From: a virus | DNA length: 64,000 bases | Virus record (IMG/VR): IMGVR_UViG_3300023301_000006 | Location: 1 to 64,000 of that record | Reading direction: 5' to 3' (one strand) | In this document: piece by piece, positions 1-64,000 of the stretch | How positions within the stretch are numbered: the stretch's first letter is position 1 | Layout: each line of letters opens with the position of its first letter | The notes under the pieces: generated by a model | Database searches by the model: none | Told to the model about the DNA's origin: nothing | The model's input: the letters and a program-made list of their open reading frames with translations, nothing else | Translations under genes and position numbers: made by a program

Positions 1-117
1 TGGTGTAATAGTTATGATTTATATACTAAATACACAAAACCACTAGAACCGTATTTAGAAAAATACCACAGGGAGATGATATTAAATGAAAGTACAATCA
101 ACAGTAAGACCTGATAA
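1..117 (+). CDS. C-terminal end of a probable reverse transcriptase (DGR-type), truncated by the window edge
   Basis: Frame 1 reads WCNSYDLYTKYTKPLEPY..., resembling the GWLKxCNSYxLxxKY tail of phage DGR RTs; ends TGA-TAA at 112-117. Confidence 0.45.
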
Positions 118-325
118 AATTGAAATATTAGGCAATAAAGTATTAATAAGAAGTAATATTGTTGAAACAGAAAAAGTTGAAGAGAATGGCGATATTCAAA
201 TTATATTTGAGTATGACGAAGTAGTTTATGCAAAAGATGAATATATAAGAATGATAAGTATTAAGAATTCGGAAACAGAAGAAGTTGTAGACCAAATACT
301 ATTAAACGATTTAATGGGGGTGTAA
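86..325 (+). CDS. Small hypothetical phage protein (tail-module associated)
   Basis: 79-aa ORF with GGGAG RBS, precedes XkdX-like gene. Confidence 0.7.
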   Translation: MKVQSTVRPDKIEILGNKVLIRSNIVETEKVEENGDIQIIFEYDEVVYAKDEYIRMISIKNSETEEVVDQILLNDLMGV

Positions 326-326
326 C

Positions 327-449
327 ATGTTCGAATATCTTAAAAGATTATACGATGCTGACAGATTAGATGAGCAAGGATTGCAAAAGGCTTTAGATAG
401 AGGTTGGATAACGCAGGAAGAATTTAACAATATTACTAGTGTCCAATAA
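327..449 (+). CDS. XkdX-family small protein
   Basis: MFEYLKRLYDADRLDEQGLQKALDRGWITQEEFNNITSVQ has the GWITxEEF XkdX signature; below ORF-track length cutoff. Confidence 0.7.
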   Translation: MFEYLKRLYDADRLDEQGLQKALDRGWITQEEFNNITSVQ

Positions 450-484
450 AGGGGATTCACAAAGTTTATCCACTCTTTCCTAGT

Positions 485-513
485 TTGACTTTCGCCTCAA
501 AATATGATATAAT
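485..513 (+). promoter_or_regulatory. sigmaA-type promoter with extended -10
   Basis: TTGACT-N17-TATAAT with TG at -15; the same architecture recurs before many operons in the window. Confidence 0.7.
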
Positions 514-525
514 AGGTATAAGGAT

Positions 526-1209
526 ATGGAGGTAAAAATGGAAAACACAGTACTCATAACAGTAATTGTGACTCCTGTCATAGCCTTTTTCCTAAAGGTT
601 CTTTATCAAGAATATTTATTCTTTAGGAATAAAAATGAGAGACCAACAACAGTGTTGAAAAAACATGAGTTGTTGAATTCTTATTTCGACAATCGGTTAA
701 ATTTTATAAATAACATATGAAATATTTCTGATAAGGGTAGACAGACTGTTGTAAGAATTGCGATGACAGCTTATTTGGAGATTTGGAGAGAACATTTATT
801 GGAGTTAGCAAAGGAGGTAGACGAGTCACACAAACGAGAAAAAGAATGTGCAGACCTATACCAAATAAACATGAAGGCTTTTAATACATCGATAGAAGAG
901 TACACTCATTTCTATCAGAATAATAATTTCTCAAAGGAGGAAAATGAAATATTTGAGATTTTTATGGATAAGTTTCAATCTTATCATCTAAGCAACATCA
1001 AATCAATAGAGGGGTTTGTATTTAGAATATGTATGAATAAGTTAATAACAAATTGTGTAGAAATACAGTATATGATATTCTCAAATTACTTAAGTGCATT
1101 TGATATTACTTTCATGGACATGAATGATACTGTCTCAAAGTTAAATGGAGAACTTACTGGGAAAATTATTAATGACATAAAAATAGGAGAATTAAAGGAG
1201 GTGTATTAA
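526..1209 (+). CDS. Membrane-anchored hypothetical protein (lysis region), one TGA=Trp
   Basis: ORFs 526-720 and 763-1209 are in frame, joined through TGA 718-720; N-terminal TM helix. Confidence 0.75.
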
Positions 1210-1460
1210 TGAATAACTTTTGGACAAATGGATTTAGTATTGAAGAAACAAAATTTTCTACTCTAGTTCTTGTTTTATTCGTAGCATTCATTTATGTAAT
1301 ATATGCAGATGTTGCTAATGGGTATATTTACACTGATAAGATATTCGATGTTATCAAGTGGTTGATAGCAGGAATAGCAGGTATTAATGGATTACGTGTC
1401 TTGGGAGATTTGAGCGACAATACAAGCCATGACGAAAAAGAATATGATATTAGAGGATAA
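1209..1460 (+). CDS. Putative holin
   Basis: 83 aa, two hydrophobic segments, charged C-terminus, upstream of the lysin. Confidence 0.55.
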   Translation: MNNFWTNGFSIEETKFSTLVLVLFVAFIYVIYADVANGYIYTDKIFDVIKWLIAGIAGINGLRVLGDLSDNTSHDEKEYDIRG

Positions 1461-1593
1461 AAAAAACATAATTATACTTGAATTTGCCCTTAAATTACAT
1501 TTGTAATATAAAATATAGTTTAAGGGTATATTTATATCAAGAAAATAAAAGTAGTTTAGAACGAGATTTCATAAAAAGGGGTGATTGGGAAAA

Positions 1594-4236
1594 GTGAATA
1601 AAAATTTTGATGTATTCGAAAAGTTAAACATACATGAATGACATAGGGCAGGGTATACTGGAAAAGGTGTAAGAATAATGGAGTTAGAAGGTGCAAATCC
1701 ATTAAACCCTCAATTCGATAATATGTTGATAAATGACTTCGACGATGGTCTAGAAAAGGGAGACTTAAATAATTCCCACGGAAGCAAGGTTTTTGATGTT
1801 ATTCATCAAGTGTGTCCAGACTCAAAGTTGTTCGTAGGTAGCTCTTCTACTTCTGACATAATTAGTAAAACAGTACCCTACATTGATAAAAACGACATTC
1901 ATTTAGTCGGAGCTAGTCTAGGGGGATTTGATAGAGAAAAAGTTAATATAAAAATAAGGGAGCTCAAGGAAAAGGGTGTGGCTTTCTTTACTAGCGTTGG
2001 AAACACTGGAGATAGAGGAGCTGGTGAGTTTGCTAAAAGCGAAGAATGAATAAATACTGGTGCTGTTCATTTAAAGAAAGGTAAGCCTTACAGACCTTCT
2101 TACTCATCTATAGACGAAGTGTTAGACTTTACATGTTATTCCAATATTTACATTGAGTCAGATAAAAAAGATGGATACTGATTTAAACAACAAGGAACAA
2201 GTTTTTCCAATCCACTTCTAATGGCTATGGCAGGACTTATAAATCAGAAAGCATTAGAAGAAATTGGTAGAGTACTATGTCAGAGTGAAATTGAAGGTAT
2301 ATTCAAAGATAATGTTATGGACTTAGGAAAGGTCGGACGAGATGAATACTACGGACATGGATTGGTTATATTACCAAACCCAAAAGACTTAAAACTATCG
2401 AATTATGTAATGGGCAACAAGAAAGAAAAGACATCAAAGACAAATATGAAAGAACAGAGTAAAGTAGGAGGTACGGACATGAATTTTAAAAATAAGTATA
2501 ATATTAGATATGATTTATTAAGAGAAGGAAGTAAAAGAAGAAGTGGTAAAAGTGCTAGTAAAATAGGTTTTATAGTAGCCCATGATACAGGGAATAAAAA
2601 CTCTACAGCTGCTAATAATGTAGCTTTCTATAAAAGGAGAAATAAAGACGACTACGCTTCTGCACACACTTTCATAGACGATAAAGAAATAATAGAAATC
2701 ATACCAGCAACCAAAGGAAGAACTGAAAAGGCTTGGCATGTAAGATATAATACACCCACAGATAATTTAGCTTACGATAATGAGGCAAATGACTCAGCTA
2801 TTGGAGTAGAATTATGTTATGGTGACAATATTAATTTTCAGAAAGCCTATGATAGGTATATATGGTATATAACTTATCTTACTATACTATATGACTTAAA
2901 TCCTTATATAGACATAACGGGACACTTCTTATTAGACTCAACAAGAAAAACAGACCCAGTTAATGCTTTAAGGTTCGGTGGCAAAACTTGGAAGGAATTT
3001 CTATTGGATGTAATAAGCTTATACGAACAATATAAAGACACTTCAATCGAATTAAAAGATGAAGAGAAAATAGAAGTAAAAGTAAGTAATAACTACAAAC
3101 CAAATTTAAAAGTTGGAATGAGTTCTGAATATGTTACACTCTTAGAGAATGCTCTTATACAATTAGGGTACTTTACAGAAAAGCAATATTTAGACCAATA
3201 CTATGGAACTTACACTGAAAAAATCGTAAGGGAGTTCCAGACAGCAGAGGGAATTGAGATTGATGGTAGAGCAGGTCCTCAAACTTGAGCCACTATACAA
3301 AAAGCTATTGATAGAAAGAAAAAAGGCTCTTCTGTAGACTTCTTAAAAGAGAAGATGAACGGTGGCGAAGTAGTTATAATGGAGAAAATGTTAGACTTCG
3401 TTGGCTATAATTTAGGCAGTTATAAAGATGACTATTTTGGTTGGGTTACTACAAAGGCTTTAAAGAAATTCCAAGAAGATAACAACTTAGATGTAGATGG
3501 AATTTATGGCATAAATACTAAAAAGGCTTTAGAAGAAGCTTATATTAAAAAAAAAGAACAACCAGTAGTAGCTAGTGCCTATAGAAAAATTAGAATGTAT
3601 GATAGTGATATCCATATCTATAAAACGCAACCACAAGACAAAGTTAGAGTAGAAATAGGCAATCCAGGAGTGTTAGAGAAACTAAGTAATATATTTAATC
3701 CAGCAAAGGCAAAGATAAATGCAGGATTTTTCGGTGGCGGGAAAGAACACCTAGGAATGTTAATTAGAGAGGGACTTTATTATTATCCTCCTACTAGCAA
3801 CTTCATAGATTTTATCTATTACAAAAATGGTAAAACACAAATAAAGAACCTTGATGGATACGATGGTGCTTTATTAAGTAGTTTTCAGAATGAAGCACAT
3901 TGGGCGATTGGAACAAGCTGGTCCTTAATTCAAGAAGGAGAAGTCAATTTAGAAAACGCTGACAAAATATCTCATTCTGGTTGGAGAAATCCAAGAACAT
4001 TCTTCGGACAAAATAAAGATGGGACGTTTACGTTATGCGTAATAGACGGCAGGAAAATAGCAACTAAAGGAGTTACTGCAAAGCAAGAGGCTGAGATAGC
4101 TAAGCACTTGGGACTCTGGAACGCAGTCAACCTAGACGGTGGCGGTTCATCGGTAATGATAGTTGCTGGAAAGATAATGAATAACCCTTCTGATAAAGAT
4201 GAAAGGTTAATTGGTTCGGCAATAGTAGTAAAGTAG
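1594..4236 (+). CDS. 880-aa multidomain lysin: S8 subtilase + amidase_2 + 2x PG_binding_1 + NAGPA-like phosphodiester glycosidase; four TGA=Trp
   Basis: One frame from GTG 1594 with TGA at 1639, 2047, 2179, 3286. Motifs W-HRAGYTGKGV, HGSKV, GTSFSNP (S8); HDTGN, AWH, KTDP (amidase); DGRAGPQT-W and DGIYG (PG binding); NLDGGGSS (NAGPA). Confidence 0.85.
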
Positions 4237-4243
4237 GTGTAAA

Positions 4244-5053
4244 ATGAAAGATGTTTATGATTTAAGCAACGCTGGAATATGAGCTTCAAAAGGATACAAA
4301 GGTCAAGGGACACATGTTGTAGTTCTAGATGATGAAGGAGACGCAACCCCTTGAATGAATCAAGTCAAAACAATTGGTACAATCCCAGGAGTCTTTTCGC
4401 ACAACACAAAAGTAAGTTTAGTTGTAAAAAAAATGGCTCCACTATGTAGAGTAACTATGATTAATTTCATTGGTGAAAACAGCAATAGGATTCAGGCTTT
4501 AGAATGGTTAAAGAAAAACAAAGAAGACATTGACTTAATAAACATGAGCTTTTCATTGAGTCGTGCACAAGAAGGCTACCGACAGATTCTAAGATTGGGA
4601 ATTCCCATGATATGTTCTGCAGGCAATCAAAGTCTTGAGTACGTGAGGTATCCTGCTTCTGATTATCAAACCGTTGCAGTAGGAGCATTTGATAGGACTA
4701 CAGGAGAAATAAAAGATTACAGTAACATTGGTCGGAAACTAGATTGTGTTGGATTTACAGATATTAGCGTACAAAGGAATGTATCTGGGTTTATGTATTC
4801 AGTACGAGGCACTTCTGCCTCAGCTCCCTATGTGACAGGAATAATAGCTATATACATGAGTTTCCTTAAGTCTAAGGGTGTGTATAAAAAAATGAACTAC
4901 CGTGAAGTGAAACGATTCTTAAAAAACATCAGTGTCGATTTAGGCTCTACAGGAAAGGATGTTAGAACAGGGTCTGGTTTAATAAAGTTACCCAAAGAAA
5001 TTAAATTACACAATCCTTGTTGGACTTGATGGAATAAATTAAAAAGTTTATAA
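4244..5053 (+). CDS. S8 subtilisin-like serine protease; three TGA=Trp
   Basis: W-ASKGYKGQG, VVVLDD, SHNTKV, SAGN, GTSASAP; TGA at 4280, 4352, 5027; TAA at 5051. Confidence 0.85.
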
Positions 5054-5074
5054 ACTATAAAAAGGAGAGTAAAA

Positions 5075-5455
5075 ATGGATAGTACAATTTTTATATTATT
5101 AGGAGTTCTTGCAGTCTCTATAGGTTTGCCTTTTGCAGTAAGATGGGCTAGAGAAACGTACGGAGTTTCCGAACAAGACTTAAAAACCGCATCAGATATC
5201 TTAAATATTTCAATAATGATTTTAGAAGAATTGGATTTTGAAAAGGGAGATGATGTAATAGGGTTTGCCACACTGGTAAGAATTTCAATAGAGTTTGCAT
5301 CTGAATTTGAAGGAGAAGACGACAAAGAGCAAATGAAATTAATTGCTTATGACCATGCAATAACTCAATTGGAAAATCTAAAGATAGAAGTTACAGAGAG
5401 AAGAATGCAAATAATCAGAATGATGATAGATGCAACTTTAAGATTCTATGTATAA
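5075..5455 (+). CDS. Membrane protein, possible second holin
   Basis: AGGAG RBS, N-terminal TM segment, last gene of lysis operon. Confidence 0.5.
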   Translation: MDSTIFILLGVLAVSIGLPFAVRWARETYGVSEQDLKTASDILNISIMILEELDFEKGDDVIGFATLVRISIEFASEFEGEDDKEQMKLIAYDHAITQLENLKIEVTERRMQIIRMMIDATLRFYV

Positions 5456-5489
5456 AAAAAAGAGACCTCATTAAGAGGTCTTTTTTATT
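5455..5489. terminator. Bidirectional intrinsic terminator
   Basis: A-tract, AGACCTC/GAGGTCT hairpin, T-tract between convergent operons. Confidence 0.75.
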
Positions 5490-6061
5490 GCCTTAATTCC
5501 TGCTTCTTCTTCCAATGCTATCACTAAATCAAGGAGGGTGTCAGAGCTTCCCCTATGGTATTTTATCTTAACAGAGGCACTTGACGTTAATAAATTAGTT
5601 TTTTTATCGTCGACGAGAATTCCTCCACTCATGTCTATAAGCTCCTTGGTGTTTTCAAATGGGTCCAATTGAAGTCCTATAATCTGACTAATGAAAGGTA
5701 AATTAGTTCTACACCATTTTGTTTTCTTAGAAATATTTCCTTGGGTTCCAATAGTACATATATACAAATCGAATTCTTCGCTTAATCTAGCTAAGTAACC
5801 TCTGTCTTCTTCTGACATTTCTATTCTTTCAAAAAAATCGTCACTTTTATAAAAGGTTTCAATAATGTCTGAGGCTGATTTCTTGTCATTCTCTTCGAAG
5901 ATTACTGGCAACTCTGTCGAGTAATCCCATGAGTTACTTCTAAAAAACATTCTTTGCACCTCTTTATCTAAGTGTCCATAATATTTTCTATACATATCAT
6001 AAATAATCTTATCTGAATTTATAATAACATTGTCGAAGTCTAAGAAAAGTTTTATTTTCAT
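5471..6061 (-). CDS. HAD-family 5'(3')-deoxyribonucleotidase
   Basis: LDFDNV motif I, KxxW, ILVDD motif IV. Confidence 0.75.
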   Translation of the reverse strand: MKIKLFLDFDNVIINSDKIIYDMYRKYYGHLDKEVQRMFFRSNSWDYSTELPVIFEENDKKSASDIIETFYKSDDFFERIEMSEEDRGYLARLSEEFDLYICTIGTQGNISKKTKWCRTNLPFISQIIGLQLDPFENTKELIDMSGGILVDDKKTNLLTSSASVKIKYHRGSSDTLLDLVIALEEEAGIKAIKKTS

Positions 6062-7188
6062 TAAATCGCCAATTTCTTAATCGCCATGTAACTAACTACA
6101 GAAGTGATAAATGACACTGTAATCGGTGATACAACTACTAAATTTCTACTAAGAATAAAAGCCAACAATGATAGTGCTGTTACTATTGCCTTTGTCTTAT
6201 TGAATTTAATATCCATTAAAGTTGTTGCTCCTAGATTAATGAATAAGAATAATAATAGGGCTCCGTATATTGGAAATGGAACTCTGGATAAAGAATTAGC
6301 TATAATTGGGACAAAAGCCATAACTATAAATATTAACGCTGTGTATATCTGAGCTGTTGGATGTAAATCCCTCTCTCCAATACTCTTTAAGAAACCATTA
6401 TTTTCAGAATAAGATACCGTTGGTACTCCGAAAAATGATGAGAATATATTTGCCGTTCCTATCCCAAAGAATACACAAGACCAACTCATATCTTCTCCTA
6501 ATTCAACTTCGTTTATCATTGCTGTCGCTGAAACATCTCCAAACACTTCTCCTATAACAGATATCGAAATTAAACTGATTGCAGTAAAAGCAGTGATTGA
6601 AACATGAGGAACTGTAAGGAATATAGAACCTGTGTCCATTGGAGCCACTCACATTCCCGCATAATATGTTCCTGCTCCCATTAATAGTAATGACAACGGC
6701 AATGCGTAATCTTTAACCTTTGGTATAAATGATAGTGTTAATAAAATACCTATTGTTATAAAACCAATTTGCGAGTTCGCCATACTCCAACCAATTGGAA
6801 TTAACAGTAAAGATATATATACAACTGATAATTTAAATATAAACTTGGGAACTCTGTTTAATAGGTTGGGGAATTTTTTAAGTATGGCTCCAACTCCTAG
6901 ATATATTAAACCTATTCCTAACACTCCAAACCCTACATATTCGTTCCCCAGTGTCTGAGATATCAATAACATACCACCAATGTATGAGGCTGATACACCC
7001 AATACACTAGATAGTTTATTTTTTGTAAAGATGTGAAAAATCAATGTTGACAATCCAACTGCCAAAAAGGCATTACTGGGAGTCACACCAACTGTTGCCG
7101 CAACGAATAAAATACTGGTTAAAGCTACTGCCATGTGCTCAAGCCCCATTGCAAAGTGCTTAATATGTCTCTTAAATATGCTTACCAT
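6061..7188 (-). CDS. NCS2 (uracil/xanthine) nucleobase permease; one TGA=Trp
   Basis: Two abutting in-frame hydrophobic ORFs joined at TGA 6649-6651; GLEH and PTVSYSENNG NCS2 signatures. Confidence 0.8.
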
Positions 7189-7720
7189 TCGTTTCCCTCC
7201 AATATTCTTCTAAAGATGCAAAGCTAGAGTAGAACTCACCATTGCCCAAAACTTTTAATCCTCCAATAACAAATTGATTATATCCTTTTGGAACTCCCAT
7301 TCCAACATAATCTCCAGCTGTCTCTCTTCTTATGTCTGAAAGTATTGCATCTACCCTTATCTTTTTGAAAGGATTATGTTTCTGAATGATTGCTAAGGCT
7401 TCTGCATCTAACTCTGGAGTCATTTTGTCTAATGCTTCCATGAACAAGTTGCCAGACAAAACCATTCCTAGCTCCATCATTAATCCAGGGTCTTCGTTGT
7501 CTATTGGAGCGGTTACAACATCAGAGGTTAATATCTTACTCATATCCTGAAGAAAGATATCTTCATTCGTAGGGACACTATCCTTTTTATTTATTTCATC
7601 ATTGGCTATCGGATTATAAACTTTGAATCCTAGTTTTTCTAAGCTCTCTCCTTCTAGAACCCTTTGTCTTACTTCTGCCTCCGTAAAGAGCTCACCACCT
7701 ATATAAAATCTTAAACTCAT
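7172..7720 (-). CDS. Nucleoside 2-deoxyribosyltransferase
   Basis: YIGGELF, YNP, IFxxD, DPGLMMELG. Confidence 0.75.
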   Translation of the reverse strand: MSLRFYIGGELFTEAEVRQRVLEGESLEKLGFKVYNPIANDEINKKDSVPTNEDIFLQDMSKILTSDVVTAPIDNEDPGLMMELGMVLSGNLFMEALDKMTPELDAEALAIIQKHNPFKKIRVDAILSDIRRETAGDYVGMGVPKGYNQFVIGGLKVLGNGEFYSSFASLEEYWRETNGKHI

Positions 7721-7731
7721 ATTACCTCCTA

Positions 7732-8268
7732 TTAAATACTACTATTCTCTATGTCAAATACTATGTCTGCTGAACTTGCGTCCTCCCCCCATTGATATTC
7801 ATTCAATTGTTCAATAGCATGTACTCCTATCAATATTGCGTCACTTTCATCATTCGTTACTTTTATATTAAATCTATCCAACACGTATTTTTTTGAAGCT
7901 CTCTTTTTTTCAGTTCTTCCTTTACCTTTAATGCTTGAAGAACTCCTCCATTGAGAAGCTGTAACAACTAAAAACTGTATGTTGTTTTCATATAGTCAAG
8001 TTACTAATACATATAGTAGTCCAGATAATTTCTTATGTGTCGCTGCATTCCTCATATAGTAAACATCTTCAACTACTACTGCATCAATATCGTATTCCTC
8101 AACTATTTCTATCATTCATTTTTTTATTCCGGCAATCTTCTCTACGTACTTATTTCCATCCACTTTCATTTTCCCGTAATCTAACATCGATGCTTTACCA
8201 TCTTTGTAATTAAATACGGCAAACCCACTTGTGGTTGCTTGGTCTAAGGCTAAAATGTTTAATTCAAT
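7732..8268 (-). CDS. ruvC: RuvC-like Holliday junction resolvase; two TGA=Trp; probable ATT start
   Basis: Absent from ORF track; reads ILALDQATTSGFAVF...VVVEDV...SQWRS...NDESDAILIG; TGA at 8116-8118 and 7996-7998. Confidence 0.8.
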
Positions 8269-8270
8269 GA

Positions 8271-8858
8271 TTACATCTCCTTCAATTGTTTTTTTAAAAA
8301 GTGTTTAGGACAAAGTGGTATATACATTTCATCACCAACTAACACTTCTTCACCATCCGTGACTACTTTCCCATTGACAACTCGTGAGTTAAACTTTGCT
8401 CGTTTGCCACACCAACATAAACCTATTATCTCATCAAAGCTATCTCCAAGTTCGAATAGTCTTTTGCTCCCTTTAAAAAACTCTCCCTTAAAAGTTGTCT
8501 TTAGTGTATAGGTTAAAACTGGGATTCCTCTCAGGTGTGCTATCCTATATAACTGTTCTACTTGTTCGCCACTTAGAAATTGAGACTCATCTATAATTAT
8601 AACATCTGTTTCTATGTTCCTTTGAATCCTTTGGTCTAATAACACTAATATATTGTCATGTTTTGTTATAGGTTCGGCAGGTGTACTACTACCCTCCAAC
8701 CTAGACTGTATTTGGTTCGTTCCTTCTCCTCTGTCACTGATGTCTAATTTTAAAGTCCAAACACTCTTATTTCTTCTTTTGTATTGGTAAACAACTCTTA
8801 ATAAATCTAAAGTTTTACCAGCTCCCATTGTCCCATGCTTGACATATAATTTTGACAT
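8271..8858 (-). CDS. tdk: Thymidine kinase
   Basis: GTMGAGKT, IIDESQF, CWCG...YIPLC. Confidence 0.9.
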   Translation of the reverse strand: MSKLYVKHGTMGAGKTLDLLRVVYQYKRRNKSVWTLKLDISDRGEGTNQIQSRLEGSSTPAEPITKHDNILVLLDQRIQRNIETDVIIIDESQFLSGEQVEQLYRIAHLRGIPVLTYTLKTTFKGEFFKGSKRLFELGDSFDEIIGLCWCGKRAKFNSRVVNGKVVTDGEEVLVGDEMYIPLCPKHFLKKQLKEM

Positions 8859-9029
8859 TTAGTCCACTTTAAGTTTCTCTTTTAAATACGGACTTAAATC
8901 AATAGCTATCCATATTGGCAGATATATTAAAATTATTTGCCACCAAGTAGCATCTGGGTAGTACATGCCACTCATTCTTGTCCAAACGATTGGTAATGCC
9001 ATTATTAAAATGTAAAGTAATCTTCTCAC
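8859..9029 (-). CDS. Small membrane protein
   Basis: GTG start after GGAGG, 56 aa hydrophobic. Confidence 0.6.
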   Translation of the reverse strand: MRRLLYILIMALPIVWTRMSGMYYPDATWWQIILIYLPIWIAIDLSPYLKEKLKVD

Positions 9030-9038
9030 TTTGACCTC

Positions 9039-9302
9039 CTATTTTTTATCCATTATATAAATACAAACCAATAAGAACAAAACCACTCCTATAAAATCAA
9101 AAGCCAAGTCTGGTAAAGAACTTGTCCACCTCGAACCTTTGACGGTTATATCATATATTTCTTTTCCTATTCCTATCATTAAAGTTAAATTAAAACCATA
9201 TCTAATTGCTCTTATTTTATCATATTTGAGCAAAAGAACTCCTGATTGATAAATGGTATTGGCAATAATAAAACTACAAACTAAGTGTAAAATAGAACCC
9301 AT
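9039..9302 (-). CDS. Small membrane protein
   Basis: H...GIGKEIYD...DLAFDFIG membrane pattern. Confidence 0.65.
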   Translation of the reverse strand: MGSILHLVCSFIIANTIYQSGVLLLKYDKIRAIRYGFNLTLMIGIGKEIYDITVKGSRWTSSLPDLAFDFIGVVLFLLVCIYIMDKK

Positions 9303-9303
9303 A

Positions 9304-9561
9304 TTACATCATGTTCTCCTTCGTTATACTTGCGATATTTTCTTGCATGTGACTTGAAACTTTAGCATATCCTTCGTCATTAACTTCTTCGGGAAATCCT
9401 CTAAATTCAACTCTAGCAGGGTACACTTCTAATATCTCCCCATCTTCAACATCAAAGACAATAGCCCATCCGAATAGATGTAAAGTAGTATTTATGAACC
9501 AAAGCAAACCACTATCTTGAAATTCTTTCCATTTTTTTCTTTTTATCATAGAACCTCCCAT
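9304..9561 (-). CDS. Conserved phage hypothetical protein
   Basis: WKEFQDSGLLWFINTTLHLFGWAI motif; start may be a few codons downstream. Confidence 0.65.
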   Translation of the reverse strand: MGGSMIKRKKWKEFQDSGLLWFINTTLHLFGWAIVFDVEDGEILEVYPARVEFRGFPEEVNDEGYAKVSSHMQENIASITKENMM

Positions 9562-9562
9562 T

Positions 9563-10030
9563 TTAATCTGTGCTTCCTATTCCTCCAGCTCTCTCCTCTG
9601 TTACTTCTTCTTCATCGTCAACTGTTTTATAAGTCATAAATATTCCTTGTGCAATAGCGTCTCCAGCACTTATTGTCAATGGAACGTTACTCTCATTCCT
9701 CATCTTTAACCATATGTGACCTTCATTCGGTGAACCAATATAGTCTGCATCAATTACGGCAGTCGTATTAGCAAGTCTAACATAGTATTTAAACCCCAAT
9801 GAACTTCTTGGCATAATGAGTAAAACCTCATCTTCTTCCATATCAACTTTTATTCCCGTAGGGAGTTTTATTTCGTCTCCGCTGTCTAGTATAAAATTAT
9901 AAGGGGAGAAAAAATCATACCCCGCTGACATCTTCGTTCCTCTTTTAGGAATTTTTATATCTTCTCTACCCATTTCCTTCATGTCTTTGTCCATTTGGAC
10001 TTGCGATATTCTATGAAACTTTCTACTCAT
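9563..10030 (-). CDS. dut: dUTPase (trimeric)
   Basis: AGYDF, PRSS, VIDADY, IAQG, RAGGIGST. Confidence 0.92.
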   Translation of the reverse strand: MSRKFHRISQVQMDKDMKEMGREDIKIPKRGTKMSAGYDFFSPYNFILDSGDEIKLPTGIKVDMEEDEVLLIMPRSSLGFKYYVRLANTTAVIDADYIGSPNEGHIWLKMRNESNVPLTISAGDAIAQGIFMTYKTVDDEEEVTEERAGGIGSTD

Positions 10031-10691
10031 CGTCTTCCTCCTCTAAATCCTTTTCTCCTAGTATTATTTCATTAACTTCACAATCTTTTGAGTTCACATA
10101 GTAGATTTTACCGCCTACACTCAATACATGTTCTTCTGTTAATTTTATAGCATTAATCAATTTGTCAACTGGAGGTGTATCTTCGTCCCAATTAAGCATT
10201 TTCATAACGGCTGTGCTATGGTATTGACCACTACCAATTACATAGTAATCATTTTCTATAGGAACCATAGAGTAATCTCCACTCATAAGGTACATTTTAT
10301 CTTTAAAAACTATTAATAATTCCCCATCAAAACGCTCCCCGTCTTTAGGACTATGCGTTGTAACAATTTCTATTACTTCCTTGAGTTCAAATTTTACCTG
10401 AGTGATAAATTCATAATCTCCTAAATTATTTTGAAATTCTTTATTAGCTCTCTCTAAAGCTCCTCTGACTTTCTCATTCCTTGTTTCTGACATTATCTTC
10501 GGCAAAAATTCATAATATTGTAATTCAGACAAGCCCAATTCTCCCACCATTCCAATAAGTAAATTCCCATCCATGGTTGGGTTAACCTTGCATATATCTA
10601 ATCTAGTATCTGTAAAAGAATTGCTAGCCATTGAATCACTAGCCATATGAATTACCCCTTCTTTATCTCTAATTGCTATTACTACACTCAT
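10023..10691 (-). CDS. Ntn-hydrolase, HslV/proteasome-beta-like protease
   Basis: N-terminal (M)SVVIAI...MASDS and IGSG motif. Confidence 0.65.
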   Translation of the reverse strand: MSVVIAIRDKEGVIHMASDSMASNSFTDTRLDICKVNPTMDGNLLIGMVGELGLSELQYYEFLPKIMSETRNEKVRGALERANKEFQNNLGDYEFITQVKFELKEVIEIVTTHSPKDGERFDGELLIVFKDKMYLMSGDYSMVPIENDYYVIGSGQYHSTAVMKMLNWDEDTPPVDKLINAIKLTEEHVLSVGGKIYYVNSKDCEVNEIILGEKDLEEEDDE

Positions 10692-11024
10692 TTATACTTT
10701 CCTTTCATATTCAATTATTTCTACTGTGTAGGGTTCAACATAATAGAATTCTGGGTTTGTAGACTGTCCCTCTTGCATTTCCGTTAAAGGTTCATCATAT
10801 TCCACTGCAACAAAGTAGTCATTTATCTTAAATATAGATTTTACTCTTGCATGCCATCTATGTTTTTCAACTTGTACGTCAACTATATACTCGAACTCTT
10901 CTGTACTGGCAAAATCCAACCTATCTAAGGTACTAAAAACAATATCTTCGAAATATGAATCATAGTCAGTAGTCGAGCTTTGTAATTCCTTAAGCAATGT
11001 TCTTTCCTGCTCTGGTGTATACAT
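10692..11024 (-). CDS. Hypothetical protein, paralog of 38825-39145
   Basis: Shared RW...SIF...LTExQ pattern. Confidence 0.65.
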   Translation of the reverse strand: MYTPEQERTLLKELQSSTTDYDSYFEDIVFSTLDRLDFASTEEFEYIVDVQVEKHRWHARVKSIFKINDYFVAVEYDEPLTEMQEGQSTNPEFYYVEPYTVEIIEYERKV

Positions 11025-11232
11025 TTTATCCTCCCCTTCATAAAAAAAATAGAAGTAAAAATACTCCTATTTAATTTTTATACCAATAGTTATTAAATAA
11101 ATTCACAGATTTATCTCTTAACAAATATGCAATAATCATTTCTGAAAACATTTTCCCCTCCTCCTTTTTTTAAAGAGAAGTCTTTTTATCTTCTAAAATA
11201 TATTGTATCACATATTACAATATCTGTCAAGT

Positions 11233-14200
11233 TTATCTTACAGGACAGTGACCACTTTCACATCCTGCTCCATCGTCTATCTCGAAGTCCGAACCATCTT
11301 CATAATCTGATAGTAACTCTTCGTCGAACTTTGGAAGTTCTTGAACCATATTCTTGTATTCGTCTTCAGTTATACTCTCGAAAGGAAGTAACTCATAAAA
11401 GCTATCATCTAATGATAAGAAAGATATTCCTACGAAACAATCCCAATTATCCCACAACCATTCCTCTACTAAGTCCCATTCATCTTTTCTAACATGGACA
11501 GTAATACTAGCATTATGGTCTACGAATTCTTCCATTAATAATTTGTACTCATCCAATTGTTCAATTGCACCTACGTCGTACTTAGTCCTACCCTTTGGAG
11601 CTTTAACAGGAAATTCAAATACTTTCGTAGAATGCTCTTCTCTAGTTTGTCCTACTTCTGGCTTCCATTCGAATCCGGAGTCTATCATAGACATCGCAAC
11701 AGGGTCTTTAGCTGATACTCTAACTCTTCTTATATAAAAAGGACTATGTGACCAATGAATACCCGAAGAAGCACTGTTAGGTAATATTGAAACTGTTCCT
11801 GCTGGTTGTGCTGTTGTTACTAATTCTGCTTTTGTTACATTATATTTCTTAGCTAATTCTTCATTCATGTTGTTTGCAACACTTCTCATGAATTTCAACA
11901 GCTTTTTCTTTTCATCTTGACTAATATTTCCTTTGTTTATAAAGTCTTGATATCCAGTCATTGAAACGCCAATTATTCTATCTTCTCTTGCAACATCATC
12001 CCACTCCAGTAAGTCCAACTCTTGTAGACTAATAATGAATGCTATATAAGTTGCCCATTCTACTGATTGCTCTAATTCATCATATAATATCCCTCCTGAT
12101 TCGTCTAAGAAAGATAACATGGATATAATGGTTAAATTACAATGTTGTTTCGATTTTAAAAGTATTTCCGCACCTTACCACACTTACTTTCATAAGCCAA
12201 CTTTAAGTTGTTGTAGTCTGGACTATACCATATTACATTTAAGTAATGAGATATTATAGTCTCTGAACATCCCCTATAAAATAAGGTTTTGATGCTGATT
12301 GTCCAATTCATACAATTTTTAACATTCGCGTTTATAGTTTCCTATTACGCTGTAGTTTGTATGACTCTAAGGAGTTTCCAGCAGTTTAATCTCTTTTAAA
12401 TCCACATGTTTGGTCTATGGATTAAGTCCTTCTGCGTCTGGTTTTCTTCTTTGAATCTCTTCTAGATTAGCTATTCCCACTTATATTAATCATAGACGCT
12501 ATTCATATGACCAGTCCTTAAAATGTAATAGGGACTGCTATATATTTCTATATAGGTTAGACTATATCATGACTCATTTGAGTCTCTTCCGCTTCGAATA
12601 CCAATAACTTGTATTCTACTCCTTTTCAGGATAGTCGTTGAACTTTAACAGTGTTGGAAGTTACATGTAACACTATTCTTAGCTGCTGATTGTCTTTGCC
12701 ATTACGCAGTAAGAGTTTCCAGCAATTCAAAAGATTTATAGAACCCAGTTTTTACTTTAGGCTCTCCAGAAACTTTCATAGTTTGAACATGCTCGTGTAA
12801 AGCCTCTCTTGCAGGTTTTTTCTTATACAGTACAGTGTTATTGCTCATTTGTCTATGTTTTATATCTGTGTCTATTTGCCATTTACCATTAACTTCTGTA
12901 TATAAGTTAGTCTTTGCATTTCTTGTTTCGTAATCGTCAGCAGACACTAAGGCAATTTCAGCTGCTCTCCTTACCATTTATATTCGAACATGTTCGTTAG
13001 GCATATCCCGTTCTCCTATGAACTGCTATATGTTGCCATATAGATTAGACTATATCTTCACTCTTATACATTTAAGCAAAAGAGGTTTCCTGTTTCCACT
13101 CACTTGAGTGTACGTCTTTCGACTAGTCGTTGCACCTTTTATAATTAATCTTCTTTTTATTTTTTTTACCAATCTTCCTTACAGAAGATTAATTATAACT
13201 TGGCTCAGAATTGTCTTAAGATACACTTAAGAGTTTCTCTGAATTTAAGAAATGTTTTTTTGTGTTGGAGGCATAAAATTTACCACCAACAACTATTGCT
13301 TCTGCTATTAAGCCATTAATATCTAACATATCAATAGGCTTTAGCTTAACTCTATGTCTGGTTATCTTACCACCGTTAGAATTTTTAATAATTCTGTCTA
13401 TTCCACTAAAAGACTCTTTTAAAGGTATATGACCACTTGCTGTGCCACCAAATGTCTTTAGGACCTCTCCCGCAGGACGAACATTATCATAGTTGAATAA
13501 GATAGTTTTTATTAAACCATCACTTGAACTAGCTTTGTAGTTGACTAAAAACTCTAAATAAATCTTTAATGATTCAGTCCAACCTCTTTTAGAATCTCCA
13601 ACTACAATCTCTAGTATAGAATTATTACTTAATGTCGTTGTTGTTAACTCTTGTCTAGCTAGTCTTGGAACAGGCTGATAGTCCTTGTGAATTATTTCTA
13701 TGTCTTGTCTTACTGGTTGTATCTTTTCAACGTCTTCTTTCAGTATTCTATATCCGACACCACTACCCAACATTAATAAGTACATTGCGTCAACTAGGTT
13801 AAATATATCGTCCATTGTGACATAACTACAATTAAAAGCACTTTGGAAATTTCTTTTAATGGATTCTGTCCCACCCGTATATCTGATTCTGCCAGAAGAA
13901 AATACTTTGAAATTGTACATCAAGTCAAATAATTCTTCTGCTTTCTCAGAGTCACCTTTGGGGTCTAACTCTATCATATAGTCCACAACTCTTGCGTTCA
14001 TTTCCAACCAAGTTTCTCGTCTATTTATGCCTTTAATAAATCTAGAGTATGTTCTATAGAAAGTAAATTTTGATAACTCTGAGTCAAATGGATTTGGGTC
14101 TCTAGCATAATCTCTTAAAAACTCTTTGTTCAAATATTTAAATTTCTTGTAAGGGTGCCACCTCTCCCTTATCTGTTTGTGCTTTTCTCTATATAATATA

Positions 14201-14457
14201 AAAGCTTTTACTACTTTGCCTTGGTCTGCGTGTACTAATTCAGACTCAACCATATCCTGTACTTGTTCTATTGTGAAACTTTTACCCATAAAATCTTCAT
14301 GATGTTTAGCTTCTTCTTCTATAGTTCTTCCTATATCCGAACACAGCTTCATATCAAGTTCTACGTCTTTGACATCTGAAAAGGCTGAGGCTATAGCATT
14401 AATAACCTTGTCTTTCTGAAATTCTTCTTCACTTCCATCTCTTTTAATAATAAACAT
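11233..14457 (-). CDS. nrdJ: Class II (AdoCbl) ribonucleotide reductase with ATP cone; four exons 14457-13282, 12974-12759, 12477-12417, 12173-11233 (797 aa)
   Basis: Splicing restores VVGG|VRRAA, GEP|G, NP-C-AEI; also RTYSR, FNC, PAGT and C-terminal CESGHCPVR. Confidence 0.9.
12174..12416 (-). mobile_element. Group I intron (nrdJ intron 3, 243 nt) splitting the catalytic Cys codon
   Basis: P1 AATCCAT/GTGGATT, terminal G; T|GT restores NPCAEI. Confidence 0.85.
12478..12758 (-). mobile_element. Group I intron (nrdJ intron 2, 281 nt)
   Basis: P1 GAGCCT/GGGTTC, terminal G, P7 core; restores GEPG. Confidence 0.85.
12975..13281 (-). mobile_element. Group I intron (nrdJ intron 1, 307 nt, ORF-less)
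   Basis: Exon ends in U pairing U-G in P1 (GTTGGTGGT/GCCTCCAAC), terminal G, GACTA/ATAGTC P7 core. Confidence 0.85.
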
Positions 14458-14523
14458 ATATCACTCCTTTATTCTTTTACCGTGTAAACTCTATTATACC
14501 ATAGATTTTTATTGTTGTCAAGT

Positions 14524-15048
14524 TTACGCGAAAAGACTTTCCATTACCATATCTATCTTTTGATATAATTCTTCTTTTGTTGTGTCATTAGATATGTCAA
14601 TCATTTCTTTGTTTTCCGCTCCTCTTTCTGATTCATGGTCAAATCTATTTATATCGCATGAACCATCTCTGTTTTTTACTCTTTGTTCTGCTAAGTCTAA
14701 TGAAGCAGAAATTCTAATAGGTAAAAAGTTATTTTTTAATCCCCAAAGATATTCATTCTCTTGTCTTAAGTCTGATATAACTAACTTATCTGTTCCTACT
14801 AATTTTTCTATATCTTTTATCTTTCTCTCCATTTCATTTATCCAAACATCTTGGTCTAAAGAACGAAATCCCTCTCCTATAGATTGTAACAATACCCTAT
14901 CTTTATCTTTCATATCGAAGTACTGATTAGCTATCGTATAAATAGCTCCAGCAAAAGAAACTTTGGTATATCCATACTTATTAACTAAATAGTCTGCTAC
15001 TGTATCTTTACCACATCCTGGGCTAGGTGAACTTAACATTATTTTCAT
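14524..15048 (-). CDS. Deoxynucleoside monophosphate kinase
   Basis: PGCGKDT, SFA, RxLLQ, ISDLR, HESE. Confidence 0.8.
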   Translation of the reverse strand: MKIMLSSPSPGCGKDTVADYLVNKYGYTKVSFAGAIYTIANQYFDMKDKDRVLLQSIGEGFRSLDQDVWINEMERKIKDIEKLVGTDKLVISDLRQENEYLWGLKNNFLPIRISASLDLAEQRVKNRDGSCDINRFDHESERGAENKEMIDISNDTTKEELYQKIDMVMESLFA

Positions 15049-15051
15049 ACT

Positions 15052-15537
15052 TTACTCTCCTATCCTTTTTAAATCATCAATCTGATAAGCCTCGTCATCT
15101 CCTTCTACATATACTAAGTTGCCAAGTCTAGCAAAAACTTTTAAAACCGTATTTGCCGAATACTTTTCCGTACTCTCTCTAAAAACAACAGAGTCTCCTA
15201 TATTTATTCTCATATGGCTCCCCCTCTCACTTTTCATCAACTCAATGAATGAGAAACTTCCGATGCTACTTCTTTCATAAGTTTTTACAAAAGATGCTAT
15301 AAAAGCTTTACTAACTTTCTTAATTTCTACCGCACTTGGCGGAACGTCTATTATAAATTCTTTGTTCGAAGAAAGTAGACTTAGTGCAAATGTTAAGTTC
15401 AATTCGTTGTCTCCAAAATCAAAGAAATCATCCACTTCCTTCTTTTCTTCTTCTGTTATTAATTCAGTGCAGAAAAAATTGACTTTCTTTCCACATAGAA
15501 TTTCTAATTCAAATGTTAATAAATTACTATAATTCAT
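15052..15537 (-). CDS. Hypothetical protein
   Basis: AGGAGG RBS and own promoter place start at 15537; possible second in-frame start at MRINIG. Confidence 0.6.
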   Translation of the reverse strand: MNYSNLLTFELEILCGKKVNFFCTELITEEEKKEVDDFFDFGDNELNLTFALSLLSSNKEFIIDVPPSAVEIKKVSKAFIASFVKTYERSSIGSFSFIELMKSERGSHMRINIGDSVVFRESTEKYSANTVLKVFARLGNLVYVEGDDEAYQIDDLKRIGE

Positions 15538-15619
15538 ATATTTCCTCCTATTTGTATTTTCTATCCTAATTATATTATACCATTTAAGTAAAAGAAAGTC
15601 AAGGTTTTTCTTACAAAAG

Positions 15620-18600
15620 TTAACTATGTTTCTCACTTCTCATTTCTAATTTTCCATCGTCTGTTATTTTTTCAATTAAGTAAACTAAACTTTGCTTTGT
15701 CCTGGAATAATCTTTCCCCCTAAAAGTGGTTTCGCTCGACCTATATCCAGTAATCATAATTTTGTTGCCCCTACTAAAAAAACTACTATCTATAATAGAG
15801 CTATTCTTTTTGACTTGTCTATCGTAGTACGCAAAATCAGAACCTTTAAACTTTACAGTAACGACTCCACTCCTAGTTAATATTTGAGTCATATGTTTAT
15901 TCTTATTTCTGCTAAGGCAAGTTCCAATTATCGTTGATAAGTGAAATACTGGGTACTTGTCTTTCCAATAAAACTTCACAGGTTTTATTTTTAAGTCTTT
16001 AAATTTATCCACGAATGGATAATATTCATAGTCTATATAGTCTAATTCATTGTCTGTGGCATAATAGGATATAGAATCCATTTCCCATTTACCTATTGTT
16101 CCTTCAGTATAGTGGGACGCTTCTTCCACTATTATGATTTTATTGTACTCTTTTAAAAGTTCTTTTTCATTCTCTTTAATAAATTTTCTTAACTTATCTG
16201 CATCTTTCTCATAAGTAGACTCGAAAACTGATGACTCTACTAAATATTTGTCTTTCTTGTAAACAACTTTTAACTCTGGGTGTTCTACATTTAAAAATTC
16301 AATCATCATTTCTTGTAATGGAAAATATTTTTTGTCATCTACCTTTATTTCTTCGTTTGAACGTAGTATTTTTCTTAAGTACCACATTATTGAGCTATTC
16401 TTAACTTTTGTATTACTAAAAAATTTAGCATCAAATAGTCCAGCCATATTCCTTAAAGACAAGGAAGTTTTTACCTTTGCTTTTCCAGCAATATAATCCA
16501 TTAATAATTCTCTTCTGTCTTTTTCTTCAATGTTCCTGAAGGCATTTGACTTAATCAAGGATATATTTTTCCTCTTTGACGGTTTTATTCTTTTATAAAA
16601 GTCTCCATAGCTAGTGTATGGTCTACTCTCTACTATTTCAGTAACAAGGTCATCACCAACGTAAGACATTCCTTTTAGTCCGAATAATATAACTCCTCCA
16701 TCAAAGTCTGGGGTAAATACATATCCAGATTTATTGATGTCTGGAGGTGCTATTGTTATTCCAACTTGCTCCATATTACTAATTGCCACAGCTACTTTAC
16801 CATAGTTAGAAGATGTGTTCTTATCTCCATCTTGGTCTATTGCACCACTTTCAACTGTTAAACAAGCTGAATTCCAAGCTAAGTCATTATACTCATATGT
16901 TAAGTTTAAAATTTGCAAAGCTATCATAGAATAAGGTAAGGTATGATTCCGACTAAAACTATCATGTTGTTCCCACATTTTTGTGGGCATGGACTAACTC
17001 TTTAAAGTTTAATATCTCTCTAATAAGGTATTAAACTTTATCCACTGTTTGGAGAATAGGAATTTCACCTAAACTCTACTTCCCTTGCGGGAATAGTCTC
17101 TACACTCGCTTTCGCTAGCACGGGATTGTCATATCCATAAATGGACTTAGATTTCCCCGTTAGCACTAAATTAATAGTACACCCTATATTTATAGGTTAA
17201 GTGGAATGGGCAATTTTATTTACCCAAGTTGAGGAACTACACAATGATGCCATACGTAATTTATTATTTCCTCTCTTGCTCCAGTTCTTTCCTTCGCTTT
17301 ATCGAAGTAATCTTCTTTTAACTTATCTATTAATTTAGCTTTCTTCTTTGCTATGGCTTTTCTAGCCTTATGTGCCTCTACAACAGTAAAGCCAGATATG
17401 GATTCGTCCATTAGGATTTCCATAATGTCTTCTTGTGTAGCCGCAATGCCGTAACTTTTATCTAAGTGTTTCTTCATTGTCATTATCTCATCTTCGTTTA
17501 AGCCTTGTAGGTGCATTTCTTCATACCAAAGACTTATATCCTTTCTAAACTTAATAAACTTATCTAATGGTTGAATACTTCCTCCACTAGATGATAATCT
17601 CATTAATGAGTTTGCTGTTGCCATCTCCACCAATGAATGAGGTGCTACTTCTCTTATGGCTTTAGAACCCACCATTGTATCAAATTGGAATAGAGAAACA
17701 ATTTCACCTTTCGCAGCTTTGTCCCACATTTCTAAGTTGTCATACTCAAGGACAGCAGGAGATAAATACTTATCATAAGTCTCCCTTAGTGTTTCTTGTC
17801 TTTCCATCGCACCGTTGGTGATTAAATGATTCATAGTTATTCTAATTTTATCTAGAATCTTTACAGTTAAGAAGTCAAATTTGACTCCTCCCATATACAT
17901 CTTTATCCTATGTTTCCACAGGGACGGACTATTTCATGTTCTATTTTAAAATAGAACTCTTGCACTTCGACTGGGACAATATCCAGTCTACGCCTCTCGG
18001 CTAGTCTCTACATCTTTCTCTTGCTTCAATAATAGTTTTTATAAAGTTCTGAGGTTTTAAAAGCCCTATAAAGTTGGGAATGCCCCTTTAAATTTAAGTC
18101 TCTTAGGACTAAAGTTACTGAGTCATATACCTCAACTAGATTCCAATTGATATCATATTTGTAAACTTTTTTAGAACTTGTTGCACCGACATCAACTTTA
18201 CCAATATTAGAACCAACAACTCCTTTTTTAGATTCACTTATTTTTTATTGTTATTTACACTATTATTAAAACTTAAGACTTGACACGAGATTGCCATATT
18301 GCCGAAGCAACTTAGGTTTCCTCGTTAGCTTAACCCCTTTAATAAGGATTAAACACCCTTTTTGTCGTAAGGTTCACAAAATTTACTATAACTCTCACAA
18401 GTTATAGGGACTATATAATTAATCCGAATCTGACATGTCAAACTGAGTTGTAGGAACATCACTCGGAGACATCATCAAAGCATTCCTTTTATAATAAGGT
18501 TCATTATATATATAGATACCAGAGGCATGTATGCTTCTCTTGTCTATAATTCCCTCGAATGCTAATATCGTCTCCTGTAATTTTTTATCTTCATATTCTT

Positions 18601-20233
18601 CCAACTTAGACAAAAACTCTTGTTGAACTCCTCTTTCCTTTTCTCTATTGCCGAATATAACGTCTGCCAATGGTCAGTTAGCACCCCTCTCTTCTGGAAC
18701 CAATCCAGTTAAATATAATGCTTCTGACTCCTCGATACCTAAACCACGACAAGCAGATGTTATACTACTCCTAGAGCCAATTGTTCCAAAGGTGGCTATG
18801 TTTAATACTCTATCTTCTCCAAACTCTACATTTAAAGCCTTAAGTATTTGACCTCTCTGTGACTTTTGTGAGTCCAAGTCAATGTCCATAATGTCTGGTC
18901 TGTCTTTGTGGAGAAACCTCCACCAAGGAATGTCCCATTTTAAAGGGTTTATTTGTATTATGTCTATCAAGTAATTTATTAATAATCCTGTTGCTGAACC
19001 CCTTGAAGGTCCTACAAGACTGTCTCCCTCTTCCCACATTATTTCAACTAATCTCTTTGTTGTCAATAAATAATTAGCCATATTCTTACCAATTCTCTCA
19101 CTCGTTCCTAGTATATGTTCTAATTCTACATCCACTCTTTGTAGTACTTCTTCTGTTGGTTCAATATCTTTTTTACTCTTTATTCCTCTTAACGTATGAT
19201 AAATTAGAGCCTTATCATATCTGTCCTGGCTATTTAAGTATCTAGTAATATATTTGTACCCCTTAAACATTTCTTTTGTCTTAGAGTCAAATTCATGGTC
19301 CTCAACTGGAACTTTGGTTATATCCACTGATTGAGCCAGACTAATATTCTGACATTGCTCTCCTATAATCAATGTATTTCTAAAGCATTCGTCTATTTCT
19401 TCTTCTGGAATGTGATTGTGCATTATTTCCTTTATTTCTTTTTCTGACATCATATAGGTAAAACCATAAAAGGCATCGACCTCTCTCTCTCCTTCTTGAG
19501 ATTGTAAAAAAGCTCTGTGAATACTTCTATCTTCTTTTGACAGATAATGGGAGTCAGTAGTTATTATACTCTTAATGTCTTTCGAATCCCCTATTGATTT
19601 TATCATTCTATTCACCATAGTTTGTTCTTCTGATGTTGATGGTTGTAATTCAAAAAAGAAGTTGTCTTTCTCAAAAGCATTGATACACCATTCGATAAAC
19701 TTCTTAATCCTATCTTGAGCTACTGATTTTTCTATCTCACCATTATACATCCCCATTAAAGTATTAGGCAGAAAACCACCTAAACAAGCTGTTGTAGCCA
19801 TTAAGTGACCTCTGTTTGTACTAATAATTTCTTCTATTTGGGAATAAGTTATTGGAACTCTTCTCATTCCTCTATCATAGTAAGAATTGGTCCAAGCTTG
19901 AGACGATATCTTTTTTAATTGCTCATAACCGATTTCATCTTTCGCTATTAATATAAAATGATAATACTGTTGATTGTTCCCTAGTGAATCTACTAAATAT
20001 ATTTCGTCTCCAAAAGCCACAGTAAAGTTTTCATCTATAACTCCTTCTTCTACTAATTTGGTTCTATATTTGTCTGCTTTCACATGTGAGCTTAATACCT
20101 CATGGTCTGTTATTGCTAAACCACTTAATCCTAGCTCTATTGCCCTATCTATTAAGTCTGTAACTTTATTTGTAGAGTCTGCTAGTCTTAAGTTAGAATA
20201 ATCTGTATGATTGTGTGAAGAAAAATAATTCAC
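15620..20233 (-). CDS. dnaE: DNA polymerase III alpha subunit; exons 20233-18422, 17897-17222, 16962-15620; one TGA=Trp
   Basis: PHP domain HNHTDYS/TDH/TTDSH, SRGSA, DIDLD, HASG, KFDFL, G|YSFSRNH; TGA at 18674-18676 in RGAN-W-PL. Confidence 0.92.
16963..17221 (-). mobile_element. Group I intron (dnaE intron 2, 259 nt)
   Basis: P1 GGGT/GCCC, terminal G, T|AT restores GYSFS. Confidence 0.85.
17898..18421 (-). mobile_element. Group I intron (dnaE intron 1, 524 nt) with endonuclease remnant
   Basis: P1 GGAT/GTCC, terminal G, restores DSD|YMGGVKFD. Confidence 0.85.
18008..18244 (-). pseudogene. 3' remnant of intron homing endonuclease (NUMOD-type DNA-binding tail)
   Basis: KISESKKG...KKVYKYDINWNLVEVYDSV...YKNYY(TGA=W); no start codon or catalytic domain. 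Confidence 0.65.
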
Positions 20234-20313
20234 TTATACCTCCTTTTCTTTTTTTTCTTATCTTATATATACATTATACCATTATTTTATAATTTTTACA
20301 ATATCTTTTTTTC

Positions 20314-22056
20314 TTAAAAAACGAAAGAACTACTTGCTTTTATCTCACACTCATCTACGATAATTTGAGGGACAACCTTACCATTTCACTCATTCGTGTT
20401 CGGCTTACCTATTAAACTAATTTCAAGGGAGTTACCATTTGGTATATTTGCAATTATTTCCTCTGCTCTAAACATTATATACTCAACACCATTAAAAATA
20501 ATCTTTATAATATTAGATTTCTTTCCGATTAGTTGTAGCTCTGATGCGTCTATTTTAATATTAGATACCATAATCTTAGGCTCTCTCAATCTAGTTCCCC
20601 AAAGGTGTTTCATATCATTTAATTTAAAGATGTACTCGCTACTTACTTCAGTGGAGTCCATTAAGAAGTCTATGCTAAATACTTTTTCAAAATCATAGTC
20701 TTTTAATAGGTTGTTACTTAGCTCTATTAATGGTTTTATATTTTCTGGTTTTATACAAGTTCCGAAAGCTGCTTGATGACCTTCTGCGTATTCTACTAAA
20801 CCAGTATTGTTTAAGTACTTCTTAAATTCATTTAGTTTTGTTCCAGAGGGGCATCTACCACTACCATAAAATAAACCGTCTTCTTCATTCTTTAAAAGTA
20901 TTAAAGTTGGTCTATTATACTTGTCTTGTATTTTATTGGCAACTAGTCCAGTCATAGACCGCTCAATTATATTAGTCGCATTTAAGATTATAACTTTATT
21001 TCCTAATTGGTCTTTCTCAACTAACTGTGTTAATTTTTTCATACCATTAGTTTCTGCCTTCTTTTGTCTTATCTTAATATTACCTGCCATTCTAGCCATT
21101 TCCTTTTCAATGAATACTAGTTGTCCTTTGTTGTTTCTACCAGAACCTATTACCTTACTACCGTCTAGTATAAATGCTTTAAACATCATAATCTTCTCTT
21201 GCATATTTCCAAGTCTAATGACAGCATTTATCAATGGAGCTATATAGAACATTATGTCTATTGGATAAACATTGTCACCCAAAGAGTAGCTCTTTTTCTT
21301 TATTAATGCCTTGATGAATAAGTTTCCTTCAATATCATCATTCATTAATTTTACGCCTCTTCTGACTATTACAATATTATCTCTCAACCTCATGTCCATA
21401 TTATCTGAGGCTATCCCTAATGCTGCTAAATCTACTAACTGTTCTGAGAAATTAATACTATTTACATCATCTAGTGCTTGACAAAATTTAAACGCAACTC
21501 CAGCTCCACTTAAGAATTTATTGTTGTAGTCTGGAGATAATTGGTTGTTAACCACCATTGCATATTCAGATTCTTTACTTGCTTCATGGTGGTCTAGTAC
21601 AATAATACTTGTACCAGCGTCTGAGAGTTCTTTATGCTTTTTATATTGACTACTACCCGCATCTGGAATTATTACTAAGTCATATTCTTTCATCTTTTCA
21701 AGCTCTTCTCCATCTGGTAGTCCTACTTCTTTGTTTTCGTGTATAAAAAAGTCCATATCAGTAAGATTATAAACCTTATATAAATACTTTCATATGATAG
21801 ATGCTGAGGTATAACCATCAACGTCACTATCTACTACTATCATTACTTTTTTGTCACCTTGGCTAAGTTGTTCATCTAAGAACACAGATGTCTCTTTAAG
21901 ATTCTTTAACCTATACTTATCTTCTTCGTAATCTACGCTTGTGTCTTCTCTACTTAAAAATATGTTAATATCATCTGGACTTACTCCTCTTTTTAAAAGT
22001 AAATCCTCTTGAATAGAACTAGAAAGTCCTACTAAATTGTCTAATGAAAATTGCAT
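20314..22056 (-). CDS. recJ: RecJ-like DHH ssDNA exonuclease; two TGA=Trp
   Basis: DSDVDG, LDHH, GSGR, GHQAAFG, NE-W-NG; TGA at 21790-21792 and 20386-20388. Confidence 0.88.
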
Positions 22057-22080
22057 TTAATCACCCTTCTTTTTTTTAAT

Positions 22081-22290
22081 TTAACATTGGAAAAATTCCA
22101 ATGGATATATTCAGTCAATACTTTCTTCTGGAATGTTGAATTCTAACCCTTGTGCTTCGTAAACATTTTGCCCAGTAAATAGGTAGTCTTCCGCAACACC
22201 TACTCACACAAAATGGAAGCTTTTACCATCCATTTCTACCATAGATTTAGATAGCCCTTTAGTGATTTTTGGTCTATAAATTCCCTTCAT
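22081..22290 (-). CDS. Hypothetical protein, 69 aa; two TGA=Trp
   Basis: AGGAG RBS, fills the primase-recJ gap only if TGA 22204 and 22111 are sense codons. Confidence 0.65.
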
Positions 22291-22301
22291 ATTATCAGCT
22301 C

Positions 22302-23411
22302 CTACATTCTAATTTTTTTATGATATATTTTTTCGAAGACTTCTTTGCCCTGGTCTATTGGAGATTGCTTTCTCCTTAATAATTCATGCTCATCAACCAT
22401 TATAAAGACAGTAAAGTAAGGCTTTAAAAACTCTGCTAGTTTAAGCATGTTCTCAAAACATTCAACTCCTTCATCTGAGTAAAAATCTGTGTAATCTTTG
22501 TCTAAAGCCAAAACAACTCTATCTACATCTAAATGTAATAGCAATTTCACTTGTTGACTACTTATCTTTTTTCCAGCCATGGCTAAAGTAAAGTTGTTAT
22601 TCGGATAAATCGTTTCTGCTTTTAGAACACTTTTTTCTGATTCAAAAATTACTACTTGTCTTAAATTACGTATTACTTTTTTATTCCTGTATATACCATA
22701 AAAGTTCATGGAGGTAGGATGTGAAAAAATCTTCTTTTGTATCGTCATAGGCATGTATTTATATCCATCATTGATTTCACTTTTTCTAAGTGCTCTACCT
22801 CTTATTCCTATCAGATTATTATTTATATCGTAGTGGGGAATAACTACCCTGTTATCTGTTATTGAATATTTTATATTAAACTTCTTCATTGAGTCTATAG
22901 ATATTCCCTCTTGGATTCATCCTTTATAGAAAGCATCTTTATAAAAATTTATTGTGTAACTGGGTATCTTTTTAATTACCTGTATCTCTTCTTTACCATC
23001 TTCCATTGCTCTTTTGTATTCATCTATAAAATCTCATGTAAACTGTGTGTCTCTTTCTCTCTCTGTTTCTGTTTCTATACCAAAACCTAAGTTTATAGTT
23101 GTATGGTTTACAACGTATTCTATAGATTCTTCTAAACTTATCTTGTATCCTCTATACCACATTGTATCCTGTACTAACCCATATATATCATACGCATCTT
23201 GACCTCCTGTATAACATTTAAAAATCCCAGTTTCGAGATAATAATATAATTTATAACTCATCTTATCGTCTGGGTGGTGGTGGCACACTGTTTGGAAGAC
23301 AAGGCTATCTTTCCTTCTTTGAGGATAACTACTACCTAAGGACATTAAAACATCAATGATGTCATCCTCAGTTAGCTTGTCTCTTATGTCTTCTTTCATT
23401 TCAAAGAACAT
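22302..23411 (-). CDS. dnaG: DNA primase (Zn finger + TOPRIM); two TGA=Trp
   Basis: CHH...CYT Zn site, IPH, GIRGR, FESEKS, LDKD; TGA at 23034 and 22917. Confidence 0.82.
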
Positions 23412-23426
23412 TTAAGCACCTCCCAC

Positions 23427-26400
23427 TTAAAAGGTTTCGCTAGGGACATCCTCTGTACCCTGTTGTCTTTTTTTCTGTTCATTCTCAATAGTTATTACTG
23501 TTGACTTCATTGGTATTAATTCATATTTCGAATTAGTGACAAATAAATCAGTTATTCTACACGTTCCCAAATCTGCTATCGACCATAATTTTACGCCCTT
23601 GTACTTAGAACGTCTGTTCTTGTATACATGGAACACTATATTAGGTACTTCTAAGAAATTCTCATCTAAGATATGGGATATAGCTTTAATATCTTTTTCT
23701 GTTGGTTCTAAAGCAATTATTCCAACATCAATTTTCGTTTATACCGTCACTTTCGTGATATTTAATACGGACTAGACTATATCTGCACCTCCCTAGATGG
23801 GAGGGACTGGCTCTTCGTAATAAGGAATTACACCTTAAAACTACTCCCTTTATTGGCTGGGATAGTCGTTACACCTTTAACTAAACTTGGCACGGGATTG
23901 TCATAGGATTTCTCCCTTAGAGTTTCCCCGTTAGCACTAAATTAATAGCACACCTTACATTTGTAAGTTCACCAGTACCTAACTACGCCATTGCTGACAT
24001 AGACGACTCTAGTTTACTTTTTATTCGCATAGATTTATAATATTTTCTATGCTACTTACTTCTATTTTTTTTCAATTTCAACACACCTTTCTAAGATGCG
24101 AATAAAAAGTTATTCAAATCTGCCATTGATTTTGCCGTGTTACTCTTGTGTTTCCACAAGCACTGACTATCTCTTACTCTCCTACCAAGGAGAGAATTTC
24201 TGTTTCGGTTCTCAGTAGTTTAATTACTTAAAACTACGTTACTTATCAATAGTAACCCTACTTTCCATCTAACTGGAAATAGTCGATACAGCGACTTACT
24301 TAATACATTATTAAGTAATATGCCACGAGATTACCATAGCTCTCACCTTAGGCTTCCTCGTTAGCTTTAATTTGTTAAATTAAAACCCCACTTGATATGC
24401 GGATAAGAAATTTAGTGGCGTAAAAACACCACGTAATAAATTTTGTGTAGCTTGGTCTACTTTATCCCAGTCACCATTAACTTGCGTAGCAGTATATATA
24501 AAGACTCCTAACTCATTGGCTATCTTCTTTAATCTACTTACAAACATCAACAGAACATTATCTTCTCTTAGTCTGACTCCTCTACTGGCAGAAGCAATTT
24601 CGGCAAGTATCTTTAAAGTAGTGTGAACATAATCGAAAAATACATAATGTACATCATGCTTTAATTTATGTCTCGTTACCATATTGTCTACTTGTTGAAT
24701 ATTATGATTAGACAAGTGTTCTATCCAAATTGGAGCTCCCTTTATGATGTGTGCAGCTTCTATTACCCTTTCCTTTTCTCCTTCGTCATATTCTCCATCT
24801 AATATATGTGCCTCATTTACATTTGAGACAAAGGCAAGGAATAATGTTTGTATCTCTTGTATTTCTAGCTCTGTAGTAATAAATAGTGATGGCATACTTA
24901 TACCATTAGATACTCAATCATTTTTCTTTGAGTCCCAAACTTTATCTACTGCTAGGTTTATAGCATCTCCCGCACTGAATCTAGTATTGTGAGTTACAAT
25001 ATAATCATTCATTAGGAACAAGTGTTCATCGTTGTCAACTGTAAAACAAGTCATCTCTGTAGAGAAACCCATTTTTTCTATATTTACTATTGGATTATAA
25101 TCTTTATGCTCTTTTCTTTTTAACGTTAAAACATACTTATTCGCAATATTTAATTTTCTAGAAAACCTAAATACTTTTAGCTTATCTTCGTGTGGCATTT
25201 GTATATTAATTTTATAACAAACTCCTGTAGAGTATTTATCTCTTATGTCCTCTATGATTGTTGGTATATAACCAAGACTTCTAGCTAAACTCACAACGTC
25301 ATCTTTAAGTTTTACACTAATAGTGTGATAAGCAACTCTTCCTTTTTTATCTATTGAGCCATCTGTATCAAGAAGCCCCTGTAGTAGGCACATTCTTTGG
25401 TCTATAGACCCCAATAAATAGTCGTCAGGAATAAATTTATCTTCACTTTTGGCATTCCATAAGTCTTTGTAACCTATTGATTCTTCAACAGAAATTCTGT
25501 TGTTAGTGTTTTTTTCTTTCCTAAAGAACCAAGAATAGTTTTCACTTTTTTCTTTCTCATAGTGCCACCCCTCTAATTTGGACATTGTAGATATTATTTC
25601 TTCATCGGCAGCAGAGAACGTTAAATCTCTTCTTCCACTTACATACCTGAAACTTCCATCTCCCAATAGTGCTCCAAAAGTGTAGGGTTTAAGTCCATAT
25701 TCTTTTTCATTATACTCAACTGCACCATTTATCGGAACTTTAAAAGTATACCCACTTGTTCCTTTAAATCCACCAAGAGATTTAGCTTCTTCGAGTATCT
25801 GCTTAGTAGTTTTTGTCTTATGGGCACATCTTCTATCTGTAAAATATTCCCATAAGTGTTCGTCACATGTTTCGGCAACTCTACCATCAGCGAAAGTAAC
25901 TTTGTTTATTTCTTTTTCACTCTCTTGCGGATGGACGCCCACTACTTTTGTTGGCTTTCCATTTCTTCCAAAAATGTAAGAACCAATTTTTACCTCATCA
26001 ACCCTTTTAAATCCTTCTGGAGTTGGTATCTTAGTATAGTTTGGGATAGCCTTCCCCACACCAGTAGGAGCACTTCTCATATAGAGTTTTTTAAGTCTTG
26101 CACCTCTTACGATACCGTTTATATAACTGCCATTTAAAGGTAGTCCAATTGCAGGTTTTTCTAATAAGTCATCTATTAAACCAACAATATTTTGACCAGC
26201 TCTTTGTCCATAACTATCTGCACTCATTTCAAAGCTTTGTCTAACCTCTACTATCTTCATGTCTACTAGATTAATTATTTCATTTATAGACATCTTGTCT
26301 AAACCATTTTGCATTTTTTCTTTCTTGTCTGAATTAAGTTCGTCTGGGTCATATATAAATCTTATGTCTACCCCAGACTTCAAATAAGCCCTCAATAAAG

Positions 26401-26755
26401 AGAACTTTTTTACACGATTATAGTAATACACAAAATTGTCTCCATCAGCACTATTCTTTGCAAATTCAAGAGCTTCTAGTCCTCTATTACTCCGAAATAT
26501 TTCATACTGCTCTGGATACTTATTTAAATAACTGTCTATCGCAATAGAGTCCAACCTATCCACTCCAGAATTAACTAAATTATTTATCGCAGAGAAAACA
26601 ATTCTATGATGTCTTGCTACAAAATCTGACACCTCTAATTTAAATCTATCATGTTTTAATAATGTTGTTGGGTTGTTCAAAAGAGCACCAAATAACATTA
26701 ATACTGCTTTGTTGTCGTACAATTCTTCTATATTTATATCTTTAAAACTACTCAA
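23427..26755 (-). CDS. dnaB: Replicative DnaB-like helicase with intein, two introns and one TGA=Trp; exons 26755-24428, 24135-24118, 23735-23427
   Basis: APTGVGK/T Walker A split by intein, FFDY, TATQ, spliced LRG|AKSMAD|KIDVG, KNRR; TGA 24914-24916. Confidence 0.9.
23736..24117 (-). mobile_element. Group I intron (dnaB intron 2, 382 nt)
   Basis: Exon ends in U, terminal G, P7 core; shares CCCCGTTAGCACTAAATTAATAG with dnaE intron 2. Confidence 0.8.
24136..24427 (-). mobile_element. Group I intron (dnaB intron 1, 292 nt)
   Basis: P1 GTGGT/GCCAC, terminal G, GACTA/ATAGTC core. Confidence 0.85.
24986..26050 (-). mobile_element. Class 3 intein (355 aa) with LAGLIDADG endonuclease in DnaB P-loop
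   Basis: Starts with Ala, ends THN/T; WCT triplet (HLW, MTCF, VTHN); LLGDG and LQGLLDTDG. Confidence 0.88.
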
Positions 26756-26765
26756 AGTTCACCTC

Positions 26766-27260
26766 CTATAATTCTTTCATATCTATCTTTCTTTTCTCGA
26801 AAACACTTTTTTTATCTGGTCTCGCTATAACTACCTTATGTTCTTCCTTATTCACTTTTTGGTTACCAGACTCCTTGCTCTCTTTAACCTTCCTATAGTA
26901 AATAGAAGCGTCCTCATAAACGTAGGGTACTATTCCTATTCCGCCATGAGCTTTCTTAGTAGAATTCCCTTCTAGTATAAACCAGTACTCTAGGGTTTTT
27001 CATATGCCAAAGTAAGTGTAACCTTTTTTTTGATAGTCTTTTATCTGTTTAAGTATTCTAGGACTTGGATATTTTATATCAAATATTTTTTTTATTATTT
27101 CCACCATATTTTCATGGTTTACCACAGAATTCGCTTCATCAACTTCTGCTTGTTCTTCTACACATTCTTTGTGATAATATCTTCTTCCCTTCTTCACAAA
27201 ATCCACTTCTTCTTTATAGAAGCGTTCCTCACAAACTGGACATTTTACTTTATTTGCCAT
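26766..27260 (-). CDS. Zn-finger protein upstream of helicase; one TGA=Trp
   Basis: CPVC...YHKEC; read-through of TGA 27000 gives TLEYWF...GIGIVPYVY ending TAG just before dnaB RBS. Confidence 0.75.
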
Positions 27261-27317
27261 TTAACCACCTCTTCATTAATAAAAAAAATAGGAGTATTAT
27301 ACTCCTATTCAATTTTA

Positions 27318-28349
27318 CTACTTCAATTCGTTCTCTATTCTATTATTTATTAGGAATAAAATGTCTACTTGAGATTTACTCATCTCAGAAACCTTTCTTC
27401 CTTTTCCTAGTTCTTCTTCTACTAGGGTTATTATTTTGTCTGACAACTCTCTTTTGCCCTGAGTAACTTCATCAGGGTCTTCTAAATTACCTAGTAATGC
27501 AATTCCCTCTTCCATAAACGCTCCAGTTAAATCATCAAATCTATTTTTTTCTTCCTGGAAAGTTCCGTGGTCTTCTGCAGTTTCTTCTCTTAAGTTCTTT
27601 ACTTCTTCAGAAACTTTAATGCCTTTTTCTTCCGCCTCAGACAAGACTGCATCTTTAACTGCCTCGGCTAATCCATCATGAGAAAACTCTACGAAAGGTT
27701 TGATATTTTTAAATCTACTTCCAGCTTCAAATCTCTCTGTTCCTCTTAAGAATAATTTTCTGCTTTCAACCCCCTCTGAATTTGTCACCATTCTAGCATA
27801 AGCGTAAATATCAACAGCTCTTGTTACAACCTTGTGAGCTCTCTTGTCTAATGTTGTTGTGATTTTATTGTACTCATGACCACTTTCATCAGTGAAGACT
27901 TTATCTTTATCATGAGAGATGATTACTAGACCATATCCCATTTTTGGAATTTCTCTAATGAATCTATCAAATTCTTCTTCATACATTCCATAACCTTGTC
28001 CGTATCCAATATCTCCTATTTTACCAACTTGTTCTCTGTTACAGATATAATCTTTTACGTACTCTACAGCTATGTCAGCAGTGTCGACTATGACAGTCTC
28101 ATACTGGTCCTTGACTTCATCTTTCGACAACTGTCTTAATACTTCTTTAGCTTCAGTTCATTTATTAATTGATACAGCCTTTACTCCGAATAAAGCACTG
28201 TACCCTTTTTCAAAAGCTAATAGTAGAGGTTTTGGAAATTGACTTGCATTGTATGTTTTGCCAACTTTTTTCTCACCATAAATCATTACTGAATACCCCT
28301 TTAGATTGGTACTAGGGATATGTTCTTCCACATTCATTAAATCTAACAT
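27318..28349 (-). CDS. AAA_24/Sak4-like phage NTP-binding protein; one TGA=Trp
   Basis: YGEKKVGKT, FEKG, IVDT, ISH, AGSR; TGA 28158 joins Walker A and Walker B halves. Confidence 0.82.
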
Positions 28350-28396
28350 CTAATCACTCCTTTTATTTTTTCTAATAACTTACGACTGCATTCTGA

Positions 28397-29284
28397 CTAA
28401 AAGTTTGATGGGTCAAAACTACCGCCAGAACCACTAGTCTCTTTAGCTTTAGGTTTAGCAGGCTTAGATGTTTTGCTTTTTGACTTTAAATTGATATTTC
28501 TCATCTTAAGTGCTTCTTTAACTTCTTCAATGGCATATTCTTTACCATCTGAGTAAGGAGTTGTTCCTCTAGTGACAAGCAATCTTTTCTTCGATACTGT
28601 TCTTTCTTGAACAATGTCTTCTCCAAAAGCCATCTCTTCTGTCTTGGTGATAGTAACTTCTTTATTTTTCATTTGACCGAATAATTTAACAGTGTCTCCT
28701 TTTTTATATTGAGACTCAACGTAACTCACTCCTTGTGGACTTTCTACTGCAAATTCTAACTCCACAACGCTTCCTGCGTACCCAATAAAATAACCTTTTA
28801 TAATCTTAGCTCCTGTTTCCATTTGTGTTTCCTCATCCATTTCATCAAATATAGAGTCAATTAATACTTCAACTTCGAATGTTCCAGTAGGTTCGAATTC
28901 TCCTTTTATTCTATTTGGGAATACACCTCTTACATTGTAGTTCTCAAGTATACTTCCATCATCTGTCATAAAACTATTTGGAGATAACTCTGCACTAGTA
29001 AATTCTACATTATCTCCTTTTTGCCCTTCTCCTGCGTCTGCTGAAGACTTATAAGTTTCCATGATAGATTTGAAACTCTTGAATAATTTACTTTCCCCAC
29101 CAGCTTTTTTAAACTTTCCTGCATACATGTTTACTTTGACAATATTATCATCACTTGTTTTGATTGACAAGTCTCCTGCGATATAGGGGAAACCATCTCT
29201 CTTACTAATATTTTGCTCGAGAGTATTCTCCATTAATTCTCCCTTAATAACTACTGAACTGTAACCCTGTCTTAAATCTGACAT
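28397..29284 (-). CDS. ssb: Single-stranded DNA-binding protein
   Basis: Tandem OB-like halves, FGE linker, flexible tail ending in F; replication operon context. Confidence 0.6.
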   Translation of the reverse strand: MSDLRQGYSSVVIKGELMENTLEQNISKRDGFPYIAGDLSIKTSDDNIVKVNMYAGKFKKAGGESKLFKSFKSIMETYKSSADAGEGQKGDNVEFTSAELSPNSFMTDDGSILENYNVRGVFPNRIKGEFEPTGTFEVEVLIDSIFDEMDEETQMETGAKIIKGYFIGYAGSVVELEFAVESPQGVSYVESQYKKGDTVKLFGQMKNKEVTITKTEEMAFGEDIVQERTVSKKRLLVTRGTTPYSDGKEYAIEEVKEALKMRNINLKSKSKTSKPAKPKAKETSGSGGSFDPSNF

Positions 29285-29371
29285 TACATCACTCCTTTAT
29301 TTTTTTTTATACTTTCATTTTCTACATCTATAATTATATCATATAAATTTAATTTTGTCAAATATTATTTT

Positions 29372-30439
29372 CTAAAAACATTCGTAACATATATCGTCTT
29401 CAGTCATATAACTCTTTCAATTATATTCCCCACAAGACTTGCACTTAATCATAGTGTCACAGTCGCTACACATAATCATATCTTCACTATCAATATGTTT
29501 TTCGCCACATATTGGACAAGGGATTTTCATAATCCCAATATCTACAGATAATTCCATACTTCCCTTCTTATGATATATAGCACTCATATCTTTTTCTTCA
29601 GAGGAGGATAATAATATATCATTGTAATCAAAAGTCATACCGACATCATTTATTGATTGTCTTATGATTCCCATCTTTTTCACTAACATCCATTTATTCT
29701 GTAAATTTTTATATTTAGATAACAGCTCCTCAAGATTTTCTCTAACAGCAGTGCTTAAAATATCTGATTCATAAGGATAGTTCTTAGAAAACAATGCTTG
29801 AGACCTTTCTATATTAATATGTACTAATTGCCTCCATTGTTTGTCGTCTATCTCAACCCCATTGATGACCGTTGTATTTGTCTTTAAATAAGCCACAAAA
29901 GTACTACTATCTAATAGATAAGCATAAGTCCCACCCCTGTATATACCATCGGTGAGATTTAGACAACTACTCCAATTTTTATTATTTAAACTTATTGTGA
30001 GCATATCTAAAATATCTACACTAAAAACAAGTTGTCCAACTATCTTCGACTTCTGTATAATCATTGAATAGTCAGTTTGTAAATCGTACGGATTATAATT
30101 TACAGCTTTTTTGAGTATTTTGGATACTTTCATTCCTTTATTAAATTTTTCCTCACTATACTCTATTTTGCTAGTAATTCTATTATTCAAAAATTCATCT
30201 TTGGTTATTAGCTCCAATAGTACATTTATGCCCTCATACTTCTTAGAAAAAACATTAAGAATCTTTCTATACTCTCTGTCACTTACTGTAGTTTCAATAT
30301 CTATTTCTATTTTCTTTTGACCCCCAAACATATTGATTATTTCCTTTTTATTTTCATTGTGTAAGGAAATAAGAGGATTGGGGTCAATTATCTCGACCCC
30401 GTAACCATTCTTATAAAAGTCTTTTATGTCTTTTAACAT
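29372..30439 (-). CDS. Hypothetical protein, WxSC/KxWR family with Cys-rich tail; one TGA=Trp
   Basis: Paralog of 31398-32558 and 45131-46453; read-through of TGA 29417 completes a CxxC pair (ICYEC). Confidence 0.75.
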
Positions 30440-30452
30440 GTATCACCTCCGT

Positions 30453-31379
30453 TTAAGACGGAACCTCTAATAGTCCATGACATCCGTCACATAAATCCAT
30501 ACCATATACACTCTTCGAAAAAGTGTCTTTATGAAATTTCCCACACGCGTAACAGACTATATCAAATCCACCTTCTTCACTTTCTTGTTGATACATTCCT
30601 TGATAAAAATCAATAGTTTTATTTTTTCTCTTGTAGTAAACATATGTTTTTTCAATAAAAACTGGTTTCTCTTTAGGCAATGTATTTATCATCTTGGAAA
30701 CTTTTTCGATAGTAGCAATCATTTCTTTAATGTCTACGTATTCATATTCTCTATGTTCATTGTAGTATCCTATTGACAAGTTTACGCCACATATGTCCCA
30801 GATAGGCATTAGTGTATCAATATCTGTAAAGCTCCCACTAGTCTTTTTAAATCCGTACCCTTCTACTAAGGAATGAAAATCTGGGCTATCGCAACAATAA
30901 AACACTGCGTCTTCACTTCCTCGTCTATCCAGTTGAATTAAGTATTTTATATCAACTGGAACAATTTCTTCTTTTGAAGCCTTGCGAGCTCCAACTCCAC
31001 CAATTTCTTCATCTTCAGTAAACAGTATATGTGGGCGGTGTCCCGCTAAAAGTAGAGCTAGAATACCGAATATACCACATCTATCGTCTCCACCCAATCC
31101 ATCTGGCGAAGTTATTAACTCTTGTTCCTTGTCGAATATAAAAGTTGTTGGTGGAGTTTTGAATACTGTATCCATATGTGCAAGTAACATCACATCTTCT
31201 TCACCCACAACCTTAATATATCCGTCTTTGCTTCTAATCATGTCTTTGCTGTAGAACAGTGGTAAAATATCTTTAACCAGTGTGTTCTTTAATTCTTTTT
31301 GAGTAAGACCCAAAATTAGTTTAAAGGTTTCCACATCTCTAAGAGTCTCACCTATGGCTATGTTTTTTTGTTTTATCAT
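30453..31379 (-). CDS. M28/M20-family metallopeptidase
   Basis: AHMDTV, GGDDRCG, EEIGG, LDRRG, GYYNEH. Confidence 0.8.
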   Translation of the reverse strand: MIKQKNIAIGETLRDVETFKLILGLTQKELKNTLVKDILPLFYSKDMIRSKDGYIKVVGEEDVMLLAHMDTVFKTPPTTFIFDKEQELITSPDGLGGDDRCGIFGILALLLAGHRPHILFTEDEEIGGVGARKASKEEIVPVDIKYLIQLDRRGSEDAVFYCCDSPDFHSLVEGYGFKKTSGSFTDIDTLMPIWDICGVNLSIGYYNEHREYEYVDIKEMIATIEKVSKMINTLPKEKPVFIEKTYVYYKRKNKTIDFYQGMYQQESEEGGFDIVCYACGKFHKDTFSKSVYGMDLCDGCHGLLEVPS

Positions 31380-31397
31380 TATATTCTCTCCTCCTAG

Positions 31398-32558
31398 TTA
31401 ATAACTACAATCATTACAGGTATACCCGTAGTGACTATCTTCTCTTCCAAGTGAATAACCACAATCAATACAATAAGCTTCTGACCCAACTAGAAAATGT
31501 GGAATGTTTTTAAAACTCTCATGTGTTGTTTGAACTCCATGATGATTACTTCTTAAATCATAATAATGAGGAGCATTCTCATTTTCTTCAATATTCTCTG
31601 TTGGAATTACTTTTTTGTAAGATAGATTCTCACCTGCGAAATCATTTATCTTAGACATTAAAAGTCTTCTACTAATACTTTCTGCGTCAGATATATCATT
31701 GGGATATTGTCTAGATTGAGCTATTGTTAATGAATCATCAGAACAATTACTTTTCTGAATGTACATTAACTGTCTCCATTTTTTATCTAAGCAAGGGAAG
31801 TTATCGTTATACTTACCAATGAATGCTACTACTGTTGACCCATCTAAGATATAAGATAGACTCCCTGCACCGTACTCTCCTTGTAATCTCAAACAACTTT
31901 GCCAAGAATAGCTATTTTCACTCAATGTTAAAATATCTAAAGGTGAAATAGATATATAAAGGTCTTCTTTCATTCTATTGTTTTGAATAGAGTTTGAAAA
32001 AGTTGTTGTTACTATATTATCTCCACCAAACATATTAGCATATAGCTTTGAAACTTTTATACCACCATATTTACTAGCAACATTCTTAGACATATCAGAT
32101 GAATCTAATTTAATTTGTTCACTACAAGCAAAATTCAAATTAATAATATCATTTATTAACGCTTCTTTCTTTGTTGTATTTGATTCACTTTGTAGTTCGC
32201 TTTTCTTATCAGACTTCGCTACTTCAAATGCTCTCATTAAGTTATTAAATACTTTATGTTCTTCTACATCAATATCAACTTCTTGAGTAATTCGAACACT
32301 TCCTAAAAGCTTATATAAGTAGTACTTTGAAATAAAATAATCTCCTAACATTTTTTGAACCACACTAAATGTTTTTGAGCTTTCTGAGAAATACTCATAA
32401 AAGTCAATAAAAGACTCAGTTAAATAATCTAAATCACAATATTCACGAACTACTTCCTCATTTAATTCTGAACCGTTAAGTATTGCTTTATCTAGTTTGC
32501 TAAAAGAGTCTTCTAAAACATCATTGAAACTTTTTTCTTTATCGTTTATTGTTTTCAT
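31398..32558 (-). CDS. Hypothetical protein, WxSC/KxWR family
   Basis: SENSYSWQSC...GEY...YILD...KKWRQL...YP, C-terminal CxxC pairs. Confidence 0.75.
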   Translation of the reverse strand: MKTINDKEKSFNDVLEDSFSKLDKAILNGSELNEEVVREYCDLDYLTESFIDFYEYFSESSKTFSVVQKMLGDYFISKYYLYKLLGSVRITQEVDIDVEEHKVFNNLMRAFEVAKSDKKSELQSESNTTKKEALINDIINLNFACSEQIKLDSSDMSKNVASKYGGIKVSKLYANMFGGDNIVTTTFSNSIQNNRMKEDLYISISPLDILTLSENSYSWQSCLRLQGEYGAGSLSYILDGSTVVAFIGKYNDNFPCLDKKWRQLMYIQKSNCSDDSLTIAQSRQYPNDISDAESISRRLLMSKINDFAGENLSYKKVIPTENIEENENAPHYYDLRSNHHGVQTTHESFKNIPHFLVGSEAYCIDCGYSLGREDSHYGYTCNDCSY

Positions 32559-32733
32559 ATTCTTCTCCTCCTATTATTTTTTATAAACTCCAGTATTCAA
32601 TAATTCTGAAAATAGACTACCAACAAAGTATAAAATTCCCATTAATATAACACTCATTTACACCTCTTTCTTTTTTTTTATTATCTTATATTAATATTAT
32701 ATCAGAAAATAAACAGTTTTACAAGAACTATTT

Positions 32734-33348
32734 TTACAATTCTAAAAGATGAACTGGCTTATTCATTTCATCTACTAGCTTTTGCCATTTATGTTGGTTG
32801 CCTCTTATAATGTGAACGTAGATATGATAGTCGTTGTGTGTTTTCATCCATACATTTGCACCACCTATCCCCCTATTGTAAGACAATAGAGTCATATTCA
32901 TCAAACTGTCCCCAGTATACCCTTGATTTCTATAATATTCTCTATTATTGTAAAGTATTGCTAAACCACCTGAAATGTTATCATAAATATCGTATGGGTC
33001 AACTTCACAACCTAGTATTTCTTCTGCGTTTGGGACTCCCCACCTACTGTTTAGTTGGAAAAGTCCTATATCTACACTTGTTGGATTAGTACTTACCACC
33101 TCATTGTTGAATTTCCCTCCTGTTTCTAACTCTATTAGAGATAAAACTAAAGAAAGCTCCAAGTCTAATTCAATTGCTAAATCTCTCAGAAACAATTCTA
33201 CCTTGGGTTTTAAAACAGTTGTAGAAAAATAGAAAAAATCTTTATTTTTCTCTTGACTAAATGTATTAGTTATATTATAATGTTTAATAGAACTACTATT
33301 ACTATAATTAATACTTATATTCTGTATATCAACGTCTTGTATCAGCAT
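32734..33348 (-). CDS. Lytic transglycosylase (SLT domain)
   Basis: LETGG catalytic Glu, GLFQLN, SYNRG. Confidence 0.8.
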   Translation of the reverse strand: MLIQDVDIQNISINYSNSSSIKHYNITNTFSQEKNKDFFYFSTTVLKPKVELFLRDLAIELDLELSLVLSLIELETGGKFNNEVVSTNPTSVDIGLFQLNSRWGVPNAEEILGCEVDPYDIYDNISGGLAILYNNREYYRNQGYTGDSLMNMTLLSYNRGIGGANVWMKTHNDYHIYVHIIRGNQHKWQKLVDEMNKPVHLLEL

Positions 33349-33554
33349 ATATTTTTCCTCCTTTTTTTATCTCTAATAATATTATATCAAATTATGGGGA
33401 AAATATCAAGAAAAATTTTTAGTATTTTCATCGAGAATCTATAAGGTCGGAAGGGAATTGTAAATACTACTTTACGAAATTGTTCTTGATATTTCTTTCA
33501 TATTTTGATATAATATATATATAAGATAAAAGAAAAAAAATAAGGAGGAATAGT

Positions 33555-33995
33555 ATGTCCTTGAGTAAAAGTCTCTTATATAAAGACATAACTAATCAAG
33601 TAAGGGGTAACTTTAAAGTATTGAAACTAAAAGGGATAGAACACGGAGAGTATTATATTCCAATCCACAAAGGAGCGGTAAAAACAGGAATGAAAATTCC
33701 TCGTGAGAACTTAAAAAGAGCAAGTCTTATTTATCAAGTAGGAGATGTAGTTAGAATAAAAACTAAAGAGCAGTTTGCAAGGGATTTCAAAATAAACTAC
33801 TCAGAACAAGAAAGAGAATTTTATGTTAGAACCTCAAATACATTTTCAGTTAGTATGAATGTTTACTGTGGTAGAGAATTTGTCATTGTTGGATACACGC
33901 GTGAGAGGGGGTATATGCTAAAAGACATCCCTTTCTTTAGTTTTGACTCAGATATGTTTGTAGCAAATAGGTGTTTTCTGTATAAAGAAATATAA
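33555..33995 (+). CDS. YxEV-tag protein, family B
   Basis: VGDVVRIKTK...MNxYCG...FDSDM; ends LYKEI. Confidence 0.75.
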   Translation: MSLSKSLLYKDITNQVRGNFKVLKLKGIEHGEYYIPIHKGAVKTGMKIPRENLKRASLIYQVGDVVRIKTKEQFARDFKINYSEQEREFYVRTSNTFSVSMNVYCGREFVIVGYTRERGYMLKDIPFFSFDSDMFVANRCFLYKEI

Positions 33996-34209
33996 AATTG
34001 TTCTTGATAATTTATTAATATTGTTATATAATATAAGTATAGAAAGAAAAAAATAAAAAAAGAAAGGAGTAACTATACTTAAAATAACTAGAAAAACTTA
34101 TTGACATCTTGTTTATATTGTTATATAATATAAGTATAGTAAAAAAAAAGAATTATTTTAAGTAACTAGTAGTGTTGACGAGAACATCATAAAAATAGTA
34201 GGAGGATTT

Positions 34210-34443
34210 ATGAAAAAAACTGAAAAAGAATTAACTATTGAAAGAGCAAAAACTTATATTGTCTTTTCTCAATTCAAAGCAGGCTTTCTTATGATGAAGG
34301 GATTTAAACTCCATGATATGGAAAAGAATAAGGATTTCCCCAATAAGAATGTATTTTTCTTTTCTAATATAGACGTATTGCATGAAGCCTTAAAGGATTT
34401 AGACAATAGGAATAAAGAAATTAATGAATTGATAGGAGGATAG
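34210..34443 (+). CDS. DUF5659-like small protein
   Basis: FSxxxAGFLMMKGF...NVFFF pattern; GGAGG RBS. Confidence 0.6.
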   Translation: MKKTEKELTIERAKTYIVFSQFKAGFLMMKGFKLHDMEKNKDFPNKNVFFFSNIDVLHEALKDLDNRNKEINELIGG

Positions 34444-34446
34444 ATT

Positions 34447-34740
34447 ATGAAATTAAGTCAGAATGAAAAAGAAATACTAAAAAAGAAGTTGAATGAAATA
34501 TTTAAAACGGCAGAAAGAGAAATGTCTGCGTCTAAAGAGTTAATAACTAATTTAGATGAGGGACTTAGACCGTATGAAGCGAATAACATTATAATTTTAT
34601 TTGATAGAGTAGACGTTAAAGGAACTCAAGAAATATTACAAGTTGGTTCTATCTTGTCTAAATTAAGAACTTATGTTATTAATTCAGAAAAAGGAGGTAG
34701 TGATGAAAAAAATAGTGGAACTGATTCAAGAGAAGACTAA
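34447..34740 (+). CDS. Hypothetical protein
   Basis: RBS and operon packing. Confidence 0.65.
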   Translation: MKLSQNEKEILKKKLNEIFKTAEREMSASKELITNLDEGLRPYEANNIIILFDRVDVKGTQEILQVGSILSKLRTYVINSEKGGSDEKNSGTDSRED

Positions 34741-35014
34741 GAAAGAACTTTCCCTTGAAATGCGTAGTGTACTTTCAAAATACTTTAAGGGAATGACTGG
34801 TACGGAAGAAGAAAAGATGGTTTTAGTTAGTAATACATTAGAGGTATTGAATTCAGCAGAGTTACAATTATTAGATATTTTAGATTATCCAATGTATTCA
34901 GTAAAGTCTAAGAATCTTTTAATGCGTGGAGCCTATGAACATTTAAGAGTTCCAAATACATTAGTTCTAGAAGAAGAATTATTTAAAGACTTAGTAGCAA
35001 TTTATACTTATTAA
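34703..35014 (+). CDS. Hypothetical protein
   Basis: AAGGAGGT RBS before ATG 34703. Confidence 0.65.
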   Translation: MKKIVELIQEKTKKELSLEMRSVLSKYFKGMTGTEEEKMVLVSNTLEVLNSAELQLLDILDYPMYSVKSKNLLMRGAYEHLRVPNTLVLEEELFKDLVAIYTY

Positions 35015-35088
35015 GAAAAAAGTTATTGACTAATTGTGTTTATTTTGATATAATATATATAGAAGGAAAAAAAAGAAAGGAGTAAACT

Positions 35089-35343
35089 ATTAAATATTTA
35101 AATCATCTACTTGGAAAGAATGTAAGTATTGTTCACGATGATAAAGCGGACCTATTCAAACATAACCTGTATGGTGTGGTAAGAACCATTGGAGGAAACG
35201 ATAAGAATTTGGTATTGCAACTTACCAGCGGAAAAGTTATAAACTTTTCTGAAAGTGGAGAAATAGTTAAAGTTGAATACTCCAATGCAATGATTAGAGT
35301 TACTTATGCTAATGGAGTAAAAAAATTCTTGGATTTCTTTTAA
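35089..35343 (+). CDS. Hypothetical protein with probable ATT start
   Basis: Own promoter and AAGGAG RBS followed by ATT and an 84-codon open frame. Confidence 0.55.
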   Translation: MKYLNHLLGKNVSIVHDDKADLFKHNLYGVVRTIGGNDKNLVLQLTSGKVINFSESGEIVKVEYSNAMIRVTYANGVKKFLDFF

Positions 35344-35344
35344 A

Positions 35345-35645
35345 ATGTTATTGACAAATTACTATAATTTTGATATAATACAAGTATAGTAAAAAAATAA
35401 AACATATTAAATAATAATACGAAAAAAAGTTATTGACGAATTACTTATAATATGATATAATATAAGTATAGTAAAAAAATAAAACATATTAAATAACAAT
35501 ATGAAAAAAAAGTTATTGACAAATTACTTATAATATGATATAATATAAGTATAGTAAAAAAATAATATGAAGAAAAAAATGAGAAGAAGTTGTTGACAAA
35601 TTGAGTAAAATATTATATAATATTTATATAGTATAAAAAAAATAA
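35345..35645 (+). promoter_or_regulatory. Four tandem near-consensus sigmaA promoters (~80-bp repeat)
   Basis: TTGAC(A/G) at 35351, 35433, 35516, 35593, each N17 before TATAAT, with A-rich UP-like tracts. Confidence 0.85.
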
Positions 35646-35669
35646 TATTAAAAAAGGAGTTGGACATTT

Positions 35670-36062
35670 ATGAAAATCACTATCAAAGATGTGTACGCAA
35701 GAATCGAACAGAACTTAGGTATTGACTTAACAGAACAGGGTGAATTAGCAATGAAGCAGTTAGAAGATGAAGCTAATCCATTCTCAGACGCAGACTTCAT
35801 CAAAAAAGGTGATATCGTTATCACTAAAGGTGGAGAAGGTAAGTCATTCATTGTTGTATTAGTTGATGAGAGATTAATCTTAGCTACTTTAGACCCTAAC
35901 TCAGGTAAAAAGCATGACTTGAAAGAAATTAACACTTATAATGCTCATCAAGATAAGAACAAAGTCTTCTTATCTGAACTAAGAAACAAGTTAACTTCAT
36001 TCTCTGATTGTGTTGTTATTGACAAGTGCAGAGTAGATAGTATTGTTGTTAATGTAAAGTAA
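35670..36062 (+). CDS. Hypothetical protein, probably highly expressed
   Basis: Downstream of promoter array, AAGGAG RBS, followed by hairpin near 36080-36110. Confidence 0.75.
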   Translation: MKITIKDVYARIEQNLGIDLTEQGELAMKQLEDEANPFSDADFIKKGDIVITKGGEGKSFIVVLVDERLILATLDPNSGKKHDLKEINTYNAHQDKNKVFLSELRNKLTSFSDCVVIDKCRVDSIVVNVK

Positions 36063-36119
36063 TCTAAGTAAGTAAGGTTCTCTACCCACTCTTTAATTAG
36101 GGTGGGAGAGGTATCAACC

Positions 36120-36148
36120 TTGACAAAAGCACAAGAGTGTGATATAAT
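36120..36148 (+). promoter_or_regulatory. Consensus promoter for the ncRNA/tRNA island
   Basis: TTGACA-N17-TATAAT with extended -10 TG. Confidence 0.85.
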
Positions 36149-36156
36149 ACAAACAT

Positions 36157-36738
36157 GGTCTTTTAAAATTTAGTAATAACCACAACTAACCCAGTGAATA
36201 AAAAGTTTAACTAGCTTTTCTGGGACATATAGAAGATAGAGAGGTACGTTCTAAGGATATTTTGAATGTATAATCTTTTGCAGATAAGTAATTAAAAGCG
36301 AAAAGGAAGAAACTTCCAATTATAATATGTGTTGCAAATCTATTATTGTACTCAAAAGTACAAACCTAGTCGTTGTAATAATCCGTCTTCTAACCGAAGA
36401 TAACCTAAAATCTAGAGCCTATGGACGGCTTGTAGGGACTTAGGAATCCAACGAATACAATCAGTCTTGAACAGAGGAAACTCTGGTATAAGATTAGAAT
36501 TTGGTGCAAGTAGCCCTATGACTAAACAAAATTGGAATAACTTAAAATATAAAGTTATCAAGATGAATAGCGGGTGAAAGTTGCAAGTACACAATCTTGC
36601 TTAGGATTTTATTGGGGTAGAAAGTATGGGGGTAGCTCCTCTGTGCTCATCCTACTCTGCCTAGTGACTGAATATGATATGGTAATAGACTTGTAGAGTG
36701 AAGATTCAGTTGTGATTATTACTAAGTTTTAAAAGACT
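36157..36738 (+). ncRNA. ~580-nt structured RNA, ROOL-like
   Basis: No ORF; the two ends form a ~31-bp helix with G-U pairs; many internal hairpins; size and tRNA-adjacent phage context fit ROOL. Confidence 0.65.
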
Positions 36739-36745
36739 TGTTAAT

Positions 36746-36814
36746 GGGGGTGTAAAGAGGTCGACAGGTGCTTTAGTATACTGGACATGAGTTTAATTCT
36801 CATCACCTCCACCA
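36746..36814 (+). ncRNA. Minimal tmRNA: tRNA-like domain only (69 nt)
   Basis: GGGGGTG/CACCTCC-A-CCA with G3-U70, stemless D-loop ending TCGAC, short P2 hairpin, GGAC then T-arm; no tag ORF. Confidence 0.75.
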
Positions 36815-36821
36815 TAAACTT

Positions 36822-36896
36822 GGGAATATAGTCAAGCGGTTAAGACACTACACTTTCACTGTAGTATCGCAAGTTCGATTCTTGCTATTCTCACCA
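36822..36896 (+). tRNA. tRNA-Glu(TTC)
   Basis: Cloverleaf, CTACA-CTTTCAC-TGTAG, CCA. Confidence 0.85.
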
Positions 36897-36950
36897 TATA
36901 CCTTTTCCCCTTTGTTGTGTGGGAAATTAAATATAGCACAACTACATTAT

Positions 36951-37025
36951 TGCCCTTTCGTCTAATGGTTAGGACGCCAGACTTTCACTCTGGAAACTTG
37001 AGTTCGACTCTCAAAAGGGTAACCA
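36951..37025 (+). tRNA. tRNA-Glu(TTC)
   Basis: CCAGA-CTTTCAC-TCTGG, CCA. Confidence 0.85.
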
Positions 37026-37030
37026 AATAA

Positions 37031-37116
37031 GGAGTAGTATGCAAATGGTTAAGCAAACGGGTTGCTAACTCGTGGCGGTTAAACGCTTGTAGGTTCAAGT
37101 CCTATCTACTCTTCCA
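37031..37116 (+). tRNA. tRNA-Ser(GCT)
   Basis: ACGGG-TTGCTAA-CTCGT, long variable arm. Confidence 0.88.
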
Positions 37117-37120
37117 ATAT

Positions 37121-37198
37121 GTAAATATAGCTCAGTTTGGTTAGAGCATCTGGTTGCCAATCAGAATGTCGTGGGTTCAATTCCCACTATTTACTCCA
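37121..37198 (+). tRNA. tRNA-Gly(GCC)
   Basis: TCTGG-TTGCCAA-TCAGA, U73. Confidence 0.88.
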
Positions 37199-37204
37199 AA
37201 ATAA

Positions 37205-37281
37205 TGCAGAGTGGAACGTTGGTTTTTCCATCGAGGCTCATATCCTTGATTACATGGGTTCGATTCCCATCTCTGCATCCA
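37205..37281 (+). tRNA. tRNA-Met(CAT), possibly initiator
   Basis: CGAGG-CTCATAT-CCTTG. Confidence 0.75.
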
Positions 37282-37284
37282 TAA

Positions 37285-37376
37285 GGAAGGTTACTCAAAT
37301 GGTTATACGAGCGTAGCTTTGAAAGCTAATGTGTCTGAAATACGGCTTGGGGGTTCGAATCCCTCACCTTCTTCCA
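37285..37376 (+). tRNA. tRNA-Ser(TGA)
   Basis: TAGC-TTTGAAA-GCTA, long variable arm. Confidence 0.85.
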
Positions 37377-37382
37377 AAATGT

Positions 37383-37457
37383 GTATGTATAGCTAAAAGG
37401 CTTAGCATTCGGCTGTTAACCGAAAGTATATTGGTTCGAATCCAATTACATACGCCA
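37383..37457 (+). tRNA. tRNA-Asn(GTT)
   Basis: TTCGG-CTGTTAA-CCGAA, G73. Confidence 0.85.
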
Positions 37458-37728
37458 TAAGTCCCACTATGAGGGCATAAAGGCTTTGATGGAAACCCCA
37501 TCTGAAAGAGCGTATGGAAGCTCTAGTGTCTAAATCACATTAGTTTATAGATACGACATTTAAAAACAAATTTTTAAGAAATTGAATTGTGATAGCCTAT
37601 TAAGACTAAGGGCTTAAAATACAGAGTCTCACCATTGGCGGCAACCGAAAGTCGTGGGCTTAATTGCCCTTTCAAGTTATTAGGAACCCATTGGGGCTAA
37701 AGGTTTAAAATAGATAGTCCTATTATAA

Positions 37729-37799
37729 CTAGGTGTGGGATAATGGTTGTCCGCTAGCTTTGGGAGCTAGTGACGGGGGTTCGATTCCTCCCACTTAGA
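37729..37799 (+). tRNA. tRNA-Pro(TGG), CCA not encoded
   Basis: CTAGC-TTTGGGA-GCTAG; acceptor CTAGGTG/CACTTAG. Confidence 0.82.
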
Positions 37800-37924
37800 A
37801 GTGGATATAAGTATATTGTATCTAGTTCTAAGTGCACAATAGTTTTGAGTAAATAAAAAAATGTTGTTGCAAGATTATTCATTTAATGATATAATATAAG
37901 TATAGAAAGAAATAAAAAAAATAA

Positions 37925-38001
37925 GGTCGTCTAATCCAACTGGCAGAGATAATAGGTTTAAGCCCTATCAAGTGTGGGTTCAACTCCCACGGCGACTACC
38001 A
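37925..38001 (+). tRNA. tRNA-Leu(TAA), short variable region
   Basis: ATAGG-TTTAAGC-CCTAT. Confidence 0.8.
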
Positions 38002-38008
38002 ATAATAA

Positions 38009-38082
38009 TGTGATATAGTCAAGTGGTAAGACAATAGACTTTGAATCTATCAGCCTTGGTTCGAATCCAAGTATCACAACCA
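38009..38082 (+). tRNA. tRNA-Gln(TTG)
   Basis: ATAGA-CTTTGAA-TCTAT, U1-A72. Confidence 0.88.
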
Positions 38083-38251
38083 GAATGAAGGAGTAGAGGT
38101 CGCACCTCGAGGTAGGATGAAAGCTATCCGTAAAGGGAAAGCGGATAAATATCTCTGATTGATAGTTAGAGAAAAGTTTTTTGTAGTCTTAATAATACCA
38201 CCAACGCATTGGCTCTAAACGTTGAAAAAAATATAGAGAGCCATTAAGTAT

Positions 38252-38326
38252 GGTGGTTATAGCTCAATGGTAGAGCACATGGTTGTGGTCCGTGCTACTT
38301 GGGTTCGATTCCCAATAATTACCCCA
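38252..38326 (+). tRNA. tRNA-His(GTG)
   Basis: CATGG-TTGTGGT-CCGTG, G-1:C73. Confidence 0.88.
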
Positions 38327-38330
38327 ATAA

Positions 38331-38407
38331 GCTCCAATAGCTCAATCTGGTAGAGCAACTGCCTTGTAAGCAGTAGGTTGTAGGTTCAATTCCTATTTGG
38401 AGCTCCA
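38331..38407 (+). tRNA. tRNA-Thr(TGT)
   Basis: ACTGC-CTTGTAA-GCAGT. Confidence 0.9.
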
Positions 38408-38443
38408 AAATCTTTTCCATACCAAAGGAAAAGTGTTTAATAT

Positions 38444-38528
38444 GGTATAGCTGAGCACTGGTGAGCTCCGCAGACTGTAAATTTGTCGTCGAAAGGCTTT
38501 GTTGGTTCAACTCCAACCTATACCACCA
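38444..38528 (+). tRNA. tRNA-Tyr(GTA)
   Basis: GCAGA-CTGTAAA-TTTGT, long variable arm. Confidence 0.88.
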
Positions 38529-38533
38529 AATAT

Positions 38534-38609
38534 GTTCCAGTAACTCAGTTGGGAGAGTGTCTGCCTTACAAGCAGAAGGTCGTAGGTTCGAGTCCTACTT
38601 GGAACACCA
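38534..38609 (+). tRNA. tRNA-Val(TAC)
   Basis: TCTGC-CTTACAA-GCAGA. Confidence 0.9.
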
Positions 38610-38615
38610 AAATAT

Positions 38616-38690
38616 GCGGATATCGTATAATGCTTATTACCTCTGGCTTCCAACCAGATGACGAGAGTTGAATTCTCTCTATCCGCTCCA
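38616..38690 (+). tRNA. tRNA-Gly(TCC)
   Basis: TCTGG-CTTCCAA-CCAGA. Confidence 0.88.
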
Positions 38691-38713
38691 AATTACTAAT
38701 AGGAGGCAAAGAA

Positions 38714-38806
38714 ATGTGAATATGTGAAAAATGTTCAAAAACTTATAATTATCGTCCAAAAGATGATATTTGTGAGAAATGTACTGCAGATTGTTATTTT
38801 CAATAA
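38714..38806 (+). CDS. 30-aa zinc-ribbon peptide with TGA as codon 2
   Basis: AGGAGG RBS then ATG-TGA-ATA-TGT: M-W-ICEKC...ICEKC. Confidence 0.65.
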
Positions 38807-38824
38807 AAAGGAGGAGGTACTACA

Positions 38825-39145
38825 ATGATGACTGAAGAAGAATTATTTGAAGACTTTGACACTTGAGAAGATAGGTTCTTAGAAGCTTACGAAAATGGTG
38901 TGAAATTTGATGAAAGTCTTATGGGAAATTTAGCTTGGGAAGCAGAAGTACAAAATGAACATGACAAGCTTCGTTGGCAAATAGTAATGGAATCTATATT
39001 CCAAGTCAAGAACAGATACTTTTGTATTGACTGGCAAAAAGGTTTAACAGAGAGCCAAATAGATTCATTCTCAGAACAACCATATGAAGTTGAGAAGATA
39101 GAAAGAGAAGTTACTAAGATGGTTGTTACTTGGGTAAAGAAATAA
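38825..39145 (+). CDS. Hypothetical protein; one TGA=Trp
   Basis: GGAGGAGG RBS before ATG 38825, TGA 38864; paralog of 10692-11024. Confidence 0.7.
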
Positions 39146-39153
39146 CCATATTA

Positions 39154-39230
39154 GGACCTGTAACTCAGTTGATTAGAGTATTCGACTCATAATCGAACGG
39201 TCATTGGTTTAAATCCAATCAGGTCCACCA
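39154..39230 (+). tRNA. tRNA-CAT (Ile2 or elongator Met)
   Basis: TTCGA-CTCATAA-TCGAA; GGACCT acceptor resembles Firmicutes Ile2. Confidence 0.8.
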
Positions 39231-39235
39231 AATAT

Positions 39236-39318
39236 GGGTGTGTAATCTTAAACTGAGCTGAGCTTAGGTGAGTCTCCAACACTCATGATAAAACGTTTGA
39301 TTCGTTACATGCCTGCCA
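39236..39318 (+). tRNA. Atypical tRNA-Trp(CCA)
   Basis: GTGAGT-CTCCAAC-ACTCAT, G73-CCA; enlarged D region and 4-bp T-stem. Confidence 0.65.
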
Positions 39319-39323
39319 ATTAT

Positions 39324-39421
39324 GAGAGTGTATAGCAGTGAAGTACTGTGGCGGTCTTCAAAACCGTACGGCTGAGGTCCAAACTTGGTTTATGAGGGAG
39401 CGTTACCTTCCATTCTCGCCA
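39324..39421 (+). tRNA. UCA-anticodon (opal-reading) tRNA with long variable arm
   Basis: GCGGT-CTTCAAA-ACCGT (TCA at 39358-39360), acceptor GAGAGTG/CATTCTC, G73-CCA, non-canonical T-loop AGCGTTA. Confidence 0.85.
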
Positions 39422-39459
39422 ACAATAAATGTTTGCGGAGCATACCAAAACCGTTTTAA

Positions 39460-39590
39460 TAGTGTGGGAAGTCCAGAGAGTGGACGCTTAAGACAATAAT
39501 GTGAGTTAAATAAAGGTGGGTAATCGTCTTTCCTTGTGAAGATTGAACCACTTTAACTCGATGCTAGGTTAAAATCCTAGCCCCACTACA
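39460..39590 (+). ncRNA. tRNA-like RNA with expanded central domain
   Basis: End pairing TAGTG..GGG/CCCACTA, D-like hairpin GTCCA/TGGAC, T-arm GCTAGG-TTAAAAT-CCTAGC, no normal anticodon arm. Confidence 0.5.
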
Positions 39591-39699
39591 TATACATATA
39601 AACATACACTCTTAATAAATTAAATCTAAATGAATTTGGAAACAGCTCTCTATTAGGAGAAGAGTTGTACAACATAAAAATTTACCAAGGAGGAAGATT

Positions 39700-40215
39700 A
39701 TGACAAATTTAAAGAGGAATACAAGTGCTTTACTGGTAGTATTGGGTTTATTAATGCTAGGTTTACTAACTGGGTGTGGTGTAAACCAAATTGAGCCAAA
39801 AGAAACTGAAGTCGAAGTAGAGGAACCTACGGTCGAAGTAGAAGAAACTGAGGTTGCATTAGAAGACAGAGGTGTTGCCGCAAGTGATATATACACTCCA
39901 GAAGTGTTAGCCGCTTTTAGAAAGACTTGTGATACTTTTGAGAATAAACCAGAGAATGTAAGAGCAATGCAAAAGAAAATTGCCATCGAAGATTGGACTG
40001 AAAACGGTGTAACTGATTGGGATATGGTTGATTATATAATTGAAAAACAGATGGAAAACTACCATTGGTTCTTAAGTGAAGTAAATAGAACTGACTTTGA
40101 CGGAACAGTTAATGAAGAAATAATAATAATGTCACTTGCTACATGGTCATATGATTTTGAAATGATTAAATATGACTATGAAAAACAAGTAACAGCTTAT
40201 TTAAAAGTGAATTAG
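39700..40215 (+). CDS. Lipoprotein
   Basis: Signal peptide with LTGC lipobox, acidic linker, internal repeat DxxMxxYxxEKQxxxY. Confidence 0.75.
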   Translation: MTNLKRNTSALLVVLGLLMLGLLTGCGVNQIEPKETEVEVEEPTVEVEETEVALEDRGVAASDIYTPEVLAAFRKTCDTFENKPENVRAMQKKIAIEDWTENGVTDWDMVDYIIEKQMENYHWFLSEVNRTDFDGTVNEEIIIMSLATWSYDFEMIKYDYEKQVTAYLKVN

Positions 40216-40224
40216 GAGGAGATT

Positions 40225-40767
40225 ATGTCAAAGGGAAAAATGAGAGAATGTAAATCATGTGGAAAAGAAATTTCAGCAAAAGGTAAAGTTACTTGTCCAG
40301 AATGTGGAGCAGTAAATAAAAAGGCAATATATAAGAGAGCTTGGTTTATTATATTAGCTGTTTTAATAATCATGGGGGTATTAGGCTCTGGTGTGGAAGA
40401 TGAGGCACAGTTGGCTGATGCAACTCCAAATAGTCAAAATGAAGAAGAGATTGAAGTAACTGAAGTTAATATAGGAGAACTTTATGATGAATTAGAAGAC
40501 AATGCTTTAAAGGCTTCTAATACTTATAAGGGGAAATATATCCAAACAACTGGTAAATTAAGTAGTATTGATAGTTCTGGCGGTTATTTTACTTTAGAGC
40601 CTCTAGGTGGAGATTACATGTTTCAATCATTGCAGTGTCATATTAAAGAGAAGCACTTAGAACAAGTAATGGAATTTAACTCAGGACAAGAAGTAACTAT
40701 AAAGGGTAAAGTTACTATGGTTGGAGAGTTTTTAGGCTACAGTGTAGATGTCGAAGTTATTGAATAA
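40225..40767 (+). CDS. Zn-ribbon + TM + OB-fold (tRNA_anti-like) membrane protein
   Basis: CKSC...CPEC, YKRAWF TM, NALKAxxxYKGK, GQEVTIKG. Confidence 0.75.
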   Translation: MSKGKMRECKSCGKEISAKGKVTCPECGAVNKKAIYKRAWFIILAVLIIMGVLGSGVEDEAQLADATPNSQNEEEIEVTEVNIGELYDELEDNALKASNTYKGKYIQTTGKLSSIDSSGGYFTLEPLGGDYMFQSLQCHIKEKHLEQVMEFNSGQEVTIKGKVTMVGEFLGYSVDVEVIE

Positions 40768-40780
40768 TTAGGAGGAGATT

Positions 40781-41182
40781 ATGTCAACTAATGCCAATGT
40801 TAAGTTTTACAACGATGGTCAGTTCGTTGCAAATATGTATAAGCACTGGGACGGTTATCCAGAAGGTATTCTTCCTGTATTGTTGAGAAATATCGCATTA
40901 AAAGAAGAAACACAGGGGATTTCTGAAAATGCAACTATAAAAACACACTACAATGGATTTGGTTGTCTAGTTGCTCAAATTATAAAGGGATTCAAAAAAG
41001 GCATAGGTGATGTTTACTTAGAGCCAGAGGGAGATTCATCAGAATTCAATTACATTATTGATTACAATAAGGGTGAACTTAATTTTAGGGCTTATCATTA
41101 TGATGAATTAATTTTTGATGGTGGTCTTGATACATTAATAGACAATTCAAGAGACCCCATGTACTGGCGTGAATTACGGTAA
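40781..41182 (+). CDS. Conserved phage protein (YxHxDGYP family)
   Basis: MSTNA...YKHWDGYPEG. Confidence 0.75.
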   Translation: MSTNANVKFYNDGQFVANMYKHWDGYPEGILPVLLRNIALKEETQGISENATIKTHYNGFGCLVAQIIKGFKKGIGDVYLEPEGDSSEFNYIIDYNKGELNFRAYHYDELIFDGGLDTLIDNSRDPMYWRELR

Positions 41183-41356
41183 TTAATCCAATGGAATAGG
41201 ACATATAAATACAATTATCTTAAGAGCCTATTCTTAAAAAATAGGTTCTTTTTTTTATTTGACAAGTCATAGGTTTTGTGTTATAATATATGTATAGTAA
41301 GATAATTGAAAAGAGCAATTGGTCTTTCTATATAAGAATATCTTTAGAAAGGAGGT

Positions 41357-41596
41357 ATGGACATGAAAGAAGACGTTTTAAAGAAAGTAGATAAGTTATC
41401 AGAACTGGTAAGAGAAATAGAAAGTCTCTATGTCGAAGTAGAGTCTATGTTCGATGAGCAATACGCAGAAGATTTTATCGAAGACGAAATAGAAAAGCAA
41501 CAAGATGTCCTTTCCTCTTTATATGACTTGAAGTCTATGTATGGCGACGCTTATAAACAGTATTGCATAATTTCAGAAGAGTATGAAGAAGAATAG
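41357..41596 (+). CDS. Acidic coiled-coil hypothetical protein
   Basis: Own promoter, RBS and terminator (41604-41629). Confidence 0.65.
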   Translation: MDMKEDVLKKVDKLSELVREIESLYVEVESMFDEQYAEDFIEDEIEKQQDVLSSLYDLKSMYGDAYKQYCIISEEYEEE

Positions 41597-41758
41597 ATTG
41601 AGTAAGCCTCTAGTGTGGAGGCTTTTTTTATGAGAAAAATGTAGGTCGGAACGATTTTGTAATCTTTAATTTACATAGAATGTTATTGTAATTTTGTTCA
41701 TTTTTTGATATAATATAATTAGAAGATAAAAAAGAAAAATAAAAAGAGAGAAGGTGTT

Positions 41759-42091
41759 ATGATGATTTTGCGAAGTTTTTTATTCGAGAGAGACATAACA
41801 ATTATTAGACCAGAGAGTAAGAAACAAGCCGAAGAACTAATGTTGGAGCTAAGCAGGAATGGTATTCGTTGGAATGGCGGTCGTTCGTTATTAGATGAAA
41901 TGCACCTCCATACACGAAATAGGGAGTTCGCGTATTTACTCCAAAAATCTAGTGAAGGAGTATACTCTCTTACTCGTGGGTATTATTGGGGTTACCTTGA
42001 AGATATGAAAAAATATAAAAGATATCCTAGTGGTTCTATATACTCTTATACCAACGTTGTGGTAGGTAGCTTCATTTATAGTGTTATATAG
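41759..42091 (+). CDS. YxEV-tag protein, family A
   Basis: ELxxxGIRWxGGxSL; ends IYSVI. Confidence 0.7.
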   Translation: MMILRSFLFERDITIIRPESKKQAEELMLELSRNGIRWNGGRSLLDEMHLHTRNREFAYLLQKSSEGVYSLTRGYYWGYLEDMKKYKRYPSGSIYSYTNVVVGSFIYSVI

Positions 42092-42104
42092 AAGGGAGGT
42101 AGTA

Positions 42105-42467
42105 ATGCAAAAATTAAAAAAATTTAAACTTGACAAAAACGAAAGCTTTGTTGTTCACGTTATTGATGAAGAACAAGGGGAAGTCTTATTACGCATTTTA
42201 GACTCCATGGGATTTAAGTGGAGTGGAGGATTCTCCTTATTAGAAGAGACACATTATAAAGATAAGTCAAGTATCGCTTACGAGATACAGGAAGGAGAAG
42301 GCAATTTTGTGGTCTACTATTCTTCATTAGGGTTTTATGAAAGATACTACGAAGTTAATTGTAAAAAGTACACACATGCTCTTGAAAATCCAGTAAGATT
42401 AGAAGCATACAAAATTTATTCATTCGAAGATGCGATTTCAAGAGACAGTATATATCAAATTATATAA
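42105..42467 (+). CDS. YxEV-tag protein, family A
   Basis: GFKWSGGxSL; ends IYQII. Confidence 0.7.
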   Translation: MQKLKKFKLDKNESFVVHVIDEEQGEVLLRILDSMGFKWSGGFSLLEETHYKDKSSIAYEIQEGEGNFVVYYSSLGFYERYYEVNCKKYTHALENPVRLEAYKIYSFEDAISRDSIYQII

Positions 42468-42542
42468 AAATAGTTATTGTAATTTCGCTTATTTTTTGAT
42501 ATAATATAAGTATAAGATAAAAAAAATAAAAGGAGTGAAAAA

Positions 42543-42797
42543 ATGTTTGGTATTCATTGTGAGGTAGCAAAAGGAAAATATGACTTCCCTATAAAAATAT
42601 TATACATATTTGATGAGAAGTTTGAAGGAGAAAAAAACTGGGACAATTTCTATAGAATTTTAAACACTAGATTTGGTATTAGAAAAGTAAAAACTCTCGA
42701 GACATTTATTTTTGAAGATTACAATAAAGTTTCATTTAAATATGGTGGATACATAAATCTATCTTCTCACTTAGAAAGTTTTGATATTGAAAAATAA
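42543..42797 (+). CDS. Hypothetical protein
   Basis: Promoter + RBS. Confidence 0.6.
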   Translation: MFGIHCEVAKGKYDFPIKILYIFDEKFEGEKNWDNFYRILNTRFGIRKVKTLETFIFEDYNKVSFKYGGYINLSSHLESFDIEK

Positions 42798-42880
42798 TAA
42801 AAATTGTTATTGAAATTTTGTCCATAATGTTATATAATATATATAGAAGATAAAAAAAAGAAAAACTAAGGAGGAAGATT

Positions 42881-43423
42881 GTGAAAACAAAAAAATTCTT
42901 ATCTGAAGAAAGTTTAAATAAGATGGCAAAATATATTACTGAGTTAGGTGAAGGTATTAGAGAAGAATCAATTGCAGATATCTTTAAATCAGATTTTGAA
43001 AAAAAGAAGTTCCTAGATTTTAAATTAGAAGAGGTGAAGAAAAACAAGAAGTATCTTCCAATAATGAATTTCACTGACTGTTTACCTTATGAAAAAAAAC
43101 AGGGAGTCTTAGACATTTTTGAAAAAGAATATGGGATGTCAGGGTATACTCACGAGATTTTAATAATTACAGAAATGTTCTTATTATTGGGAATAGATAT
43201 TAAATTAGAAGACGTGGGGAAAATTGCAACTGCACAGAAGTACGCGAAAGAAGCAGTCGTATATTACCTACTTATAAATTTTGATGTAACTACAAGTATG
43301 GAAATGTTAATCTTTCACCAGAGAGTGTCTTCTTCTATTATAAAAGGGACAAGCAAAGTAAAATTATACAAGTCTAAAGTTATTAAAAATAATATAGTGG
43401 ATAGTATGAAAGGGGTAAATTAA
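42881..43423 (+). CDS. Hypothetical protein
   Basis: Promoter + GGAGG RBS. Confidence 0.65.
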   Translation: MKTKKFLSEESLNKMAKYITELGEGIREESIADIFKSDFEKKKFLDFKLEEVKKNKKYLPIMNFTDCLPYEKKQGVLDIFEKEYGMSGYTHEILIITEMFLLLGIDIKLEDVGKIATAQKYAKEAVVYYLLINFDVTTSMEMLIFHQRVSSSIIKGTSKVKLYKSKVIKNNIVDSMKGVN

Positions 43424-44070
43424 TGGAAATGCAAAGAAAACCTTATGAAAAAAAATCATTTTATTTACTTTATGGCAGTTTCGTAGGTAACTTCATATTT
43501 AAGAATCTATTGTCTGGTTTAAAGTTGGAGGGGAAACCTTATGGCTCAGGAATAGAAATACTTAACATAGGAAACAGAATACTTTCTGGAGGATTAGTAG
43601 GTTTAGATGTTTTTGACGAAGAAGAAGTTCTTAGACCATTTTTTAATTCAGTGCATGCTTTGTTCCTTTATGAAACACATTTATTTTACACTGGTCATTC
43701 TTTCTTAGAAATATATTTCCCAAGTGAAGAGCAAGTTATTGAACTAGACTTAATTATAAAGTCAAAAGGGGATTACAAAGGGTATTTAGACCAAGAAGAG
43801 ATAGAGTATCGTCTAATGAGTAATCTAGACGAGTATAATTTTGATAACTTCACGTTCGAAAAAGAGAATTATATCGATACTATAGTAGACTATCTTCCAG
43901 ACGGAGGATTCATTCCTAATTTGAAGTTAATTAAAAGAGAAATAGACTACTTCTTTAATGAAAGTAAATCCTTTCTTGAGGGGTGGAGTGGAGACTTTTT
44001 CGATGGAATAGGACAAATTTATAGTAGCGAAAAAATTGAATTTACTATTATGGGTGAATTACTAGAATAG
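43423..44070 (+). CDS. Hypothetical protein
   Basis: TAATG-coupled to upstream gene. Confidence 0.65.
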   Translation: MEMQRKPYEKKSFYLLYGSFVGNFIFKNLLSGLKLEGKPYGSGIEILNIGNRILSGGLVGLDVFDEEEVLRPFFNSVHALFLYETHLFYTGHSFLEIYFPSEEQVIELDLIIKSKGDYKGYLDQEEIEYRLMSNLDEYNFDNFTFEKENYIDTIVDYLPDGGFIPNLKLIKREIDYFFNESKSFLEGWSGDFFDGIGQIYSSEKIEFTIMGELLE

Positions 44071-44093
44071 AAGAGTGATAGGGGGATTTAAAA

Positions 44094-44387
44094 ATGATTA
44101 CTAAAAAAAGTGATAAGATAGACTACGACAAAATAATCAATGAAGATGTTAAAGAAAAATTATCAGAGAAAGCACAGGCTGTATTGAAAGCAGTTATAAC
44201 GTTAAAAAACAACGGCGAAGAGAATATAACTAATCAAATGGTTAGTGAACAATTAGATTTAACTCCAAGACAAGTAGTGGGAGTTATGAATGGGATCGTA
44301 AAGAAAGGGTTGCTAGTTCGAGACAAGGCAGAGATGATGGTAAAAAAAGAAGTTACTATTTTTAAAATGCCTAAATTGGGGGAATAA
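44094..44387 (+). CDS. Winged-helix DNA-binding protein
   Basis: LSEKAQAVL...ITNQMVSEQLDLTPRQV...LVKKG-like pattern. Confidence 0.6.
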   Translation: MITKKSDKIDYDKIINEDVKEKLSEKAQAVLKAVITLKNNGEENITNQMVSEQLDLTPRQVVGVMNGIVKKGLLVRDKAEMMVKKEVTIFKMPKLGE

Positions 44388-44388
44388 T

Positions 44389-44658
44389 ATGGAGAATAAG
44401 ATAAGAGCTCTAATGAAAGAAAAGGAAATGGAATTAGAGAGTGAATTAAATACTTTTTCCCACGCAGTCTATGAGGTAGATGGAAGTATTTATGTTAACG
44501 CGACAAGTGAGATTTTTAATGGCATAACTTATAAAATAGACAATCCAAGTATGAATTTATGTCCAAGTGAAGACAAGGACTTGGAGTGGTATATTGACAA
44601 AATTGTTGATTACTACAACTTCATTTTAAGTTATTTAGAATTAACACAATACCAATAG
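44389..44658 (+). CDS. Hypothetical protein
   Basis: Operon packing. Confidence 0.6.
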   Translation: MENKIRALMKEKEMELESELNTFSHAVYEVDGSIYVNATSEIFNGITYKIDNPSMNLCPSEDKDLEWYIDKIVDYYNFILSYLELTQYQ

Positions 44659-44669
44659 GAGGTAGTAGT

Positions 44670-45014
44670 ATGATAAATTTAGTAACAGGAATGACATACT
44701 TAAATAGAGATAAAGTATTAAAGGTGGAGTTAACCCTCGACCAAGACAAAGAAATACTATCTAGTGGTGACTTGGGTAAAAATCTTTTTGGCAAACACGT
44801 ATTCTACAAAGAAAAGCCTGAAGATAGTAAAGTTGCTAAAGGTCAAGGCATATTGACGGCTGACCCATTTATTGACTATCCAGAAGAATCAGTTTTAACT
44901 TATGTAGGGTTGGATAAAAAAAATAATGGCGAAAAGAATTTCGATTTAATGTGTAAGGTTCTAAATTCTAATGGTTTACTAAATCAGAGGAGACTGTTAA
45001 AGTTAAGAAAATAG
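44670..45014 (+). CDS. Hypothetical protein
   Basis: GGAGG RBS; terminator follows. Confidence 0.65.
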   Translation: MINLVTGMTYLNRDKVLKVELTLDQDKEILSSGDLGKNLFGKHVFYKEKPEDSKVAKGQGILTADPFIDYPEESVLTYVGLDKKNNGEKNFDLMCKVLNSNGLLNQRRLLKLRK

Positions 45015-45020
45015 AGTTGT

Positions 45021-45050
45021 AATACTACCTTCGAAGGGTAGTATTTTTTT
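45021..45050 (+). terminator. Intrinsic terminator
   Basis: AATACTACC-TTCGAAG-GGTAGTATT plus T-tract. Confidence 0.8.
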
Positions 45051-45130
45051 ACGTTAAAATGGGTGCTGTCCCTCGGAAACGAATTGTAAATTTTAATATA
45101 CAAAAAAAATAAGACCCAAGTTTCTAGGTC

Positions 45131-46453
45131 TTAGAGGAATCAGTTTTGTTTATGTGTTTTCTCTTCTACACAATACTCGCAGACATTATCTACCATCTCT
45201 TCTGAAAGGACAAATTCAGCACATTCTTCACAGCAAGAGTATTCTCTTGAGCACCTATTACAAACCCAAGTATCGTATCCAGTGAAGTGTGCACTATCTA
45301 CATGCTCTGTAACACCACAATCTTCACAATATATGAAATTCTCATTGAAACAAATTTCACATACGTTGCCCTCTTCTGTCGCATATATGTTTTCACTGTG
45401 ATGGAAGTCTCCACAATAAGCACACTCTTCTCCTTCCCTATAACAATTACACAAATCAACACTACCGCAACTTGGACAAGAGTAATCTTCAATTTGTCTT
45501 AAACCTGCGATGTATTCGTTGTCTGCCCTAAACTTTACATTAAGGACAGTAGAATCAACATAAGCATGGGTAAAATAATAATTATCAAGTGTCTGTTTAG
45601 TTGTTATCTCCCCATCTGCTAGCTCTTGAATCTTTTCTTTGATTTTTTCATTAAAGAATTTATTCTCAAAAGGGTAATTCTTTTTTAAGTCTACTGAAAC
45701 TACAGGGTCGTTGTCATTAAATGACTGAGTGGAAGTGACAAAAATTAAAGAACGCCATTTCTTATTATCAACTGCTCCAAGATAAGGCTTTGATGATTTA
45801 GTGTAGGCTACTGCTATCGAAGGACTGTTTAGATACTCTATTAATCCTAATTTATAACTGTGTTCTGAGTCTGTAGACATACAACTTCTCCAATTATTTG
45901 TATTACTACTCATGGATATGATATCTTCCAATTTTGTACTAATGTATATTGTCTCTTTCCCTTGTAAGTTTTGTATGAGCATAGAATACTCTTTCAAAAA
46001 AAACGTTGCAACTTCATCGTTTAAATAGGTTTTAAAAATCTTACTAATCACCTTTGTAATTTTCATACCTTTTTGGAATTTTAAATCCCTATACTCTTTT
46101 TTTTCTTCAAGTCTATTATTCTTTATATACTTGAAAATACCCACTGATGAATTAATTCCAGAATCTTTAACAAACTGGTACATGTGCTCTACGACTAGAT
46201 AAGATAGTTTAATCTTATTACTAAAATTCAACACCTTGGAGAAAGTACTTAATAGCTTATCAGAGGTATCTTCCCTACTTTCAGAGTGTTCTACCTCGAA
46301 TGAAATCTTTTCTTTTCCGCCCAACAGGAACTTACGTATTGTCTTCTTCTTTTCGTCCCATTCCTCGTACATTTCTTCAATAAAAAGTCTTGCAAAGTCA
46401 ACGTTCTCATAAATCTTACCTAATTGTACTGACATGAAATCAATTTTATCCAT
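45131..46453 (-). CDS. WxSC/KxWR family protein with multi-Zn-finger tail
   Basis: NWRSCM...EYL...KKWR...YP then repeated CxxC; TGA 45140 followed by TAA three codons later. Confidence 0.75.
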
Positions 46454-46467
46454 AGTATTTCCTCCCT

Positions 46468-46962
46468 TTATATTAAGAACTCTTTATCGTATCTGTTTAC
46501 TAAATTAGCATTATAAAAATCATAATCTCCAGTTACTTCTTCAGCGATATCTTCAATAGCTCCAACAAAACTCTCTGCATCAACAACACTTTCAAATTCC
46601 TTTTCTATTAAAACTAGTGACCTATCTTGAAAAACGTCTACTTCATATTCTTCAGAACAATATACAACAACAAGTCTACTTTTAGACAGGGAGTTCACTT
46701 CTTTTCCACCGAAAAGCTCCATCTTTTCATCAAAGTCCTTCATTGTTGTTCTGAAGGTTAGTTCATTCCTTACAAGTCCAAACCCTTCTTTATATACAAC
46801 TAAAGGCTCTTTTTGTTTAAGTCGAATTCTAATTTCATGTTCTCCCATGGATAAATATTTTTGGTATATATGGATTATCTTAATTATTTCACACTCTCTT
46901 AAGAATTCTTCAACGTCACCTTTAAACCACCATTTTCTTTCTATTTCCATCTTCTGTTTCAT
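46468..46962 (-). CDS. CYTH-domain protein
   Basis: EIERKW, QxYL, RIR, EVDVF, ExEF. Confidence 0.8.
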   Translation of the reverse strand: MKQKMEIERKWWFKGDVEEFLRECEIIKIIHIYQKYLSMGEHEIRIRLKQKEPLVVYKEGFGLVRNELTFRTTMKDFDEKMELFGGKEVNSLSKSRLVVVYCSEEYEVDVFQDRSLVLIEKEFESVVDAESFVGAIEDIAEEVTGDYDFYNANLVNRYDKEFLI

Positions 46963-47468
46963 TATTCTACGCCTCCTTTAGCTTCAAAAAAAATCTCAAT
47001 TTCATGCATTGGGACTGGTTTGTAGTTGCTTAGTTCAACTCCTACGTTACAGTGGAATTTATCGTCCATTTTGCCGTTGTGTAGATGCCCATGGATATTA
47101 GCATAGGGCATATGCTCATTCATAAAAACTGGTTCATGTGAAAGAATATAAACTCCTTTGTAAATAATTGGAAATTCAGACACTTGCCAAAACCCACATT
47201 TTCCCCACCAGCTTGCAGTTCTATGTTTATCATGGTTCCCCATAATAAGAACGATGTGTCCGTTCAGTTGTGAAAAGATTTCTTTAATTCTATCTTGACC
47301 AGCAAAGGCGAAATCTCCCATGTGAAATACCTTGTCTCCTTTACTAACAATATTATTCCATGCTTTAATCATTTCTTTGTCCATTTGCTTTGTATTTTCA
47401 AATGGTCTGCCAGTGTATTTAATAACGTTCTGATGACCAAAATGATGGTCTGATGTAAAGTATACCAT
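46962..47468 (-). CDS. Calcineurin-like metallophosphoesterase
   Basis: SDHHFGH, GD, GNHD, HGHLH. Confidence 0.88.
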   Translation of the reverse strand: MVYFTSDHHFGHQNVIKYTGRPFENTKQMDKEMIKAWNNIVSKGDKVFHMGDFAFAGQDRIKEIFSQLNGHIVLIMGNHDKHRTASWWGKCGFWQVSEFPIIYKGVYILSHEPVFMNEHMPYANIHGHLHNGKMDDKFHCNVGVELSNYKPVPMHEIEIFFEAKGGVE

Positions 47469-47575
47469 ATTGTTACCTCCTTAATATTTTTTTCTTTTTT
47501 TATCTTCTAATTATATTATATCATTAAACAAAAAAAATAGCAATAACAAATTTTATTTTGTTACTGCTTGAGTAT

Positions 47576-48058
47576 TTAGTTTTTAAGCACTGTAAAATTA
47601 TCCAAGTCCAGTCCTTTGAATCTTCCTATGTCTAATACAAACCTTCTAATTCCTTTTTTAAACCCATCTCTTTTAATAAGCCTAATTACCCTTGTGTACC
47701 ATTTAGAGTCAATAAATATAGGAATAACATTTTTTGCCCCAACAACTTTGGCAAACTGTTCAGGACCATCAACACCAGTAACTAAAATATTCACACAGTG
47801 TTCATGTAAATGCTCAACACTCGTGCCATATGTATTACCATAGATACTCATTTGTTGGAGTATGTTTAAGTTTTTAACTTCATCTTTAGTTATAAAATGA
47901 TAATCGACCCCGTCTACTTCATTAGGTCTTTGCGGTCTGGTAGTAAAACTAACCAACTTCCTCCACTGCAAAGAGGATTTTAAAAACTTACTCTCAAAAA
48001 AAGTTTTTCCTGAGCCGCTAGGTCCTACTATTACTATTACTACTGCATGTAATTTCAC
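47576..48058 (-). CDS. gmk: Guanylate kinase-like protein
   Basis: GPSGSGKT, TTRPQRPNEVDGVDYHF, YGT. Confidence 0.8.
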   Translation of the reverse strand: MKLHAVVIVIVGPSGSGKTFFESKFLKSSLQWRKLVSFTTRPQRPNEVDGVDYHFITKDEVKNLNILQQMSIYGNTYGTSVEHLHEHCVNILVTGVDGPEQFAKVVGAKNVIPIFIDSKWYTRVIRLIKRDGFKKGIRRFVLDIGRFKGLDLDNFTVLKN

Positions 48059-48068
48059 ACTTACCTCC

Positions 48069-48671
48069 TTAATCCAACATCTTATAATCTGCTTTTGGGT
48101 TCTTAAATATTTCTAAATATCTTTCTCTAATTTCTTTATAATTCTCTATTATTACTTCAGGACAGAATTGCTCTATGCAATCAAAATCGTCATTCTCAAA
48201 GGCTTTTCTTATCTTCGTGGCACTAAGTGCATTAAATACTTTTTGTCGCTCTACGTAGATTATAGAAACTCGTTTTTGTATAAAATGACTATGTTTGAAC
48301 CAAAGTTTGATAAAATTTAAGTCATCAGAGTAATAAATACTAAAGTGCTTTTGGCGAATTCTTGCTACAATATTGTAATATAAATATTCTCCCCACTTAT
48401 CTAATTCCATCATTCCATTTTCTTTCCCCCAGTCAGGTAATTCCATAACTTTAATTTTCGACACGTCTTCTTCTGAAAAATTCTTAGATATGTGTCTGTA
48501 CAGATATGTTACTCTTTCTGAATGGGAGAATGGGTTTCTTAGAGTTTCTTGTTTGTTGCTTGAGCCTAATACAATAAGCACCATGTCGTTTTCCTTACAG
48601 GCTTTCTCAATCATCCATAAATGTGCATTGTGCATTGGTTGCATTCTTGCTAAAAATACTCCTACTTTCAT
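48069..48671 (-). CDS. NMN adenylyltransferase (NadM-like)
   Basis: ARMQPMHNAH, GS, RNPFS..ER, SATKIR. Confidence 0.8.
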   Translation of the reverse strand: MKVGVFLARMQPMHNAHLWMIEKACKENDMVLIVLGSSNKQETLRNPFSHSERVTYLYRHISKNFSEEDVSKIKVMELPDWGKENGMMELDKWGEYLYYNIVARIRQKHFSIYYSDDLNFIKLWFKHSHFIQKRVSIIYVERQKVFNALSATKIRKAFENDDFDCIEQFCPEVIIENYKEIRERYLEIFKNPKADYKMLD

Positions 48672-48672
48672 A

Positions 48673-48990
48673 TTAAAAGTCCTCCTTTTTTACGTGATAC
48701 TTAGCATAATTTTGAATTGCACTCTTATATATTTCTTTACCTCTCACTAAGAGGAAAACGGCAATTAAGAATAGAATTATTATTCCTACCAACATAAAGT
48801 TAAACAGGAAGTATAGAAGCGTGAACAACAACGTAAAAAACAATATCGATTCCATAGTTCCAAGTATAATAGTAGATAAGACATCAACTTGTCCGTGGTA
48901 TGCCGTAGGGAAAAAATAGTATCTCATGAAAACTGGTAAAGAGAATAGAGCTATTGAAAGCAACATACAAATTTGTATAGACATACCCAT
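48673..48990 (-). CDS. Membrane protein
   Basis: Three hydrophobic segments. Confidence 0.65.
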   Translation of the reverse strand: MGMSIQICMLLSIALFSLPVFMRYYFFPTAYHGQVDVLSTIILGTMESILFFTLLFTLLYFLFNFMLVGIIILFLIAVFLLVRGKEIYKSAIQNYAKYHVKKEDF

Positions 48991-50015
48991 TAAACAACAC
49001 CTCCTGAATTGATTAAATCATTGACCAACTTAAAAGATTTATTAAATCTGTTTAGATAGTCTCCATTGATTATCTTATACTCTATCCCAAGTTCATCAAA
49101 CATTCCTTTTAATACTTCATTGTTGTCTTCCCTAACCTTTTCCTCACCTTGGTCACGTAGTCCGTCTGCAACCCATTTTACATCAGGTTCAAGAAACAAG
49201 TATAAATCATACTCTTGATTTTTTGCCATCTCATTATATAGTTTTTTCTCATTATTGAAGTATATATCAAAATAGTATTGTGTTACAACTACCTCACTAT
49301 CAATGAACAATACTTTGTTTGAGTCTTTTACCTTATCTATCTCATGTACTTTCTGTTTAAAGGCAATCTCATCGAACATATCCTTTGTAAGGAAGTTGGA
49401 ATATTCTTCGCAAATATCTCTCCCATACTCTGCAACGTAATTGGTATTGAATACTCTTGCTAAGTTTTTAACAAGAGTGGATTTACCACAACTCTCTGTT
49501 CCAATGACTGCAATTCTTTTAACAAATTCCGCACGAACGTAATTAGGCATCTTGTCCCAATTCCCATAGACATCTTGTCTAATTTCTGTCGCACTTACGT
49601 TTACTACATTTCTTTCATTGTCGATTACGATATGTTTCGCATTTGGGTATAATCTATCAAAGGTTTCAGAATATCCAATCTCTGAGCTAAAGACAAAATC
49701 TATTTTTTCCCCTATCTCTTTTTTAATTTTCTCTGCTCCTTCTTCCCATGAATAATCTTCAACCCCATAATCATCTTCAATTTCTATTATGAACACGTTG
49801 TCTATCTCTGAAGCAAGTTTCCCCAACCAAGAGAGTCTTGTGGAAGGGTCTACATAAGGAAAGTTGTCCTTGATACTTAGTTTCTTCTCTCTCTTTTCTG
49901 AATGTGTCATTACAACATATAGTTTATCTACTAAATTTGACGCATAAGTTATTGCAAACACATGCCCTGAATGTAATGGATAAAATTTACCACCAATAAA
50001 ACCTACTGTTTTCAT
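48990..50015 (-). CDS. nadR: NadR-type bifunctional NMN adenylyltransferase / ribosylnicotinamide kinase
   Basis: GKFYPLHSGH, SATEIR, GTESCGKST, EYGR, WVADGLR; no HTH. Confidence 0.9.
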   Translation of the reverse strand: MKTVGFIGGKFYPLHSGHVFAITYASNLVDKLYVVMTHSEKREKKLSIKDNFPYVDPSTRLSWLGKLASEIDNVFIIEIEDDYGVEDYSWEEGAEKIKKEIGEKIDFVFSSEIGYSETFDRLYPNAKHIVIDNERNVVNVSATEIRQDVYGNWDKMPNYVRAEFVKRIAVIGTESCGKSTLVKNLARVFNTNYVAEYGRDICEEYSNFLTKDMFDEIAFKQKVHEIDKVKDSNKVLFIDSEVVVTQYYFDIYFNNEKKLYNEMAKNQEYDLYLFLEPDVKWVADGLRDQGEEKVREDNNEVLKGMFDELGIEYKIINGDYLNRFNKSFKLVNDLINSGGVV

Positions 50016-50027
50016 ACTATTAACCTC

Positions 50028-50714
50028 CTATAATATCTTAAGAACTCTACGGAACATTCCATGAAATCTACCAATGTCTCTATCAAGATGATAGTGTCCG
50101 TAATACCATTGATAATCATGCTTGTGCTCTCTTAGTCTATTTCGAATAACGTTCATTTGAACTTCTGTGGGGTCGTCATAGTTGTTTTCCACAAGCTTTT
50201 CAGCAATTGAGTAAGGAGGTGCGTGTGTAATAACAAAGTCAATGTTCTTCTGACACTCCTCAATTGCTTTTATTGCTCTAATAGCTTCTTCATAAGTTGG
50301 TTCTTCTTCTTTCCACCAAGAAACAAACTCTGTTCTAAAGGCTTTGTCATGACTTCTTGCTCCGCCGAATGTCAAGAAAGTTTTTCCTTGAATATCATAC
50401 ACTTGACCTCTTTTTAAATGAAATACAGAATCATTAATTTTCCCAACCTTACCACCATACTTGTCAATAACAGGATATTGGTGAAGTAAATTAAAATTCT
50501 CATGGTTGCCGTCAACGAATAGAGTTGTAAAACTCTTTTCACTCAACCAATCCAACCAATACCTCATCTCGCTATTGTCTTTCCAAATTATACCAAAATC
50601 GCCACAGATAATAACAACATCTTCTTTAGTCATTTTCCGTTGGTCTGGAAAGTTATCTATACTTAGTCTTCTAATGTCAATGTTACCATGGGTGTCCCCA
50701 GTAATATAAATCAT
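50028..50714 (-). CDS. Metallophosphoesterase
   Basis: GDTHG, GDFG, GNHE, GHYH. Confidence 0.88.
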   Translation of the reverse strand: MIYITGDTHGNIDIRRLSIDNFPDQRKMTKEDVVIICGDFGIIWKDNSEMRYWLDWLSEKSFTTLFVDGNHENFNLLHQYPVIDKYGGKVGKINDSVFHLKRGQVYDIQGKTFLTFGGARSHDKAFRTEFVSWWKEEEPTYEEAIRAIKAIEECQKNIDFVITHAPPYSIAEKLVENNYDDPTEVQMNVIRNRLREHKHDYQWYYGHYHLDRDIGRFHGMFRRVLKIL

Positions 50715-50728
50715 CGTTTCACTCTCCT

Positions 50729-51046
50729 TTAAATTTCTTTGTACAAATACTCTATATTCTTTAAATCAGCAATCTCATAAATTTCTTCATTAGAACGAAC
50801 TTCTTTCATTTCGAGATAAGTGTTTACACTTCCATAGTTTACCATTTTAGTGTTGTATCTATTAGTATAAATTCTATAACATAAATCTCTAGTATACATA
50901 TTCCAACGGTTGTTTATTAAAGGCTCCTGGCAAAATGAAATGTACCCTAATCTATCAAGTTCTTTGCACAGTTCTCTTTCGTCTTCGCCATTTCGGACTC
51001 TTACTATCGTTGTTTGTCCATTTAGGATTTCCTCATTTATTATCAC
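50729..51046 (-). CDS. YxEV-tag protein, family A
   Basis: ELCKELDRLGY; ends LYKEI. Confidence 0.7.
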   Translation of the reverse strand: MIINEEILNGQTTIVRVRNGEDERELCKELDRLGYISFCQEPLINNRWNMYTRDLCYRIYTNRYNTKMVNYGSVNTYLEMKEVRSNEEIYEIADLKNIEYLYKEI

Positions 51047-51141
51047 ACCTAACTCCTCCTTTTTTTTCTTTTTCTCTTATATTAATATTATATCACTTTT
51101 TAGATATTTCTGCAATAAAAAAATGCAGTTTTTACGCTGTA

Positions 51142-51810
51142 CTATGCTTGTTGATTCATTTTGTTCCAATTATATAAACCATACACTGAATTTACTAAAT
51201 AAGCAATCCACATAACCAACACAGAAATATCAGTTCCACCATTACTCAACGCATAAATCCAAAGGCATATGGAAGCCACATTAACGCCTATCCATAACAC
51301 CCATTGTTCTACATAACGCATCACCATTAAAATCATTGCTATAATAGATAGAATAGTTGATATTGAATCAAAGTAAGGCATATTACCACCAAGAGAAGCC
51401 AACCATTGCCCATAAAATAAAATGGCTACAATTGCAATTACGAACCAAGTAAAACGTTGTTTTTGAGTCATAATTTTAGTTTTAACTTCTTTGACTTTTG
51501 AATTCATATATTTTCGCCACAATAGAATACCAACAAATTGCATTGGTAAGAAAAATATTAGGTTTAACATCACTTCTCCGTAAAATTTCCATGAATAAGC
51601 CACCCAAGCATATGCTAATACGTTAACAATACCAACGTAGTAATTAGATATTTTACCTTTGGCTGCTAAAACTACACACCATATACCAGTTAAAGATGCA
51701 GTTACTCCAATCAGACCATCTCCCCAATAAAGGGATAATGATAATATTAATAGGGTAGATACCCCCAACCATATTTTTTCAAACGTCTTCCAATCATTAA
51801 AGTAATTCAT
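51142..51810 (-). CDS. pnuC: Nicotinamide riboside transporter PnuC
   Basis: Multi-TM; PYFDS, EQWVLW, N...G...W. Confidence 0.88.
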   Translation of the reverse strand: MNYFNDWKTFEKIWLGVSTLLILSLSLYWGDGLIGVTASLTGIWCVVLAAKGKISNYYVGIVNVLAYAWVAYSWKFYGEVMLNLIFFLPMQFVGILLWRKYMNSKVKEVKTKIMTQKQRFTWFVIAIVAILFYGQWLASLGGNMPYFDSISTILSIIAMILMVMRYVEQWVLWIGVNVASICLWIYALSNGGTDISVLVMWIAYLVNSVYGLYNWNKMNQQA

Positions 51811-51818
51811 AATTCCTC

Positions 51819-53104
51819 CTATACTTCTTTATATAATGGACAGTCATCTTTTATTTCTTCATATTTGTATAAGAATACGCGAGAATTGTTGTTTGCCTCC
51901 TTTATTGAAGATTTGTAGATTGATTTTGATGGAGGCTTGGGTATTTCATATATTATACCTTTTTCTTTCTCATCAAAGTACTTCAAATCAATTAAAGTTG
52001 AACCACTCTTCCATCTATAACCATTCTTGTGTAGTTCTTTAGACAACTCATTTATTTGGTCTTTATTTGTGAGTATGACTCTAAGACCTTGGCTCAATAG
52101 TTCTTGCCTTATTTTCATTTTATACCTCCCCGTATATTGGTTTTAATAGTGAAATGGCATCTATTTCAATTATCTTATAATTTTGACGATAGTGACTAAT
52201 AAAGCTATCTGCTTCTCAGGAAGAACTGGTCTCCCAAATATATCCTTCCCCCATCAAAAATAATGTACTATGCTCAATAGTGCGAAGTGACTTTACCAAT
52301 GGACCATCGAAACTCCAGCGGAGTTTTTTGTCAATTGCATATGACTCAAACAACTTAAGTATTTCTTTAGTTCTTATTGATACCACATAGTAATTCACTT
52401 TATACCTCCTTATATAAAAAGATTGCTTCCCATATGTCCTCAAAGTTTAGTGTGATATCATCTTTTATGTCCAAATTTTCAATTTTATCATATGACACAC
52501 GAAGTTTATCTAAACGGACTTTATAATATAAAGGATACATATATTCAGGAGGAAGCCACTCTGGCAAAAAATCCCCATCTTGCCAACGGTAACCTAACTT
52601 ATTCAATGCTTTACTTACATCAATTACATCTGGTTGATTTTCTAATATAACGCAAAATTCATCTGGTAATCCTTTTCTCAATATCATATTTTACACCTCC
52701 TGGTATAGATGGAATGGTCTAACTAACATATCAGAATGAAAAGAATAGCCAGTCTCTCCGTCTAGGTTGTATAAGTCATTTTGCTTTCTTGTTATTTCAA
52801 AAGTTTTTCCGCAGAACTTATTCATCTCTGCCGAAAAACCGTATCGAACGTCACTTATCTCAAATTCCCCCTGTAGATGATGGGTAGGGTTAATTAGAAA
52901 GTGTTTTTCAAACTCCTTTTTGGTTTTTACCCTTACTATGTCCCCAACTCTATAGACAGGAGAATATAGTTCTAAACTATCTGGTTTGAACGTAAAATCG
53001 AGTCTCTTTCTCTTGAGAAATGGTCGATTGTCGTTAACCTGAAAAGCCATTCCTTTGTGGGTTCCATCTTTCGTTGTATGTAACACATCCATTGCAATTC
53101 CCAT
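51819..53104 (-). CDS. Four YxEV-tag genes: 51819-52118, 52120-52398 (TGA=Trp at 52216), 52400-52687, 52691-53104
   Basis: Ends LYKEV, IYGEV, LYKEV, LYQEV; families A, C-like, A, B. Confidence 0.75.
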
Positions 53105-53315
53105 AAATTCACCCCTTTAAAATTTTATTTTTTATTTCTTTCTTATACTTATATTATATCACTTTTTAAGAAAACTTACAACAAAAAAAAGTAGAAAAAT
53201 AAATTCTACTCTGGATTTCATACTAATTAAACATTATAACTAACATGATTATGATAAACGCTCCCCCAACTAAAGTCAATAAGAATGTGATTAGTAAATC
53301 TCCCATAATCTCCTC

Positions 53316-53513
53316 CTAGCCTATTAAAATTGTACCAATGACGAAACTAAAACAAATTACAACAAAGGTTAAGTACCATACAAAAGGTTCGTCTTTTCGT
53401 TCATTTATGCCAAATGCGACCAATTCTGCAACAAGAAATACTATTGTTACTGTAATTACAATTACTAGTATGCCAGTAAGGAGCCTTGTAAAAAGACCAA
53501 TCATTGCTTCCAT
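53316..53513 (-). CDS. Small membrane protein
   Basis: Two hydrophobic segments, GGAGG RBS. Confidence 0.6.
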   Translation of the reverse strand: MEAMIGLFTRLLTGILVIVITVTIVFLVAELVAFGINERKDEPFVWYLTFVVICFSFVIGTILIG

Positions 53514-53515
53514 AA

Positions 53516-56292
53516 TTAAACCTCCTCATATAAAAAATTTTTATCTAAGATTTCTTCAAAACTAAAAATGTCATAACCCTTCCTAAGATAAACACAAACA
53601 GAAGCTTGATACACTTCTTTTTCTCCACCAAATGGCTTAACACGGTAAGCACGATTTCCCCCCGTTAAACCGAAGTAATTTAATTCCCTTAAGTCTTGTC
53701 CCATAGCCCAACTGTAGCCAATGCGATTTAACTCCATTGAAAGCTCATCAATTTGTTTCATCGTTCTTACTTTTACTACAAATCCTGTATCTAGTAACTT
53801 TCTCTTTATTTTCAATGTTTACACCTCCTTGAAGATGATTGGGATTTTAGTCAACATGTCTGCATCGAAAAGGTGGTAGGCGGTTTCATCATTAGCGTAG
53901 TCTTTACACTCATCTAGAATGTACACACCTTCTTCTTCAATACTTTTTATCTTAAAGATTTTACCACTAAGCTTATTCATATTTGTAGAAAAATAACACC
54001 TAGTTGTTACAAAAAAGCCATCAGAGAATGGGGATTTTTCAACTCTAAAATATCTACTAAATTCTTCTTTGGTCTTAACCCCAACTATTTCTCCAATTCT
54101 AAACTTAGGACTATAAGGTGTTAAATTACTCTCTTTAATAATTATTGAGGTGTCTATCTCACCTAAGTAGCACGGAAAAAAAAGACCCTCACTCAAAGAA
54201 CACAATTGAAAACCACCTTTAATACTGTTGTCTTTAGTACTGTATAGTCGTGTCGTTATTATTTTCATTTCTACACCTCCTTGTATATAATATTGTGTAA
54301 CTTGACAAGCATGTCTGAATCAAAATAAAACCCCATTCCATTTACTAATCTAAAAGTACCATCACTGGTTTTATGACTTATCTCATATTCTTTTCCACAA
54401 AATTCATTCATGTCTTGTTGAAAATTAGAACAAGTAATTACCCTAAATCCCCATGGTTGGTCATTTAAGATTGTAAAGTCTTTTTCAAATTCTCTTTTAG
54501 TCTTAACTCTAACCGTTTCTCCAATTCTAAATCTAGGAGCAGTCAACTTAATGACAGATGAATCATCAATGTGAATATTAAAGTAGGAACCTTTTTGGAA
54601 AATCTCATATCTATTACCATTTCTTATTGACTTGATAAAGAAATTTCCTTTTATAGTTCCATCAGTTGTTTTATATAGAGTTTCTTTTTTAAAGTCCATT
54701 TATACCTCCTCGTAAATACTTAATACATTAACCAACATATCAGCGTGAAAGTAAAACCCTCCATTTTCCTCTGATAAATAAGTGTCAGAAGTGTCATCTT
54801 CTTTTCTAACCCTAAAAATCTTTCCACTATATTTGCTCATCGCCTCAAAAAACATAATAGATGCACCATGTACGGAAAATAAATTGTCATACTTACTTTC
54901 TTTAATTAAAAAATGTTTACTGAATTGCTCTTTAGTTTTTATTGCAACTAACGTCCCACTCCTAAAATTAGGAGAATACTTTCTTACTCCCTCTTTCTTT
55001 GGATTAAAATTAAGAAACTCACCTTTTAAAAAAGCTTCACCCCCTTGAAGTTTAAAAACTTCTCCTTCTTTAGTGATATACAGTACATATTCCTCCATCT
55101 TTAAACCTCCTTATAGATTACATTTTCTTCCCAAATGTCTTTAAACTTATAAGACCCCTTCCAAGAAGGTGTGTAATCAGATAGTTCGCTATATGTTATC
55201 CTGGCAAGGTCTATATGAATTTCATAATAAACAGGGAAAAAGGATTCTGGTGGAAACCAGTCTAGAGGGGCGTCACCCTCTTGCCACTTATATCCAATCG
55301 TATCTAATTCCTTAGAGATTTGAATGGCTTCTGATTTATCCATTACTTTAACAATAAATCCTCTTTCCAATAATATTTTCTTTATAAACATGTTCTACCT
55401 CCTTTAGATTTCTGAATATATTTCATTGTTTTCTGCGAACATTTCTCTAGAGAACACATACGAGCCAACACCTTTTAAATCATATGAATTTATTGAAGGG
55501 TTAGCGTGGATTATAGTATACGTTTTACCACAGAATTTATTCATGACTTCTGAGAACAAACGTGGAACTCTAGCTCTAAAGTTAGATTGGCTCCCTACAA
55601 CAAGATTACTATGATTTTTTTTAAACTCTTGAAACGTTTTTATTCTAATCCTACTTCCTTTTCTGAATTGGTTTATCCTATATACATCAAAAGTTTCTCT
55701 CAGTTGACTCTCTGAGTAGACTTTGCCTTCCACAGTTCCTCCCCCTACTACTCTTCTGTGTTTCTCAATGATAGATATTACTCCAGTTTTCTTATGTATC
55801 AATTGACTCCCTCTTTCTATTAAATCCATCTATTCTCACTTCCTCTCCAAATATTCTTTAGATTTCTGAATATATTTCATCGTTCTCTGCAAACATTTCT
55901 CTAGAAAACCCATACGAATTAATACCGTCCAACTCATATAAATTCCATTCAGGTGTGGAGTGAACTATAGTATACGTTTTGCCACAGAATCTATTCATTT
56001 CTACTGAAAATGAACGGGGAACCTTAACTCTGAAGGGAGGTTGGTTTCCTAGAACAAGACCCTTATGACTCCTTTTAAACTCTTGAAATGTTTTTATTCT
56101 AACTCTGTCCCCCTCCTTAAATTGATGTATTCTATATCCCTCAAAAGTTTCTTTTAGTTGACTCTCTGATAGGTAGTTACCCCCCACTAAATAAGCTATA
56201 GTTCCATTGTCTCTTCTTACGTTTCCTTCATTAACAAATACTTCTTTGGTTTTTATAGATACTAATTGGCATCCTCTGTTCGTAAGACTCAT
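53516..56292 (-). CDS. Seven YxEV-tag genes: 53516-53815, 53819-54268, 54271-54699, 54700-55098, 55101-55391, 55404-55829, 55858-56292
   Basis: Ends LYEEV, IFKEV, IYKEV, IYEEV, IYKEV, IYSEI, IYSEI; families A and B; last two are close duplicates. Confidence 0.78.
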
Positions 56293-56387
56293 TTATTTCC
56301 ACTCCTTTATATTTTTTATTTCTTTTCTTATACTTATATTATATCAGAAAATGAATAAAATTACAAGAAAAAAATGTAGCTTTCAAG

Positions 56388-58846
56388 CTACACCTCTTTG
56401 TAAATTGGTGAGAGTAAATCAATTGCGTTAATTATTTGAAAATTACTTGGATTCTTTTCTTGTTGAATGTATCCATCATTAACTGCTACATCAATCGTCC
56501 AGAAGTCTTGCTCACCCATCAAGATAATCTCAGTTCTTCTTCCCATAAGTATTTTGAAATCAGAGTCTATATTATCATTATTATAAAAAAGATTATTAGT
56601 CTGTGCGTAGTGATATACTATTTCTATATCAGTTTTATTTCTTATTCGGATTATTGTGTAGTCCTTCATATTATTACACCTCTTTATAAAATCCTAAGGG
56701 CAAGTCAATTGCGTCAATTACTTGAAAATTGTCAAGATTCATTTTTTGTTGGCGATATCCATCTCTCAGTGCTATATCAACCGTCCAGAAGTCTGTCCCA
56801 TCTATCAAGATAATTTCAGTTTCTCTTCTCATAAGTATTTTGAAATCAGAGTCTATTTTATTCTTATTATAAAGAAGATTATTTGCAAGTGCATAGGAGT
56901 ATATTAACATTATGTCAATTTCACTTTTTACTCGGATTATCGTATATTTTTTCACGTTACTATACCTCCTTGAATATCACTTCAAACATGGTTTCTCTTA
57001 TGTCTATTGTTTCATAAGTGAAACCCATAGATTGTAGAGCTTTTAATTCCTTGTTGTAATCTACGCCAAAACTAACCCGATTCCATACACTTATACACCC
57101 CACTTGTGCCCTTGAGGGTATATCAGAAGAATAATTGTGAATTCCTGCTGACCTTAAGTACTCTGGGAAATGTCTACGATTAAATCCAATTCTAAAATCT
57201 ATTACTTTATAATCCATACTACACCTCCTTGTAAATGTAAATAAAATCTTTTATATATTTAATGCCTAACTCTTTCACTTCATTTCCTCTTTTTTTCTCA
57301 TATCCAAGAGAATCATCATAGTTCTCCACAAGCCAGATAGAGTTATTTTCTATTATTACTCCTTGACAAGGGTAATTAATTAGTGCGTTTTCGTTTCCTG
57401 CGTGTTCTCAGACGTAATCCTTTACTTTTGAAAAAATATAGAACATGTGTTTCTCAGAAAGATTAGTTAATCTAATTAAATCTATGGAACTCATAATTAC
57501 ACCTCCTGATATAATGGAAAAGTGTCTAGAACTTCTATAAAATCATAAACTCGATTACCCTGTCTTTTATAATAAGAAACGGGACATTTTGTTACTAATT
57601 TAGAACTACGTATGTGGTAGGCAATATCCCTTTCTGCTCCTTCAAAGTAGTTAAGTTTTTCTAAGTCTCGTCCACTTTCCCATTGACAACCATCGTCACT
57701 TAACATTTTTGAAAGCATTCTGGTTTCATCGAGAGTTCGTAATCTTACTACAAATCCATTTTCTAATAAATCTCTTCTTATTTTCAAAAATTACACCTCC
57801 TTGTACGTTTTATCAACGGGTCCAATTAACATATCTGCGTCAAAGCTATAAGGACTTCCTTCAAGACGATAAGTCCCATCAAAAGTAACAGTAGACACTT
57901 TAAATTTTTTGCCACAATGGTCATTCATACTGGGTAAAAAACCCTTTTTTGTATCAACTAAGAATCCACTGAATTCATCTTCTGGGAATCCCTCAACGAC
58001 TGTAAAATTCCTTTTAAACTGCGATTTAGTTTTTACCCACACTATATCTCCGACAGAGAATCGAGGAGAGTCGAGAATTAGCTCCTCTTCTTTAAGAATA
58101 ACATCAAAATCCGTAACTCCTTTATAGATAGGGTGATATACGGGGTTGTGATTACAAGATGAAGCAGGTCTAGTGGTAAATCCACCTTTGATTCTATTCC
58201 CCTTTGTCTTGTAAAGTACACATTGACATTCTATCATATCTACACCTCCTCGTATAAGAATTTGCATACGTAAATTTCTTTATAATTATAAACAACAAGT
58301 CCTTGTTCTTCATATGTCACAGCACTATTGTATGACACAAACCCACCTTTCCAGCCAGGTTCCATACTATACGCCAAGGTACCTAGGGACATTCCGAAGA
58401 AGTTATGTTGTATTAAATTTCTACCTGACCACCACCTATAATCAAGAGAATCAAGTACTATTGAGAGTTCTCTAACTTCTTCCAACGTTTCTAACTTAAC
58501 TACAAATCCTTCGTCGAGTAACTTCTGTCTTATTTCCTTCATAGTATTATACCTCCTTGTACAAAAAACTTTCCTCAAGAATTTCTTCATATTCGCAAAA
58601 AATCTTCCCCGTTTTTCTACAAGACTCAGAGTTAGTAAATCCTACGTAATGGCTTCCAGAATAAGGCTCTATTACGTATACTAAATCTCCTCTTTCTCTT
58701 GGACTAGGAGTAAAGGTCACTAGACTTTCATTTGACCACCATTTGTAGTTAAGAAGGTCAAGTAATATTGAAAGTTCTTTGATTTCTTTCAACGTTTTTA
58801 GCTTAACTCTAAATCCTTCTTCGAGTAATTCCTGTTTTATTCTCAT
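56388..58846 (-). CDS. Eight YxEV-tag genes: 56388-56669, 56674-56955, 56960-57217, 57219-57494 (TGA=Trp at 57408), 57497-57787, 57791-58237, 58240-58542, 58547-58846
   Basis: Ends IYKEV, FYKEV, IFKEV, IYKEV, LYQEV, TYKEV, LYEEV, LYKEV. Confidence 0.78.
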
Positions 58847-59114
58847 TACATACCAGCTTCTTTCATTAGCTCCTTTTCGTAGGCGTCAGAAGCTTCAATA
58901 GATTCAATGTTCCCTTCTAGTGCATCTCTGTACTCTCTTTCGTTAATTGCGTCCATTCCTTCGTGCTCCATAGCTTCTACTAGTTGGCATTGGTCTTCAT
59001 ATCTGTTAATGATTGTCATATTATCTCACTCCTTTTTATTTTTTATTTCTTTCTATACTTATATTATATCAAAATACGAACAAAATTACAACAAAAAAAA
59101 GTAGAAAATTAATT

Positions 59115-62100
59115 CTACTCTATTCGTTCTAAAAGTATCTTACTAGACTTTCTAAGAACATCATTTGATTCTTTACTGTCTGGTTTAAAACCAAGATTAT
59201 GTTCAATGTAGTCTTGAGCTTCCTCAATATATTTCGCCATAGTCATCATCTTTCTTGTTGGATTCCCAGTTCTTAAAACATCAAAATCTTCTTCTGACAT
59301 GAATGAATCTATACTACTTATGAACTTATTTAAATTTTTACTCATACTAACACCTCCTTACATAAGTAAATACCCTAAGACGAACACAAATCCCATAATA
59401 AAACACATGAATAACAATACAATAATTAGTTTATTCATATTATTTACCTCCTAGTTTAAAGTTCTTCTTAAAATTTCCCAGTACTCTAATGTGATAACTT
59501 TTTCCACAAACTCATAATCCACTTTACCTAGTGCAAAGCCAGCTATCATTCCATCTAAATATGTGTCTAAGTTTAAATGGTTGGTATCTGCATAATCAAC
59601 TATTGAATTTGTTTCTGTGTTTACTATCGCAAAGGTTTGCCCATCACTATTGTATATGTCATCAAATCTTATGTCCCCAAAATTCATGTCCATACTGGTA
59701 AAATATGACATCACTTGCGGGTCCACGATGTAATATTTCTCAATTATTAACATATTACTCGCCTCCTTCTGGGTCTTCTATTTTATAAGTAGTGACTGGG
59801 GTGATTTTAAGTGATTGAATAAAAACACATGAGGTTTCAGCAAATCCACGAATACTATCTTCTTCTTCTTCTTCGACTTTGCTAAAGTCAAACATCTCAC
59901 ACTCTGAAAACTCAAAGTAAGGTGTATTGACGATTGCCCCAAGAACATCATTCTTGTCTGTTAAACACACTGGAACGCAACGTACTTCACTGTGTTTGCC
60001 ATCTAAATCACTCATCATCCATTCATCTCTTAATATATCAAACAATTCTTCAGCCTTATCTCTGCGGCACAATATTCCTTCAAATTTTATTGCTCCTGAG
60101 TACCACCCTTTTCCACGAAACCCCACATAAGCTAAATTCTCTAATTTCATAATTACAATACCCCCTTAGGCTTATAGTCCTTACAATTACTCACATCTGG
60201 GATTCTAAGAGATAAATCTAAATCCCAATGACCTTCAAAACACGCCATACCATCTTTCTTCATATTCTTGCAACCGTTACATTTTAATTGCTTCATTATG
60301 CCTCCTCGTAATACGCGTAGTCTAATAATTCAAAGTTTTTTAACGTCTTTACTACTTCAGAAGTTTCAAGACCAAGACTGTGAAATGTAATAACTAGTCC
60401 ATGGTACAGAACCTTATAGTCACAAATTACGAACTTACCGTCATACTTAGCATATACTTTCGCCCCTGACCTAATGTTTTCCATAGCAGTCTTAAAATCA
60501 ATTTCTTCATACTTCTTATTCTCTAGTAACTCTAATTGATTTTCTTTTGCGTACAATACATTATAAATTAATCCACCTCTCTTTGAATGAATGATAATTC
60601 TAGGGTATACTTCTACAAAATCTGCTTCACGAGAGTCAATATCCAACATATCACAATAATCTGCCCACACTTCCCATGGAAAATCACTCTTGAGAATAGT
60701 AAATACTCCATTTCTCTTACTTTTACGAATATTATCCATTTGACACCTACTTCCTTTTTATAATTATAATTTACTATCTCTAAATGCAAGTTCAGGGGAG
60801 AAGAATTCTTCATATCTCTTTTTCCCCATCAATTGAGATACTCTCACTGGTTTAGTGTTAGACTTCAAAGAGTCAAATTTTACCGCAAACCCACCCAATT
60901 CTATTCTATCTGGGGCGTTATAGCAACTTCCCTCTTTCTCAGGTTCTTCCATAGAAACCATTGCACAGTTGTGAGTTTTCCATACCCATTCGTATCTGTC
61001 TTTTAGCAATTTTAGTAACAGATATTCATTTTTAGTTAGCATATTAATCCTCCTTTTTTCCGTTATATTACCTCCTTGTAAAACGTATGGTCGGATAAAT
61101 CACAAAAATTATAAATTTTATCACTCCCCAAGCACTTCACAGGTGCATATCTATCGTATTTACACATATAAACCCTAACTAACTCAACCCCCACACCATC
61201 TTCTTTTATAAATACATTGCTTTCTTTAGATAAATACTCACTTTCTGAAATTTTTAAAAAGGCTTCTTTAAAACTTATTTGTTTATACTCTTTGGCTTTT
61301 TTAAATGCTATGTTGCCTTTTAGCAACCCGATTAACACACTTAGTTCATTGACCTCTTTTAGAGGTATTGACTCAGTACCAAAGCTAATACTGGAATATA
61401 TTCTATCATCACCTACCCACCAGTCGTAATCTGAGTATTTGTGGTCTAACAACTTTATTCTTCCGCCACACTCTATTCCATTGTCTAATCTGAATTGCTC
61501 AACATAGTTTTTTCTCATTACCTCCTCAATTATTTCTGTCCAAGTATCAACAGCCCCTACAATTGTGCCATCAGGATATGATATTTCAAAGTAGAGCATG
61601 CCAGACGAAAACGGCATAGAGTGTTTTACTTTAGATATAGTGCCTATTTTTCCCTCAAACTCTCGCATTTCCTTGTTGAATAATTCCTTTTCTTCGTCTA
61701 ATACGATTTTTACTTTTCTACCTACTAATACTTCTTTCATAGTATTCATCTCCTATTCATTAAACAAGTATTCTGTAGTTACAATGACCACAGAAGATTA
61801 CTTCATTATAGTCCCATAGTGATGTGTCATCATATTGTATTAAGCTACCACAGTGTCTACAGGTCACCGTTTTTATTAAGCGTATGTGGTTAAAACCTTT
61901 ACTGTCATGATATTTCCTCCTTTTGTAAGATTAACAATCCTTATATATTATATTTAATTTTGTTCTTACATAATAGTTATAGTGAAATAATTGAAACATT
62001 TGGATTCCATAGGTAGTAGAATCGTTTATTTCAAAAAGAAGGTATTCGTCAAACGTCTCGCTATACTTTACCACATATTTTTCCTCACGGTACTCAACAA

Positions 62101-62167
62101 AAGTTTCCAACCCATGGTTTAACCTTTCAAACATTTCTCTTGACGGTATTTTATGGTATTCAGTCAT
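59115..62167 (-). CDS. Block of small hypothetical genes (59115-59345, 59451-59753, 59755-60150, 60296-60739, 60764-61042, 61063-61749, 61931-62167)
   Basis: RBS-supported co-oriented ORFs; three end in tag-like YEEA, YKEVI, YKDC. Confidence 0.65.
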
Positions 62168-62410
62168 TTTGTTTTCCTCCTTTTTTTATCTTCTATATAT
62201 ATTATATCACCAAATGAAGGATTTTTCAAGGACAATCTGTAGATTTCCATCGTGGGTGGGGGACTACTACCAGCGTGTAAGGTGGGGGAGTTACGAATAG
62301 TCAATGAATGTGTGTGGTGAATTATGGAAAATAAGGTGAAAATGAGGGTGGTTTATCGACACCACTCCACTGTGGAATAAACATTAATTACCAAATTTTT
62401 ACTGCCTCCC

Positions 62411-62460
62411 TCTATTTATATCTATTTATATCTATTTAAAGACTATTTAAAGACTATTTC
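62411..62460. repeat. AT-rich 10-11-bp repeats (likely origin unwinding element)
   Basis: Five tandem CTATTT-containing units beside the iterons. Confidence 0.65.
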
Positions 62461-62520
62461 AGAGAAAACGCCACTCCCCATAAACCCTTCTATAGCCTCA
62501 TCTATTGGGGTTTCAATAAT

Positions 62521-62625
62521 TAGTTAAACGGAAAATATAACTAGTTAAACGGAAAATATAACTAGTTAAACGGAAAATATAACTAGTTAAACGGAAAATA
62601 TAACTAGTTAAACGGAAAATATAAC
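62521..62625. repeat. Five perfect 21-bp iterons TAGTTAAACGGAAAATATAAC
   Basis: Contiguous direct repeats directly upstream of the rep promoter. Confidence 0.9.
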
Positions 62626-62690
62626 TTATTCGGAAAACGCACTTGACAAATTCCGTATGTTGTGATACAATATAAATAGGAGATGATAAT

Positions 62691-63410
62691 ATGAACAACT
62701 TAGATGTAGTCAAGCACGGTAGCTTGATAGACGCAACGTCAGAGAAACCCTTTTCACAATTTGAACAACAGTTTATAGCAGAGGCACTGTCAAAGATTTC
62801 TATGGAGGACAATGAACTGAAGGATACGGAGATAGACGTAGATGAACTTTACGAAGAGTGTTTTGGAGGTGTTCCGTCAGGGGTCACTAAGAAAAAGGCT
62901 TATGGAGCCCTAGAGGGATTGACAGAGAAAAAGATAACGATACATGTAAATGGACTAAAAAGGAAAGAGAGAGCATCATTCTCGTGGCTCAGCTTGTTCG
63001 TATATGACAAAGTTACAGGCAAGGCTACAGCCCATATTAACAAAGATGCAGCAATATATTTGTTGAATCTTGACGATAATTTCACAAAGATAAAAAGGGA
63101 GATATACATGCTAATGAGTAATACTTATGGTACAAGACTCTTAGAACTCATGAGTAAGGTATATGGTGCTGTGAATGAGAGACTCTTTACAATAGAAGAA
63201 TTGAGAAAACTGCTTCATGTGGGGGACAGGTATCCGAGTAACTACGACCTTAAGAGATATGTAATAGAGCCAGCCATCGAAGGAGTGAATGAACTAGCAG
63301 ACTTTGTATTAAGTTATGAACAGATTAAAACAAAAAGGAGAATATCACACTTCAAATTTACAAAGCACAAGAAGAAAGATTTAGATGAGCACAAGCCTAT
63401 AGAGTTTTAA
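62691..63410 (+). CDS. Plasmid-type replication initiator (Rep_3/RepB family)
   Basis: FSWL, YLLNL..NFT, SxYxxRLxEL, IEELRKLL, Y...DLKRYVIEPAIxxVN, KRRISHFKF; adjacent iterons. Confidence 0.88.
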   Translation: MNNLDVVKHGSLIDATSEKPFSQFEQQFIAEALSKISMEDNELKDTEIDVDELYEECFGGVPSGVTKKKAYGALEGLTEKKITIHVNGLKRKERASFSWLSLFVYDKVTGKATAHINKDAAIYLLNLDDNFTKIKREIYMLMSNTYGTRLLELMSKVYGAVNERLFTIEELRKLLHVGDRYPSNYDLKRYVIEPAIEGVNELADFVLSYEQIKTKRRISHFKFTKHKKKDLDEHKPIEF

Positions 63411-63633
63411 CAGCTCCATTTGTGTGTATCCACAACGCACCGTAGAAAGGAGGTCCACACCACTTTACACAGCTTAGTAACTACTGCTTTTGTTGACACC
63501 CTACCTTAACAATAAGGGTGTATTTAGCATACAAAGAATACAGTAAAGGTGAATCAAATCCTTACAAGCTCAATGATTTCCTTACAATGCCTCGGAATAG
63601 TTTTGTAAATAAAAAATAACCTCCGTTAAGAGG

Positions 63634-63873
63634 TTACATAATTCCTAATACTTTAAATACAAAAGATACAACAGCCCCTATAAATAAAATGGGGATTGTG
63701 AACGCCAGAAAGGATATTATATTATCCATCAGTTTGTCAAATACATTCGACCAATTAGTGTTTATAATGAATGCTTCATACATTTCTTCAAAGGCAAAGA
63801 CTATCAACATAGCCAGAGAGCCAATTACAAAAAGTGAAAGAAGAGAATTTAATATGGACTCTATAGCAGCCAT
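63634..63873 (-). CDS. Small membrane protein
   Basis: Two TM segments; hairpin terminator at 63610-63636. Confidence 0.6.
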   Translation of the reverse strand: MAAIESILNSLLSLFVIGSLAMLIVFAFEEMYEAFIINTNWSNVFDKLMDNIISFLAFTIPILFIGAVVSFVFKVLGIM

Positions 63874-64000
63874 AACATATCAAACCCAAACAAGTGTAAG
63901 ATGAATCCCACTATAAAGCCAATGGACGCAAGACACAACGTAACAATAATTGTACTAAAGAGAGCAAGTATAGTAGCATATAGGAACGTTCCTACCCATT

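Follow-up and report, generated by a model that had tools for sequence, protein, structure and literature searches.

TGA is a tryptophan codon in a phage of hypersaline-lake origin, a reading that is strongly supported by comparison of its proteins with those of standard-code relatives. The window (the whole stretch of DNA that was analysed, 64,000 nucleotides in length) makes up the initial 64 kb of a linear viral record of 72,423 bases, for which CheckV estimates a completeness of 48%. Its replication module displays the gene order of SPbeta and of Enterococcus phages (Sak4, yorH-like, DnaB, primase-like, RecJ-like and PolIII-alpha, as in SPBc2, NC_001884; VRE9_4, PP680570; and GR1, OK896991). 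The relationship to such phages is distant (PolIII-alpha is 42-44% identical to that of SPbeta-like, Enterococcus and Geobacillus phages), and blastn returned no match for the phage itself; we infer that the window corresponds to the non-structural half of a large Bacillota phage. Recoding of TGA to tryptophan by phages is already published, for code-4 gut phages that include the 'Agate' (~127 kb) and 'Jade' clades (Borges et al., 10.1101/2021.08.26.457843), and the phage described here adds a member from a hypersaline lake, carrying the phenomenon beyond gut viromes to a phage related to the SPbeta-like ones of Bacillota. The large genome, the alignment of in-frame TGA with tryptophan and the richness of lysis-cassette genes in recoded stops are shared with the gut phages as that study describes them, whereas the lake origin and the SPbeta-like replication module are not. 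The recoding has been caught at a low and patchy stage (13% of tryptophan codons); strains that are 87-94% identical show sites being gained and lost, and should be useful for the study of stop-codon capture.

When the longest code-4 open reading frames are taken between positions 526 and 57494, 27 in-frame TGAs are found in 18 of them, which reproduces the number given in an earlier note on this DNA; one of the 27, however, is probably non-coding. That triplet (56977-56979) is codon 3 of the ORF at 56674-56985 and precedes a GTG (codon 11) accompanied by a perfect AGGAGG, and a paralogue (56388-56669) aligns to the ORF from that GTG onward. Because it sits before the likely true start, 26 TGAs rather than 27 were retained in a curated set of 89 genes and 17,018 codons, where they stand against 178 TGG (the commoner codon, as had been claimed) and are the only in-frame stops, TAA and TAG never occurring when the genes were checked by script. 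The TGA previously assigned to a NUMOD motif is present, but it lies in a homing-endonuclease remnant outside the 18 counted ORFs. Among the genes listed in Table 1, the membrane protein that opens the lysis cassette has no Pfam match, the NrdD-like RNR gene is split by two group I introns, and the last CxxC of the zinc ribbon encoded at 29372-30439 falls beyond that gene's TGA. The 106-aa gene within the tRNA array starts with ATG, has an AGGAGG 10 nt upstream, and carries its TGA in a column covered by no homologue; the ATG of the 91-aa gene is preceded by a perfect AGGAGG. Gene calling under code 11 fragments the lysin, DnaB, RecJ, primase and polymerase genes (protein library entry P0037, similarly, is a code-11 fragment of the second S8 protein, residues 38-261), so that correct annotation requires recognition of the code.

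Table 1. Features of the window, with in-frame TGAs and the TGA share of tryptophan codons by module.
Feature	Positions	Strand	TGA/Trp codons	Details
Lysis cassette			8/23	
Membrane protein gene, head of lysis cassette	526..1209	+		TGA 718-720 (codon 65); TGA also in relative L005
883-aa lysin	1585..4236	+		Degenerate S8, Amidase_2, two PG_binding_1, NAGPA (Pfam); TGAs 1639, 2047, 2179, 3286 (codons 19, 155, 199, 568)
Second S8 subtilase-like gene	4244..5053	+		TGAs 4280, 4352, 5027 (codons 13, 37, 262)
Block 5471-8187	5471-8187		3/10	
Xan_ur_permease-type permease	6061..7188	-		TGA 6649-6651 (codon 180)
RuvC-like resolvase (Pfam)	7732..8187	-		TGAs 8116, 7996 (codons 24, 64)
Nucleotide-metabolism block, TGA-free	8271..17900	-	0/38	Thymidine kinase, dUTPase, NrdD-like RNR, dNMP kinase, middle and C-terminal PolIII-alpha
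NUMOD YKNYY-W frame	18008-18244	-		78 codons stop-to-stop, within insertion in PolIII gene
Replisome block	18419..30439	-	11/30 (11 TGA, 19 TGG)	PolIII-alpha N-part, RecJ, 69-aa ORF, primase-like, DnaB with intein, yorH-like, Sak4, unknown gene, zinc-ribbon protein
Block 30453-33348	30453-33348		0/6	
SLT-domain protein	32734-33348			
Plus-strand block	33555-44658	+	1/18	
ROOL RNA	36166-36726			Ahead of tRNA array
tRNA array	36822..39230	+		16 canonical tRNA genes
106-aa gene within tRNA array	38825..39145	+		TGA 38864-38866 (codon 14)
Candidate UGA-reading tRNA	39324..39421	+		Anticodon UCA, loop CUUCAAA, 7/5 cloverleaf
440-aa Cys-rich protein	45131..46453	-		TGA 45140-45142 (codon 438/440), sense or true stop
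Small-gene block			3/79	
Small YxEV-tail family gene	52120..52443	-		TGA 52216-52218; no homologue column
91-aa gene	57219..57494	-		TGA 57408-57410 (codon 29); no homologue column

The assignment of tryptophan was borne out by the alignment columns into which the TGAs fall, by the TGG columns of the same proteins, which served as a control, and by TGA/TGG exchanges in close relatives. Up to 82 standard-code relatives were aligned, and means were calculated over columns with at least 20 homologues. The mean tryptophan fraction was 0.515 over 8 TGA columns (51.5%, against a background of 0.9%) and 0.521 over 12 TGG columns, while control columns for Gly, Ser, Cys and Arg gave 0.000-0.003 and those for Tyr and Phe 0.013-0.017. 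The TGA columns together contain 472 cells (W 260, S 6, G 3, C 0), W is the commonest residue in 10 of the 18 that have homologues, and none of the 82 related loci carries an in-frame stop.

Individual columns differ in how clearly they speak. Tryptophan predominates at PolIII codon 520 (79/82), DnaB codon 614 (57/60), Sak4 codon 64 (50/50) and primase codon 165 (51/64), the last being the W-xxEGI motif to which the earlier note had drawn attention; tryptophan also prevails at the subtilase motif W-xxGYxGxG, both at codon 13 of the second S8 gene (W 55/60) and at lysin codon 19 (W in 3/3 distant homologues). Two further motifs gave less uniform columns: the PG-binding GPQT-W (lysin codon 568) has W in 5/5 mid-distance homologues but Y, F or A in more distant ones, and at the RecJ NE-W-NG (codon 557) a TGA is present, but W accounts for only 14 of 52 homologues, with Y in 34 and F in 4. 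Other columns are mixed or divergent, namely lysin codons 155 (W/F/W) and 199 (ambiguous), codon 37 of the second S8 gene (H 13, F 10, W 6, Y 6), RecJ codon 89 (I 36, Y 13), primase codon 126 (N/D/W) and yorH codon 87 (E), while codon 262 of the second S8 gene has W in 32 of 38 non-gap cells and W180 of the permease is invariant in 6/6 homologues (56-96% identity). The RuvC-like columns are uninformative because just 3 distant homologues align (L, G). At the C-terminal end of the Cys-rich protein, the paralogue 29372-30439 offers no guidance.

Two close relatives (L001 and L005, 87-94% identical) display free exchange at these sites: 15 window TGAs correspond in them to 8 TGA, 7 TGG and no other codon, and 63 window TGG remain TGG while one, at a column that is invariant in the smaller alignment (A3) and nearly so in A1, becomes TGA. 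In L001 the seven shared replisome TGAs comprise 4 TGA and 3 TGG. L005, which is without the second S8 gene, has TGA, TGG, TGG and TGA at the four lysin positions, TGA at lysin codon 773 (TGG in the window phage), TGA and TGG at the two RuvC-like positions and TGG at permease codon 180. Changes relative to the two genomes are predominantly synonymous (synonymous to non-synonymous, 453:125 and 650:289). At the population level, position 20386 (RecJ codon 557) is changed from T to C, turning TGA into TGG, in three other lake runs (X2, X3 and X5). Close relatives thus use TGA and TGG interchangeably, as synonyms.

The use of stop codons agrees with the statement, made previously, that no gene must end at TGA: all 99 greedy code-4 ORFs (99/99) close with TAA (73) or TAG (26). 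For two genes, a TGA lying 2-3 codons before the end is an equally plausible stop: the one for the 440-aa Cys-rich protein and a gene at 71503-72255 (codon 247/250), outside the window. By contrast, three standard-code relatives end 15 of 87 ORFs at TGA, SPbeta-like, Enterococcus and Geobacillus phages using the standard code. Coverage by ORFs of at least 100 aa (0.679 under code 11, and 0.771, 0.725 or 0.876 with TGA, TAG or TAA as sense) cannot by itself discriminate between codes because the DNA is AT-rich.

While the sense reading of TGA is confirmed, its description as present 'across the phage' was overstated, since most TGAs fall within the lysis cassette, the block at 5471-8187 and the replisome. 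In these three modules TGA makes up 30-37% of tryptophan codons, as against 0-6% in the others (22/63 versus 4/141, Fisher p 1.7e-9); the spread over seven modules is uneven (chi-square p 3e-7), and the nucleotide-metabolism and replisome blocks differ from one another (Fisher p 3.6e-5). In the TGA-poor, presumably early modules, TGA serves as the stop in at most 1 of 70 genes.

None of the 16 canonical genes of the tRNA array encodes a tRNA-Trp; a tRNA-Gly(UCC) at 38616-38687 was found by Rfam, and by ARAGORN at relaxed thresholds only. At the end of the array, 93 nt past the last canonical gene, lies the candidate tRNA(UCA), which has a long variable arm, G73, an atypical T-loop (AGCGUUA) and an encoded CCA, as in two tRNA-Glu genes. 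It was missed by default ARAGORN and by Rfam RF00005 (even at E <= 10), whereas ARAGORN at thresholds of 95% and 90% labels it 'tRNA-SeC(tca)'; 60 random 72-kb sequences yielded 37 ARAGORN hits, none with tca. The unconstrained minimum-free-energy fold is a cloverleaf with a 7-bp acceptor and a 5-bp T-stem, although its z-score is only -0.46. G73 and an anticodon arm of the UCA/CCA type are consistent with the identity rules of TrpRS, and we know of no description of a long variable arm in a tRNA-Trp. The long arm, G73 and UCA anticodon are shared with tRNA-Sec and allo-tRNAs as treated in one study (PMC5389517), which also places irregular long-arm tRNAs in phage tRNA clusters; the folds given there (8/4, 9/3 and 8/5) differ from the 7/5 fold of the candidate, and the protein evidence in this phage demands Trp rather than Ser, Sec or Cys. 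Selenocysteine tRNA was rejected as an identity on a score of 24 bits (E 0.02) against the Rfam tRNA-Sec cut-off of 47, together with the 0 Cys among 472 TGA-column cells, and the phage's own Tyr tRNA (40.6) and Ser tRNAs (35.3 and 30.3) all score above the candidate on that model; an allo-tRNA (8/4 or 9/3) was rejected on the 7/5 fold. Suppressor tRNAs are reported as detectable in only 35% of code-4 phage genomes, with non-canonical ones expected (10.1101/2021.08.26.457843), and the candidate described here, which differs from those of code-4 gut phages in its long variable arm, offers a concrete and testable decoder that standard finders miss and that bears on the apparent lack of suppressor tRNAs in most recoded phages. 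Separately, a tRNA-like stretch at 39236-39318 might fold as 8/4 by eye; it received no ARAGORN call even at 70%, and its minimum-free-energy fold is not a cloverleaf.

It is probable that the phage itself recodes TGA, in a walled, standard-code host belonging to the Bacillota. The phage would supply the decoder, in the form of the divergent candidate tRNA(UCA), and a host aminoacyl-tRNA synthetase would charge it with tryptophan; TGA would have spread as a minority codon through TGG-to-TGA drift, chiefly among lysis-cassette genes and those of the lytic replisome, while nucleotide-metabolism genes, small and presumably early genes and a plasmid-type Rep would stay readable in the code of the host. 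If module timing is as assumed, full-length lysin and replisome proteins would be made only after tRNA(UCA) is present, a dependence on tRNA of the kind that the code-switch proposal for gut phages envisages. Unlike the gut phages shown in that proposal (10.1101/2021.08.26.457843), whose replication machinery is in standard code, the window phage carries TGA in its replisome, which counts against the fit of the published model. Nor did any CRISPR, prophage or close bacterial match link the phage to a host. Recoding by the phage is nonetheless favoured by the module skew, the 13% share of TGA, the wall enzymes, the candidate tRNA(UCA), the standard code of all 82 relatives (82/82) and, indirectly, the Clostridia-like lysin domains (over its C-terminal half the lysin shares 54% identity with a Pseudobacteroides cellulosolvens protein and 45% with one from a Clostridiales MAG).

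The earlier note had reasoned from a walled host directly to phage recoding; the peptidoglycan enzymes are real (Amidase_2 and two PG_binding_1 domains in the lysin, and SLT) and the conclusion is the favoured one, but the argument is insufficient alone. The Eggerthellaceae are Gram-positive and walled. The argument falls short because code 4 has now been reported in that family (PMC13462651). What the enzymes do speak to is a wall-less host, for which no peptidoglycan lysis enzymes would be expected: Amidase_2, PG_binding_1, NAGPA and SLT are all present, and the host is therefore not one of the wall-less Mycoplasmatales.

A host that natively reads TGA as tryptophan (code 4, with no RF2), in which tRNA(UCA) would be supplementary or unneeded, is the strongest competing explanation, though an unlikely one. 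Such a host would account for the fact that TGA is needed as a stop in no module, including those nearly free of sense TGA, and would explain the avoidance of TGA stops in the TGA-poor modules equally well. No match to PF00472 (RF1) or PF00579 (TrpRS) was found in six frames of the 72-kb record (~48% complete), so that the code-change genes seen in some code-4 phage clades do not appear in this half genome; by standard measures the candidate tRNA(UCA) scores poorly, and code 4 keeps appearing in new places (the Eggerthellaceae and some Minisyncoccia; PMC13462651, PMC13695967). As in the native code 4 of Mycoplasmatales and others, according to the same reports, UGA is tryptophan, a tRNA with a UCA anticodon is present (a candidate in this case) and UAA is the preferred stop (73/99 ORFs). 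Native code 4 would, however, lead one to expect common and evenly spread TGA, whereas the 26 TGA against 178 TGG are few and patchy (chi-square p 3e-7), in a genome that encodes peptidoglycan hydrolases, and TGA supplies 13% of tryptophan codons whereas in other A/G codon pairs 67-79% of codons end in A. The module skew (p 2e-9) is not predicted unless modules were imported recently, the 82/82 replication-module relatives are in standard code, and the large published screens, so far as their reported placements go, put code 4 within the Bacillota only in Mycoplasmatales, with no code-4 Bacillota outside that order (PMC13462651, PMC13695967).

A more elaborate version of recoding by the phage, which we regard as doubtful, would make this a phage-plasmid with two programmes in two codes, a single unusual tRNA turning carriage into lytic growth. 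The standard code of the host would suffice for the Rep_3/iteron plasmid replicon, for nucleotide metabolism and for the small early genes, whereas lysis and lytic replication would require TGA to be read as tryptophan, and the switch would be a UCA tRNA that combines G73 with a long variable arm and is yet charged with tryptophan.

It is very unlikely that TGA is mainly a stop, with low read-through by near-cognate tRNA-Trp(CCA) attenuating the lysin and replisome and no dedicated tRNA involved. Bacillus subtilis does read UGA as tryptophan with low efficiency, the TGAs are rare and clustered in few modules, and the candidate tRNA(UCA) remains only putative; against this, four TGAs in the lysin and 11 in an essential replisome would be expected to leave negligible yields, TGA is shunned as a real stop, and the swaps with TGG at invariant tryptophan sites in close relatives behave as neutral synonymous changes do.

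That TGA encodes some other residue (Ser through a long-arm, G73 tRNA; Sec; Gly, as in code 25; or Cys) is more improbable still. The candidate tRNA might carry serine, its long variable arm and G73 matching the SerRS identity set (PMC5389517); the ARAGORN label is SeC; and code-25 bacteria and phages exist (10.1101/2021.08.26.457843). Serine charging would clash with the tryptophan columns, where Ser, Gly and Cys account for 6, 3 and 0 cells; TGA and TGG columns match in tryptophan fraction, as against 0.000-0.002 in Ser, Gly and Cys columns; L001 and L005 exchange TGA for TGG only, never for Ser, Gly or Cys codons; the score on the selenocysteine model lies beneath those of ordinary phage tRNAs; and 26 sites spread over unrelated proteins would be unlike selenoproteins.

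Assembly errors or decaying pseudogenes, which have nothing in their favour beyond the default suspicion toward in-frame stops in metagenome contigs, may be dismissed, given that 8 of 15 TGAs are retained in two relatives that were assembled separately, that the only in-frame stop is TGA, that the substitution ratios reported above indicate purifying selection across the genes, that conserved domains carry on downstream of the TGAs, and that an independently assembled Logan contig of run X1 matches positions 17000-31000 of the window with 0 differences at a depth of 354. Run X1 is probably the source sample.

The assignment of TGA to tryptophan in this phage, as an earlier note had proposed, is very well supported by comparison of the encoded proteins with those of related phages. 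The TGA-bearing proteins were translated with X at each TGA and aligned with relatives lacking in-frame stops in the aligned stretches, the main alignments comprising up to 82 loci from SPbeta-like phages and prophages. Across ten TGA columns, the 472 alignment cells (not independent, since many of the loci are near-duplicates) contained 260 tryptophans, 50 tyrosines, 14 phenylalanines, six serines, three glycines and no cysteine, against a tryptophan background of 0.9%. Tryptophan was the most frequent residue at codon 520 of the PolIII-alpha gene (79 of 82), codon 165 of the primase-like gene (51 of 64), codon 614 of dnaB (57 of 60) and codon 64 of the Sak4 gene (50 of 50); at RecJ codon 557 it ranked second to tyrosine, and five columns were variable or thin (RecJ codon 89, primase codon 126, yorH codon 87, and RuvC codons 24 and 64, the latter two with three homologues each). 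In the lysin, tryptophan was found in three of three distant homologues at codon 19 and in five of five mid-distance homologues at codon 568, with W, F and W at codon 155 and an ambiguous column at codon 199; it was present in six of six homologues at permease codon 180, and in the S8 gene in 55 of 60 at codon 13 and 32 of 38 non-gap cells at codon 262, codon 37 being mixed. Altogether, 10 of the 18 testable TGA columns were dominated by tryptophan.

Eight TGA columns had 20 or more homologues each, and tryptophan made up a mean fraction of 0.515 in them, as compared to 0.521 in the twelve TGG columns of the phage in the same alignments; the corresponding values were 0.000-0.003 for its glycine, serine, cysteine and arginine columns and 0.013-0.017 for its tyrosine and phenylalanine columns, and the TGA columns thus resemble TGG columns and those of no other residue. 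In PDB searches, the matches to the S8 gene did not cover its TGA columns, and the RuvC-like protein gave no match. The S8 gene, a second subtilase-like gene in addition to the S8 domain of the lysin, is absent from the relative L005, and both it and that domain carry TGA at the same conserved tryptophan site.

Two close relatives, assembled separately and each covering part of the window, were available for comparison: L001, from IMG/VR (93-94% identical), and L005, a JGI metagenome contig (87-90%). Fifteen TGAs of the window correspond in these relatives to eight TGA, seven TGG and no other codon, and 64 of its TGGs correspond to 63 TGG and one TGA, the single swap lying at a tryptophan column that is invariant in a smaller alignment (A3) and nearly so in another (A1). 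Synonymous changes exceeded non-synonymous ones (453:125 and 650:289 in the two comparisons), which indicates purifying selection on these genes, and the two codons thus interchange in them as synonyms. The site of RecJ codon 557 (20386, plus strand) was TGG in three further lake runs.

The use of stop codons was also surveyed. Among 99 greedily called ORFs, 73 end in TAA, 26 in TAG and none in TGA, as compared to 15 of 87 ORFs ending in TGA in three standard-code relatives. In two ORFs (45131-46453, and 71503-72255, which lies outside the window), a TGA lying two or three codons from the end could be a stop; similarly placed TGAs look like sense codons in 29372-30439, where a zinc ribbon has its fourth CxxC beyond the TGA, and at S8 codon 262, which occupies a tryptophan column. 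A paralogue family that lacks a Pfam match comprises 29372-30439, 31398-32558, 45131-46453 and, outside the window, a 78-residue copy (contig 67905-68153) with 74% identity to part of the first; two members have Cys-rich, zinc-ribbon-like tails.

When the longest code-4 ORFs from 526 to 57494 were used, 18 of them held a total of 27 TGAs in frame, which reproduces the figure of the earlier note. One of these is doubtful: the TGA at codon 3 of 56674-56985 is followed at codon 11 by a GTG that has a perfect AGGAGG, and the alignment of the paralogue 56388-56669 begins at that GTG. The TGA ascribed to a NUMOD protein is present, but belongs to what remains of an endonuclease gene (78 codons, 18008-18244) on an insertion within the gene for the polymerase. 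In a curated set of 89 genes, which comprises 17,018 codons, TGA occurs 26 times and TGG 178 times. The TGAs are not the product of misassembly, since an independently built contig spanning 17000-31000 showed no differences at a depth of 354. Coding density, which the earlier note had suggested comparing under alternative codes, did not single out code 4 and is not discriminating, since treating TAA as sense gave the largest gain. The base following TGA (A 11, G 9, C 3, T 3) displayed no obvious read-through context relative to TGG.

While the TGAs do extend from 526 to 57494, their distribution is uneven rather than general across the phage, and the nucleotide-metabolism and polymerase-C block contains none (see table). 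Heterogeneity among modules was significant by chi-square (p 3e-7), as was the difference between high- and low-TGA modules by Fisher's test (p 1.7e-9). The A-ending codon accounts for 67-79% in other A/G-ending pairs, and the 13% share of TGA among tryptophan codons is far below that expected from mutation pressure alone.

Modules with their TGA content, and other features of the window
Feature	Coordinates	Strand	TGA/Trp codons
Lysis cassette	86-5455		8/23
Block	5471-8187		3/10
Nucleotide-metabolism and polymerase-C block	8271-17900		0/38
Replisome block	18419-30439		11/30
Block	30453-33348		0/6
Plus-strand block holding the tRNA array	33555-44658	+	1/18
37 small genes	45131-62167		3/79
Lysin	1585-4236		
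S8 gene	4244-5053	+	
Permease	6061-7188		
RuvC-like gene	7732-8187		
Group I intron, first	12538-12809	-	
Group I intron, second	13026-13291	-	
PolIII-alpha (three ORFs)	15620-20233	-	
Insertion in PolIII-alpha	17896-18422		
DnaB helicase	24380-26755	-	
ROOL RNA	36166-36726	+	
tRNA-like RNA, 69 nt	36746-36814	+	
tRNA array	36822-39230		
tRNA-Gly(UCC)	38616-38687	+	
Aberrant tRNA-like stretch, 5' of tRNA(UCA)	39236-39318	+	
tRNA(UCA)	39324-39421	+	
Aberrant tRNA-like stretch, 3' of tRNA(UCA)	39500-39589	+	
Zinc-ribbon and OB-fold protein	40225-40767	+	
NAD salvage set	48990-51810	-	

Seventeen tRNAs were found in the contig with default ARAGORN and Rfam, and none for tryptophan or UGA was detected anywhere in it at default ARAGORN or Rfam gathering thresholds. 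At ARAGORN thresholds of 95% or 90%, a 98-nt candidate with anticodon tca, tRNA(UCA), was called 93 nt past the last canonical tRNA. Its unconstrained minimum-energy fold is a cloverleaf with a 7-bp acceptor stem, a long D-stem and a 5-bp anticodon stem; the anticodon loop reads CUUCAAA, and a long variable arm is followed by a 5-bp T-stem with an atypical T-loop (AGCGUUA), G73 and an encoded CCA. When 60 random sequences matched in length and dinucleotide composition were scanned with ARAGORN at 90%, 37 calls resulted, none of them tca. The general tRNA model did not match tRNA(UCA) even at E <= 10, its folding energy fell within the range of shuffled sequences (z -0.46), and a viral contig scan for its 22-nt anticodon-arm pattern gave no match. 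On the Sec model it scored 24 bits (cut-off 47), below the ordinary Tyr and Ser tRNAs of the phage, and the 'SeC' label is a product of the anticodon and long arm only. That it decodes TGA is probable but unproven. Its G73 and UCA anticodon are compatible with the identity set of bacterial TrpRS. A long arm and G73 also belong to the SerRS identity set (PMC5389517); the protein data require the decoder of TGA to deliver tryptophan. The candidate did not align with the type-II Ser, Tyr and Leu tRNAs of the phage, which lends no support to a recent origin from tRNA-Ser(UGA). The 72-kb record, whose CheckV completeness is 48%, encodes neither an RF-1-domain protein nor a class-Ib synthetase.

Default tRNA finders under-call the array, since tRNA-Gly(UCC), to which Rfam assigns 57.8 bits, was missed by the default ARAGORN run. 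A 'tRNA-Leu(aag)' that ARAGORN called at 23629-23726 under relaxed thresholds was rejected as being within random expectation (0.6 hits per 72 kb). Directly 5' of the array lies a full-length ROOL RNA (RF03087, 293 bits against a gathering threshold of 99), and between it and the first tRNA is a tRNA-like RNA with a G3:U70 acceptor pair, an ACCA end and a folding z-score of -2.4; with the tmRNA model it reached 44.8 bits, against a cut-off of 47, and with the tRNA model 26.5 bits. Aberrant tRNA-like stretches flank tRNA(UCA): the upstream one, left uncalled by ARAGORN, may have an 8/4 shape, and its hairpin loop reads CUCCAAC (anticodon CCA); the downstream one is called as tRNA-Arg(cct) at the 80% threshold only (folding z-score -3.4). 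Just 3' of the array, a zinc-ribbon protein with a tRNA_anti-like OB-fold is encoded (PF12869, E 5e-13).

Recoding by the phage itself is the probable origin of this code, and the best reading, which is not proven, is that TGA, which clusters in the genes for lytic replication and lysis, is decoded by a phage-borne tRNA(UCA) while the host keeps the standard code. The lysin contains Amidase_2, two PG_binding_1 and NAGPA domains, and a separate SLT-domain protein is also encoded; in its C-terminal half, the lysin shares 54% identity with a Pseudobacteroides cellulosolvens protein and 45% with one from a Clostridiales MAG. All 82 replication-module relatives use the standard code and, according to the available text of surveys of several hundred thousand genomes, code 4 occurs within the Bacillota only in the Mycoplasmatales (PMC13462651, PMC13695967). 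A walled, standard-code host is favoured by the peptidoglycan hydrolases, the Clostridia-side lysin matches, the code of the relatives, these surveys, the low and patchy use of TGA, and the phage-borne candidate tRNA. For host inference, the Rep_3 protein showed only about 31% identity to plasmid Reps from unrelated bacteria, the permease had only metagenome proteins as homologues, and the bacterial relatives of the lysin were distant. The earlier argument that a walled host implied phage recoding was sound as to the hydrolases, which are real, but the step from 'walled' to 'standard code' is unsafe alone, because code 4 occurs in the Eggerthellaceae, a Gram-positive family, and in some Minisyncoccia. 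Those recent findings (PMC13462651, PMC13695967) are a point for a host that itself uses code 4, as is the avoidance of TGA as a stop even in modules that scarcely use it as sense; such a host nonetheless seems unlikely, since TGA forms a small fraction of the tryptophan codons and is patchily distributed, and the hydrolases and phage-borne candidate tRNA speak against it as well.

Recoding of TGA to tryptophan in phages is already known, and the salt-lake phage fits that kind. The available text of one study indicates that suppressor tRNAs are detectable in only 35% of code-4 genomes, that some are expected to be non-canonical, that recoded codons are enriched in the lysis genes of 'Agate' phages of about 127 kb, and that, in its model, early genes remain readable in the standard code (10.1101/2021.08.26.457843). 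Mass-spectrometric proof has been provided for TAG-to-Gln phages in a study whose available text does not mention code 4 (PMC9523058). The present phage differs from known code-4 phages in its hypersaline-lake habitat, its SPbeta-like replication module, the presence of TGAs in the replisome genes themselves, and the shape of its candidate tRNA. A literature search for code-4 phages and hypersaline settings disclosed no recoded salt-lake phage, the match listed being a cold-seep virome study.

The phage record is a single linear viral contig of 72,423 bases (G+C 33%; CheckV completeness 48%), of which the window forms bases 1-64000. Its large genes serve replication, nucleotide metabolism and lysis, and no capsid, portal or tail genes were found in the window. 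The replication genes follow the order Sak4, yorH-like, DnaB, primase-like, RecJ-like and PolIII-alpha, as in Bacillus phage SPbeta and Enterococcus phage VRE9_4, and the best phage matches of PolIII-alpha (42-44% identity) are the SPbeta group, Geobacillus GR1, and Enterococcus EF1 and VRE9_4; a blastn search of a phage collection with 13216-16990 gave no match. The window DNA is present in its entirety in one hypersaline-lake metagenome run, probably its source, and relatives about 93-94% identical occur in salt-lake and lake-water runs from other studies. Gene content, SPbeta-type order and saline-lake occurrence together show the window to be the half without structural genes of a large Bacillota phage that occurs in saline lakes; the structural half, missing from the 72,423-base record, appears to lie on a contig of 115,563 nt that encodes an identical lysin. 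A metagenome scan with the lysin retrieved a single 11-kb relative that does not reach past the start of the window, and viral contig scans gave no match for the proteins 526-1209 and 39700-40215 or the permease alignment. The NAD salvage set consists of adjacent genes for a NadR-like nicotinamide-nucleotide adenylyltransferase, a metallophosphoesterase and a PnuC-like transporter. The region 62516-63410, on the strand opposite to its neighbours, contains a Rep_3-type initiator (Rep3_N and Rep3_C) and constitutes a plasmid-type replicon within the phage; the gene itself (62691-63410) has no TGA and is preceded by five 21-bp direct repeats (iterons).

Several genes of the window are split or interrupted. 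The gene for an NrdD-like anaerobic ribonucleotide reductase is divided by two group I introns (RF00028, 94.8 and 71 bits), and its exons include 13216-14457, 12702-12977 and 11233-12120. The DnaB helicase contains an intein with a LAGLIDADG homing endonuclease, which is absent from relatives in two metagenome runs (X3 and X5), since 24976 is there joined to 26070 with 28 other letters between. The insertion in PolIII-alpha, which contains the NUMOD-like remnant, is missing in L001 and in run X5, and L001 has its own insertions of about 0.7-0.9 kb elsewhere in PolIII and RecJ; the mobile elements thus differ between strains.

What the first reader, a model, noticed from the sequence alone, without database searches (positions are those of the whole stretch)
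15620..28349. Almost every core lytic replication gene carries a TGA, while the plasmid Rep has none: candidate genetic-code switch
Seen: dnaE, recJ, primase, dnaB, the Zn-finger gene, the AAA ATPase, ruvC and most lysis enzymes each hold 1-4 TGAs that would truncate them; nrdJ, tdk, dut, ssb, the NAD genes (Trp-rich pnuC included) and rep use only TGG. Inference: a plasmid-state genome could be maintained in the host code while the lytic replisome and lysis genes stay off until the UCA tRNA is expressed. Recoding is usually described for late and lysis genes; gating of the replisome in a phage-plasmid would extend that.
Basis: partly seen in the sequence, partly recalled or inferred. Interest (0 to 1): 0.85.

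Follow-up and report, generated by a model that had tools for sequence, protein, structure and literature searches.

The report
TGA-as-tryptophan phage with recoded replisome
This salt-lake phage reads the stop codon TGA as tryptophan inside its own DNA-replication and lysis genes but not in its early and accessory genes, a known kind of phage code change that here covers the whole replisome.

Summary
Under TGA=Trp the SPbeta-like replication block (yorF to yorL: AAA_24 ATPase, Zn-finger, DnaB, primase, RecJ, DnaE) reads through, and all 7 of its genes that have any Trp codon carry TGA (10 TGA, 24 TGG). Lysis-side genes have 8 TGA and 15 TGG. The roughly 60 genes right of 33.5 kb have 3 TGA and 102 TGG (Fisher 4e-5).

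TGA means Trp. It aligns with SPbeta Trp at 4 of 9 sites. It swaps with TGG in three close relatives: 3, 1 and 6 swaps.

The host very likely uses the standard code. The phage carries peptidoglycan hydrolases, TGG dominates (185 to 27), and the three MAGs holding TGA-recoded relatives all have RF2.

The "switch" reading is only partly supported:
- 14 of 46 related replisome loci carry two or more in-frame TGA or TAG codons.
- Borges et al. already call replication genes "variably" recoded.
- Rep has one Trp codon and foreign codon usage, so it says nothing.
- TGA stops are nearly absent genome-wide.
- Nothing shows when the tRNA is made.
- The contig is incomplete.

The only UCA tRNA found is a 98-nt, Sec-shaped, non-canonical one. 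The scan noted the same thing in an overlapping window of this genome (e1-6170749).

Verdict: new member of a known kind; moderate interest.

The parts
18419..20233 (-). DnaE (YorL-like) exon 1: PHP and NTPase domains. TGA at codon 520 (bases 18674-18676).
   Evidence: Pfam. Aligns to SPbeta YorL residues 5-620; the TGA lies opposite Trp in a column that is Trp in all 4 sequences of alignment A2.
17901..18418 (-). Intervening sequence splitting dnaE. Intron-like, class unknown.
   Evidence: Absent from relative L003, which joins 18423 directly to 17895. No Rfam match at E<=0.1.
17220..17900 (-). DnaE exon 2 (finger domain). 3 TGG, no TGA.
15620..16990 (-). DnaE exon 3 (HHH_6). 5 TGG, no TGA.
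20314..22056 (-). RecJ-like exonuclease (YorK-like). TGA at codons 89 and 557.
   Evidence: Pfam DHH, DHHA1 and RecJ_OB. Codon 557 is TGG in L003 and L006; codon 89 is TGA in L003, L006 and L066.
22081..22290 (-). 69-aa ORF. TGA at codons 29 and 60.
   Evidence: Codon 29 is TGG in L003 and L066.
22302..23411 (-). DNA primase (YorJ-like). TGA at codons 126 and 165.
   Evidence: PHROG 47. Codon 165 lies opposite SPbeta Trp and is TGG in L003 and L006.
24380..26755 (-). DnaB helicase (YorI-like), first exon. Holds a LAGLIDADG intein at about 24980-26051. TGA at codon 614, in the C-extein.
   Evidence: Pfam. The TGA lies opposite SPbeta Trp. The intein is absent from L066 and from contigs of runs X2, X3 and X5. 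The last exon lies at about 23514-23735.
26766..27260 (-). YorH-like Zn-finger protein. TGA at codon 87.
   Evidence: PHROG 4680. The TGA is conserved in L066; L006 has Lys there.
27318..28349 (-). AAA_24 / Sak4-like ATPase (YorG-like). TGA at codon 64.
   Evidence: Pfam. The TGA lies opposite SPbeta Trp and is conserved in L066.
28397..29284 (-). YorF-like protein. No Trp codon at all.
29333..29361 (-). Perfect TTGACA-17-TATAAT promoter-like site in front of the replisome gene string.
   Evidence: Own scan. A consensus match only, not evidence of function.
39324..39421 (+). 98-nt tRNA-like gene, the candidate UGA decoder. Anticodon loop CUUCAAA (UCA), 6-bp D stem, long variable arm, non-canonical T loop, G73 and an encoded CCA end.
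   Evidence: Rfam tRNA-Sec 24 bits, below the 47-bit gathering score. The minimum-free-energy fold is a cloverleaf, but its z-score is only -0.46. Missed by ARAGORN. Same architecture as the tRNA-Sec of MAG G001.
39236..39318 (+). Adjacent aberrant tRNA-like gene with a CCA (Trp) anticodon loop and a GCCA end.
   Evidence: Sequence read; fold. No tRNA model calls it. Lead from note e1-6170744.
36120..36148 (+). Perfect sigma-70 consensus promoter-like site just upstream of the ROOL RNA and the tRNA array.
1585..4236 (+). Multi-domain lysin: S8, Amidase_2, two PG_binding_1 and NAGPA. TGA at codons 19, 155, 199 and 568.
   Evidence: Pfam. Codon 568 sits in GPQT-W-ATI, matching the 'TW' of a PG-binding repeat in 3bkh (by analogy between repeats).
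4244..5053 (+). S8 subtilase-like protein. TGA at codons 13, 37 and 262.
   Evidence: Pfam. The PDB alignments did not reach the TGA sites.
7732..8265 (-). RuvC-like resolvase with two TGA codons. Probably starts at a non-ATG codon near 8265.
   Evidence: Pfam. Read-through translation shows the N-terminus IELNILALDQ.
62516..62626 (.). Iterons: a 21-bp unit repeated 5.3 times.
   Evidence: TRF, 98% matches.
62691..63410 (+). Rep_3 initiator. One Trp codon (TGG) and deviant codon usage.
   Evidence: Pfam Rep3_N and Rep3_C. GC3 is 0.40 against about 0.27 elsewhere. At most 32% identical to plasmid RepM proteins.
51142..51810 (-). PnuC. 14 TGG and no TGA: the clearest example of a TGA-free gene.
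13216..14457 (-). nrdJ first exon. 3 TGG and no TGA. Preceded by a perfect promoter-like site starting at 14521.

Best explanation
The window is part of an incomplete genome of an SPbeta-like phage from hypersaline and salt-lake water. The record is 72.4 kb. The exact sequence of one of its proteins is on record on a 115.6-kb contig, so the genome is probably at least that long.

The phage decodes UGA as tryptophan while its host very probably uses the standard code. The decoder is presumably phage-supplied. The only candidate on the contig is a 98-nt, Sec-shaped tRNA(UCA) at the end of a tRNA array that sits behind a perfect host-type promoter.

Genes that a naive host ribosome must read at the start of infection stay free of TGA. 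These are small early genes, nucleotide and NAD metabolism genes, and the imported Rep_3 gene.

In genes translated once the decoder is present (replisome, RuvC, lysis), TGG and TGA drift into each other almost like synonymous codons.

The phage replisome therefore depends on the code change. That dependence looks mainly like a by-product of when genes are expressed and of a weak cost per TGA. It does not look like a purpose-built lock between plasmid and lytic states.

Shown: TGA means Trp, the class skew, the turnover between TGA and TGG, and the depletion of TGA stops.
Inferred: the host code, the identity of the decoder, its timing, and any regulatory use.
For: TGA means Trp
- 4 of 9 replisome TGAs lie opposite Trp in SPbeta.
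- DnaE codon 520 lies in a column that is Trp in all 4 aligned sequences.
- Swaps between TGA and TGG against relatives: L003 (about 94% nucleotide identity) 3 swaps and 4 TGA conserved; L066 1 swap and 8 conserved; L006 (72% amino-acid identity) 6 swaps and 2 shared.
- Across all three comparisons only two TGA sites face a non-Trp codon. Both are in the L006 comparison: window yorH codon 87 (TGA) faces Lys in L006, and L006's TGA in g15052 faces Ser in the window.

Near-neutral turnover
- Share of aligned Trp sites in replisome genes that swap, against the share of aligned Lys, Glu and Gln sites that swap A and G in the third position: L003 12% against 11-18%; L006 26% against 25-43%; L066 6% against 18-23%.

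Skew
- Permutation p = 3.5e-4; replisome against the right half 4e-5.
- It is not explained by recent gene import. GC3 is 0.25-0.30 and A-ending Lys/Glu/Gln/Leu (two-fold TTR) codons make up 0.68-0.81 of their A/G pairs in every class except Rep.

Host is not code 4
- Amidase_2, PG_binding_1 and SLT genes imply a walled host.
- TGG outnumbers TGA 185 to 27.
- prfB scores above its cut-off in 3 of 3 MAGs that hold TGA-recoded relatives. One of them also has a true tRNA-Sec.

Genome-wide adaptation
- Final stops are 69 TAA and 29 TAG. At most 2 are near-terminal TGAs.
- In 18 comparison loci, 17 of them relatives without in-frame stop codons in the replisome genes, 7-40% of ORF ends are TGA.

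Same layout in a distant relative
- G002:C53 (127.8 kb): coding density rises from 0.779 under code 11 to 0.880 under code 4. A canonical tRNA(UCA) sits in a TGA-free zone. TGA occurs in structural, replisome and nrdJ genes.

Promoters
- Perfect consensus sites stand before the tRNA array (36120), the replisome string (29361) and nrdJ (14521).
Against: - All 7 replisome genes that have Trp codons carry at least one TGA. Under random placement of 10 TGAs on 34 Trp codons that has P = 0.016. This evenness fits selection for one 'lock' per gene at least as well as it fits drift.
- Even in replisome genes TGA is only 29% of Trp codons, against about 72% A-ending for comparable two-fold codons. Turnover is therefore not fully neutral, or the recoding is recent.
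- The replisome string and the TGA-free nrdJ both sit behind perfect host-type promoters. Transcription timing alone does not obviously separate the two sets.
- The candidate tRNA has features expected of SerRS or Sec substrates: a long variable arm, G73 and a 6-bp D stem (the identity rules are recalled, not tested).
- At least 43 kb of the genome was not seen.
Confidence: 0.6

Rival explanations
1. Purpose-built code switch. The genome persists as a Rep_3 and iteron plasmid that is read in the host code. TGA codons in every replisome and lysis gene keep the lytic programme translationally off until tRNA(UCA) is expressed.
For: - Every replisome gene that has Trp codons carries at least one TGA, P = 0.016.
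- The replisome string has a perfect host-type promoter, so a translational lock would add control.
- A Rep_3 gene with 5.3 iterons is present.
- Rep_3/RepB homologues occur in two Clostridioides phages. That these are phage-plasmids is recalled, not tested.
- TGA-free classes share the genome's codon usage, so their lack of TGA reflects selection.
Against: - Rep has one Trp codon and foreign codon usage.
- TGA stops are avoided even in the 'host-code' genes: at most 2 of 98.
- The tRNA array sits behind a perfect constitutive-looking promoter, not an obviously inducible one.
- Two ORFs inside the tRNA array themselves need TGA read-through.
- TGA positions show no bias towards the 5' end of genes (one search lists them).
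- No partition genes, repressor or integrase turned up among the 60 proteins scanned.
- In relative c53 the nrdJ gene also has TGA, and in c1 only RecJ does among replisome genes.
Confidence: 0.2
2. The host itself uses table 4, so the pattern is ordinary codon usage.
For: - TGA is almost never a stop.
- Some relatives are binned with Mollicutes-like MAGs, by the record titles.
Against: - Peptidoglycan hydrolases and PG-binding domains are present.
- TGG outnumbers TGA 185 to 27, with about 72% A-ending use in other two-fold codons.
- RF2 is present in all 3 MAGs tested, including the Izimaplasma bin.
- Use is strongly non-uniform.
- Two near-terminal TGAs are each followed by TAA or TAG within 2-3 codons.
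Confidence: 0.03
3. UGA is decoded as something other than Trp. The Sec-shaped, long-arm tRNA(UCA) might carry Ser, or Sec.
For: The tRNA has a long variable arm, G73 and a 6-bp D stem, like the tRNA-Sec of MAG G001. That SerRS recognises such features is recalled, not tested.
Against: - TGA sits at Trp positions conserved out to SPbeta.
- It interchanges with TGG 10 times in three relatives. Only two TGA sites face a non-Trp codon, one Ser and one Lys.
- No SECIS or SelB was looked for or seen.
- A canonical tRNA(UCA) may lie in the part of the genome not seen, as it does in relative c53.
Confidence: 0.05
4. The TGAs are assembly errors or mark decaying pseudogenes.
For: None beyond the presence of stops under code 11.
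Against: - The same TGA codons recur in independent assemblies: L003, L066 and L006.
- Frames stay open.
- The proteins keep 30-43% identity to SPbeta across the aligned stretches. Those cover nearly the whole protein except in DnaB, which an intein and intron-like sequences split.
Confidence: 0.01

Closest known systems
TGA-to-Trp (code 4) recoded gut phages: the Agate, Jade and Sapphire clades of Borges et al. (bioRxiv 10.1101/2021.08.26.457843; passages read)
   Same: - In-frame TGA read as Trp in a phage of a standard-code Firmicutes-type host.
- A suppressor tRNA.
- Early genes compatible with the standard code, and lysis genes recoded.
- TGA depleted as a stop.
- Genome size near 130 kb for Agate.
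   Different: - Here every replisome gene with Trp codons is recoded. The main-text Agate examples keep replication genes in the standard code, although a supplementary legend says replication genes are 'variably' recoded.
- The habitat is salt lakes, not gut.
- The only UCA tRNA seen is Sec-shaped.
- No TrpRS or RF1 was found on the 72 kb.
- Whether this phage belongs to any of those clades was not tested.
phAss-1 group: TAG-recoded phages compared with Spbetavirus (PMC10607447; passages read)
   Same: [quoted passage not shown]
   Different: The reassigned codon is TAG, not TGA. The source is the human gut. Relatedness to this window was not tested directly.
Bacillus phage SPbeta (SPBc2) replication module, yorF to yorL
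   Same: Same gene order, with 29-46% amino-acid identity for yorF, G, H, I, J, K and L.
   Different: SPbeta uses the standard code. Its yorL and yorI are uninterrupted, whereas here dnaE lies in 3 pieces and dnaB holds an intein plus intron-like sequence.
Host-level code 4 of Mycoplasma and Spiroplasma (recalled)
   Same: UGA is read as Trp by a tRNA(UCA), with a tRNA(CCA) gene next to it.
   Different: There the whole organism lacks RF2 and TGA is the main Trp codon. Here TGA is 13% of Trp codons and is confined to some gene classes.
Phages carrying Rep_3/RepB genes, such as Clostridioides phage phiSemix9P1 (its status as a phage-plasmid is recalled)
   Same: A Rep_3-family initiator inside a phage genome.
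   Different: Only 23% identity. A plasmid state for this phage is not shown. No recoding was looked for in those phages.

Membership tests
Stop-codon-recoded (code 4) phage | In-frame TGA in conserved genes at positions that are Trp in relatives | tested here: met
   4 of 9 sites lie opposite SPbeta Trp. One site lies in a column that is Trp in all 4 aligned sequences. There are 10 swaps between TGA and TGG in three relatives.
Stop-codon-recoded (code 4) phage | Coding density higher under code 4 than under code 11 | tested here: met
   0.795 rises to 0.848 with greedy ORF sets. The rise is modest because only 27 codons are involved.
Stop-codon-recoded (code 4) phage | Phage-encoded suppressor tRNA(UCA) | tested here: inconclusive
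   There is a 98-nt cloverleaf with a UCA anticodon, G73 and a CCA end. It scores below the Rfam threshold and ARAGORN misses it. No relatives of it were found.
Stop-codon-recoded (code 4) phage | Host uses the standard code | tested here: inconclusive
   The evidence is indirect: peptidoglycan hydrolases, and RF2 in 3 of 3 MAGs that hold TGA-recoded relatives. The host of this phage itself is not identified.
Stop-codon-recoded (code 4) phage | Uneven use, with a subset of genes readable in the standard code | tested here: met
   Permutation p = 3.5e-4.
SPbeta-like YorL-type replication module | Gene order yorF-G-H-I-J-K-L with sequence similarity | tested here: met
Phage-plasmid | Plasmid-type replication initiator with iterons | tested here: met
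   Rep3_N and Rep3_C domains. 21-bp iterons repeated 5.3 times.
Phage-plasmid | Partition system, and no integration module | tested here: inconclusive
   None was found among the 60 proteins scanned. Many small ORFs were not scanned, and at least 43 kb of the genome was not seen.
Phage-plasmid | Extrachromosomal maintenance in a lysogen-like state | not testable with these tools
   The record is a linear 72.4-kb contig without terminal repeats.
Organism-wide code 4 (Mollicutes type) | TGA is the main Trp codon, used uniformly, in a wall-less host lacking RF2 | tested here: not met
   TGA accounts for 27 of 212 Trp codons and is clustered. Peptidoglycan hydrolases are present. RF2 is present in the candidate host bins.

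The most novel reading that the evidence does not exclude
A translational timer or lock on a whole replisome. The replisome operon and the tRNA array are both driven by perfect host-type promoters. Every replisome gene has kept at least one UGA, so its output is set by the level of a phage-made, tRNA-Sec-derived tRNA(UCA) that has been re-targeted to Trp. A recently captured Rep_3 and iteron replicon lets the genome idle as a plasmid on the host replisome while that tRNA is low.
Probability: 0.15. Interest if true: 0.7.

Novelty: new member of a known kind. Interest (0 to 1): 0.4.

Why it matters
- It adds a non-gut (salt-lake) lineage of SPbeta-like phages to the known TGA-recoded phages.
- It gives unusually direct comparative proof that TGA and TGG are interchangeable: 10 swaps in three close relatives.
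- Recoding of replication genes turns out to be common in this phage family. 14 of 46 loci show it, and RecJ is the hot spot.
- If the per-gene evenness of TGA (P = 0.016) and the Sec-shaped tRNA(UCA) hold up, the system would make two open questions testable. One is whether phage recoding is regulation or drift. The other is how a class-II-shaped tRNA can deliver Trp.

Tried and rejected
Searches that led nowhere
I could not fetch the 115.6-kb contig on which the exact P0001 sequence is on record. Structural genes and any further tRNA, TrpRS or RF1 of this phage remain unseen.
- The single-protein scan of genome contigs with DnaE found nothing. The alignment scan worked.
- Viral contigs: the tRNA(UCA) 20-mer gave 0 hits. 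The lysin gave 0 relatives. DnaE gave 1 relative, L003.
- Metagenome contigs: P0001 gave 0 relatives. g30453 gave 80 loci, but 78 of the 80 carry too little of the replisome to score. Only L066 was useful.
- No suppressor tRNA, and nothing resembling the window's UCA or CCA tRNAs, turned up in the 126 loci scanned, nor in MAG G001.
- Rfam found no intron family in the dnaE and dnaB intervening sequences.
- PDB searches: RuvC gave no hit. The S8 alignments did not reach the TGA sites.
- No RNA holder was listed among the sequencing runs. The contig lay-down showed relatives covering the tRNA region, but the variant table was cut before it, so I have no covariation test for the tRNA.

Explanations considered and dropped
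- 'TGA-free genes are recent imports'. Codon usage is uniform across classes except Rep.
- Near-terminal TGAs as true stops. 2 cases are suggestive but not significant genome-wide (expected about 0.6 by my own estimate counts).

Supplements
- The supplementary tables of Borges et al. could not be seen. They may list per-gene recoding of replication genes.

Searches behind 'not in print'
-. No listed paper combines 'phage-plasmid' with recoding terms.

Full report
WHAT IS THERE

The window is the first 64 kb of a 72,423-bp virus record without terminal repeats. On the minus strand, 15620-29284 encodes a replication block. It has the gene order and sequence of Bacillus phage SPbeta yorF to yorL:
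- a YorF-like protein;
- an AAA_24 / Sak4-like ATPase;
- a YorH-like Zn-finger protein;
- DnaB;
- primase (PHROG 47);
- a RecJ-like exonuclease;
- a DnaE-type polymerase (Pfam).

DnaE lies in three pieces that abut on SPbeta YorL at residues 620/622 and 843/845. DnaB carries a LAGLIDADG intein and is cut again near its 3' end.

THE OBSERVATION

Under table 4 these frames are open. Under table 11 each is cut by 1-2 TGA codons:
- DnaE 520;
- RecJ 89 and 557;
- a 69-aa ORF 29 and 60;
- primase 126 and 165;
- DnaB 614;
- YorH-like 87;
- YorG-like 64.

Further TGAs lie outside the stated span: RuvC (2), the five-domain lysin (4), an S8 protease (3), g526 (1), a permease (1) and g29372 (1). Two small ORFs inside the tRNA array also carry one each.

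TGG-only genes include nrdJ, tdk, dut, a dNMP kinase, pnuC (14 TGG), NadR-like and NMNAT-like genes, and Rep_3. I could not find an ssb.

In a curated set of 98 genes there are 27 internal TGA and 185 TGG:

| class | TGA | TGG |
|---|---|---|
| replisome | 10 | 24 |
| lysis side | 8 | 15 |
| RuvC | 2 | 2 |
| nucleotide metabolism and neighbours | 1 | 29 |
| genes right of 33.5 kb, without the tRNA-array ORFs | 3 | 102 |

Shuffling the labels gives p = 3.5e-4 for the class table and 5e-5 for runs along the genome. Fisher's test gives 4e-5 for the replisome against the right half, and 0.007 against nucleotide metabolism and neighbours.

WHAT TGA MEANS

- Four of the nine replisome TGAs lie opposite Trp in SPbeta.
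- DnaE codon 520 is Trp in all 4 sequences of a four-phage alignment.
- Three close relatives are decisive.
  - L003 (IMG/VR, about 94% nucleotide identity) keeps 4 of the TGAs and has TGG at 3.
  - L066 (a metagenome contig) keeps 8 and has TGG at 1.
  - L006 (72% amino-acid identity in DnaE) shares 2, has TGG at 4 window TGAs, and has TGA at 2 window TGGs.
- Only two TGA sites face a non-Trp codon, both in the L006 comparison. Window yorH codon 87 faces Lys in L006, and L006's TGA in g15052 faces Ser in the window.
- In replisome genes the swap rate between TGA and TGG resembles that of A/G third-position swaps at conserved Lys, Glu and Gln codons. The figures are 12% against 11-18% (L003), 26% against 25-43% (L006) and 6% against 18-23% (L066).

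TGA is therefore Trp, and it is close to synonymous with TGG in these genes. It is still under-used: 29% of Trp codons, against about 72% A-ending in comparable codons.

WHOSE CODE

A table-4 host is very unlikely.
- The phage carries Amidase_2, PG_binding_1, NAGPA and SLT genes, so the host has a wall.
- TGG dominates.
- TGA use is clustered.
- The three MAGs whose bins hold TGA-recoded relatives all have prfB above its curated cut-off. By their record titles these are a Halanaerobiales MAG, an Izimaplasma MAG and a Bacilli MAG.
- The Halanaerobiales MAG also has a true tRNA-Sec at 67.5 bits.

Sequencing runs place this DNA in a hypersaline-lake metagenome, and relatives in lake and salt-lake metagenomes. 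The host of this phage itself was not identified.

THE DECODER

ARAGORN finds 15 tRNAs in the window and 16 on the contig, none with a UCA anticodon. Rfam adds a tRNA at 38616-38687, which I read as Gly(UCC).

Rfam also gives a 24-bit match to tRNA-Sec at 39324-39417; the gathering score is 47. Its lowest-energy fold is a cloverleaf:
- a 7-bp acceptor stem;
- a 6-bp D stem with a 3-nt loop;
- the anticodon loop CUUCAAA;
- a 7-bp variable arm;
- a non-canonical T loop;
- G73 and an encoded CCA end.

The energy is not better than that of shuffled sequence (z = -0.46). The shape matches the host-type tRNA-Sec of G001.

An equally odd tRNA-like gene with a CCA anticodon lies just upstream (lead from note e1-6170744). 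By recalled identity rules a long arm plus G73 suggests SerRS, whereas the codon evidence demands Trp. This is unresolved, and a canonical tRNA(UCA) may lie in the unseen part of the genome. Relative G002:C53 has a canonical 74-nt one.

No TrpRS or RF1 appeared among the 60 proteins scanned.

IS IT A SWITCH?

For:
- All 7 replisome genes with Trp codons carry at least one TGA, P = 0.016 under random placement.
- The replisome string, nrdJ and the tRNA array each follow a perfect TTGACA-17-TATAAT site. Transcription alone therefore does not obviously separate TGA-bearing genes from TGA-free ones.
- TGA-free classes share the genome's codon usage, so their lack of TGA reflects selection rather than recent import.

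Against:
- Rep has a single Trp codon. Its GC3 is 0.40 against about 0.27 elsewhere, and its share of A-ending codons is 0.45 against about 0.72. It is a recent import and says nothing.
- TGA is almost never a stop anywhere. There are 69 TAA and 29 TAG final stops, and at most two near-terminal TGAs. In 18 comparison loci, 17 of them relatives without in-frame stops in the replisome genes, 7-40% of ORF ends are TGA. The 'host-code' genes are thus also shaped by read-through.
- Two ORFs inside the tRNA array need read-through themselves.
- TGA positions show no bias towards the 5' end of genes.
- In relative c53 nrdJ carries 4 TGAs. In c1 only RecJ is recoded among replisome genes. The class boundary moves.
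- The evenness across genes is also what a cost per TGA in long genes would give.
- There are no data on tRNA timing, and none on a plasmid state. The Rep_3 gene with its 21-bp iterons is real, but the contig is incomplete.

HOW NEW

Among 46 related DnaE loci from genome bins:
- 3 carry two or more in-frame TGAs in replisome genes (L006, L014, L020);
- 11 carry two or more in-frame TAGs, mostly in RecJ;
- 2 more carry a single TAG.

Borges et al. describe code-4 phages of Firmicutes with recoded lysis and structural genes. [quoted passage not shown] Two literature searches found no paper linking phage-plasmids with recoding.

I therefore file this as a new member of a known kind. Three features are worth follow-up: the whole replisome is recoded, the habitat is salt lakes, and the tRNA(UCA) is Sec-shaped.

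VERDICT

The best reading is a phage-specific change of UGA to Trp whose codons accumulate in genes translated after the early phase (confidence 0.6). The purpose-built plasmid/lytic switch remains possible (0.2). Interest 0.4.

Noticed in passing
window 36166-36726 (+): Full-length ROOL RNA (Rfam RF03087, 293 bits). It starts right after a perfect promoter-like site at 36120-36148 and sits immediately upstream of the tRNA array.
   Followed up: partly
window 36746-36814 (+): A 69-nt match to the ends of the tmRNA model (44.8 bits, just under the 47-bit gathering score). It lies between the ROOL RNA and the first tRNA.
   Followed up: no
window 38616-38687 (+): A tRNA found by Rfam (57.8 bits) but missed by ARAGORN. 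From the anticodon loop CUUCCAA I read it as Gly(UCC).
   Followed up: partly
window 38714-38806 and 38825-39145 (+): Two ORFs with strong Shine-Dalgarno sites inside the tRNA array. One is a 30-aa CxxC...CxxC mini-protein with TGA as codon 2. The other is a 106-aa protein with TGA at codon 14. Both need UGA read-through.
   Followed up: no
window 12538-12809 and 13026-13291 (-): Two group I introns (Rfam, 94.8 and 71 bits) split nrdJ. Relative L003 joins 13282 directly to 12974, so it lacks the second intron. It has an extra insertion near 12662-12670 instead.
   Followed up: partly
window 16991-17219, 17901-18418 and about 23736-24466 (-): Intron-like intervening sequences in dnaE and dnaB that match no Rfam family at E<=0.1. 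Their presence differs between close relatives. Relative L003 carries two stretches, each about 74% identical both to window 17058-17198 and to window 23823-23969, which suggests one family of mobile elements of unknown class.
   Followed up: partly
window 24980-26051 (-): LAGLIDADG intein in DnaB. It is absent from relative L066 and from contigs of three other runs (joint 24976 to 26070).
   Followed up: partly
G000:C1 66300-72423 (-) and window 33250-36150 (+): Dense arrays of perfect TTGACA-16/17-TATAAT sites: 13 on the minus strand between 66.3 and 72.4 kb, and 5 on the plus strand between 34.1 and 36.1 kb. They look like early-promoter clusters.
   Followed up: no
window 7732-8265 (-): The RuvC-like gene lacks an ATG for its conserved N-terminus (IELNILALDQ). 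It probably starts at ATT or ATC behind a GAAGGAG Shine-Dalgarno site that overlaps the tdk stop.
   Followed up: partly
window 62691-63410 (+): The Rep_3 gene has a GC3 of 0.40 and 45% A-ending codons, against about 0.27 and about 72% in every other gene class. This suggests recent capture from a plasmid.
   Followed up: partly
window 29372-30439 and 45131-46453 (-): Two paralogous proteins of unknown function with Cys-rich (CxxC) C-termini. One has a conserved sense TGA 14 codons before its end. The other has a TGA 2 codons before a TAA.
   Followed up: no
L012, L013, L019, L032, L039, L050 and others (genome-contig loci): In TAG-recoded relatives the RecJ-like gene is by far the most heavily recoded replisome gene, with up to 15 TAG codons. 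DnaE usually has none.
   Followed up: no

What the first reader, a model, noticed from the sequence alone, without database searches (positions are those of the whole stretch)
36746..36814. tmRNA stripped to its tRNA-like domain
The 69-nt RNA has tmRNA-specific ends (G3-U70 Ala identity, A73-CCA, stemless D-loop ending UCGAC, GGAC before the T-arm), but the pseudoknots and tag ORF are replaced by a short hairpin. It should be alanylated and bind SmpB yet cannot tag. Inference: an SmpB decoy or tag-free rescue RNA protecting phage proteins when ribosomes pause at recoded UGA codons or when host tRNAs are cut.
Basis: partly seen in the sequence, partly recalled or inferred. Interest (0 to 1): 0.85.

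Follow-up and report, generated by a model that had tools for sequence, protein, structure and literature searches.

The report
Phage tmRNA reduced to tRNA-like head
This phage carries a real, conserved 69-base gene for only the alanine-accepting, tRNA-shaped head of the bacterial ribosome-rescue RNA (tmRNA), a little-known kind of phage RNA that probably interferes with the host's tagging of stalled proteins.

Summary
Window 36746-36814 (+) matches both ends of Rfam's tmRNA model, with 318 model positions replaced by 13 nt. It scores 36.2 and 44.8 bits (cut-off 47). There is no tag frame and no pseudoknot.

It is not a recent deletion. A 90%-identical metagenome relative keeps 68 of 69 bases, while the spacer before it keeps 12 of 19. 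One motif scan of IMG/VR found 142 carrier loci, and 139 have fully paired stems that the motif did not require. Their central hairpin covaries.

The kind is known from one phage, mycobacteriophage DS6A, which I re-checked (PMC4131195). This scan has reported it before on other DNA.

Local features: the gene lies 19 nt after a ROOL RNA, at the head of a tRNA array, behind a consensus promoter. The phage reads TGA as Trp. No carrier encodes SmpB (0 of 50, and none in this record).

Most likely it is a competitor of host tmRNA for SmpB, which is untested. The proposed link to UGA recoding is not supported as a family trait.

The parts
36120..36148 (+). Promoter-like site TTGACA-17-TATAAT with TG before the second hexamer, about 18 nt before the ROOL RNA. 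Candidate promoter of the whole RNA operon.
   Evidence: 12 of 12 consensus matches, the only such site in 35600-39700. The total count of promoter-like sites there (14) is no more than in shuffles (13.1), so this is a consensus match and not proof of function.
36166..36726 (+). ROOL RNA, a large ornate phage RNA, immediately upstream on the same strand.
   Evidence: RF03087, 293.2 bits (cut-off 99.1), model 1-574. It is 92.3% identical in relative L129.
36746..36814 (+). The finding: a 69-nt gene for the tRNA-like domain (TLD) of tmRNA only. Acceptor 36746-36752 with 36804-36810 (G3:U70); D region 36753-36762; central (P2) hairpin 36763-36785, made of tandem G.A/A.G, then C-G, A-U, G-C, a bulged A, 4 more pairs and a UUUA loop; linker C 36786; T arm 36787-36803; ACCA 36811-36814.
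   Evidence: RF00023 36.2 and 44.8 bits, global. (68 of 69 conserved in L129). (family covariation). The upper part of the hairpin is my reading; its one substitution in L129 turns G.U into G-C.
36822..39230 (+). tRNA array that begins 7 nt after the mini-tmRNA, same strand, with CCA encoded in the genes.
   Evidence: 15 ARAGORN tRNAs. (one more at 38616-38687, which I read as anticodon UCC). No terminator-like site between ROOL, the mini and the first tRNAs.
39324..39417 (+). Weak Sec-shaped tRNA-like match with anticodon loop CUUCAAA (anticodon UCA) at the tail of the array. Candidate UGA decoder of this TGA=Trp phage.
Evidence: RF01852, 24.0 bits (cut-off 47), E 0.0084 on a 216-nt search.

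Best explanation
It is a working gene for a tag-less mini-tmRNA.

- It is transcribed with the ROOL RNA and the tRNAs from the promoter at 36120-36148, and cut out by the tRNA-processing enzymes (inferred from layout).
- Host alanyl-tRNA synthetase charges it through G3:U70 and A73 (inferred from established identity rules, recalled).
- Its D region, tandem G.A pairs and T arm let it bind the host's SmpB, because the phage has none of its own.
- With no message to offer, it competes with host tmRNA for SmpB, and possibly for EF-Tu and the empty A site. This lowers ssrA tagging and the proteolysis that follows during infection.

Shown: identity, conservation, family membership and the absence of phage SmpB. 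Inferred: expression, charging, SmpB binding and inhibition.
For: - Both tmRNA ends are present, with the middle replaced by 13 nt. The tmRNA model beats the tRNA model by about 18 bits in the same tool (44.8 against 26.5).
- Purifying selection: in relative L129 the gene keeps 68 of 69 bases. The spacer before it keeps 12 of 19, upstream coding 86.6%, ROOL 92.3%, and four of the next seven tRNA genes 98.7%.
- Family: 139 of 142 IMG/VR loci have all acceptor and T pairs formed, though the motif did not ask for it.
- Among 91 distinct sequences, central-helix pairs 4-8 are formed in 427 of 455 cells, with up to 6 pair types. When the partner is slid they are formed in 37-47%. None of 500 shuffles reaches the observed count.
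- Phage bias: the same motif over 185,579 prokaryote species gives 105 hits, of which only 25 have full stems.
- No SmpB in this record. None in 50 carrier records, 11 of them at least 90% complete.
- One complete phage has both a full-length tmRNA and a mini, so the mini is not a mere substitute.
- Precedent: the DS6A 'TLD only' element aligns to RF00023 in the same way, at 43.2 bits. [quoted passage not shown]
Against: - There is no direct evidence of transcription, charging or SmpB binding.
- The score is under Rfam's cut-off.
- The T loop reads UUUAAUU, with U where C56 normally stands. In the alignment of 91 this loop occurs only in the window and L129. U at that position recurs in 13 other distinct sequences (UUUGAUU, UUUGAAU, UUUGAUC).
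- The thermodynamic best fold (-21.9 kcal/mol) keeps the acceptor stem but not the T arm. The tmRNA-like fold scores -17.5.
- Mitochondria and plastids keep message-less tmRNAs together with SmpB (PMC11915505). That points to a rescue role for this architecture rather than an inhibitory one.
- The inhibition experiment is known to me only through two citing papers.
- The motif fixed G3:U70, UCGAC, GGAC and ACCA, so their constancy in the family is by construction.
Confidence: 0.5

Rival explanations
1. Tag-free rescue. Ala-mini-tmRNA with host SmpB and EF-Tu enters stalled ribosomes and accepts the nascent chain. The ribosome is then freed by drop-off or hydrolysis without a degradation tag. 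The phage keeps ribosomes turning over while host mRNA is destroyed, and no product is marked for proteolysis.
For: - The parts needed for entry are the same as in the decoy model.
- Message-less tmRNAs persist in mitochondria and two plastids. The mitochondrial ones co-occur with SmpB, and the authors read that as still helping with incomplete mRNAs (PMC11915505, passage).
- Carriers have no SmpB of their own.
Against: - No release step is known for a peptidyl-TLD without a stop codon.
- One complete phage carries a full-length tmRNA as well as a mini, so rescue alone does not explain the mini.
- A similar molecule is reported to inhibit tmRNA, not to replace it (PMC4131195).
Confidence: 0.25
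2. A role independent of SmpB. It could be a tRNA-shaped processing or stability element of the ROOL-tRNA operon, where RNase P cutting at its 5' end would set the 3' end of ROOL. Or it could be a sponge for another host factor that reads acceptor stems.
For: - It lies 19 nt after ROOL and 7 nt before the first tRNA, with no terminator between them.
- In L036 a different mini lies 24 nt before a ROOL.
- All 22 minis with a tRNA within 500 nt share the tRNA's strand.
Against: - Any tRNA would serve as a processing handle.
- 120 of 142 minis have no tRNA within 500 nt.
- ROOL passes its cut-off in only 2 of 100 carrier records.
- The tmRNA-specific D region and G.A pairs would not be needed for processing.
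Confidence: 0.12
3. One reading: the mini protects phage proteins from tagging when ribosomes pause at the phage's recoded UGA codons.
For: - This phage does read TGA as Trp. A Pfam DNA_pol3_alpha match runs across the TGA, and that TGA aligns with Trp of SPbeta YorL.
- TGA is about 22% of Trp codons, 33 TGA against 120 TGG.
- A weak tRNA(UCA) closes the same array.
Against: - 74 of 123 carrier loci of 5 kb or more have at least 80% of their bases in standard-code frames of 100 codons or more.
- None of 9 read-through frames tested, from 9 of the 18 crude recoding candidates, had a domain across the stop.
- tmRNA acts on ribosomes with an empty A site, not on stop codons as such (established knowledge, recalled).
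Confidence: 0.08
4. A decaying remnant of a full phage tmRNA or of a tRNA-Ala, with no function.
For: It scores under the Rfam cut-offs for both tmRNA and tRNA. The T loop is unusual.
Against: - 68 of 69 bases are kept where the adjoining spacer keeps 12 of 19, and the one change strengthens the hairpin.
- All stems are perfectly paired.
- The family-wide hairpin covaries.
Confidence: 0.03

Closest known systems
'TLD only' tmRNA of Mycobacterium phage DS6A (tmRNA Website tmID 11587; PMC4131195; called CDS-less in PMC11915505)
   Same: - Phage-borne, with both tmRNA ends and a short hairpin in place of the message and pseudoknots.
- The same global alignment to RF00023, just under the cut-off: DS6A 43.2 bits with 312 positions replaced by 20 nt; this gene 36.2 bits with 318 replaced by 13 nt.
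- Neither is annotated or called by standard tools.
   Different: - 69 nt against 83 nt.
- AT-rich against GC-rich (46% against 69% G+C).
- CCA is encoded here. DS6A ends CACUA in the alignment.
- DS6A's element stands alone between protein genes. This one heads a tRNA array, next to a ROOL RNA, in a phage that reads TGA as Trp.
Bacterial one-piece tmRNA (Rfam RF00023)
   Same: Acceptor stem with G3:U70, A73-CCA, a stemless D region ending UCGAC, tandem G.A pairs opening the central (P2a) helix, GGAC, and the T arm.
   Different: No resume codon, no tag frame and no pseudoknots. About 300 nt shorter. It cannot perform the message half of trans-translation.
Message-less tmRNAs of jakobid mitochondria and of two Mallomonadaceae plastids (PMC11915505; Rfam RF02544 for the mitochondrial ones)
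   Same: Reduced to about 65-80 nt with no tag frame. The mitochondrial ones co-occur with SmpB (passage).
   Different: They are organelle genes inherited vertically from full tmRNAs. This one is viral. The mitochondrial model gave no match here, but it rang in no control genome either, so this is uninformative.
Undescribed phage family of 64-89-nt mini-tmRNAs in IMG/VR
   Same: Same motif set, same three helices and same size class. Its short-hairpin form (64-69 nt) is in 47 IMG/VR loci.
   Different: - Most family members pass Rfam's tmRNA cut-off: 49 of 50 records and 11 of 11 loci. This gene and its relative L129 do not.
- Most stand alone, whereas this one sits in a tRNA array.

Membership tests
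tmRNA (full trans-translation RNA, RF00023) | tRNA-like domain: 7-pair acceptor with G3:U70, A73-CCA, stemless D region, T arm | tested here: met
   all present and aligned at posterior probability near 1.
tmRNA (full trans-translation RNA, RF00023) | mRNA-like domain with resume codon and tag reading frame | tested here: not met
   Only 13 nt lie between the two strands of the central helix. The 72-kb record has no other tmRNA-like match beyond tRNA cross-hits.
tmRNA (full trans-translation RNA, RF00023) | Pseudoknots PK1-PK4 | tested here: not met
   318 model positions are absent.
tmRNA (full trans-translation RNA, RF00023) | Score at or above Rfam's gathering cut-off (47 bits) | tested here: not met
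   36.2 bits and 44.8 bits.
TLD-only / CDS-less tmRNA (DS6A type) | Both tmRNA ends joined by a short hairpin, no tag frame, borne by a phage | tested here: met
   The DS6A element was aligned the same way.
TLD-only / CDS-less tmRNA (DS6A type) | Inhibits host tmRNA, perhaps by titrating SmpB | not testable with these tools
   Known only as cited in PMC4131195 and PMC11915505. Mao et al. 2009 is not held.
IMG/VR mini-tmRNA family | Covarying central helix opened by G.A/A.G and C-G, plus covarying acceptor and T stems | tested here: met
   The window has G.A, A.G, C-G, A-U, G-C. In the family, pairs 4-8 are formed in 427 of 455 cells.
tRNA-Ala (RF00005) | Anticodon arm and D stem; score at or above 29 bits | tested here: not met
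   No anticodon arm. 26.5 bits. ARAGORN makes no call.
Two-piece (permuted) tmRNA (RF04321) | Permuted order, with the acceptor piece before the coding piece | tested here: not met
   19.9 bits (cut-off 47), covering only the 3' half of the tRNA-like domain and running into the next tRNA. The gene is in standard order and continuous.
Mitochondrial tmRNA (RF02544) | Match to the family model | tested here: inconclusive
   No match, but the model rang in none of the 14 control genomes.

The most novel reading that the evidence does not exclude
The mini-tmRNA works as a unit with the ROOL RNA beside it. It lies 19 nt after ROOL here and in L129. A different mini lies 24 nt before a ROOL in L036. 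On this reading the alanine-accepting head brings SmpB, EF-Tu or stalled ribosomes to the ROOL nanocage, or the reverse. The perfect-promoter operon (ROOL, mini-tmRNA, tRNAs, UGA-reading tRNA) would then be one translation-takeover module of a recoded phage.
Probability: 0.06. Interest if true: 0.85.

Novelty: new member of a known kind. Interest (0 to 1): 0.58.

Why it matters
Trans-translation is the main ribosome-rescue and protein-tagging pathway of bacteria, and it is an antibiotic target. A natural RNA of 64-89 nt that phages use against it or in place of it would be a compact tool and a new front in phage-host conflict.

In print I found only one phage example, DS6A, and only in passing remarks. 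Yet one strict motif finds 142 IMG/VR loci, and my rough extrapolation is about 226. Most of these pass Rfam's tmRNA cut-off, so pipelines may be naming them 'tmRNA' without noting that they are tag-less.

This window adds:
- a member that escapes both ARAGORN and the Rfam cut-off;
- the first verified carrier that reads TGA as Trp;
- a direct neighbourhood with ROOL, an abundant RNA of unknown function.

Tried and rejected
- **Expression:** no RNA holder listed for window 36100-37500. All four runs laid were DNA contigs.
- **Variation in those runs:** contigs of four lake or salt-lake studies span ROOL, the mini and the tRNAs, with 91 other letters and 5 gaps in 1401 bases. The table of substitutions was cut (67 rows not shown), so I cannot say whether the mini varies there. 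The listed indels lie at 36740, 36742 and 36745, and none lies inside the gene.
- **Thermodynamic fold:** the best fold does not give the T arm. I rely on the covariance model and on family covariation instead.
- **Close relatives:** blastn against 50,697 GenBank phages found only tRNA-sized matches. A motif specific to this gene found 0 in IMG/VR and 1 in JGI metagenomes, L129.
- **Partner protein:** frames of 60 aa or more within 3 kb of the mini in 121 loci were clustered. The largest cluster covers 13 loci, so there is no universal neighbour.
- **SmpB:** none in this record, and none in 50 carrier records.
- **ROOL link:** over its cut-off in 2 of 100 carrier records. A single-sequence nhmmer search had found the same two.
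- **Recoding link:** crude coding-density screens flagged 18 of 123 loci. None of 9 read-through frames, from 9 of those loci, had a Pfam domain across the stop.
- **Other checks that gave nothing:** the mitochondrial tmRNA model was uninformative. Mao et al. 2009 is not held. The 271-nt spacer at 37458-37728 has fold z -1.59 and no Rfam match.
- **Split tmRNA:** I did not run a dedicated search for a separate tag frame. I saw only that no other tmRNA-like match exists in the record.
- **Supplements:** supplements of the papers were not opened. The tmRNA database tables of PMC11915505 may list further phage entries.

Full report
**What is there.** Window 36746-36814 (+) reads as follows.
- A 7-pair acceptor stem, GGGGGUG with CACCUCC, whose third pair is G:U.
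- A 10-nt unpaired D region that runs into UCGAC.
- A short hairpin, then GGAC.
- A 5-pair T arm with loop UUUAAUU.
- ACCA at the 3' end.

Rfam's tmRNA model aligns to it from its first to its last position, with 318 model positions replaced by 13 nt. The scores are 36.2 bits, E 1.6e-13, on a 161-nt search, and 44.8 bits, E 4.1e-18, on the whole record. Both lie under the curated cut-off of 47, so the gathering search is silent. ARAGORN is silent too. The generic tRNA model gives 26.5 bits against a cut-off of 29. The permuted-tmRNA model gives 19.9 bits and covers only the 3' half.

**Where it sits.** The window is the first 64 kb of a 72,423-base IMG/VR virus record, estimated 48% complete.
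- A ROOL RNA lies at 36166-36726 (293 bits), ending 19 nt before the gene.
- The first of 16 tRNA genes starts 7 nt after it.
- A 12-of-12 consensus promoter with an extended -10 lies at 36120-36148. No terminator-like site lies between ROOL, the mini and the first tRNAs.
- The tRNA genes encode CCA, as the mini does.

I infer one transcript, cut up by the tRNA-processing enzymes. No RNA data were available to test this.

**It is under selection.** A JGI metagenome contig, L129, is 90% identical over 4.4 kb. Identity by feature is as follows.

| Feature | Identity to L129 |
|---|---|
| Mini-tmRNA | 68 of 69 |
| 19-nt spacer before it | 12 of 19 |
| Upstream coding region | 86.6% |
| ROOL | 92.3% |
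| Four of the next seven tRNA genes | 98.7% |

The single change, U32 to C, turns a G.U pair of my proposed upper hairpin into G-C. The energy of the tmRNA-like fold goes from -17.5 to -19.5 kcal/mol. The change is also neutral for the competing best fold, so on its own it does not decide between the folds.

**It belongs to a large phage family.** I wrote a motif that fixes only these elements: GGGG, UCGAC, GGAC, three T-loop bases and UCCACCA.
- A version limited to short hairpins found 47 loci and was not at the limit. 25 of those 47 were among the first 120. If the first sample was even, the strict motif has about 226 carriers. This is a rough extrapolation of mine.
- In 139 of 142 loci, all 12 acceptor and T pairs are formed. 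Nine of these pairs are not fixed by the motif. By eye, the other three loci pair in a register shifted by one base.
- I aligned 91 distinct sequences: 89 family members plus the window and L129. Two distinct sequences from three loci were dropped for the shifted register.
- In that alignment the free acceptor and T positions show 3-5 pair types. Their 100% pairing is partly by my filter.
- The central helix was not filtered. Its pairs 4-8 are formed in 427 of 455 cells with up to six pair types. With the partner slid by 1-2 positions, 37-47% are formed. Shuffling partners gives a mean of 219 (sd 9.7), and none of 500 shuffles reaches 427.
- The constancy of G3:U70, UCGAC, GGAC and ACCA in this set is by construction and proves nothing.

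Rfam's tmRNA model scores family members above its cut-off in 11 of 11 loci and in 49 of 50 whole records.

**It is mainly viral.** The same motif over one genome for each of 185,579 prokaryote species gave 105 hits, not at a limit. Only 25 have all stems formed. By eye, the others are the 3' parts of ordinary full-length tmRNA genes that happen to fit the motif. Several of the 25 lie on short contigs of metagenome bins.

**What the carriers lack or have.**
- SmpB (PF01668) is absent from this record. It is absent from 50 of 50 carrier records, 11 of them at least 90% complete. The control genomes rang.
- No protein family recurs beside the gene. The largest cluster covers 13 of 121 loci.
- 120 of 142 minis have no tRNA within 500 nt. 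The 22 that do share the tRNA's strand.
- One complete 123.6-kb phage (G006) holds both a 392-nt tmRNA (94 bits; ARAGORN finds no recognisable tag) and an 82-nt mini. The two share a near-identical T arm but have compensated differences in the acceptor stem.

**ROOL.** The literature places ROOL in phages and prophages, near tRNA islands, and suggests co-transcription with tRNAs (PMC5737381, passages; bioRxiv 10.1101/2024.12.08.627333, passages). The second paper never mentions tmRNA. Among 100 carrier records, ROOL passes its cut-off in 2.
- In L036 an 82-nt mini lies 24 nt upstream of ROOL.
- In L115 an 81-nt mini lies 1.4 kb downstream of ROOL, in the same array.

The neighbourhood is therefore recurrent but rare. 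It is most simply explained by both genes living in tRNA islands.

**The genetic code.** Reading TGA through joins split frames into whole proteins.
- A DnaE-type polymerase has a Pfam DNA_pol3_alpha match that runs across the TGA. That TGA aligns with Trp in SPbeta YorL, at 43% identity over 620 columns.
- A permease and an intein-bearing DnaB helicase are joined in the same way.
- In frames of 150 codons or more I count 33 TGA against 120 TGG, and 20 of 54 frames carry a TGA. The count is approximate.
- ARAGORN finds no Trp or suppressor tRNA in the 72 kb.

Its use as the reason for the mini does not hold.
- 74 of 123 carrier loci of 5 kb or more have at least 80% of their bases in long standard-code frames.
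- Of the 18 loci flagged by a crude screen, I tested 9 read-through frames from 9 loci. None showed a domain across the stop.

**Comparison with what is known.** PMC4131195 lists 'Mycobacterium phage DS6A (TLD only)'. [quoted passage not shown] 2009 (passages). PMC11915505 calls such forms CDS-less. It adds mitochondria and two plastids, and says the DS6A-like form inhibits endogenous tmRNA in E. coli (passage). I could not obtain Mao et al..

I located the DS6A element at 28478-28560 of JN698994, unannotated, between gp33 and a DNA polymerase III gene. It aligns to RF00023 in the same global way at 43.2 bits. Four full-text searches found no paper that describes a family of such phage genes. 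The library lacks most subscription journals, and I opened no supplements. Earlier follow-ups of this scan reached the same family on other DNA.

**Mechanism.**
- Shown: the gene's identity, its conservation, its family, and the lack of phage SmpB.
- From established knowledge, recalled: G3:U70 with A73 suffices for alanylation even of minihelices. SmpB binds the D-loop and T-loop elbow and the start of the central helix of tmRNA.
- Inferred: the RNA is made, charged and bound by host SmpB. Having no message, it competes with host tmRNA.

I put about 0.5 on this decoy reading and 0.25 on tag-free rescue, which the organelle precedents favour. Smaller weights go to a role independent of SmpB, to the UGA-specific version, and to decay.

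**Verdict.** This is a real gene and a further member of a known but barely described kind. It is of moderate to good interest because the family is large, viral and experimentally open. This member adds a TGA=Trp phage and a ROOL neighbour.

Noticed in passing
window 36166-36726 and 36120-36148: A ROOL RNA (293 bits) sits behind a perfect TTGACA-17-TGnTATAAT promoter and heads an operon of the mini-tmRNA plus 16 tRNAs. A well-defined ROOL transcription unit in an uncultured phage whose DNA is held by a hypersaline-lake metagenome run.
   Followed up: partly
window 18422-20233, 24383-26782, 6064-7209 (all -): TGA is read as Trp. The DnaE-type polymerase, a DnaB helicase carrying a LAGLIDADG intein, and a xanthine/uracil-type permease are each split by TGA and made whole by reading it through.
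   Followed up: yes
window 39324-39417 (+): Weak tRNA-Sec-shaped match (24 bits, cut-off 47) with anticodon UCA at the tail of the tRNA array. Candidate phage-encoded UGA decoder. Just before it, at about 39236-39310, I read by eye an aberrant tRNA-like stretch with a CCA anticodon.
   Followed up: partly
window 12538-12809 (-) and 13026-13291 (-): Two group I introns (94.8 and 71 bits) lie close together. The second overlaps the 3' part of the 13216-14457 reading frame.
   Followed up: no
window 38616-38687 (+): A tRNA found by Rfam (57.8 bits) but not by ARAGORN. By eye its anticodon is UCC (Gly).
   Followed up: partly
window 37458-37728 (+): A 271-nt gap inside the tRNA array is 98.2% identical in relative L129, which is more conserved than several tRNAs. 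It has no Rfam match and fold z -1.59. Unexplained.
   Followed up: partly
window 38713-38806 and 38825-39145 (+): Two small genes inside the tRNA array have strong ribosome-binding sites and in-frame TGA codons, at codon 2 and codon 14. The first looks like a CxxC...CxxC zinc ribbon. This was read by eye.
   Followed up: no
G006 (record of L018): 77588-77979 and 46486-46567: A complete 123.6-kb phage carries both a 392-nt tmRNA, whose tag ARAGORN cannot identify, and an 82-nt mini-tmRNA. The two have a near-identical T arm but a compensated difference in the acceptor stem.
   Followed up: partly
L139, L161, L175, L151 (Saccharibacteria bins), L149 (Iainarchaeum bin): Fully paired mini-tmRNAs of 65-73 nt lie on contigs binned to Saccharibacteria and to a DPANN archaeon. 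They may be phage contigs in the bins or real host-borne copies.
   Followed up: no
L036 3239-3941 (-) and L115 1391-3438 (-): Two other phage tRNA arrays hold both a ROOL RNA and a mini-tmRNA of a different size class (82 and 81 nt). In L036 the two are 24 nt apart, in the opposite order to the window.
   Followed up: partly

Follow-up and report, generated by a model that had tools for sequence, protein, structure and literature searches.

A C-terminal tail on small phage genes that overlaps the next gene's ribosome-binding site and may serve as a peptide tag

Small genes of different protein families follow each other in this phage and end in almost the same residues, and it has to be asked whether this ending is kept as a peptide or only as DNA. 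In the window, i.e., the whole stretch of 64,000 nucleotides of viral DNA that we have analysed, the C-terminus hydrophobic-[Y/F]-x-E-[V/I] is found on 20 minus-strand genes between positions 50729 and 58846 when TGA is read as sense. These genes are the following, where SD overlap means that the last codons belong to the Shine-Dalgarno (SD) site of the next gene.

58547-58846 (-): family A gene, tail FLYKEV, read from AAG GAG GTA TAA, then 4 nt and ATG
58240-58542 (-): family A gene, tail FLYEEV, SD overlap
57791-58237 (-): family B gene (predicted tandem SH3-like), tail TYKEV, SD overlap
57497-57787 (-): family A gene with TTG start, tail PLYQEV, SD overlap
57219-57494 (-): family E gene, probably A-like (borderline HMM score), tail IYKEV, SD overlap, in-frame TGA at codon 29
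56960-57217 (-): family D gene, tail IFKEV, SD overlap
56674-56955 (-): family C gene with GTG start, tail FYKEV, weaker SD AAAGAGGTG
56388-56669 (-): family C gene, tail IYKEV, with a terminator behind it and without a downstream start
55858-56292 (-): family B' gene, tail IYSEI (TCA GAA ATC), SD past the stop
55404-55829 (-): family B' gene, tail IYSEI, SD AGGAGGT immediately past the stop
55101-55391 (-): family A gene, tail VIYKEV, SD overlap
54700-55098 (-): family B gene, tail IYEEV, SD overlap, inserted as a whole gene when compared with L001
54271-54699 (-): family B gene, the one modelled for this family, tail IIYKEV, SD overlap
53819-54268 (-): family B gene, tail IIFKEV, SD overlap
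53516-53815 (-): family A gene with TTG start, tail FLYEEV, SD overlap
52691-53104 (-): family B gene, tail HLYQEV, SD overlap
52400-52687 (-): family A gene, tail FLYKEV, SD overlap
52120-52398 (-): family C' gene, a divergent A, with GTG start, tail PIYGEV (GGG GAG GTA), SD overlap, in-frame TGA at codon 61
51819-52118 (-): family A gene, tail PLYKEV (AAA GAA GTA), TAG stop forming part of the SD (TAGGAGG)
50729-51046 (-): family A' gene with GTG start, tail YLYKEI (AAA GAA ATT), SD AGGAGAG past the stop

Occurrence of the tail and its overlap with ribosome-binding sites

Among the 449 open reading frames of at least 30 amino acids in the window (translation table 11), 20 end in [YF]xE[VI], where 0.45 are expected from composition (binomial P = 1.7e-26). 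Nineteen of them are minus-strand genes at 50729-58846, and the remaining one is 33555-33995 on the plus strand. When TGA is taken as sense, 52120-52398 (IYGEV) is gained and 57219 is extended to 57219-57494, giving the 20 genes of the array. The preliminary description had explained these two members by TGA read-through. The TGA of 57219 is conserved in L001, a syntenic relative, and it aligns with a near-invariant (at least 90%) Trp of family A. Both TGA-containing genes fit a Trp at this codon, and thus, judging from these codons, the phage is better read as one that translates TGA as Trp.

Outside the array, the following genes carry the tail or resemble its carriers.

33555-33995 (+): family B member, tail FLYKEI (AAA GAA ATA), followed by a promoter and without a coupled gene
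41759-42091 (+): family A member, tail FIYSVI, without Glu, SD past the stop
42105-42467 (+): family A member, tail SIYQII, without Glu, followed by a promoter
60296-60739 (-): protein of another family, 147 aa, near-variant YYEEA (GAG GAG GCA TAA TG), whose L001 ortholog ends alike
61063-61749 (-): 228-aa protein, near-variant FYKEVI, containing AAGGAGGTA without SD use there
61931-62167 (-): 78-aa protein, near-variant IIYKDC

The proposal that more than 20 proteins share the tag holds for the 20 genes of the array and for 33555, but not for 41759 and 42105, whose ends (IYSVI and IYQII) keep the hydrophobic-Tyr pair and the aliphatic last residue without the Glu. Departures at the Glu are also seen in L8080 (YKIV) and L2737 (YEKV), and the last residue of the tail is aliphatic in every copy. 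The three near-variants lie just upstream of the array. The extra residue after the tail of 61063 speaks against a strict requirement for a free Val or Ile carboxylate, unless 61063 is a non-member.

In 14 of the 20 genes the last codons, NAG/NGG-GAG-GTN plus TAA or TAG, form the SD site of the next gene (AAGGAGGT), as had been noticed before. At these 14 junctions both genes are on the same strand, the stop and the start are 0-6 nt apart, and GGAGG lies 4-9 nt from the next ATG, GTG or TTG; 56674 provides a 15th, weaker overlap. The codons at position -3 are only AAG, CAG, GAG, GGG or AGG, giving K, Q, E, G or R because NAG/NGG belongs to the SD site, and at codon level this position is constrained only as NAG/NGG, i.e., by the ribosome-binding site. 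The tail is nevertheless present without SD overlap in 50729, 51819, 55404, 55858 and 56388, and likewise in 33555.

The TAY codon that precedes these three codons lies outside the SD site. It could be thought of as an extended SD, but other SD sites of the genome have no TAY upstream and TAY is not known to be complementary to the 3' end of the 16S rRNA; a non-array gene with an SD in the same frame ends in ELKEVY, where the aromatic residue at -4 is missing. A -10 box was rejected since TAC is as common as TAT, and A-U richness since it would permit K, N, I or F. The loss of a stop codon (TAA/TAG to TAY) explains neither the maintenance of the Tyr nor the Phe variants, and it was also discarded.

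Amino-acid selection on the tail

To separate peptide from nucleotide conservation, 17 ortholog pairs of the window and L001 were aligned without gaps from the C-terminus, a comparison that comprises one genome pair with non-independent paralogs. At position -4, 10 codons are identical, 6 differ synonymously and 1 shows a Y/F change, and at position -5 there are 10 identical codons, 7 synonymous differences and no nonsynonymous one. Together, the two positions show 13 synonymous differences versus a single conservative amino-acid change, in contrast with the adjoining linker (positions -6 to -8), where 1 synonymous and 29 nonsynonymous differences were counted (Fisher test, 3.7e-9). The difference is also significant with respect to the remainder of the genes (223 synonymous, 550 nonsynonymous; Fisher test, 1.3e-6). 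Position -3 accumulates 5 amino-acid changes and no synonymous one.

The copies free of SD overlap (33555, 50729/L9183, 51819, 55404/55858/L4833, L6738, L7457 and 56388/L4302) hold the peptide with non-SD codons, and those having the SD past the stop retain Y-K/S-E-I encoded by AAA/TCA GAA ATH. Two of these arrangements, 50729/L9183 and 55404/L4833, are older than the split between the window and L001.

This codon comparison shows that the hydrophobic and aromatic residues at -5 and -4 are held by amino-acid selection and not by nucleotide selection, and that in the copies released from the ribosome-binding site the Glu (mostly) and the aliphatic C-terminus are held in the same way. The earlier statement that the Tyr falls outside the ribosome-binding site was therefore correct, and since this Tyr and the preceding hydrophobic residue are under selection as amino acids, the conservation is not at the DNA level only, as a refutation of the preliminary description would have required. 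Selection on the hydrophobic-Tyr pair could reflect solubility or folding instead of docking.

Predicted folds of the carrier proteins

The tail is carried by at least two demonstrably different folds, families A and B, although the number of three unrelated families given in the preliminary description should be reduced, given that an HMM assigns C' (52120) to family A, E (57219) probably belongs to A as well, and 33555 is a member of family B. Searches of PHROGs and Pfam with ten tail proteins yielded no family.

The AlphaFold model of family A (pLDDT 86.8) predicts a new alpha/beta domain: neither Foldseek nor VIA-align found a match for it (best Z 3.3), and its profile gave nothing below E 0.33 against PDB sequences. 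Family B, modelled with 54271, is a candidate tandem SH3-like protein resembling Mind bomb repeats. The best Foldseek matches of this model, whose N-terminal half is of low confidence, are the Mind bomb MZM-REP/Mib repeats 4xi6 (E 9.2e-3, prob 1.00, TMq 0.37) and 4tse, and an Atlas lead pointed to SH3_15, present in 29% of feature-neighbour members, with an Atlas TM of about 0.5. The possible likeness to Mib repeats is structural, with weak TM scores, and 54271 and 55404 gave no Pfam match to SH3_15 (PF18346) at E <= 1. The comparison of A and B by hhalign was not significant.

In both models the tail has low pLDDT (below 50 at residues 95-99 in A and 137-142 in B), suggesting, as weak evidence, that it is disordered and lies outside the folded domain. 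Among the best 150 of 185 family A homologues the tail is found in 10, all from this phage clade, and the other 140 lack it; the distant ones stop short of the tail. No distant homologues of family B were found, and the homologue comparison that marks the tail as an add-on covers family A. A loose F-x-[DE]-[IM]-[LFW] element, located 10-13 residues from the C-terminus, is also common to all the families.

Gene shuffling and the possible role of the tail

A unit made up of a stem-loop terminator, a strong sigma-70-type promoter and an SD with its start appears in four copies in this region (59114-59020, 56387-56293, about 53190-53105, and 51141-51047), and about 36 copies of the promoter were counted in the contig allowing up to 3 mismatches. 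A terminator was called only at 56399-56368. The elements annotated are the following.

59063-59091 (-): early-type promoter cassette heading the first operon of the array
56368-56399 (-): terminator-like hairpin, overlapping with 56388 at its last codon and stop
56338-56366 (-): early-type promoter TTGTAA-17-TG-TATAAT, copy of the repeated cassette
53153-53181 (-): early-type promoter cassette copy

Compared with L001, the window shows an additional gene, placed precisely between one stop and the following start, as well as two duplications, and the genes A52400 and C'52120 have traded places. These differences break at the coding tail junctions and not at the promoter cassettes.

The tail might then be an inert by-product of gene packing, i.e., the in-frame reading of an SD-plus-stop junction that has been spread by cassette recombination. 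The canonical SD overlap at 14 of 20 junctions, a position -3 that tracks nucleotides and not the residue, and gene indels and swaps that break exactly at the junctions are in agreement with this idea, as are the KEV also read from the SD of the non-array gene 526-1209 and the shuffling that PeSL-type cassettes drive in T4-type phages, according to Arbiol et al. (2010; PMC2839356). We consider it unlikely, however, in view of the substitution pattern at codons -4/-5 (13 to 1, against 29 nonsynonymous among the 30 differences of the adjacent linker), of the displaced-SD copies that keep the peptide with AAA GAA ATH codons, and of the lack of TAY upstream of other SDs; moreover, the identity at the junctions covers about 12 nt, which is short for homologous recombination.

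Two other explanations accept a selected peptide. A role as C-terminal degron would mean that a protease or unfoldase, of host or phage origin, clears all the early array proteins together at the late switch. Degrons of the ssrA type are well established, and the extreme C-terminal position, the predicted disorder and the aliphatic last residue fit this role, although the same evidence serves a docking tag; the genes also lie behind early-type promoters. Nonetheless, by inspection the tail is unlike any degron motif that we know of (LAA-COOH and the like), two charged residues among the last three are atypical of nonpolar C-terminal degrons, and Pfam revealed no protease partner among 20 further contig proteins, making this role quite improbable. 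Finally, all the carriers might descend from one ancestral protein whose conserved last structural element is the tail, and the assignment of C' and probably E to divergent family A, together with the loose element common to all the families, would be consistent with it. Such an origin appears very improbable, since A and B differ in predicted architecture without significant profile similarity, the tail is unpacked in both models, and 140 of the best 150 family A homologues end without it.

The explanation that we favour, and regard as moderately probable, is a dual-coded tail that acts as a ribosome site and as a putative peptide tag for a shared partner. The array would consist of hyperplastic early genes of an uncultivated phage, arranged in three or four operons under the same cassette of terminator and strong promoter, and every cassette gene would end in hydrophobic-[Y/F]-x-E-[V/I]-stop. 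The NAG-GAG-GTN codons plus the stop are the SD of the next cistron, the part of the proposal that can be read directly in the DNA, and because the tail carries this SD any gene could follow any other and still be translated; gene gains, losses and transpositions fall exactly at the tail junctions. The tail is borne by a hypervariable linker, predicted to be disordered, that follows globular domains unrelated to each other, and this leads us to infer a short C-terminal recognition motif, which would give these fast-evolving early proteins one common partner, from either the host or the phage. The Pfam scan of the 20 further contig proteins detected no candidate receptor such as PDZ or TPR. A bolder and more tentative version would see the tail as the universal plug of a cassette grammar, where the same 15 nucleotides contain an address label and the next gene's ribosome site; the label would dock any fold onto one host or phage hub, and effector domains could be shuffled, duplicated and imported without losing expression or targeting.

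Short C-terminal peptides that dock or target different proteins are well known, such as the acidic tails of T7 gp2.5 and gp4, the cargo-loading peptides of encapsulins and the ssrA-type degrons. The tail described here resembles them as a short, flexible peptide at the extreme C-terminus of different carriers, but its sequence differs and its codons double as a ribosome-binding site. To our knowledge, the registers of HbYX, EEVD, PDZ ligands and pYEEI do not fit the tail either.

The junctions recall those coupled by termination-reinitiation, where the SD lies inside the upstream ORF (Huber et al. 2019; PMC6728339). In the array, only 0-6 nt separate the stop from the start on the same strand, and a strong SD occupies the last codons of the upstream gene. 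What differs here is that a single frame and geometry recur in some 20 genes whose folds are not the same, and that two residues not covered by the SD are held at the amino-acid level. The array is also similar to the T4-type hyperplastic regions, whose mobile regulatory cassettes are the PeSLs (promoter-early stem-loops; Arbiol et al. 2010, PMC2839356; see also Comeau et al. 2014, PMC4122927), in that small orphan early genes are grouped in a hyperplastic block, a terminator/promoter/SD/start cassette is repeated, and whole genes differ between relatives. Unlike those regions, most of the junctions inside the array have no PeSL and the repeated unit is the coding tail; T4-type status is not assigned to this phage, and recombination at its junctions is only presumed.

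Neither megablast of positions 50000-59500 nor tblastn with one A and one B protein found a match in 50,697 phage records. A family B-based search of viral contigs for related loci gave 0 relatives among 198 pattern matches, and a search with the neighbouring phosphoesterase found two distant phages (L002 and L003, 42-43% identity), both without such tails. In the open-access literature (PMC and bioRxiv) we found no description of a C-terminal tail shared by small phage proteins, of C-terminal residues constrained by an SD, or of YKEV, and the tail looks like an undescribed recognition tag on early phage proteins.

For annotation, these results call for caution: the ribosome-binding site imposes the K/Q/E-E-V part of the motif, and the selected peptide can be told from it only by comparing codons. 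Phage hyperplastic regions contain the greater part of virology's unexplained small genes, and a tag common to many of them would make a whole group of orphan proteins accessible to experiment through one handle. It would also show how dual coding, a ribosome site together with a peptide motif, keeps shuffled cassettes functional and, if the plug version is true, it would represent a general and undescribed way for phages to build expandable effector libraries.

Tail genes and gene order in the array

The motif [YF]xE[VI], preceded in the complete tail by a hydrophobic residue, ends 20 of the 449 ORFs of at least 30 aa found in the window with table 11, versus 0.45 ORFs expected from composition (P = 1.7e-26). 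These 20 genes are located as follows:

50729-58846, minus strand: array of small genes, containing 19 of the 20
33555, plus strand: the remaining tail gene

When TGA is read as sense, the array holds 20 tail genes, the number given in the preliminary description. The genes 41759 and 42105, also listed there as members, retain the IY and the aliphatic end but lack the Glu (IYSVI and IYQII), and three further genes upstream of the array have near-variant ends (YYEEA, FYKEVI, and IIYKDC). The only syntenic relative found, the 10,048-base metagenome contig L001, has this array too, there with 18 tail genes, and its orthologs share 45-82% identity with those of the window. Taking its genes L8080 (YKIV), L2737 (YEKV), and L7776 (YREI) with 41759 (YSVI) and 42105 (YQII) as counter-examples to the strict motif, the Glu is favoured rather than obligatory, and the invariant core is hydrophobic-aromatic-x-x-aliphatic-COOH.

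Relative to L001, the window has three extra genes, i.e., one of family C, one B', and one B (54700), the last of which sits as an insertion precisely between one stop codon and the start that follows. The genes A52400 and C'52120 are in reversed order, and small membrane peptides occupy the position of a B gene in L001:

53316-53513 and about 53225-53305, minus strand: two small hydrophobic peptides of 65 aa and about 27 aa, tail-less

All these rearrangements remain translatable, because each gene supplies the Shine-Dalgarno (SD) site of its successor.

The phage and its genetic code

The window comprises bases 1-64000 of one 72,423-base contig with phage-type gene content (split DNA polymerase, RecJ, DnaB-type helicase, ribonucleotide reductase, and endolysin) that also encodes a NadR-like adenylyltransferase and PnuC. 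No close cultured phage was found, with 0 megablast matches and at most 41% identity for the helicase by tblastn. Among the public runs listed, 52000-58900 is present only in X1, a DNA run labelled hypersaline lake metagenome from which the contig itself may derive. The features relevant to the code are:

57219-57494, minus strand: family E gene with an in-frame TGA at codon 29
52120-52398, minus strand: C' gene
24380-26755, minus strand: DnaB-type helicase (table 4)
27318-28349: further ORF read with table 4
36822-39230, plus strand: cluster of 15 tRNA genes

The E and C' genes had been explained by TGA read-through. The family E TGA is present at the same codon in L001:3482-3757 (66% identical) and in the alignment coincides with the Trp of the "GY.W" motif, which is near-invariant (≥90%) in family A. 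In addition, replication ORFs merge under table 4, where a TGA precedes the DnaB_C domain and the AAA_24 domain runs across a TGA. Both genes are thus better regarded as ordinary genes with TGA = Trp. Array genes stop with TAA or TAG only, and the whole supports TGA as a probable Trp codon in this phage. ARAGORN did not find a tRNA with a UCA anticodon among the 15 tRNA genes. In the helicase, the N- and C-terminal domains are separated by an intein-like LAGLIDADG/homing-endonuclease segment at residues of about 450-519.

Ribosome site and peptide in the same codons

That the tail codons often double as the SD of the next gene was confirmed at 14 of the 20 junctions, where they read NAG/NGG GAG GTN; a TAA/TAG stop comes next and the start of the following gene lies 0-6 nt beyond it, the distance from GGAGG to the start being 4-9 nt. 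Position -3 (counted back from the stop) is K, Q, or E (G or R in relatives) because all these residues have xAG/xGG codons, set by the SD. Junction 56674 has a weaker AAAGAGGTG. The claim that the tail persists without an overlapping ribosome site also holds, since five array tails (50729, 51819, 55404, 55858, and 56388) and 33555 have no SD role; there, the SD is placed after the stop, the TAG stop is part of it, or a terminator/promoter comes next. The SD-free copies (33555; 50729 with L9183; 51819; 55404/55858 with L4833; L6738; L7457; and 56388 with L4302) are coded AAA/TCA GAA ATH/GTA and several have a fresh SD 3' of the stop, as though the two roles had come apart.

Conservation at the DNA level was weighed against conservation of the peptide in 17 window/L001 ortholog pairs, ungapped and counted back from the stop, leaving out W54700 (no ortholog, best identity 39%) and the second paralogs W55858 and W56674 of already paired genes.

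Codon changes between window and L001 genes (synonymous/nonsynonymous)
-6 to -8, pooled: 1/29
-5 (hydrophobic): 7/0, 10 identical
-4 (Tyr/Phe): 6/1 (Y/F), 10 identical codons
-3: 0/5
-2: 2/2
-1: 3/2 (V/I)
Remainder of genes (1,537 codons from 15 pairs of equal length): 223/550

With 13 synonymous changes and 1 nonsynonymous change at -5/-4, conservation goes beyond the DNA level (Fisher, 3.7e-9 versus the linker and 1.3e-6 versus the remainder of the genes). Therefore, the hydrophobic-Tyr pair is conserved as amino acids, next to a hypervariable linker. No TAY was found upstream of other SDs in the genome, and a non-array gene with its SD in the same reading frame ends in ELKEVY.

Carrier families, promoter cassette and function of the tail

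Family A comprises 8 array genes and 2 plus-strand genes. It is an unnamed phage domain of about 85 aa (e.g., 58547-58846; P0016-P0157) that occurs widely: in a search of 1.84 billion representatives, its profile matched 185 proteins at E ≤ 1e-3, many of which contain 2-5 copies in tandem. Among the best 150 of the 185 homologues, the tail is present on 10, every one from this phage clade; the others terminate shortly past the last strand. An HMM built from 47 tail-less distant homologues was run against 41 array proteins without their last six residues. It recovered all 18 A genes with E values from 1e-8 to 1e-20, C' (E 1.8e-5 and 0.008), and, weakly, one copy of E (E 0.018; 1.4 for the window's own), but not C, D, or B. 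The AlphaFold model of A (pLDDT 86.8) is confident apart from residues 95-99, and no match was found in the PDB by Foldseek or VIA-align, nor in Pfam or PHROG.

Family B (7 array genes and 33555) gives a beta-rich model with a confident C-terminal domain and a tail with pLDDT below 50; the tail is low-confidence in the A model as well. The best structural matches of B, at E 9.2e-3, are the Mind bomb MZM-REP and Mib repeats, in agreement with the Atlas lead, SH3_15; Pfam gave no match. Since the A and B models differ and their profile similarity is not significant, the tail is carried by at least two unrelated folds, although the three or more families proposed were not established.

A single repeated cassette divides the array into operons, in the order stem-loop or T-run, TTGTAA-17-TGATATAAT, conserved A-rich leader, and SD. 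The promoter core TGATATAATATAAGTATA after TTGACA/TTGTAA occurs about 36 times in the whole contig, counting both strands (≤3 mismatches), often with the T-run or stem-loop on its 5' side. Examples of core matches are:

59054-59091
56329-56366
53144-53181
51078-51095
34024-34041
42497-42514

The argument for promoters rests on the repeated cassette and not on a generic promoter scan, because the latter was not enriched over shuffles (73 versus 63.8 +/- 7.0, all sites). The cassette is a regulatory element like the promoter-early stem-loop (PeSL) of T4-type phages, and its copy number is compatible with strong early transcription.

SD-in-ORF coupling (PMC6728339) and PeSL-type shuffling (PMC2839356) are already known. 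Searches of open-access PMC and bioRxiv gave no account of this motif, nor any of small phage proteins with dual-coded tails. Shared C-terminal docking tails include the T7 acidic tails and encapsulin cargo peptides. We conclude that the tail is dual-coded: the last three codons are mainly a ribosome site, whereas selection acts on the peptide in the first two residues and at the aliphatic end, all attached to a flexible linker. As no partner was found, we infer the function: the most economical would be a shared recognition handle, serving docking or, with lower probability, timed degradation.
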